22,832 nt of DNA from a bacterium (GCA_037137535.1 JBAXKC010000039.1:1-22832), one strand, 5' to 3'; positions 1 through 22,832 are shown, counted from the first letter of the stretch. Numbers and translations are program-made. Notes: generated from the letters alone by a model not told the origin.

Positions 1-47
1 TTTACATAGGAGTCACTAAGTTTTAAATAGGGGGATTTTTTGGGGGC

Positions 48-314
48 ATGTCAAACTCAAGCTGGAGACTATATCGAAAAAGATGGATTATTGAAACAAT
101 ATTTAGGGATTTAAAGTCCTATTTACACTTAGAGGAATGTTATGCAAGAACTTTAAAAGCTCAAATCAACCATATAAATGCCTGTATGGATGCTTTTTTA
201 TTCTTGAAAAACAAATATCCTGACAAGAGTATCGAAACCGCTCGGCAGGATTATTTGAACATTTATCATTCTGAAAAAGTCAATAATTATGCTGCTTTAT
301 CTTGTGCTGCGTAA
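48..314 (+). pseudogene. Truncated transposase, C-terminal 88 aa
   Basis: YREK motif followed by LEECYARTLKAQINHI. Too short to hold the full DDE triad. Confidence 0.75.
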
Positions 315-320
315 CTCCTG
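48..320 (+). mobile_element. IS701/IS4-type insertion sequence remnant (3' part of DDE transposase plus right terminal inverted repeat)
   Basis: ORF 48..314 has the Y-x2-R-x3-E-x6-K signature (YRKRWIIETIFRDLK). Its stop lies inside TGCGTAACTCCTG (308-320), an IS701-like end. An in-frame stop at 24-26 shows the N-terminal part is missing in this frame. Confidence 0.75.
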
Positions 321-1525
321 TTATATAAATATTCTTTGTCATAGCTTTCATTCAAATTATTTTGCCAATATTCAATATTATCCTCATATTTGAAAAGATA
401 GCCAATATATAATAAAACCCAATAATTGTCCATATAGCTTTCTTTCTTCATTTTTTTAAAATCAGATCGCCTTACTTCAAGTGCTTTGTTATAATATTCA
501 AACGCTTTATCAGCATTATTATTCTTTCTGAAATCTTCAGCAACATTAAAATAATTAAACATTCTATTAAGCTTATCGATATTTATATATTTTTCAAGAT
601 TAATAAGTGCATATGGTATATCACTATAGTAGTAAGATCTAGCCATAGATCCATAAAAACTTCCACATTCAACTTTAATAAAGGAAGATACAAAAAAAGT
701 ATTTTTTATATCTTCTGTTATTAAATCCTGATATTTGATTATAAGATCCCACCGCTTTTGCTCTTCACATATTGATATAAAGGAAAAAAAGTATATCGGT
801 GAAATACTAACGAATTTAGGATATAAGTTAAAACCTTTTTCATAATACTCTATAGCTTTTTCATAACCACCGTTATAAGAATAATTTTTTTCCAAGAAAA
901 AATAACAAAGAGCTATATAATAATACGAGGATTGATATCTACCAACACCAATATTAATAATTTTACAATAATAATTAATTGCAGTATTAAAATCACCTAA
1001 TGAATGACATAATTTACCTATAAATAGCAAAATGAACGATAATAATCTTTTATATAGGTAAATCAGAATACTATTTTTTGTTTTAACATTAGTTTTAGTT
1101 GACAAAATCAATAATTTATCACTAACACAATTTATATTTTTATCTTCAATCGTTTCATTTGTAGGTTTAATTTTTCTTGCTATTATGGAAACAATAGACA
1201 TCAAGAGTAAAGTATAAGACATTAAATACCGTGCTTCATAAGTATGATTAAATAATTGATAAATGTAAGAAATAAAATATAATATAATAATAAGATAGAT
1301 AATTAATTTTAATATTTTTAATAAACTACTGTTTTTTTTATATTTATAAATTAAATCGAAATATTCAAATCGAATAAAAAGAAGGAACAAAGCTAACGAC
1401 AATAATAAACTTTTATTAAATATATAAAATACTAACACCGTAGCAAGGATAAGAATTAACGCAGCTAAAAAATTATTACAAAATTCTAATAATTGCTTAT
1501 TAATTCCTAGGAGCTTTTTTTTCAT
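287..1525 (-). CDS. Membrane-anchored TPR-repeat protein; C-terminus derived from the IS end
   Basis: Several N-terminal hydrophobic segments and TPR-like helices (GDFNTAINYYCK, YEKAIEYYEKG, KAFEYYNKALE). Strong SD AAGGAGG at about 1530-1536. Confidence 0.75.
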   Translation of the reverse strand: MKKKLLGINKQLLEFCNNFLAALILILATVLVFYIFNKSLLLSLALFLLFIRFEYFDLIYKYKKNSSLLKILKLIIYLIIILYFISYIYQLFNHTYEARYLMSYTLLLMSIVSIIARKIKPTNETIEDKNINCVSDKLLILSTKTNVKTKNSILIYLYKRLLSFILLFIGKLCHSLGDFNTAINYYCKIINIGVGRYQSSYYYIALCYFFLEKNYSYNGGYEKAIEYYEKGFNLYPKFVSISPIYFFSFISICEEQKRWDLIIKYQDLITEDIKNTFFVSSFIKVECGSFYGSMARSYYYSDIPYALINLEKYINIDKLNRMFNYFNVAEDFRKNNNADKAFEYYNKALEVRRSDFKKMKKESYMDNYWVLLYIGYLFKYEDNIEYWQNNLNESYDKEYLYNRSYAAQDKAA

Positions 1526-1593
1526 CTTTCCTCCTTAAATAAAGTGTTTATATTTTATTTAAAATTAAATTCCATATTTCCCAAACAAAAAAA

Positions 1594-1944
1594 TCAATCT
1601 AACTTAGAAAATACTTGTTTTAATTCGTTAGATTTATCCTTTTGATTATCGCTTCTTTTTATAAGTAATTTTGTTAAATACTTTAGAGCTTTATGCCCAT
1701 CTTCATAATTATCCAAAGTGAAGATAGTCTTAATCGCAACTGATTTAGCATCTTCGTTGAAATTAATTTGTTGAAGCATAAATTGATCGCCCTCAGTTGC
1801 TTCAACAATATGCTTCATCCAATCAGATCTGCGTTCTGGTGATCCACCAATAAATTCAGGTTGTTCTGCAATATTTGCTGATAATACCCCCAACTCCTTA
1901 GTCGGAAGCCTTCCAAAAGATATATTTTTTATTCCAATATTCAT
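1594..1944 (-). CDS. Hypothetical protein with N-terminal KNISFG motif
   Basis: 116-aa ORF with SD AAGGAG (1958-1953) 8 nt before the ATG. No family recognised. Confidence 0.75.
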   Translation of the reverse strand: MNIGIKNISFGRLPTKELGVLSANIAEQPEFIGGSPERRSDWMKHIVEATEGDQFMLQQINFNEDAKSVAIKTIFTLDNYEDGHKALKYLTKLLIKRSDNQKDKSNELKQVFSKLD

Positions 1945-1978
1945 TTATATTTCTCCTTTTTAAATTATATTAAATAAC

Positions 1979-2293
1979 TTACTCCAAAACCCCATTCAAA
2001 ATCTCGACCAAATCGTCAACATTCCCTTTTATATAAAGGATTTTATTTTTATTCTTCTCACCTGAAACAATTTTTATAGATGATTTTGAAACCTTAAAAA
2101 CTTTTGATAGAAATTTAATGCATTTTTCATTGGCTTTTCCCTCAACGGGAGGAACGTCAAGCTTAACTCTTAAACTGTTTTCGATAAGTCCTGATATTTC
2201 GCATTTTGAGGAATTCGGCGTTACCCTCACGCTGATCTTTATGCCGTCATCATATATGTTTGCATTAATTTGAGTATTTTTAATTATTTTCAT
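1979..2293 (-). CDS. yggU: DUF167/YggU family protein
   Basis: Motifs VRVTPNS, PPVEGKAN, I+SGEK.K.K; typical size of about 100 aa. Confidence 0.9.
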   Translation of the reverse strand: MKIIKNTQINANIYDDGIKISVRVTPNSSKCEISGLIENSLRVKLDVPPVEGKANEKCIKFLSKVFKVSKSSIKIVSGEKNKNKILYIKGNVDDLVEILNGVLE

Positions 2294-2360
2294 TCTAGCT
2301 TTTATTCTAAATAAGCGGTAAAATAAGTATCTATGAGAATATTATACAAAAGAAAGAATT

Positions 2361-4520
2361 ATGGAAAGCGCAACATTATTTGATCAACTTGATTCTATAT
2401 TAAAAGAACAAAAAAGACCTGATGAAGATATTCAAAAAATCAAGTCAGCTTATGAGTTTGCCGCAAGACTACATCAAGGGCAATACAGAGTAAGTGAAGA
2501 GCCTTATATTGTCCATCCTGTAGAAGTTTCATGCATATTAGCAAATTTAGAAGCTGATACCGATACTATAATTGCTTCACTTTTACATGATATTTTAGAA
2601 GACACCGACACAAAGCCTGAAGAGATAGAAAAATTATACGGAAAAGATGTAATTACGCTTGTAAACGGTGTAACCAAATTAAGCAAATACAGCTTTAGCT
2701 CAAAAGAAGAAAGACAAGCTGAAAATTTCCGTAAAATGTTTTTAGCAATGGCGGAAGATGTCAGAGTTATCTTATTAAAACTCGCTGACAGACTTCATAA
2801 TATGAGAACCTTAAACTATATGGCTCCTCATAAACAGAAAAAGATTGCAGAAGAAACTTTAGAGATTTTTGCACCTTTAGCTAACCGCTTAGGTATGAAC
2901 AGAATAAAAATCGAGCTTGAAGATTTGTCTTTAAGATATATAAATCCTGAAAAATACTTTGAAATAGCTCAACTTGTTTCTCAAAGCAAAGCAGAACGAG
3001 ATCAAACTGTTCAAGCTATTGTAAACAGAGTTCAAACAAGCCTTAAAAGTTTGAATATTAACGCTATTATTACAGGAAGAGCAAAAAACTTTTACAGCAT
3101 ATACTCTAAAATGCAAAGAAAACAAAAGTCTTATCATGACTTATACGACATAAATGCAATAAGAATTATTGTTGATAACGAAAAAGAATGTTATGAAGTT
3201 CTTGGTGTAATTCACTCTGCCTTTAAACCAATACCCGGTAGATTTAAAGATTATATTGCAATGCCGAAAAGCAATTTATACAGATCACTTCATACCTCAG
3301 TAATTGGTCCTAGAGGGAAACCTGTTGAAGTTCAGATAAGAACCAGAGATATGCACGAAATCGCTGAATACGGGGTTGCGGCTCACTGGAAATATAAAGA
3401 AGCAGGAATGCCGACAACAGTAAACTCAAGCGATGAAAATAAATTTTCATGGCTCAGAAAGTTAGTTGAATTTCAAAACGATATCAAAGATGCGAAAGAG
3501 TACGTTGATAGCGTAAAGTTAGACTTATTCGGAGATCAGGTTTTTGTATTTACTCCGCAGGGTGAGGTTCTTGACCTTCCTAACGGTGCAACTCCTATTG
3601 ATTTTGCCTACCGTATTCATAGTGAAATCGGGCATAAATGCAGCGGAGCTTTGATTAACGGAAGAATTGTACCATTAGACACAAAACTTAGAAATGGCGA
3701 TATTATTGAAATTCTTACGAATAAGAACTCAAAGCCAAGACTTGACTGGATAAATATTGTTGCAACAAGCCAGACAAGAAGTAAAATTCGTCATTGGTTC
3801 AAGAAAAATCTGAAAGAAGACAATGGCAAAAAAGGTCATACCGCTTTAGAACAAGAGCTGGGCAAATCTGCGTTTGAGGACTATTTTAAAGCAGGAAAAC
3901 TTACCGAAATTGCAAAACAGCTTAACTATCAAAATGAACACGATATGTTTTGCGCAATAGGTCATGGAGAATTAACGCTTAATAAAGTAGTTAATCGATT
4001 AAAAGCCATTGATACAATTCCAAAAATAAAAACCTATAAACCGACAAGCACGACTAAAAACAGCAAAGTAATTGAAGGTCTTGAAGGTATGCTTTACCAC
4101 ATATCTAAATGTTGTACTCCTGTTCCGGGCGAGCCGATTATAGGAGTAATAACAAGAAGTCGTGGAGTAAGCGTTCACAGAGAAGATTGTAAAAACTTAG
4201 CCCTAGCCGATAATGAACGAATGATGCTCATTAATTGGTCAGGAGTTGATACAAGTAAGACTTTTGTTACTTATATTCAAGTTGAAGTAATAGACAGGCT
4301 TGGAGTGCTTAAAGACATTCTTACAAAAATTGCCGATAATAAAACTAACATTAACCATGCAAATATAAAAAATATCAGCAAATCAAGAGCAATTGTAGAA
4401 ATTGGGCTTGAAATTAAAGATATTGAACATTTAAACAAAATAACCAACAGCATATTAAGCATAAGCGATGTTTTATCAGTTAAACGACAAAAACCCGGTG
4501 CAGGTGTTAACTCTAAATAA
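2361..4520 (+). CDS. rel: Bifunctional (p)ppGpp synthetase/hydrolase (long RSH)
   Basis: HD motif LLHDILEDT, KLADRLHNMRT, synthetase RFKDYIA..PK.N.Y.SLHT, TGS (TPIDFAYRIHS), ZFD (KCCTP..HREDC) and C-terminal ACT domain. Confidence 0.97.
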   Translation: MESATLFDQLDSILKEQKRPDEDIQKIKSAYEFAARLHQGQYRVSEEPYIVHPVEVSCILANLEADTDTIIASLLHDILEDTDTKPEEIEKLYGKDVITLVNGVTKLSKYSFSSKEERQAENFRKMFLAMAEDVRVILLKLADRLHNMRTLNYMAPHKQKKIAEETLEIFAPLANRLGMNRIKIELEDLSLRYINPEKYFEIAQLVSQSKAERDQTVQAIVNRVQTSLKSLNINAIITGRAKNFYSIYSKMQRKQKSYHDLYDINAIRIIVDNEKECYEVLGVIHSAFKPIPGRFKDYIAMPKSNLYRSLHTSVIGPRGKPVEVQIRTRDMHEIAEYGVAAHWKYKEAGMPTTVNSSDENKFSWLRKLVEFQNDIKDAKEYVDSVKLDLFGDQVFVFTPQGEVLDLPNGATPIDFAYRIHSEIGHKCSGALINGRIVPLDTKLRNGDIIEILTNKNSKPRLDWINIVATSQTRSKIRHWFKKNLKEDNGKKGHTALEQELGKSAFEDYFKAGKLTEIAKQLNYQNEHDMFCAIGHGELTLNKVVNRLKAIDTIPKIKTYKPTSTTKNSKVIEGLEGMLYHISKCCTPVPGEPIIGVITRSRGVSVHREDCKNLALADNERMMLINWSGVDTSKTFVTYIQVEVIDRLGVLKDILTKIADNKTNINHANIKNISKSRAIVEIGLEIKDIEHLNKITNSILSISDVLSVKRQKPGAGVNSK

Positions 4521-4637
4521 TATTCCACTTTTGTACTAGGTTATAAAATAATATTAAGAATATAGAGAATAAAAACAAACTCTCAAACTGTTAAAATGAT
4601 TAAGAAATAAAATCAAAACAGAGGGAGTTTGTTTTTT

Positions 4638-4958
4638 ATGAGCAGTTTTTATGAAAATGTGTCTAAAAATGCATATTATAACTATCTAAACAGAATACAA
4701 AACAATTTACCTGTTAATAGTTTTGATGATTGGATATCAGCAGAAAAAAATCAGATAATTATAGAAAGAATAAAAGAAGAAGCATTCCTTCATTCAAAAG
4801 TATATGGTGAAGATGACCTTATTAATTGGATAACAGCTGAAAAAGAAATAAATGAAAGACTTAGATTTTTAGCGTACTATTTGCACGAATCAAATATTAA
4901 TAAATCAGCTGTGGATAATTGGAAAGAAGCAGAAAAAGTTTATATTGAACAATTTTAA
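4638..4958 (+). CDS. Protein with three tandem DUF2934-like repeats
   Basis: Three units of A[YF]...[DN]W..AEK. SD GAGGGAG (4621-4627) fits ATG 4638 better than TTG 4629. Confidence 0.7.
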   Translation: MSSFYENVSKNAYYNYLNRIQNNLPVNSFDDWISAEKNQIIIERIKEEAFLHSKVYGEDDLINWITAEKEINERLRFLAYYLHESNINKSAVDNWKEAEKVYIEQF

Positions 4959-4973
4959 CAGGGAGAAAAGTAT

Positions 4974-5309
4974 ATGTATGAAGGTATGATAGTATTTCAG
5001 TTAATTGGTTTATCAATTGCAGTTTTTCTATTAATTCATTCAATGAAACAAATAGGGCTAATCAAAGTAATTTCTGTCAGTTTCAGCATATTTATAATAC
5101 TGGCTACATTTTTATTAATGATCTTTACTTTAATACGAGCACACAAGTACAGAGGAATGATGTATCCACCAAATCCACAAATAATGAAAAAACATTGCGG
5201 TGGTTATCAATCTTTTGTACCGCCTACAACAGTAAGAGAAGTAATACTTTTAAAAATCCCTAACAATAAACAAGGTTGTCCAGATATAAAAATAAGTAAT
5301 TTTAAATAA
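4974..5309 (+). CDS. Hypothetical membrane protein (2 TM segments)
   Basis: SD GGGAG upstream, two hydrophobic segments, followed by a terminator. Confidence 0.7.
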   Translation: MYEGMIVFQLIGLSIAVFLLIHSMKQIGLIKVISVSFSIFIILATFLLMIFTLIRAHKYRGMMYPPNPQIMKKHCGGYQSFVPPTTVREVILLKIPNNKQGCPDIKISNFK

Positions 5310-5330
5310 ACTGTTAAATATATTTTGCAA

Positions 5331-5371
5331 ATCCTGATAGCTTATAAATAAAAGCTATCAGGATACTTTTT
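5331..5371 (+). terminator. Intrinsic terminator
   Basis: ATCCTGATAGCTT / AAGCTATCAGGAT 13-bp stem followed by ACTTTTT. Confidence 0.75.
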
Positions 5372-5482
5372 ATAATCATGTTACAAATTTAATACAAAAG
5401 AACAAAATGACTATTAATCTTTTATTTGTTCTGACTTTATATAAAGCAAGTGGAGTCATACAATTAAAGAGTGGGGGTTATA

Positions 5483-6427
5483 ATGTTAACTATAAATTCT
5501 CAAGTAATGAGAACGAGCTTAAACACAGTCAAACAAAGTTGCAACAAAGAAAACAAAACTCAATCAGCACCAAGCAACGACAAACATCAGAACTCAAGTA
5601 TTGCTGCTTATTCCAAAAATTATTATGTAGGATTTAACGGATTATTTGACAGAAAACCTCATCTTAATCACAATAATCTGATTAAGCATTTAGACGAAAA
5701 GCTAACACCTGACGAGATGAGAGTAATTAACAGAGCAGAAGTAAAGCATACTTTGGATAAATTATGTCAACATCCGGACAATCTCATTGCTAAAACAGAC
5801 GGATTTTACTATATGAAAGATAACACAATTGACCTTTTCACAAAAAAACCTGATGAAAATACAATGTTATCACAAGGAGTAACAGACTTTGTTTCTGCAC
5901 TTACAGGGCCAAAAGTAAATTTAGTGGAAACAATTAAAGCTACTCAAGAATATTTTAAAAACTTTTCATCAGAAAATCCTGACACAGAAGAAGGAATAAG
6001 AGCAGGTAAAATCCAAGAATTATTAAAGGTAAAACACGAAGGCTTAACCAGCTGGGATCCACCTGAAATAGTTGCTCAAAAAAAAGCTAAAGCAAATGAA
6101 ATAAAGTTACTCCGCTCGCTAAGTAATGATGACAAGCAACACCTAACTGAACTTGCAGACAAATTAGACGAAAAAATTGCAGGAAAAACGGATAAAACAG
6201 AAGCCTTATACTTAGTAAGCAAGCATTTTGAAAATAAAGCAAAAAATAACACCGAAAATGAAAAAGTAGCAGCAAGAAGTTTGTTTGCCTCAAAATTATT
6301 TACTGAAAAAGCTAAGCAAGCAGAAGAAGAACTAGCTTGGGGTGATGACGAAGAAGGTGAATCAGCAATTGATATTTGTTCAAAAGAGTTAAAAACAGAC
6401 TTAAAAGCAAATAAAAATGAAGATTAA
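5483..6427 (+). CDS. Hypothetical charged helical protein with low-complexity N-terminus ending KNYYVGFNG
   Basis: Long ORF. ATG 5483 follows GGGGG (5473-5477); the ORF track start is GTG 5471. No family recognised. Confidence 0.75.
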   Translation: MLTINSQVMRTSLNTVKQSCNKENKTQSAPSNDKHQNSSIAAYSKNYYVGFNGLFDRKPHLNHNNLIKHLDEKLTPDEMRVINRAEVKHTLDKLCQHPDNLIAKTDGFYYMKDNTIDLFTKKPDENTMLSQGVTDFVSALTGPKVNLVETIKATQEYFKNFSSENPDTEEGIRAGKIQELLKVKHEGLTSWDPPEIVAQKKAKANEIKLLRSLSNDDKQHLTELADKLDEKIAGKTDKTEALYLVSKHFENKAKNNTENEKVAARSLFASKLFTEKAKQAEEELAWGDDEEGESAIDICSKELKTDLKANKNED

Positions 6428-6451
6428 TTTGATACTTACAAGTTAATAAAC

Positions 6452-6483
6452 AAAAAATTAAACCCTCCAATGGAGGGTTTAAT
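6452..6483. terminator. Terminator hairpin between convergent genes
   Basis: ATTAAACCCTCCA / TGGAGGGTTTAAT inverted repeat with a T-tract on the minus strand. Confidence 0.8.
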
Positions 6484-6500
6484 AGCATCTAAGGTTTTAA

Positions 6501-7580
6501 TTATTCAGCTTCTTGATCCGAGGAATCTAAAGCGATCTTGTCATGAATTTCATTTAATTTTTTATTTTTTGACAAGTGGGACAACACTAACATTATAAAT
6601 AATATTACAATAACAAGAGCTAAATAAGACTTTTGACCGCCAACAAAGGTTGTTGCAATTGTACCTGCTGCAATACATAAAATATAAAGTACAAAAACAG
6701 TCTTATTATGGGAAAAACCGGCTTTTAACAATTTATGATGAATATGCTCCGAATCTGCAACGAAAGGATTAGCTCCTTTAGATAATCTTCTTAAAACAGA
6801 AAAGGAAATGTCTAAAATCGGTACAGCTAAAATCATTACAGGTAATAACATAGTAACTGCAACAGTTTTTAATACACCTGTTACAGCAAGTGCCGCAAGT
6901 GTAAAACCTGCAAACAATGCTCCTGAATCGCCCATAAATATTTTAGCTGGATTAAAGTTAAACAATAAAAAGCCCATCATAGAACCTGCGAGAATAGCCG
7001 CAACCAATGCACTTATCGGCTGATGAGTATGAACAGCAACAACACCAAGTGTTACGGCACTTATAGCGGTAATACCGCCCGCTAATCCATCAACACCATC
7101 AATGAAATTCATTGCATTACTAATGCCTACAAGCCAGAAAATTGTTAAAGGAATACTCAAAAGACCTAAAGAAAAACCACCGCCAAAATGACTTAAAAAA
7201 TCAATATTAACACCCAATAAACAGGCAACCAAAGCCGCTCCGATTTGAATAACAAGTTTAAACTTCGGTGTGAGATTATAAAGATCGTCAACCATACCAA
7301 GAAGAAACATAATGCTTCCACCGACAAGTATTCCTGATAAACCGTTACCATAAGGATAATTACGATTTAACAAAACCAATATAGCAAAAGTCAGAATCGT
7401 GCATAACCATATCGCAACACCGCCAAGTCTTGGTATTGGAGTTTTATGGACTTTTCTATCGTTAGGAATATCAACAAAACCCTTTTTAAGACAGTAAAAT
7501 CTAACTAAAGGTACGATAATTACCGCTAATATAAAGGAAATTCCAAATCCCCATATATGAAAATTTAAATTTGTAAAAAT
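6501..7580 (-). CDS. WecA/TagO-like undecaprenyl-phosphate GlcNAc-1-phosphate transferase (glycosyltransferase family 4), probable ATT start, 359 aa
   Basis: Motifs GMVDD, NAMNFIDGVDGL, FNFNPAKIFMGDSG and HIHH. The frame stays open upstream of 7379 and encodes the conserved DIPNDRKVHKTPIPRLGG. GGAGG (7593-7589) lies 8 nt before ATT 7580. Confidence 0.88.
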   Translation of the reverse strand: MFTNLNFHIWGFGISFILAVIIVPLVRFYCLKKGFVDIPNDRKVHKTPIPRLGGVAIWLCTILTFAILVLLNRNYPYGNGLSGILVGGSIMFLLGMVDDLYNLTPKFKLVIQIGAALVACLLGVNIDFLSHFGGGFSLGLLSIPLTIFWLVGISNAMNFIDGVDGLAGGITAISAVTLGVVAVHTHQPISALVAAILAGSMMGFLLFNFNPAKIFMGDSGALFAGFTLAALAVTGVLKTVAVTMLLPVMILAVPILDISFSVLRRLSKGANPFVADSEHIHHKLLKAGFSHNKTVFVLYILCIAAGTIATTFVGGQKSYLALVIVILFIMLVLSHLSKNKKLNEIHDKIALDSSDQEAE

Positions 7581-7612
7581 AAGTTTGTCCTCCGGATTAT
7601 TTAATACTTATT

Positions 7613-8872
7613 TTAAACCATTTCTGGATAAAGAGGATATTTTTTACATAATTGAATTGATCTTTCTTTTAATTCAGAAAGTTTTTCCTCATTATCAATA
7701 TTTTTAATTGCTTCGGCAATTATTTCACCAACAATTTCAAAATCAGCTGTTTTAAAGCCTCTTGAAGTTGCGGCAGGAGTTCCTAATCTTACACCACTTG
7801 TAACAAATGGCCCTTTAGGATCATCAGGAACAGTATTTTTATTAGCTGTAATGTGAACTCTTTCAAGTAAATCAGCTATTTCTCTACCTGTTCTGTCAAA
7901 TTTTCTTACATCAATAGTCAACATGTGATTATCGGTTCCACCGCTGACTAAGTCAATACCATTAGCATTTAGCGATTTTGCAAGAGCTTTAGCGTTATCA
8001 ATAACATCTTGTGAATATTGCTTGAATTCAGGTTTAAGAGCTTCTCCAAAAGAAACAGCTTTTGCAGCAATAACATGCTCCAAAGGTCCGCCTTGAATAC
8101 CTGGGAAAACAGCTTTATCAATTCCAGCGGCATGTTCAGCGTTGCACATAACCATTCCGCCTCTTGGACCTCTTAAAGTCTTATGAGTAGTTGTTGTAAT
8201 AAAATCAGCATAACCTACAGGTGACGGATGATGCCCTGTTGCAACAAGACCTGCAATATGAGCAATATCAGCCATTAATAAAGCACCGACTTTATCAGCA
8301 ACTTCTTTAAATCTTTTAAAATCAATAGTTCTAGGGTAAGCACTTGCTCCACAAATAATTAATTTTGGTTTATGCTCAATAGCAATTTTTTCAAGTTCGT
8401 CATAATCAATATAACCATTGCTGTCAGTTTTATAAGCAGCAAAATCGAAATAAAGTCCTGAGAAATTAGCAGGTGAACCATGGGTTAAATGACCACCATT
8501 AGATAAATCCATTCCTAAAACTTTATCACCCGGTTTAAGCGCATATAACATAACTGCCATATTAGCCTGAGCGCCGCTATGTGGCTGAACATTCGCATGC
8601 TCTACGCCAAAAAGCTGTTTTGCTCTTTCAACTGCCAATGATTCAACTTTATCTACAACTTCACAACCGTTATAAAATCTTTTATGAGGTTTGCCTTCCG
8701 CATATTTATTAGTTAAAACAGTACCCATAGCCGCAATTACAGCTGAGCTGGTAAAGTTTTCGCTTGCGATTAACTCTATTGTATTTCTTTGTCTGTCTAA
8801 TTCTTCAGAGATTAAGTCAGCGATTTGAGGATCAACACTTCTTATTAAATCAAGTTCCATTTCATCCACCAT
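7613..8872 (-). CDS. glyA: Serine hydroxymethyltransferase
   Basis: LIASENF, NKYAEG, NVQPHSG, GGHLTHG and PLP-lysine [13 protein letters not shown]. Alternative start at ATG 8860. Confidence 0.98.
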
Positions 8873-9069
8873 TTCTAAAAACTATAGCTACAATTTATTG
8901 TATTAATTGTAGCAAAAAAACAATTATAGTTAATAATATAACACTTCATATAGTTATATTAATATTTGTAAAACAATTTAAGTATTACAATCATGAAACT
9001 AATAGACAAGGTTTTTATTATTATATAATCAAAAAAACTTGTTACTATTAATAGACTCGGAGGAAAATA

Positions 9070-9411
9070 ATGGTAGATTTAAATACCTCAAAAAATATGG
9101 TTTCATTTGGAGAAACGAATACAAATCTCAAAAAAGCTTATACCCAAGAGGGAACAGGCATTAAAAATGCTCTTATTGTAGGAGGCTCTCTTATAGCGAG
9201 TGTATGTGGTGCCCATGTTGCAAATAATTATATTCCCGTTTCTGATAAATATGTTAAAGTTATTAATGAAGGGAAAAATCTTCTTGGAGAAGAGGCTATA
9301 AAAATGGCTAAGTCTCAGAGAGGTCCACTTGCAATAGGAATAGGACTAGCAGTTGGTGCTTTAGCATCATTTTTCGGCACAAAAATGCTGTCAGATAAAA
9401 AAGAAGTTTAA
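9070..9411 (+). CDS. Small protein with N-terminal KNMVSFG motif and two Gly/Ala-rich hydrophobic segments
   Basis: SD GGAGG, own terminator, segments ALIVGGSLIASVCGA and LAIGIGLAVGALASFFG. Confidence 0.8.
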   Translation: MVDLNTSKNMVSFGETNTNLKKAYTQEGTGIKNALIVGGSLIASVCGAHVANNYIPVSDKYVKVINEGKNLLGEEAIKMAKSQRGPLAIGIGLAVGALASFFGTKMLSDKKEV

Positions 9412-9424
9412 AAAAGGTTTAAAA

Positions 9425-9462
9425 TAAAAAGCAGCTGATAAAAGATTATCAGCTGCTTTTTA
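9425..9462. terminator. Bidirectional intrinsic terminator
   Basis: TAAAAAGCAGCTGATAA-AAGA-TTATCAGCTGCTTTTTA between convergent genes. Confidence 0.88.
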
Positions 9463-9484
9463 GTAAATATTATATAATGTTAAA

Positions 9485-9922
9485 TTAATCTTCTAACATT
9501 TCAACTCTTCGTTGGTGCCTACCGCCTTCAAATTCAGTATTCAACCAAACTCTAACCACGTCAAAAGCAGCTTCATCGCCGATAACACGACCGCCCATAG
9601 TTAATACATTCGCATTATTATGCGCTCTGCTCATTTTTGCGCTATATGTATCGTGGCAGGTGACTGCTCGAATGCCTTTTACTTTATTAGCGGCAATAGC
9701 AACGCCTAAACCCGAACCACAAACAATAATGCCTCTGTCAAACTGACCGTTAGCAACGGAAAGAGAAACTTCTTTAGCAACAATAGGATAATCTATTGGA
9801 GAACCGTCCAATGTACCGAAATCTTTAAATGCAAAACCTTCTTTTTCTAAAATCTTGATAATTTTGGCTTTTAACTCATACCCACCATGATCAGAACCGA
9901 TTGCAATTTTAACACTATTCAT
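9485..9922 (-). CDS. rpiB: Ribose-5-phosphate isomerase B
   Basis: GSDHGG, DYP, CGSGLG, ANKVKGIRA, HNNANV, FEGGRHQRR. Confidence 0.96.
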   Translation of the reverse strand: MNSVKIAIGSDHGGYELKAKIIKILEKEGFAFKDFGTLDGSPIDYPIVAKEVSLSVANGQFDRGIIVCGSGLGVAIAANKVKGIRAVTCHDTYSAKMSRAHNNANVLTMGGRVIGDEAAFDVVRVWLNTEFEGGRHQRRVEMLED

Positions 9923-9948
9923 TATAAACCCTTTCTATGTAAACAGCT

Positions 9949-10566
9949 TTACTCCACTAAAACTGCGCCTTGCCGATATATTTTAATTTTATTATCTGAA
10001 CTTACATATAAAACAGTAGACTCTTTGCCTTCAGAAGGAATATTAAAATCTGACGCCACATAATCAACTTTATTGCCTACACTCGCAACGACCTCATCTC
10101 TTGAAGAATATGCTCCTTCACCGGAGAGATTGGCACTGGTTGTCGCTAGAACATGATCATCCGTGCAAAATTTCAATATGTCTATTATAACAGGGTGATT
10201 AGGAATTCTAAAACCTATTGTGTCCATTTGTGAAGTTATAGTATAAGGAATCTTTTCACTTTTATCCAATACAACAGTCAAAGCACCGGGCATATACTCA
10301 GAGATTAATTCTTTAGCTTTACTTGGAATATTCTTAACCAAAGGAGGTAAATATTTAATATCATCAGATAAAATGATAAGAGGTTTTGATCTATCTCTTC
10401 CTTTTATTTCATAAATTTTATTAACGGCACCTTCATTATTAACAAGGCAGCCAACACCCCAAACGGTATCTGTAGGAAAAGCAATAACACCGCCATTATT
10501 TAAAATAGCTTTAATATGATTAAGTTCATCTCTTGAAAATAGCGTTCTATTCATAATTTGTAACAA
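9949..10566 (-). CDS. tsaC: L-threonylcarbamoyladenylate synthase (TsaC/YrdC-type, no SUA5 C-terminal domain)
   Basis: FPTDTVWG, KGR...KPL, PGALT, R.P.H, TSANLSG. Start may be ATG 10554. Confidence 0.92.
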   Translation of the reverse strand: MLQIMNRTLFSRDELNHIKAILNNGGVIAFPTDTVWGVGCLVNNEGAVNKIYEIKGRDRSKPLIILSDDIKYLPPLVKNIPSKAKELISEYMPGALTVVLDKSEKIPYTITSQMDTIGFRIPNHPVIIDILKFCTDDHVLATTSANLSGEGAYSSRDEVVASVGNKVDYVASDFNIPSEGKESTVLYVSSDNKIKIYRQGAVLVE

Positions 10567-10653
10567 AGCCTAAAAATTTTTAACACATGAAATCATATTT
10601 GTAGTATATTTTGAAAGTAATAGAAAACAACATCTATTCTGATGAAATAACGT

Positions 10654-10726
10654 GGGGCGTTGGCGCAGTTGGTAGCGCGCTTCAATGGCATTGAAGAGGC
10701 CACGAGTTCGAATCTCGTACGCTCCA
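10654..10726 (+). tRNA. tRNA-Ala(GGC), CCA not encoded
   Basis: Cloverleaf: acceptor GGGGCGT/ACGCTCC with G3:U70, D arm GCGC/GCGC, anticodon arm CTTCA-ATGGCAT-TGAAG (GGC at 10687-10689), T arm ACGAG-TTCGAAT-CTCGT. Confidence 0.97.
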
Positions 10727-10809
10727 TATTTTTATTAAACCTGACTTTGCGTAAATCCTACTAATTAATCAAAGAGGCTACGCAAAAGTTTAAGATTTAG
10801 GTTTAATCA

Positions 10810-10849
10810 TTGACAGCGAGTTATTGTTGTTTTATAGATTATGTATAAT
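10810..10849 (+). promoter_or_regulatory. Putative sigma70-type promoter region of rpsL
   Basis: Perfect TTGACA (10810-10815) with TATAGA/TAGATT at 17-19 nt, plus a perfect TATAAT at 10844-10849. Which elements pair is ambiguous. Confidence 0.45.
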
Positions 10850-10893
10850 AATGACGTATTCTGAAAATAAACGGCAGAAACAAGGAGGAATAA

Positions 10894-11274
10894 GTGCCAA
10901 CAATTAATCAATTAGTTCGTAAAGAGCGTTCAAGAGTGATAACAAAGACAAAATCACCTGCACTATCAAGCTGCCCTCAAAGAAGAGGCGTTTGCACAAG
11001 AGTATATACAACAACACCTAAAAAACCGAACTCAGCTTTAAGAAAAGTTGCTAGGGTAAGACTTACCAACGGTTTTGAGGTTACTTCATACATCCCCGGC
11101 GTTGGCCACAACCTTCAAGAGCACTCTGTTGTACTAATCAGAGGCGGGAGAGTAAAAGATCTTCCGGGTGTTCGTTATCACATCGTGAGAGGCGCACTTG
11201 ATACAGCCGGTGTTAAAAACAGAGCTCAATCAAGAAGTAAGTATGGAACCAAAGTAGATAAGAAGAAGAAATAA
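10894..11274 (+). CDS. rpsL: 30S ribosomal protein S12
   Basis: [34 protein letters not shown] start with SD AAGGAGG. Confidence 0.99.
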
Positions 11275-11288
11275 GGGGATAATCAAGA

Positions 11289-11759
11289 ATGCCACGTAGA
11301 TATAAACCTCAAAAAAGAGTTCCTTTAGCAGATCCTGTTTATAATGATGTTGAAGTATCAAAATTTATAAACAGACTTATGAAAAGAGGAAAGAAAAGTT
11401 TAGCTTCCAGAATTTTCTATTCATCAATTGATTTAATTGCTGAAAGAACAAAAGAAGATGCTATGGAAGTTTTCAACAAAGCTATTAAAAACGTTACTCC
11501 TCTTGTTGAAGTAAAAGCAAGAAGAATTGGCGGATCTACATATCAAGTGCCTATAGATGTTAAACCTGAAAGAGGATCAGCTCTTGCTATGGCTTGGCTT
11601 ATTGCTTATTCCAAAAAAAGAAATGGAAGATCAATGGTTGAAAAGCTTGCTAATGAAGTTATCGATGCTTCAAACGGCAACGGCGCATCTGTAAAGAAAC
11701 GTGATGAAACCCATAAAATGGCTGAAGCTAACAAAGCTTTTGCTCATTACAGATATTAA
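11289..11759 (+). CDS. rpsG: 30S ribosomal protein S7
   Basis: [29 protein letters not shown]. Confidence 0.99.
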
Positions 11760-11764
11760 TCTAA

Positions 11765-11812
11765 AATAATAAAAATCGGAAAGCATTTATTGTTTTCCGA
11801 TTTTTTATTATT
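11765..11812 (+). terminator. Terminator-like hairpin between rpsG and fusA
   Basis: AATAATAAAAATCGGAAAGCA / TGTTTTCCGATTTTTTATTATT with a T-tract. Confidence 0.7.
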
Positions 11813-11989
11813 AGGTAAATTTGAACGTTATAAGATGTCAAACGTCCCTAGTCTTAAAAGAAAACTAGTTGGAAGTTTGGCATGTTTAGTAAACTTAACA
11901 AATTTACAAAGTTTTATATAAGTAATTCACTTGTTTGAGATAAAATATTATTGTACACATAGGTTAGTTTAGTTAGAAGGAAAATAAAA

Positions 11990-14068
11990 GTGGCTAGAAA
12001 CATACCTTTAGAACGAATTAGAAATATAGGTATCGCAGCTCATATCGATGCCGGTAAAACAACAACAACAGAAAGAATCTTATATTATACAGGCTTCAGC
12101 CATAAAATCGGCGAAGTACATGAAGGTACTGCTGTTACCGATTATATGGAACAAGAAAGAGAGCGTGGTATTACAATTACCTCTGCTTGCGTAAAAAGTT
12201 TCTGGAAAGATCACCAAGTAAACATTATTGACACCCCTGGACACGTTGACTTCACAATTGAAGTTGAAAGATCATTACGTGTACTTGATGGTGTTGTTGC
12301 TGTATTCTGCGCTGTTGGTGGTGTTCAATCACAATCAGAAACAGTTTGGAGACAGGCTGAAAGATATAAAGTTCCAAGAATCGTATTTGTAAACAAAATG
12401 GATAGAACCGGAGCTAATTTCCAAAGAGTAATAGAACAAGTAAGAACAAGACTTTTAGCTAATATTCACCCAATTCAATTACCTATCGGTGCTGAAGATC
12501 AATTAAAAGGTATTGTTGACCTTGTAAGACAAAAAGCTTACATCTATACAAATGATATCGGCACAGACGTTATCGAACAGGAAATCCCTGAAGATATGGT
12601 TGAAGAAGCAGCTATTGCTAGAGATCAACTTATCGAAGCAGCGGCTGAAATGGACGATGAGCTTATGATGAAATACCTTGAAGGGGAAACTCTTACAGAG
12701 GAAGAAATCATTCGTGGTCTTAGAAAAGGTACTATTGAAAATAGACTTATTCCTGCTGTTTGCGGTTCAGCATTCAAAAACAAAGGCGTTCAGCTTATGT
12801 TAGATGCTGTAATTGACTACTTACCATCACCTTTAGAAGTTCCTGCGATTAAAGGTGTGCTTGAAGACGGAACAGAAGAATTAAGACATGCTGATGACAG
12901 CGAACCATTCTCCGCTCTTGCATTTAAAATTATTACTGACCCTTACGTCGGTAGATTAACCTTTATCAGAGTTTATAGCGGAACTCTTAAAGCTGGTAGC
13001 TATGTTTACAATGCTACAAAAGGTAAAAAAGAAAGAATTAGCCGTATCGTTCAGATGCAAGCTGATCAAAGAACTGAAATTGATGAGATCTGCGCAGGCG
13101 ATTTAGCTGCTGCGGTTGGATTAAAAGATACAACAACAGGTGATTCATTAACAAGTGAAGATAGACCAATAATTCTTGAGTCAATTACATTCCCAGAACC
13201 TGTAATTGCTGTTGCTATTGAACCAAAAACAAAAGCTGACCAAGATAAATTATCAAACGGTCTTAATAAACTTGCTGAAGAAGATCCTTCCTTCAGAGTT
13301 AAAATTGACCCTGAAACAAACCAAACAATTATTGCAGGTATGGGCGAACTTCACCTTGAAATTATTGTTGACAGATTATTAAGAGAATTCAAAGTAAGTG
13401 CTAACGTTGGTAAACCACAAGTTGCTTACAGAGAAACAATCACAAAACAAGTTAGAGTTGAAGGTAAATTCGTCAGACAATCCGGTGGTAAAGGTCAATA
13501 CGGTCACGTATGGCTTGTACTTGAACCTCAAGAACCAGGTTCAGGATTCAAATTTGAAAATAAAATTGTTGGTGGTGTTGTACCTAGAGAATACGTTCCT
13601 GCTATTCAAAAAGGTATCGAAGAAACTTTACTTGGCGGCGTAATTGCAGGCTATGAAGTTATCGACGTAAAAGCATCATTAGTTGATGGTAGCTATCACG
13701 ATGTCGATTCAAACGAGATGGCATTTAAAATTGCTTCCAGTATGGCTGTTAAAGAAGGCGTTAAAAAAGGCGGCGGTATAATACTTGAGCCTATGATGAA
13801 AGTTGAAATTGAAGTACCTGAAGACTTCTTAGGCGATGTTATCGGTGATATGTCATCAAGAAGAGGACGTATTGAAGGTATGGAAGCTATTGAAGGTACA
13901 GGAATCCATAAAGTACAAACAATAGTTCCTCTTTCAGAAATGTTCGGATATTCAACCGATATCAGAAGTAAAACTCAAGGTAGAGGAACCTTCTCAATGG
14001 AATTCGCAAAATATGAGCCAGTTCCAAACAACATTGCTGAAGGTATTATCAGCAAATGTAGCGCATAA
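11990..14068 (+). CDS. fusA: Elongation factor G
   Basis: [47 protein letters not shown] start. Confidence 0.99.
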
Positions 14069-14084
14069 TTTCTTAAGAAATACT

Positions 14085-14113
14085 AAAAGGGCTTCCTTCG
14101 GGAAGTCCTTTTT
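14085..14113 (+). terminator. Intrinsic terminator with cUUCGg tetraloop
   Basis: AAAAGGGCTTCC-TTCG-GGAAGTCCTTTTT. Confidence 0.9.
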
Positions 14114-14180
14114 ATATATGTTTTAATTTATTTAAAATTAAACTATAATAATCAAAACAAATAGTTTAAGGGGAAAAAAC

Positions 14181-15173
14181 ATGCAAGATTGCGGTAAGTT
14201 AAGCATAAAAATTATAAAAGAATCATTTCTGGAATTTAAAAATATTTTTGAGACCTTTAGACTTCAATCAATGGTTGATTATAAATTTGAAACCCCTCCA
14301 TTAAGTTTTGAAGATGCTGCAACATTAATTGAAAATGAAACACTAAAAGGCTATGTTTTATATGAAGATGAAAAACCAGCCGGATTTTTACTTTATTTTG
14401 TATCCGATCTTCAAGCTATAGAAGTAAACATAATTCATATTGAAGGTAAAAATTTTATAAATAAAAAAAGAAAAGAATTATTAGCTAGACTAGTTGAAGA
14501 TGTAAAAGGACAAGATTTCTGGAACGTTATAAGCTATCCGCTTCTAGGCATACAACAATCCTTTATGAGGGAAATTGTTCAGGTAGGCTTTAAAATGGTG
14601 GGACAAACAATAGTAAAATTCCCTTTTGATAGTCCTTTATCTGATAAAATACGAAAAAAAGTTAATTTAGCAGATTTACCTGAAGATTATGAATTAACAG
14701 AGTGGAAGCCTGAATATTTTGAACAAGCCTGCGATGTAATATTTGAATCTTTTAGTAAGGCAAAAGACACCTTATTCGATCCAAGATTTTTAACCTTAGA
14801 AGGGACTCGTGATGTTCTAACTAAAATTACAACTGAAGAATATGGTGTTTTCCTAGACAAGGTTACCAGTGTATTATTATATAAAGGTAATGTTGTAGGA
14901 ATTTGTTTTACAAATTTAACAAATCCTCTAATTATGAATATTCCTCTTGTAGGAATTAAAGATACTTATAAAAATAAAGGATTTGGGAAATATCTGCTAA
15001 AACAGACAACAGACAAAGCAGTAAATAAAATTAAAGAAGAACAAGTAAAAATATTTGAACTAAACGCAACAGTAGAAACTGATAATTTCCCCGCATTAAG
15101 AATGTATAGAAAAATTGGTTATGTAGAAGATCATTCATATCCTCATGCATATTTAAGCAATTCTTGTTCTTAA
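14181..15173 (+). CDS. GNAT-family N-acetyltransferase (probably tandem GNAT domains)
   Basis: Acetyl-CoA motif A-like VGIKDTYKNKGFGKYLL and C-terminal NFPALRMYRKIGY. Confidence 0.8.
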   Translation: MQDCGKLSIKIIKESFLEFKNIFETFRLQSMVDYKFETPPLSFEDAATLIENETLKGYVLYEDEKPAGFLLYFVSDLQAIEVNIIHIEGKNFINKKRKELLARLVEDVKGQDFWNVISYPLLGIQQSFMREIVQVGFKMVGQTIVKFPFDSPLSDKIRKKVNLADLPEDYELTEWKPEYFEQACDVIFESFSKAKDTLFDPRFLTLEGTRDVLTKITTEEYGVFLDKVTSVLLYKGNVVGICFTNLTNPLIMNIPLVGIKDTYKNKGFGKYLLKQTTDKAVNKIKEEQVKIFELNATVETDNFPALRMYRKIGYVEDHSYPHAYLSNSCS

Positions 15174-15253
15174 TAAAAAGTATAACTAAAATATTTAAGC
15201 AATATTGAAAATTAAATTGTTTTTATATAGCTATAAGCAATATAGAGGAATAC

Positions 15254-15466
15254 CTGATTAATTTAAGAAATGTTGTTTATAATATAGCAAAAAAAACTAC
15301 TACACCTGTTGTTCTTGGTTTATGTTGCCTCACAACTCACCCTCAATTAAGTACTGTACCAAAACTAGTTGCAAAACTTATTGAAGATAAAGAGCTTATA
15401 GCCTCTATTGAAAAATTTGTAGAAAAATCTTCAAAAAATAACGATATATTTACTAAACTCAAATAA
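15254..15466 (+). CDS. Putative 69-70 aa small protein with non-canonical start (CTG 15254 or ATT 15257), absent from the ORF track
   Basis: Open frame (M)INLRNVVYNIAKKTTTPVVLGLCCLTTHPQ...NDIFTKLK*, SD GAGGA at 15245-15249, terminator directly downstream. Confidence 0.5.
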   Translation: MINLRNVVYNIAKKTTTPVVLGLCCLTTHPQLSTVPKLVAKLIEDKELIASIEKFVEKSSKNNDIFTKLK

Positions 15467-15490
15467 AAGACAAAAACATAATAAAATTAG

Positions 15491-15514
15491 AAAGCGCCTT
15501 CAAGGGCGTTTTTT
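15491..15514 (+). terminator. Intrinsic terminator
   Basis: AAAGCGCCT-TCAA-GGGCGTTT followed by a T-tract. Confidence 0.8.
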
Positions 15515-15659
15515 AGCAAAATATTTTTAAAAACAATGTATAATGTTGCCATAATAAGAATCTAAAGAATTGATAATTGAAAATAGGTCTACTTATCAAT
15601 GTACACTAACCTTATTTAAAATAAACTTATAGTGTTACTGTAAACTTTGAAGAGTAATA

Positions 15660-17534
15660 ATGAACAAAAAATTATTTAAAAGAATAGGAATGATTGCTTT
15701 AATTATTTTGATAATTCTATTATTGATTAAAGCCTGTGTTAATGCAGATATTGAGGAAAAGTCATTTAATAATACTGAAAAGGAAAATGCTCTTTCAGTA
15801 ACAAAGCAGCGTTCCCCCGGAAATTTTAAAACGGTGGAAATAAACGGAGTAGAATATAAACAGGCAAGAGGCGAAGTCGGTCAATTTGGAGGAACGCTTG
15901 TTTCTTCATCAATAGGAGAAGGACCTAAAACCTTTAATCCATGGGTATCAAAAGATGCTACTTCAGGCGAAATGAGCGATTTAATGTTTGACGGATTGGT
16001 TAATACTGATGCTTATACAGGTGAAGTAAATCCACAATTAGCAAAAGAAATAAAAGTCGATAAATCGGGCAAAGTTTATACAATAAAACTCAGAAAAGGT
16101 TTAACATGGTCTGATGGCAAGTCTATAACGGCTGATGACGTATTATTTACATATAATACTATTATAGCCAAAGGCTTTGGTAATGCCAGCATGAGAGATA
16201 ACATACTCGTTAATAATCAAATGCCTTCGCTAAAAAAAATTGATGATTTAACTGTAGAATTTACCACACCAAGTACATTTGCACCTTTTTTAAGACAATT
16301 AAGCATTCCAATTGCACCAAAACATATTCTTGAAGCTGTAACGAATCAAGGAGAAAAGGAATTTAACTTATTCTGGGGAGTTTCTACAAATCCTAAAGAT
16401 TTTGTAACCAGCGGTATGTTCAGATTATCAAAGTACATTCCCGCTCAAAGAGTTGAGTTTGTAAGAAATACTAATTATTATTTTATTGATAAAAAAGGAA
16501 GACAACTTCCATATTTAAGCAAATATATTATTCAAATTGTTGGAGATATAAATAATCAGGTACTTAAATTTGAAGGGAAAGAGCTGGATTTTTTAGGTAT
16601 AAACGGCTCGATGGTATCAAAATTCAAAGCATTTGAAAAACATTCCGATTATAAAATATATAATCTTGGCCCTGATTTAGGAACTACATTTTTTACGTTA
16701 AATTTAAATAAACGAAAAAATGATGCAGGAGAATACTATGTAAATCCAATTAAGCAAAAATGGTTTAACGATTTAAACTTCAGAACAGCTGTTGATTACA
16801 CAATAGACAGAGAAAGCATTGTTTCAAATGTATTATCTGGAGTAGGTGCGCCTTTATTTACAGCTGAAGCTTTATCTTCAATATATTTAAACCAAAAAAT
16901 TAAAAATGGACATCCTAGAGATATCAACTATGCTAAAAATCTTTTGAGAAAATCAGGATTTACTTGGGATAAAAACGGACTATTACATGATAAAGACGGT
17001 AATCAAGTTGAATTTAATCTTCTTACAAATGCAGGCAATACAGAACGTGAAGCTGTTGGCGTAATGGTTAAAGAAGACCTTGAAGAATTGGGGATAAAAG
17101 TTAATTTTAAACCGATTGAATTTAATGTTCTGGTCGGTAAACTTAATGATACGCTAGACTGGGAGGGCATAATAATTGGGCTGACAGGAAGTCCGTTAGA
17201 GCCTCATAACGGCAAAAACGTTTGGTACAGCACAGGAAGTTTACATTTATTTAATCAACGCAAAGGCAAAGAACTTGAAACAAAAGCCGATCTTCGCCCA
17301 TGGGAAGCGCAACTTGATACAATGTTCGATAAAGGCGCAAGCGCATTAGCTTTTAATGAAAGAAAAAAATATTACGATCAATATCAGGACATTGTTTATA
17401 AAGAAAAACCAATGATTTATTTATACTCACCGCTGAGAATATCTGCCATAAGAAAGAAATATAAAAATATTCGACCTACAATAATAGGCGGAATGTTGCA
17501 TAATTTGGAAGAAATCTATATTAAGGAAAAATAA
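15660..17534 (+). CDS. ABC transporter substrate-binding protein, family 5 (OppA/DppA/NikA-like)
   Basis: PKTFNP, LRKGLTWSDGKSITADDVLFT, FRTAVDYTIDR, N-terminal hydrophobic anchor ending LIKAC. Confidence 0.92.
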   Translation: MNKKLFKRIGMIALIILIILLLIKACVNADIEEKSFNNTEKENALSVTKQRSPGNFKTVEINGVEYKQARGEVGQFGGTLVSSSIGEGPKTFNPWVSKDATSGEMSDLMFDGLVNTDAYTGEVNPQLAKEIKVDKSGKVYTIKLRKGLTWSDGKSITADDVLFTYNTIIAKGFGNASMRDNILVNNQMPSLKKIDDLTVEFTTPSTFAPFLRQLSIPIAPKHILEAVTNQGEKEFNLFWGVSTNPKDFVTSGMFRLSKYIPAQRVEFVRNTNYYFIDKKGRQLPYLSKYIIQIVGDINNQVLKFEGKELDFLGINGSMVSKFKAFEKHSDYKIYNLGPDLGTTFFTLNLNKRKNDAGEYYVNPIKQKWFNDLNFRTAVDYTIDRESIVSNVLSGVGAPLFTAEALSSIYLNQKIKNGHPRDINYAKNLLRKSGFTWDKNGLLHDKDGNQVEFNLLTNAGNTEREAVGVMVKEDLEELGIKVNFKPIEFNVLVGKLNDTLDWEGIIIGLTGSPLEPHNGKNVWYSTGSLHLFNQRKGKELETKADLRPWEAQLDTMFDKGASALAFNERKKYYDQYQDIVYKEKPMIYLYSPLRISAIRKKYKNIRPTIIGGMLHNLEEIYIKEK

Positions 17535-17538
17535 AAAC

Positions 17539-18507
17539 ATGTCTATTTACGTTTATATTTTAAAAAGAATAATGCAAGCTATACCATTATTGATTTTAAT
17601 ATCAATAATAAGTTTCCTTATTATTAGATTAAGTCCTGTTGACCCTTTAGCAGAGCTAAAACTAAACCCTGCAATATCACAGCAGACTTTAAAAGCTGAA
17701 AAAGAACGATTAGGTTTAGATAAACCAATGCTAGTGCAATATTTCAAATGGGCAGATTCAGCTTTAAAAGGTGATTTAGGGGTATCGACCTCGGGAGAAA
17801 AAGTTTCAGATAAATTAATACAAAGAATTCCAAATACATTATTACTTACGACAATCACAATTGTTGTAACTTGGCTTATAGCAATACCATTAGGTATTAT
17901 AGCCTCGTTAAAGTGGAAATCGGCTTTTGACAGAATAACAACAATTTTATCCGCCATCGGTATGGCGATACCGACTTTTTTCTTTTCACTTTTAATGCTC
18001 ATATTTGCTGTAAAAACAGGCTGGTTTCCTGTTGGTGGATTAACAAGCATTGGTTTTGAAAAATTCAGTTTAATTGGCAAAATTTTAGATATAGGACATC
18101 ATTTATTTCTACCTGTTCTTGTTCTTTCAACAGCAAGTGTAGCAGGATTACAAAGACAAATGAGAGGTAATTTACTGGATATACTTGAATCTGACTATAT
18201 AAAAATGGCTAGAGCCAAAGGCTTACCTGAAAATATTGTAATATACAAACATGCCGTCAGAAATGCGATAAATCCACTCGTAACGCTGTTAGGATTTGAG
18301 TTTTCGTCATTATTAAGCGGAGCAGCCCTTACTGAATATGTATTTCAATATCCAGGGCTAGGTAGACTTATTTTAGAAGCTGTTATAAAGCTTGATATAA
18401 ATCTGGTAATGGCGTCATTGATGATGGGGGCTATAATGCTTGTAATCGGTAATTTGATTGCTGATATTCTCCTAAAAATCGTTGATCCTAGAATAACATT
18501 GGGGTAA
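17539..18507 (+). CDS. Peptide/nickel ABC permease (OppB-like)
   Basis: GLDKP..QY..W, EAA-like DYIKMARAKGL, HAVRNA, PGLGRL, DPRI. Confidence 0.93.
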   Translation: MSIYVYILKRIMQAIPLLILISIISFLIIRLSPVDPLAELKLNPAISQQTLKAEKERLGLDKPMLVQYFKWADSALKGDLGVSTSGEKVSDKLIQRIPNTLLLTTITIVVTWLIAIPLGIIASLKWKSAFDRITTILSAIGMAIPTFFFSLLMLIFAVKTGWFPVGGLTSIGFEKFSLIGKILDIGHHLFLPVLVLSTASVAGLQRQMRGNLLDILESDYIKMARAKGLPENIVIYKHAVRNAINPLVTLLGFEFSSLLSGAALTEYVFQYPGLGRLILEAVIKLDINLVMASLMMGAIMLVIGNLIADILLKIVDPRITLG

Positions 18508-18509
18508 TT

Positions 18510-19598
18510 ATGGAAAGCAATATAACATTTAAAGAAAAATCTCTTCTACAGAAATTGCTTAAAGACAAATTTTCGTTGATAGGAATTATTGTATTAGCAA
18601 TATTATACCTATCAATAACTTTTGCCGGTTTTCTTGCCCCGTATAAAGAAGATTTTAGCGATAGAAGGCTTTCATACGCACCTCCATCAAAAGTTTTTAT
18701 TATAGATAAGCATGGGCGATTATCTTTTCCCTATACTTATAATTATAAAAGAACTTTTGACCCTAATACTTTTACGATGACTTACAAATTAGACAGAAGT
18801 AAAAAACATTATTTAAAATTTTTTACAACAGGCTATAACTACAAAATTTTAGGAATTTTACCTTTAAATCTTCATTTTGTAGAAGTAGGAAAAGAAGGAC
18901 GTTTATTTTTACTTGGAACTGATATTAATGGAAGAGACGTTTTTTCAAGATTGCTTTATGGCGGACAAATCTCTCTTACTATTGGCTTTCTTGCTTTATT
19001 TATTTCTTTTCCGATAGGAATGATTTATGGAGGAATTGCAGGATTTTTCGGTGGTAAAGTAGATGATATTATGATGCGTATAGCCGAAGGACTTATGAGT
19101 ATTCCGAGTTTTTATCTACTTATAAGTCTTGCAGCGATTTTACCAGCTAATATGACATCAGCACAACGATTTGGATTAATAACAGTAATACTTTCCTTTA
19201 TAGGCTGGGCTGGATTAAGCAGAGTTGTCAGAGGTATGGTTTTATCCATAAAAACGCAAGAATTTGTTGAATCCGCCAAAGCAATAGGAGCAAGCTCTTT
19301 CCGTATTATTACAAAACATATTCTTCCGCAAACTGCCAGTTACGTTATAGTTGCCATAACTCTAAGTGTTCCTGGTTATATTCTTGCCGAATCAGGTTTA
19401 AGCTTTTTAGGGCTGGGTATTCAACAACCCGATGCAAGTTGGGGAAATATGCTTAAAGAAGCCCAAGAATTTGTTAATGTAATGGATAGACCATGGTTAT
19501 TAGTTCCCGGATTATTGATATTTATTGCAGTGCTTGCTTTTAACTTAATTGGTGATGCTGTTAGAGACTTTTTAGACCCTAAAAGCAGAATGAGATAG
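18510..19598 (+). CDS. Peptide/nickel ABC permease (OppC-like)
   Basis: LGTDINGRDVFSRLLYG, EFVESAKAIGA, LSFLGLG..P..SWG, GDAVRDFLDPK. Confidence 0.93.
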   Translation: MESNITFKEKSLLQKLLKDKFSLIGIIVLAILYLSITFAGFLAPYKEDFSDRRLSYAPPSKVFIIDKHGRLSFPYTYNYKRTFDPNTFTMTYKLDRSKKHYLKFFTTGYNYKILGILPLNLHFVEVGKEGRLFLLGTDINGRDVFSRLLYGGQISLTIGFLALFISFPIGMIYGGIAGFFGGKVDDIMMRIAEGLMSIPSFYLLISLAAILPANMTSAQRFGLITVILSFIGWAGLSRVVRGMVLSIKTQEFVESAKAIGASSFRIITKHILPQTASYVIVAITLSVPGYILAESGLSFLGLGIQQPDASWGNMLKEAQEFVNVMDRPWLLVPGLLIFIAVLAFNLIGDAVRDFLDPKSRMR

Positions 19599-19691
19599 TT
19601 TTTTTAGTCTATAAATTAAAATGAATTATATTTAATACTGTTTATACGATATAATTATAGCTGTTATAAATAGTTAATTAGATGTATAAAT

Positions 19692-20399
19692 ATGAATGTA
19701 ATGATAGCCTTTTTCCATAGTGAAACCTTTATCAGATTGCTTTTTGCAATGGCATTTGGTTTTATAATCGGCATTGAAAGAGAATTAACAAATAAATCTG
19801 CGGGATTACGTACTCATATATTAGTTTGTATGGGTTCAGCAGTTTATACTTTATTATCCATTCAAGGATTTGTATCAGGCGATCATATTACTAGAGATCC
19901 TGCTCGAATAGCTGCTCAAATAGTAACAGGCATTGGATTTATCGGTGGTGGTGTGGTTCTAAGACATGGAGTCTCAATTTATGGGCTTACAACCGCTGCC
20001 TCTTTATGGATTACTGCAAGCATAGGTATGGCGGCAGGAGCAGGAAAGTATGATATTGCCTTTGCAAGCAGTTTGCTCTCCTTTCTCGTACTTGTTCTTA
20101 TGAGATCTTTAGAAAGAGGCATTTTATCAAAATTTACATTGAAATCTATTCGAGTAGAAATAAACGTTTTATGTACAACAGATACCTGTGAACTCGTTCA
20201 AAGTTGGTTTAATGATGAATTCAAAGATATTTTTGAATATAAATTAAATAAAATAGGCAAAGAAAACAATGAATCGATGAGTCAACTCAGATATATTATA
20301 GATATTTATGATAGAGATCCTCTTAATAAAACCTACAAAAAACTTAAAGGTCTTGATAACATAGAAGAAATTACGATAAAACAAGTAATAGGCGAATAA
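19692..20399 (+). CDS. MgtC/SapB family membrane protein
   Basis: IGIERE, AGLRTH, DPARIAAQIVTGIGFIGGG, GLTTAASLW, C-terminal ACT-like domain. Confidence 0.92.
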   Translation: MNVMIAFFHSETFIRLLFAMAFGFIIGIERELTNKSAGLRTHILVCMGSAVYTLLSIQGFVSGDHITRDPARIAAQIVTGIGFIGGGVVLRHGVSIYGLTTAASLWITASIGMAAGAGKYDIAFASSLLSFLVLVLMRSLERGILSKFTLKSIRVEINVLCTTDTCELVQSWFNDEFKDIFEYKLNKIGKENNESMSQLRYIIDIYDRDPLNKTYKKLKGLDNIEEITIKQVIGE

Positions 20400-20407
20400 T
20401 ATAATTT

Positions 20408-21424
20408 ATGTATTTGAATCTGCGAGAATTATTTAACGAATATAAATATATTTTGCTTGTAATTTTCTTAATGATTATTGTCAGCATAATAATGGTTTTA
20501 GATATTAAAACACCTGATGATATGACTACAAGGTTATCAATAGGTAAAAGTCTTATTGATAAAAATGAACTGGTTAAAGCATTAGATCTTTATTCAAAAT
20601 TTGTAAGAGATTATCCCCGAAACTATTTTGGGCATATTTCATTAGGTGATATATATCTAAAAACAGGAAATATAGAAAACGCAAAAATTGAATACCTAAG
20701 GGCAATGGAATTAAGTGATAATCGCAGATTTGACGGATATTTCAAACTCTCCAAAATTTATATCGATAATGAAGATTATGATGCTGCCTTTAAAGTAATT
20801 GAGCCTCTTAATAAGAATGAAAAAGAAGAAGTTCTTGTGAATTATGGGGATTTATACTTTTACTGGGGGAAAAAATATCGTTATACCTCTCCTGAAGAAT
20901 CCATAAGAAAATATAAAAAAGGTTTAGAATACTATAAAAATTCTGGGAATGAAGAAAAAATAAAAGAGGGACAAAATACAATTGCAGAAACTTATTCAAA
21001 TATGGCGGAAAATCTGGTAAATGCGGGTAATACTGATGAAGCAGAAGAACTTTTAAATATATCGTTAAAACAATTTGAAAATCCATTGGCTTATGTTGAA
21101 CTGGGAAGAATTTATAGACAAAAAGATATAGATGCAGCTGTTAAATATTATGATATGGCCTATAAAATAGACCCAAAGTCAATTTCTACTGATGAATATA
21201 CAAGTGTACTAGTAGCAAAAGCAGCTTCTTTAGATGAACAAGGCATGCCTGAAGCTGCAAGTATATACATGGACAAAGCTGATAAACTTCTAAAACAAGA
21301 ACGTAAACATAAAGAAGAAATGGATAAAAAAGCACATAAAATCAATAAAAGTTTTGGTAAATTTGATACCTCAAAGATAGAAAATAATAGTCATAAAGAA
21401 AAAATCATTCATGAAAATAAGTGA
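20408..21424 (+). CDS. TPR-repeat protein with single N-terminal TM anchor
   Basis: Repeats such as HISLGDIYLKTGNIENAKIEY and AYVELGRIY..DIDAAVKYYDMAYKIDP. Confidence 0.85.
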   Translation: MYLNLRELFNEYKYILLVIFLMIIVSIIMVLDIKTPDDMTTRLSIGKSLIDKNELVKALDLYSKFVRDYPRNYFGHISLGDIYLKTGNIENAKIEYLRAMELSDNRRFDGYFKLSKIYIDNEDYDAAFKVIEPLNKNEKEEVLVNYGDLYFYWGKKYRYTSPEESIRKYKKGLEYYKNSGNEEKIKEGQNTIAETYSNMAENLVNAGNTDEAEELLNISLKQFENPLAYVELGRIYRQKDIDAAVKYYDMAYKIDPKSISTDEYTSVLVAKAASLDEQGMPEAASIYMDKADKLLKQERKHKEEMDKKAHKINKSFGKFDTSKIENNSHKEKIIHENK

Positions 21425-21482
21425 TAAAATTTCACTCTAAACTTAATTTAAAATAATTTCAGAAAAGTTTCTCAATATTAGT

Positions 21483-21512
21483 TTGACTATGGTATAAAAG
21501 CAACTTTATATT
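21483..21512 (+). promoter_or_regulatory. Putative sigma70-type promoter
   Basis: TTGACT-N18-TATATT upstream of the 21564 gene. Confidence 0.35.
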
Positions 21513-21563
21513 TATTTAGTTTTTATTACTTTAAATGTGCTTTATTAAAGTAGGAATAAACTT

Positions 21564-22772
21564 ATGCAACTAGTTATAAAGACAACAAATAATGTTCAAA
21601 CTATACAAAAATCAAACAAAAACATTTCAACAACATATACTTCTTTTAAAGGTGATGATTACGAAAATAAAACAGTTAAACTCAGTAGTAAACAAATGAA
21701 AGAGTTACTACTTGAAGATAATAAAGAAAACTTATTAAATAATTTAATCAAAAGAGCAGAAATTAATTATAAAGAAGCAATAAATTTAACTGATGACACC
21801 TATGACAAAGACAGACGGAAACTATTATATAAAGCTCACAAAGATTGTGACTTAGCACTTAATGTTTATGATAAATACATAGATGGAACTATAGAGACAC
21901 TTGATCATAAAAAGCAAGAAGAACTATGTAACAAAGACAATGATATCTTTCTATTAGACAAAAAGATATTAAAAGAACTTTTTAAAATAAATATGTCACC
22001 TGAAGCATTAAAACAAACTAATGAATATGAAAACTATAATCAATCAAGGTGTAATACTGACGATTGGCTAACGCTCTATAAAGAAAAATTTGTTGATGGT
22101 TTTACTTTCGGAATTCATAATTATGATGAAAATGCCTGCCCAACCGGAGCTTCATCGATTAAATATCAAACAGCAATAATCATTGATGCAACAAAAGATA
22201 AAATATTAAATAATGCTATTAATTATATTGGCGAACAATTTACCAAAGTTGAAAATATGCCAAATACCAAAAAAGAAAAAGATCTATTAAAAATGGAAAG
22301 TGTGCTTGAGCTTATGCACAATAATTTTCCTTATGAAGAAATTATTGTTTCAAAAGATGGACACGAGCGAAAAATTAATATTTTTTCAAAAAGAAAGCAC
22401 CAACCCTCAAGACCCTTTTATATAGGAAATTTAATTTCTGATAATCCTGAAATAGGAATAAAACGAGGAGCAGGTGTATGCGCAGAACAAGCTAAACTTT
22501 GCAAAGTGCTTGTTGAACGTAATGCAATAACAGCAAACCTTGTTCAATCACCTTTTCACGCCTGGCTAGAAGTAAATTCTGACGGAGATAAATATGTTCT
22601 TGACCCTGCTAATAGACTTTTAATTGATCTTGAAGAAGAAAAGATTTATAGATATAAACCGAGAGATAGAAAATTAATCGACATTACAAACGATAGAGAA
22701 ATGGTTAATCAATTTGCTAATTTACATAAGAAAAAAAATGGAAAAAATGTTTATCCTCAAATTTTCAATTAA
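21564..22772 (+). CDS. Transglutaminase-like/EDR1-like cysteine-protease-fold protein with N-terminal TSFKG motif
   Basis: GAGVC(306)AEQAKLCKVL, H(332)AWLEV and YVLD(347)P form the Cys-His-Asp triad pattern. Confidence 0.75.
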   Translation: MQLVIKTTNNVQTIQKSNKNISTTYTSFKGDDYENKTVKLSSKQMKELLLEDNKENLLNNLIKRAEINYKEAINLTDDTYDKDRRKLLYKAHKDCDLALNVYDKYIDGTIETLDHKKQEELCNKDNDIFLLDKKILKELFKINMSPEALKQTNEYENYNQSRCNTDDWLTLYKEKFVDGFTFGIHNYDENACPTGASSIKYQTAIIIDATKDKILNNAINYIGEQFTKVENMPNTKKEKDLLKMESVLELMHNNFPYEEIIVSKDGHERKINIFSKRKHQPSRPFYIGNLISDNPEIGIKRGAGVCAEQAKLCKVLVERNAITANLVQSPFHAWLEVNSDGDKYVLDPANRLLIDLEEEKIYRYKPRDRKLIDITNDREMVNQFANLHKKKNGKNVYPQIFN

Positions 22773-22832
22773 AAACACTTAGAAGCTGTTTGGTTAAAAA
22801 TGAAACAAAATCAGTAAAATAGAGTCTATAAT

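What the first reader, a model, noticed from the sequence alone, without database searches (positions are those of the whole stretch)
1594..22772. Shared N-terminal KN..[S/G]F(x)G leader on four unrelated orphan proteins: candidate lineage-specific export signal and effector repertoire
Seen in sequence: four otherwise unrelated genes, each with its own SD, begin with an N/S/T/K/I-rich non-hydrophobic stretch ending in a similar motif. These are 1594..1944 MNIGIKNISFG (F10), 9070..9411 MVDLNTSKNMVSFG (F13), 21564..22772 MQLVIKTTNN...KNISTTYTSFKG (F28) and 5483..6427 MLTINSQ...KNYYVGFNG (F51). I did not see this leader on the housekeeping proteins here, and none of the four has a Sec/Tat-type h-region. 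Established: type III/flagellar export substrates have S/T/N/I-rich disordered N-termini followed by short chaperone-binding beta motifs. Inference: this is a genome-wide targeting or processing tag for effector-like cargo in a Vampirovibrionia-like bacterium. The cargo types (Cys-His-Asp enzyme, two-helix membrane inserter, helical orphans) fit that idea.
Basis: partly seen in the sequence, partly recalled or inferred. Interest (0 to 1): 0.8.

Follow-up and report, generated by a model that had tools for sequence, protein, structure and literature searches.

The report
Shared Phe-motif leader on orphan proteins
About a hundred unrelated proteins of this freshwater, non-photosynthetic relative of cyanobacteria start with the same kind of floppy, signal-peptide-less leader ending in a valine-serine-phenylalanine-type motif, which looks like an undescribed address label, possibly for a flagellum-derived secretion machine.

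Summary
In the window's genome (2.95 Mb, 31% GC) the pentapeptide [VIL]-[SA]-F-[KRSTNG]-[GA] occurs 84 times in the first 80 residues against 32 times in three times as much internal sequence. Only Phe works at the centre. "VSF" is the most N-terminally enriched of 18,798 short patterns. About 80-110 proteins (99 unrelated families, mostly without Pfam hits) carry it behind a translated, acid-poor, Asn-rich, positively charged, non-hydrophobic leader of 1-87 residues.

Of the four window genes, two score as clear members (9070-9411, 21564-22772) and two as marginal (1594-1944, 5483-6427).

The leader is also seen in a gut relative of the same order and, tentatively, in one further family. I did not see it in samples of four other families of the class.

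The function is not shown. My best guess (about 0.4) is a sorting signal for a flagellum-derived type III export apparatus without filament or rotor. That apparatus and a soluble FlhA-C paralogue co-occur with the leader.

Prp, prepilin, double-glycine, Sec and N-degron readings failed their tests.

This scan reported the same leader earlier on three other gut Melainabacteria genomes. My three literature searches found no description of it.

The parts
9070..9411 (+). Leader-bearing orphan, 113 aa. Leader is residues 1-14 (9070-9111), MVDLNTSKNMVSFG, followed by two hydrophobic segments.
   Evidence: ORF and translation. GGAGG lies 7 nt before the ATG. PSSM 12.5, rank 42 of 2647. No Pfam hit. 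No homologue but itself. One in-genome paralogue, C21:49142, lacks the exact motif.
21564..22772 (+). Leader-bearing orphan, 402 aa. Leader is residues 1-30 (21564-21653), ending TSFKG. The body belongs to a 10-member in-genome family.
   Evidence: paralogues. PSSM 9.8, rank 95, and it passed the held-out test. No Pfam hit. No outside homologue. Atlas structure leads to EDR1/transglutaminase-type folds at TM 0.33-0.44 only.
21500..21529 (+). Near-match to the GCAATT-N14-GTTTTTATA promoter type: GCAACT, a 13-nt spacer, then GTTTTTATTAC, about 60 nt upstream of the 21564 start.
   Evidence: Read from the sequence. It has one mismatch and a spacer one base short, and was not scored by any tool.
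1594..1944 (-). Marginal leader-bearing orphan, 116 aa. Leader is residues 1-11 (1912-1944), MNIGIKNISFG.
   Evidence: AAGGAG precedes the ATG. PSSM 3.0, rank 254, below the threshold of 7.31. No Pfam hit. No homologue but itself.
5483..6427 (+). Marginal leader-bearing orphan, 314 aa from ATG 5483. Leader is about residues 1-53 (5483-5641). It starts MLTINSQ and ends YYVGFNG.
   Evidence: A GGGGG box precedes ATG 5483. PSSM 3.8, rank 206, below threshold. The start MLTIN is typical of the class: M[LNIQKT][ILTN]N begins 17 of 111 leaders against 62 of 2536 others. No Pfam hit.

Best explanation
Shown. The four genes belong, two firmly and two marginally, to a class of roughly 80-110 proteins, 3-4% of this genome's proteins. 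These proteins share no body but share an N-terminal module. The module is a translated, disordered-type, Asn/Gln/Ser/Thr/Lys-rich, acid-poor, net-positive stretch of 1-87 residues with no hydrophobic core. It often opens M-[LNI]-[IT]-N and ends in the Phe-centred motif [VIL]-[SA]-F-[KRSTNG]-[GA].

Inferred. This is a short linear recognition motif presented on a flexible N-terminus, that is, a sorting tag. I call it set B. It comprises FlhA, FlhB, FliPQR, FliI, FliH, FliF, FliE, rod proteins and a lytic transglycosylase. In genomes that hold set B alone I found no flagellin, no FliG and no hook cap. The invariant Phe would dock in a hydrophobic pocket of a cytoplasmic gate component or of the soluble FlhA-C paralogue. 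The unfolded cargo would then be exported.

The cargo is an effector-like set: deaminases, phosphatases, peptidases, extra copies of glycogen enzymes, and small membrane-inserting proteins. No step of export has been observed.
For: The motif is real and Phe-specific and is translated. Cargo is unrelated (99 families) and orphan-rich.

The leader has no Sec-like hydrophobic core (108 of 111) and a net charge of +2.2, against +0.6 for other N-termini. Its composition is the kind known for type III signals.

The genome holds two flagellar-type export sets. It has no VirB4, and its only sheath gene sits in a Mu-like prophage. The type III sets are therefore the main non-Sec routes, apart from RTX-type T1SS.

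The gut relative G163 (99% complete, one contig) has clear leaders: 7 against 1.8 expected in 400 kb, for example MKIQNNNNLSFNG. It has only the set-B FlhA and no flagellin, FliG or FlgD. So the leader persists where the apparatus cannot build a flagellum. A 2026 preprint makes the same point about partial flagellar sets in Gastranaerophilales and calls secretion 'postulated' (10.64898/2026.04.24.720558, passages read).

The soluble N-domain+FlhA-C protein (G000 C34:182-1675) gives full-length matches in 39 of 39 f3 genomes, in G000 and in f11, and none in the other families searched. From that distribution I predicted the leader in f11. A 100-kb sample of G041 gave 4 N-terminal motif hits against 0.3 expected, with 3 plausible leaders.

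Several tagged enzymes are longer second copies of leaderless housekeeping paralogues: GlgA, nucleotidyl transferases, Cdd, Ada, DHH and a helicase.

Leader genes are enriched about 3-6-fold for one alternative-sigma-type promoter: 12 of 111 against 47 of 2536, p 3.5e-6.
Against: No secretion data exist. The co-distribution rests on few and related lineages.

Two genomes with set B alone (G057 in f16, G045 in f15) showed no convincing leader in 400 kb each. Set B is therefore not sufficient for the leader.

G055 (f18) has 2-3 plausible leaders but no soluble FlhA-C paralogue.

Leader genes do not lie near type III genes. None has a canonical sigma-28 promoter (0 of 111).

The distance from Met to the motif varies from 1 to 87 residues. 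Position +4 is not hydrophobic. This differs from the flagellar gate-recognition motif.

Some cargo looks cytoplasmic (glycogen synthase, Ski2-like helicase). 30% have TM segments with a positive-inside leader.

The promoter link weakens with a PWM: 10 of 111 against 70 of 2536, p 0.0016, and 4 against 32 at a stricter cut, p 0.06.
Confidence: 0.4

Rival explanations
1. Cytoplasmic docking tag, not an export signal. The Phe motif binds a hub inside the cell, for example the soluble FlhA-C paralogue or another scaffold. That hub gathers, sequesters or regulates a set of enzymes and membrane proteins, and the proteins stay in the cell.
For: Cargo includes cytoplasm-type enzymes: a glycogen synthase-like protein, nucleotidyl transferases, cytidine and adenosine deaminases, a DHH phosphoesterase and a Ski2-like helicase. 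32 of 108 tagged proteins have a TM segment after the motif, the same share as other proteins, and the leader is net positive, which fits a cytoplasmic N-terminus. There is no clustering with export genes. The leader co-occurs with a membrane-less FlhA-C protein.
Against: About a hundred unrelated, fast-evolving orphans are an unusual clientele for a cytoplasmic scaffold. Their composition and lack of homologues are more typical of secreted or surface repertoires. No hub has been identified.
Confidence: 0.25
2. Processing or degradation signal. A lineage-specific endopeptidase cuts at the motif, removing a propeptide or exposing a new N-terminus. For example, a cut before Phe would give an N-degron for ClpS.
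For: The motif is short and sharply defined, with small residues at -1 and +2 (Ser/Ala, Gly/Ala) as at many cleavage sites. Phe followed by Lys/Arg would be a strong bacterial N-degron if exposed (established N-end rule, recalled).
Against: Leu and Trp are equally good N-degrons but are not enriched at the centre position (ratio 0.6, and 0 hits in the first 80 residues), and Tyr only weakly. The Prp-type model fails: no Prp family match in the genome, and L27 starts MASKKG without an extension. No candidate protease was found.
Confidence: 0.12
3. A shared mobile promoter-plus-leader cassette. The common 5' module has spread by recombination in front of new genes and is kept mainly for expression (promoter, SD, easily translated A-rich start), without a protein-level function.
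For: Leader genes are mostly monocistronic, with an upstream gap of 60 nt or more in 79% against 62%. They are enriched for one promoter type. Five tandem paralogues share leader and body.
Against: Leaders are not alignable to each other and differ in length from 1 to 87 residues. Only the pentapeptide is kept, with residue-specific preferences at five positions. That points to selection at the protein level. Most leader genes lack the promoter.
Confidence: 0.08
4. Artefact of composition or of wrongly extended gene starts in AT-rich DNA.
For: Asn/Lys/Ile-rich peptides arise easily from AT-rich sequence. The gene starts come from my own simple caller.
Against: Shuffles and internal controls argue against it. 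The in-frame coding score of the leader DNA is best in 76 of 76 leaders. SD-like boxes precede 95 of 111 leader genes, against 10.6% at random positions. Only 1 of 111 has an alternative start after the motif. 37 leaders stay open for 40 codons or more, where chance gives 0.039.
Confidence: 0.02

Closest known systems
Export signals of early flagellar (rod and hook) type III substrates: a gate-recognition motif docking at FlhB-C plus a hydrophobic extreme N-terminus (Bryant et al. 2022, PMC8983047; abstract and outline read)
   Same: The signal lies in an unfolded N-terminus, is not cleaved and needs no chaperone. A conserved Phe-containing short motif follows a short first element; many leaders here open M-L/I-I/T-N. 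The genome has the matching machinery twice.
   Different: The known motif is F-x-x-x-hydrophobic (as I recall it; not in the parts I read) and needs a set distance from the N-terminal element. Here the motif is [VIL]-[SA]-F-[polar]-[GA], position +4 is not hydrophobic, and the distance is 1-87 residues. The cargo is not flagellar.
Flagellar type III systems kept without a flagellum and proposed or shown to export other proteins: Lysobacter enzymogenes OH11 (PMC7688988, abstract read) and Buchnera basal bodies (PMC8109811, search listing only)
   Same: An export gate, ATPase and basal parts are retained with no flagellin. For Gastranaerophilales a preprint only postulates secretion (10.64898/2026.04.24.720558, passages).
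   Different: No consensus signal on substrates has been reported in those systems, to my knowledge. Here set B also lacks FliG and FlgD and coexists with a complete flagellar set in the window's genome.
Chlamydia type III effector repertoire, including secreted glycogen enzymes and Inc membrane proteins (PMC4829429, PMC3722199, PMC6717882; search listings and abstract starts only)
   Same: There are dozens of unrelated, lineage-specific proteins with N-terminal non-Sec signals. They include glycogen synthase-type enzymes and small proteins with hydrophobic segments shortly after the signal.
   Different: Chlamydial signals have no consensus motif, and their machine is an injectisome. Nothing shows that this free-living freshwater organism has a host cell.
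Docking of chaperone-substrate complexes on FlhA-C through an aromatic residue in a hydrophobic dimple
   Same: An invariant aromatic residue sits on a flexible segment. An FlhA-C fold protein, here a soluble paralogue, co-occurs with the leader.
   Different: No binding is shown. In the known case the aromatic residue sits on the chaperone, not on the substrate's own N-terminus.

Membership tests
Sec signal peptide | Hydrophobic h-region of about 10-15 residues near the N-terminus | tested here: not met
   108 of 111 leaders have no hydrophobic 15-mer (mean Kyte-Doolittle 1.8 or more) before the motif. The 3 that do look like false positives.
Tat signal peptide | Twin-arginine motif followed by an h-region | tested here: not met
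   There is no h-region. Arg is 2.7% of leader residues, as in other N-termini. An explicit RR scan was not run.
Type IV prepilin leader | G|F-[TS]-L-[ILV]-E followed by a hydrophobic helix, cut by PilD | tested here: not met
   After Phe the preferred residues are K/R/S/T/N/G, then G/A, then N. 76 of 108 have no TM segment after the motif. True prepilin-like N-termini exist elsewhere in the genome.
Prp-cleaved N-terminal extension (ribosomal protein L27 type) | Prp (PF04327) protease present and L27 carrying the extension | tested here: not met
   No PF04327 match in the genome, while the control genomes ring. L27 starts MASKKG.
Double-glycine (C39 peptidase) leader | Gly-Gly/Ala/Ser at -2/-1 of the cut, with hydrophobic residues at -4/-7, plus a C39 ABC exporter | tested here: not met
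   The residue before the final G/A is K/R/S/T/N, with Gly only a minority. The only C39-like domains are weak (30-35 bits), in two HlyB-type ABC genes; one search lists an outer-membrane-factor paralogue at the coordinates next to one of them. Cargo reaches more than 1000 aa.
Flagellar early-substrate signal (GRM plus N-terminal hydrophobic element) | F-x-x-x-hydrophobic motif at a minimum distance from a hydrophobic extreme N-terminus | tested here: not met
   Phe is invariant, but position +4 prefers Q/K/H/N/I. The distance is 1-87 residues, with 35 of 111 at 12 or less.
Flagellar early-substrate signal (GRM plus N-terminal hydrophobic element) | Export depends on FlhB-C, FlhA and FliI | not testable with these tools
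   The genes are present in two sets. No functional data exist.
Generic type III secretion N-terminal signal | Disordered N-terminus rich in Ser/Thr/Asn/Ile, poor in acidic residues, without consensus | tested here: met
   Asn 17.2 against 7.2%, Gln 6.0 against 3.3, Ser 9.1 against 7.2, Thr 7.6 against 5.5, Asp+Glu 6.5 against 11.0%. The presence of a consensus motif is the difference.
ClpS N-degron (after cleavage) | Phe, Leu, Trp or Tyr accepted at the exposed position | tested here: not met
   N-terminal enrichment is 7.8-fold for Phe, 2.9 for Tyr, 0.6 for Leu and none for Trp.

The most novel reading that the evidence does not exclude
Gastranaerophilales-type Melainabacteria run a flagellum-derived type III secretion system without filament or rotor. 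It exports about a hundred effector-like proteins per genome: deaminases, phosphatases, papain-like enzymes, extra glycogen enzymes and membrane inserters. Its substrates are marked by a true consensus signal, [VIL]-[SA]-F-x-[GA] on a disordered leader, which is read by a soluble paralogue of the FlhA docking domain. This would be a further co-option of the flagellar export core for effector secretion, and the first type III signal with a defined sequence motif.
Probability: 0.2. Interest if true: 0.9.

Novelty: new variant of a known kind. Interest (0 to 1): 0.72.

Why it matters
Type III secretion signals are notoriously free of any consensus. This has made substrates hard to predict and the recognition step hard to study. 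A sharply defined, Phe-centred motif on about 3-4% of a proteome would give a directly testable recognition code: peptide binding, F-to-A mutants and reporter fusions.

It would also give a ready-made list of candidate substrates for a lineage whose gut members are common in non-industrialised human populations and whose biology is almost unknown.

It would give a function to the partial flagellar gene sets that most Gastranaerophilales retain, and to the soluble FlhA-C paralogue.

If the tag turns out to be a cytoplasmic docking or processing signal instead, it is still an undescribed, lineage-wide sorting code. In this genome it explains the N-termini of about a hundred proteins, most of them orphans.

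Tried and rejected
1. Prp/L27-type cleaved extension, suggested by the resemblance to MLKLNLQFFA|SKKG (recalled). Rejected: no Prp match and L27 has no extension.

2. Late-flagellar co-regulation. The sigma-28 box TAAA-N14-16-CCGATA lies upstream of 18 of 2647 genes, including a flagellin, but of 0 of 111 leader genes. About 0.75 would be expected, so this is uninformative to mildly negative.

3. The single sheath gene lies in a Mu-like prophage on contig C35, with terminase, portal, tape measure and baseplate.

4. Type IV secretion. No VirB4 was found.

5. C39 double-glycine export. There are only two weak C39-like domains in HlyB-type ABC genes, and the motif does not fit.

6. Clustering of leader genes near type III or FlhA-C-like genes. 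None: 2 against 2.2 expected within 5 kb, and 2 against 3.8 within 10 kb.

7. Outside homologues of the window proteins. 9070-9411, 1594-1944 and 21564-22772 each found only themselves. 21564-22772 gave one weak hit in 40 relatives.

8. Complex prediction of the soluble FlhA-C paralogue with a consensus leader (first 60 residues of C36:11865). The tool gave no verdict. This is neither for nor against binding.

9. A possible variant motif FK.G in G045 (7 against 0.5). On inspection the hits sit in unrelated, non-leader contexts.

10. PWM scoring of the new promoter. The null I chose, the reverse complement of upstream regions, is contaminated by divergent promoters. The PWM figures are therefore conservative and less clean than the regex count.

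The distribution therefore rests on 400-kb samples of six genomes and 100 kb of a seventh.

Full report
**What is in the window.** The window is contig C39 of a 2.95-Mb, 81-contig, 31% GC genome. Earlier notes of this scan describe that genome as a freshwater, non-photosynthetic relative of cyanobacteria. The four genes exist as quoted.
- 1594-1944 is on the minus strand. The finding did not say so.
- 9070-9411, 21564-22772 and 5483-6427 are on the plus strand.
- Each start is preceded by a Shine-Dalgarno-like box.
- None has a Pfam hit. Their neighbours are ordinary genes: RelA/SpoT, SHMT, RpiB, S12/S7/EF-G, a peptide ABC transporter, TPR proteins.

**Is the shared N-terminus more than chance?** I called genes on the whole genome with a simple hexamer/SD caller. 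It gave 2647 genes at 86% coding density.
- A loose test asked for [VILTMAF][STG]F(.G|G) in the first 85 residues with no hydrophobic stretch before it. It hits 121 N-termini, against 51 +/- 7 in shuffles and 75-87 per 2647 in internal controls.
- A 15-residue PSSM anchored on Phe gives 111 N-termini above the 99.5% quantile of internal windows, with 13 expected. This figure is circular, because the matrix was trained on the same set.
- The two-fold held-out version gives 86 against 26.5 at q0.99 and 70 against 13.2 at q0.995.
- Without any training, [VIL][SA]x[KTSRQN][GA] in the first 80 residues against the rest gives 84 against 32 for x = Phe, a 7.8-fold excess per residue. Tyr gives 2.9, and every other residue gives 0-1.8.
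- The other positions prefer Val>Ile,Leu at -2, Ser/Ala at -1, Lys/Arg/Ser/Thr/Asn/Gly at +1, Gly/Ala at +2 and Asn at +3.
- In a blind scan of 18,798 tripeptide-type patterns, VSF is the most N-terminally enriched (75 against 24, p 7e-17).

The leader before the motif has these properties.
- It is 1-87 residues long, with a median of 25.
- It is rich in Asn (17.2 against 7.2%) and poor in Asp+Glu (6.5 against 11.0%).
- It opens M[LNIQKT][ILTN]N in 17 of 111 leaders, against 62 of 2536 other proteins.
- It is net positive, +2.2 against +0.6, and lacks a hydrophobic core in 108 of 111.

It is not an artefact of over-extended ORFs.
- The in-frame coding score of the leader DNA beats both other frames in 76 of 76 cases.
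- SD-like boxes precede 95 of 111 leader genes.
- Only one gene has an alternative ATG with SD after the motif.

By the full PSSM, 9070-9411 (12.5) and 21564-22772 (9.8) are members. 5483-6427 (3.8) and 1594-1944 (3.0) fall below the cut of 7.31.

**The cargo.** On their mature parts the 111 proteins form 99 families, 93 of them singletons. I scanned 72 leader and/or promoter-regulon genes. 18 of them have a Pfam hit at E<=1e-5 (20 at 1e-3), against 53 of 75 random neighbouring genes.

Domains found on good leaders are:
- cytidine deaminase;
- adenosine deaminase;
- a DSP-type protein phosphatase;
- DHH/DHHA1;
- peptidase M15;
- a Ski2-like helicase.

PSSM false positives include FlgE, FabH, MacB, an outer-membrane factor and an RTX protein.

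Several tagged enzymes are longer second copies of leaderless paralogues: a glycogen synthase-like protein, three nucleotidyl transferases, Cdd, Ada, DHH and the helicase. 32 of 108 have a TM segment after the motif, the same share as other proteins (29%).

The 21564-22772 protein has nine in-genome paralogues. By my reading of the printed N-termini, six of the ten family members (the protein itself and five paralogues) show a motif of this type at quite different distances from Met. Its fold leads point weakly to transglutaminase/EDR1-type papain-like domains (TM 0.33-0.44). Three of the four window proteins have no homologue but themselves among 5.8 billion sequences.

**Known signals tested and failed.** Sec, Tat, prepilin, Prp/L27, double-glycine/C39, the flagellar gate-recognition motif and a ClpS N-degron each miss a defining feature; see the membership table.

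**Candidate machines.**
- The genome has no VirB4.
- Its only sheath gene is in a Mu-like prophage.
- Two HlyB-type ABC genes go with the many RTX proteins.

It has two flagellar-type export gene sets.
- Set A includes FliPQR-FlhB-FlhA on C3 (FlhA 879 bits). It also has FliG/FliH/FliI on C36 and FlgE/FlgD/FliK on C1. Seven flagellin genes are present.
- Set B includes FliI-FlhA (706 bits)-FliH-FliF-FliE, a lytic transglycosylase, FlgC, FlgB and two FlgF/G on C13. It also includes second FliP/R on C7 and a second FlhB on C21.
- Four membrane-less FlhA-C-like ORFs come on top of these.

All 121 genomes searched in the order have FlhA. Most gut genera of family f3 keep only the set-B type. In G163 (f3), G057 (f16) and G045 (f15), which hold set-B FlhA alone, no flagellin, FliG or FlgD was found. 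G000 and G041 have all three. Set B is thus a flagellum-derived apparatus without filament, hook cap or FliG. A 2026 preprint reports that about 25% of Gastranaerophilales genomes have complete flagellar sets and that the rest retain genes such as flhB, fliI and flgG, 'postulated' to act in secretion (passages read).

**Distribution of the leader.** I used the G000-trained PSSM on contiguous samples, with N-terminal hits against expectation at q0.995.

| Genome (family) | Sample | Hits / expected | Comment |
|---|---|---|---|
| G163 (f3) | 400 kb | 7 / 1.8 | clear leaders by eye |
| G057 (f16) | 400 kb | 5 / 1.8 | not leader-like by eye |
| G045 (f15) | 400 kb | 1 / 1.8 | |
| G093 (f12, no FlhA) | 400 kb | 0 / 1.8 | |
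| G055 (f18) | 400 kb | 2 / 1.6 | two or three plausible |
| G044 (f14) | 400 kb | 1 / 1.8 | a Tpx false positive |

The soluble N-domain+FlhA-C protein is G000 C34:182-1675. Its G163 orthologue is 37% identical over the full length. An earlier scan note describes the same protein in gut genomes. It gives full-length matches in 39 of 39 f3 genomes, in G000 and in f11 (G041, and G047 partial). In the other flagellar-type families it gives only FlhA's own C-domain, and in f12 and f17 nothing.

From this distribution I predicted leaders in f11. In 100 kb of G041 the motif regex gave 4 N-terminal hits against 0.3 expected, with three plausible leaders. The sample is small, and f1 and f3 belong to one order. 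This is a lead, not a proof.

**A promoter seen on the way.** Leader genes are mostly monocistronic. They are enriched for a two-box element, GCAATT(T/A)T, a fixed spacer (14 nt in 46 of 61 sites), then GTTTTTATA. It lies 55-95 nt before the ATG.
- By regex: 12 of 111 leader genes against 47 of 2536 others, p 3.5e-6.
- By PWM with an imperfect null: 10 of 111 against 70 of 2536, p 0.0016, and not significant at a stricter cut.
- Most genes behind it are other orphans with polar N-termini that start MG or MA. None has a hydrophobic N-terminus.
- Good copies occur in the samples of G163, G055, G044 and G041. I found none in G057, G045 or G093.
- A FliA-like sigma gene next to the second flhB (C21:48383) has 59-67% identical orthologues in G163, G055 and G044. 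In G057 and G045 the best matches are only 34-38% identical. That is the same distribution as the promoter.
- A near-match lies upstream of 21564-22772.

**Reading.** What is shown is a lineage-restricted, translated, Phe-specific N-terminal tag on about a hundred unrelated, mostly orphan proteins. What it does is inferred.

I rank a sorting signal for the flagellum-derived export apparatus first, at about 0.4. The reasons are the signal-like composition and the absence of other non-Sec routes. The tag also persists in a genome whose apparatus cannot build a flagellum, and it co-occurs with the soluble FlhA-C paralogue.

Against it:
- two set-B-only genomes without visible leaders;
- no gene clustering;
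- no sigma-28 link;
- cytoplasm-type cargo;
- a poor fit to the known gate-recognition motif.

A cytoplasmic docking tag (0.25) and a processing or degron signal (0.12) remain open.

**Prior notes and literature.** Three earlier notes of this scan describe the same kind of leader in gut Melainabacteria and also compared it with the flagellar early-substrate signal. I treat them as leads only.

Three literature searches found no description of the leader:
- Melainabacteria + N-terminal + secretion signal;
- Gastranaerophilales + flagella + secretion;
- Melainabacteria + type III secretion + flagellar.

Supplements of the bioRxiv preprint are closed and might hold gene tables that bear on the flagellar sets.

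Noticed in passing
G000 contigs C13:60-10372, C7:21484-23859, C21:47278-48351 (set B); C3:62106-67096, C36:1706-8066, C1:105888-109500 (set A): The genome carries two flagellar-type export gene sets. The set-B type of FlhA is the only one in most gut relatives. Three genomes with set B alone have no flagellin, FliG or FlgD.
   Followed up: partly
G000 C34:182-1675, C60:3193-4599, C2:107687-109057, C27:25204-26991: Four ORFs carry an FlhA C-terminal (cytoplasmic) domain without the FlhA membrane domain (one, C2:107687, has a hydrophobic stretch near its own N-terminus). The C34 one has a conserved N-domain. It is orthologous to a protein found in 39 of 39 f3 genomes and in f11. The C27 one shares its N-terminal part with the unknown gene between fliF and fliH in the C13 cluster.
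   Followed up: partly
About 55-80 sites genome-wide, e.g. upstream of C3:129351, C12:59205, C15:44882, C15:46512; near-match at window 21500-21529: A two-box promoter-like element, GCAATT(T/A)T, a fixed 14-nt spacer, then GTTTTTATA, lies 55-95 nt before the ATG of mostly orphan genes whose products start MG/MA or carry the leader. It occurs 124 times on both strands. It is also present in samples of four other genomes of the class.
   Followed up: partly
G000 C21:48383-49069: A 228-aa FliA-like sigma gene lies directly after the second flhB. Close orthologues (59-67% identity) occur only in the genomes that also show the GCAATT promoter. It is a candidate reader of that promoter.
   Followed up: partly
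G000 C9:24182, C15:44882, C15:46512, C62:8061: A small family starts MGLAASQ.R.L.LT.RK.DLE and has no Pfam hit. One copy lies behind a canonical sigma-28 box and three behind the GCAATT element.
   Followed up: no
G000 C25:29127-30881: Five tandem, near-identical 111-115-aa genes, each starting MQLTT...VAFSGNIG. They are the top PSSM scorers.
   Followed up: no
G000 C35:49-21582: A Mu/P2-like myovirus prophage with sheath, tube, tape measure, baseplate, terminase, portal and two methyltransferase-like genes.
   Followed up: no
window 48-314 (+): An 88-aa remnant of a DDE transposase (PF01609, E 2.5e-7) lies at the contig end. It overlaps the end of the 287-1525 TPR membrane protein gene on the other strand.
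   Followed up: no
window 4629-4958 and 4974-5309 (+): Two further small orphans without Pfam hits sit directly upstream of the 5483 gene. The second has two hydrophobic segments. Neither carries the leader.
   Followed up: no
G000 C4:98089-100641 and C7:87937-89478: An 850-aa glycogen synthase-like protein has a 62-residue leader ending ISFAG just before the first conserved strand. A normal 513-aa leaderless copy sits elsewhere in the genome. The domain call is by eye and by BLAST to the paralogue only.
   Followed up: partly
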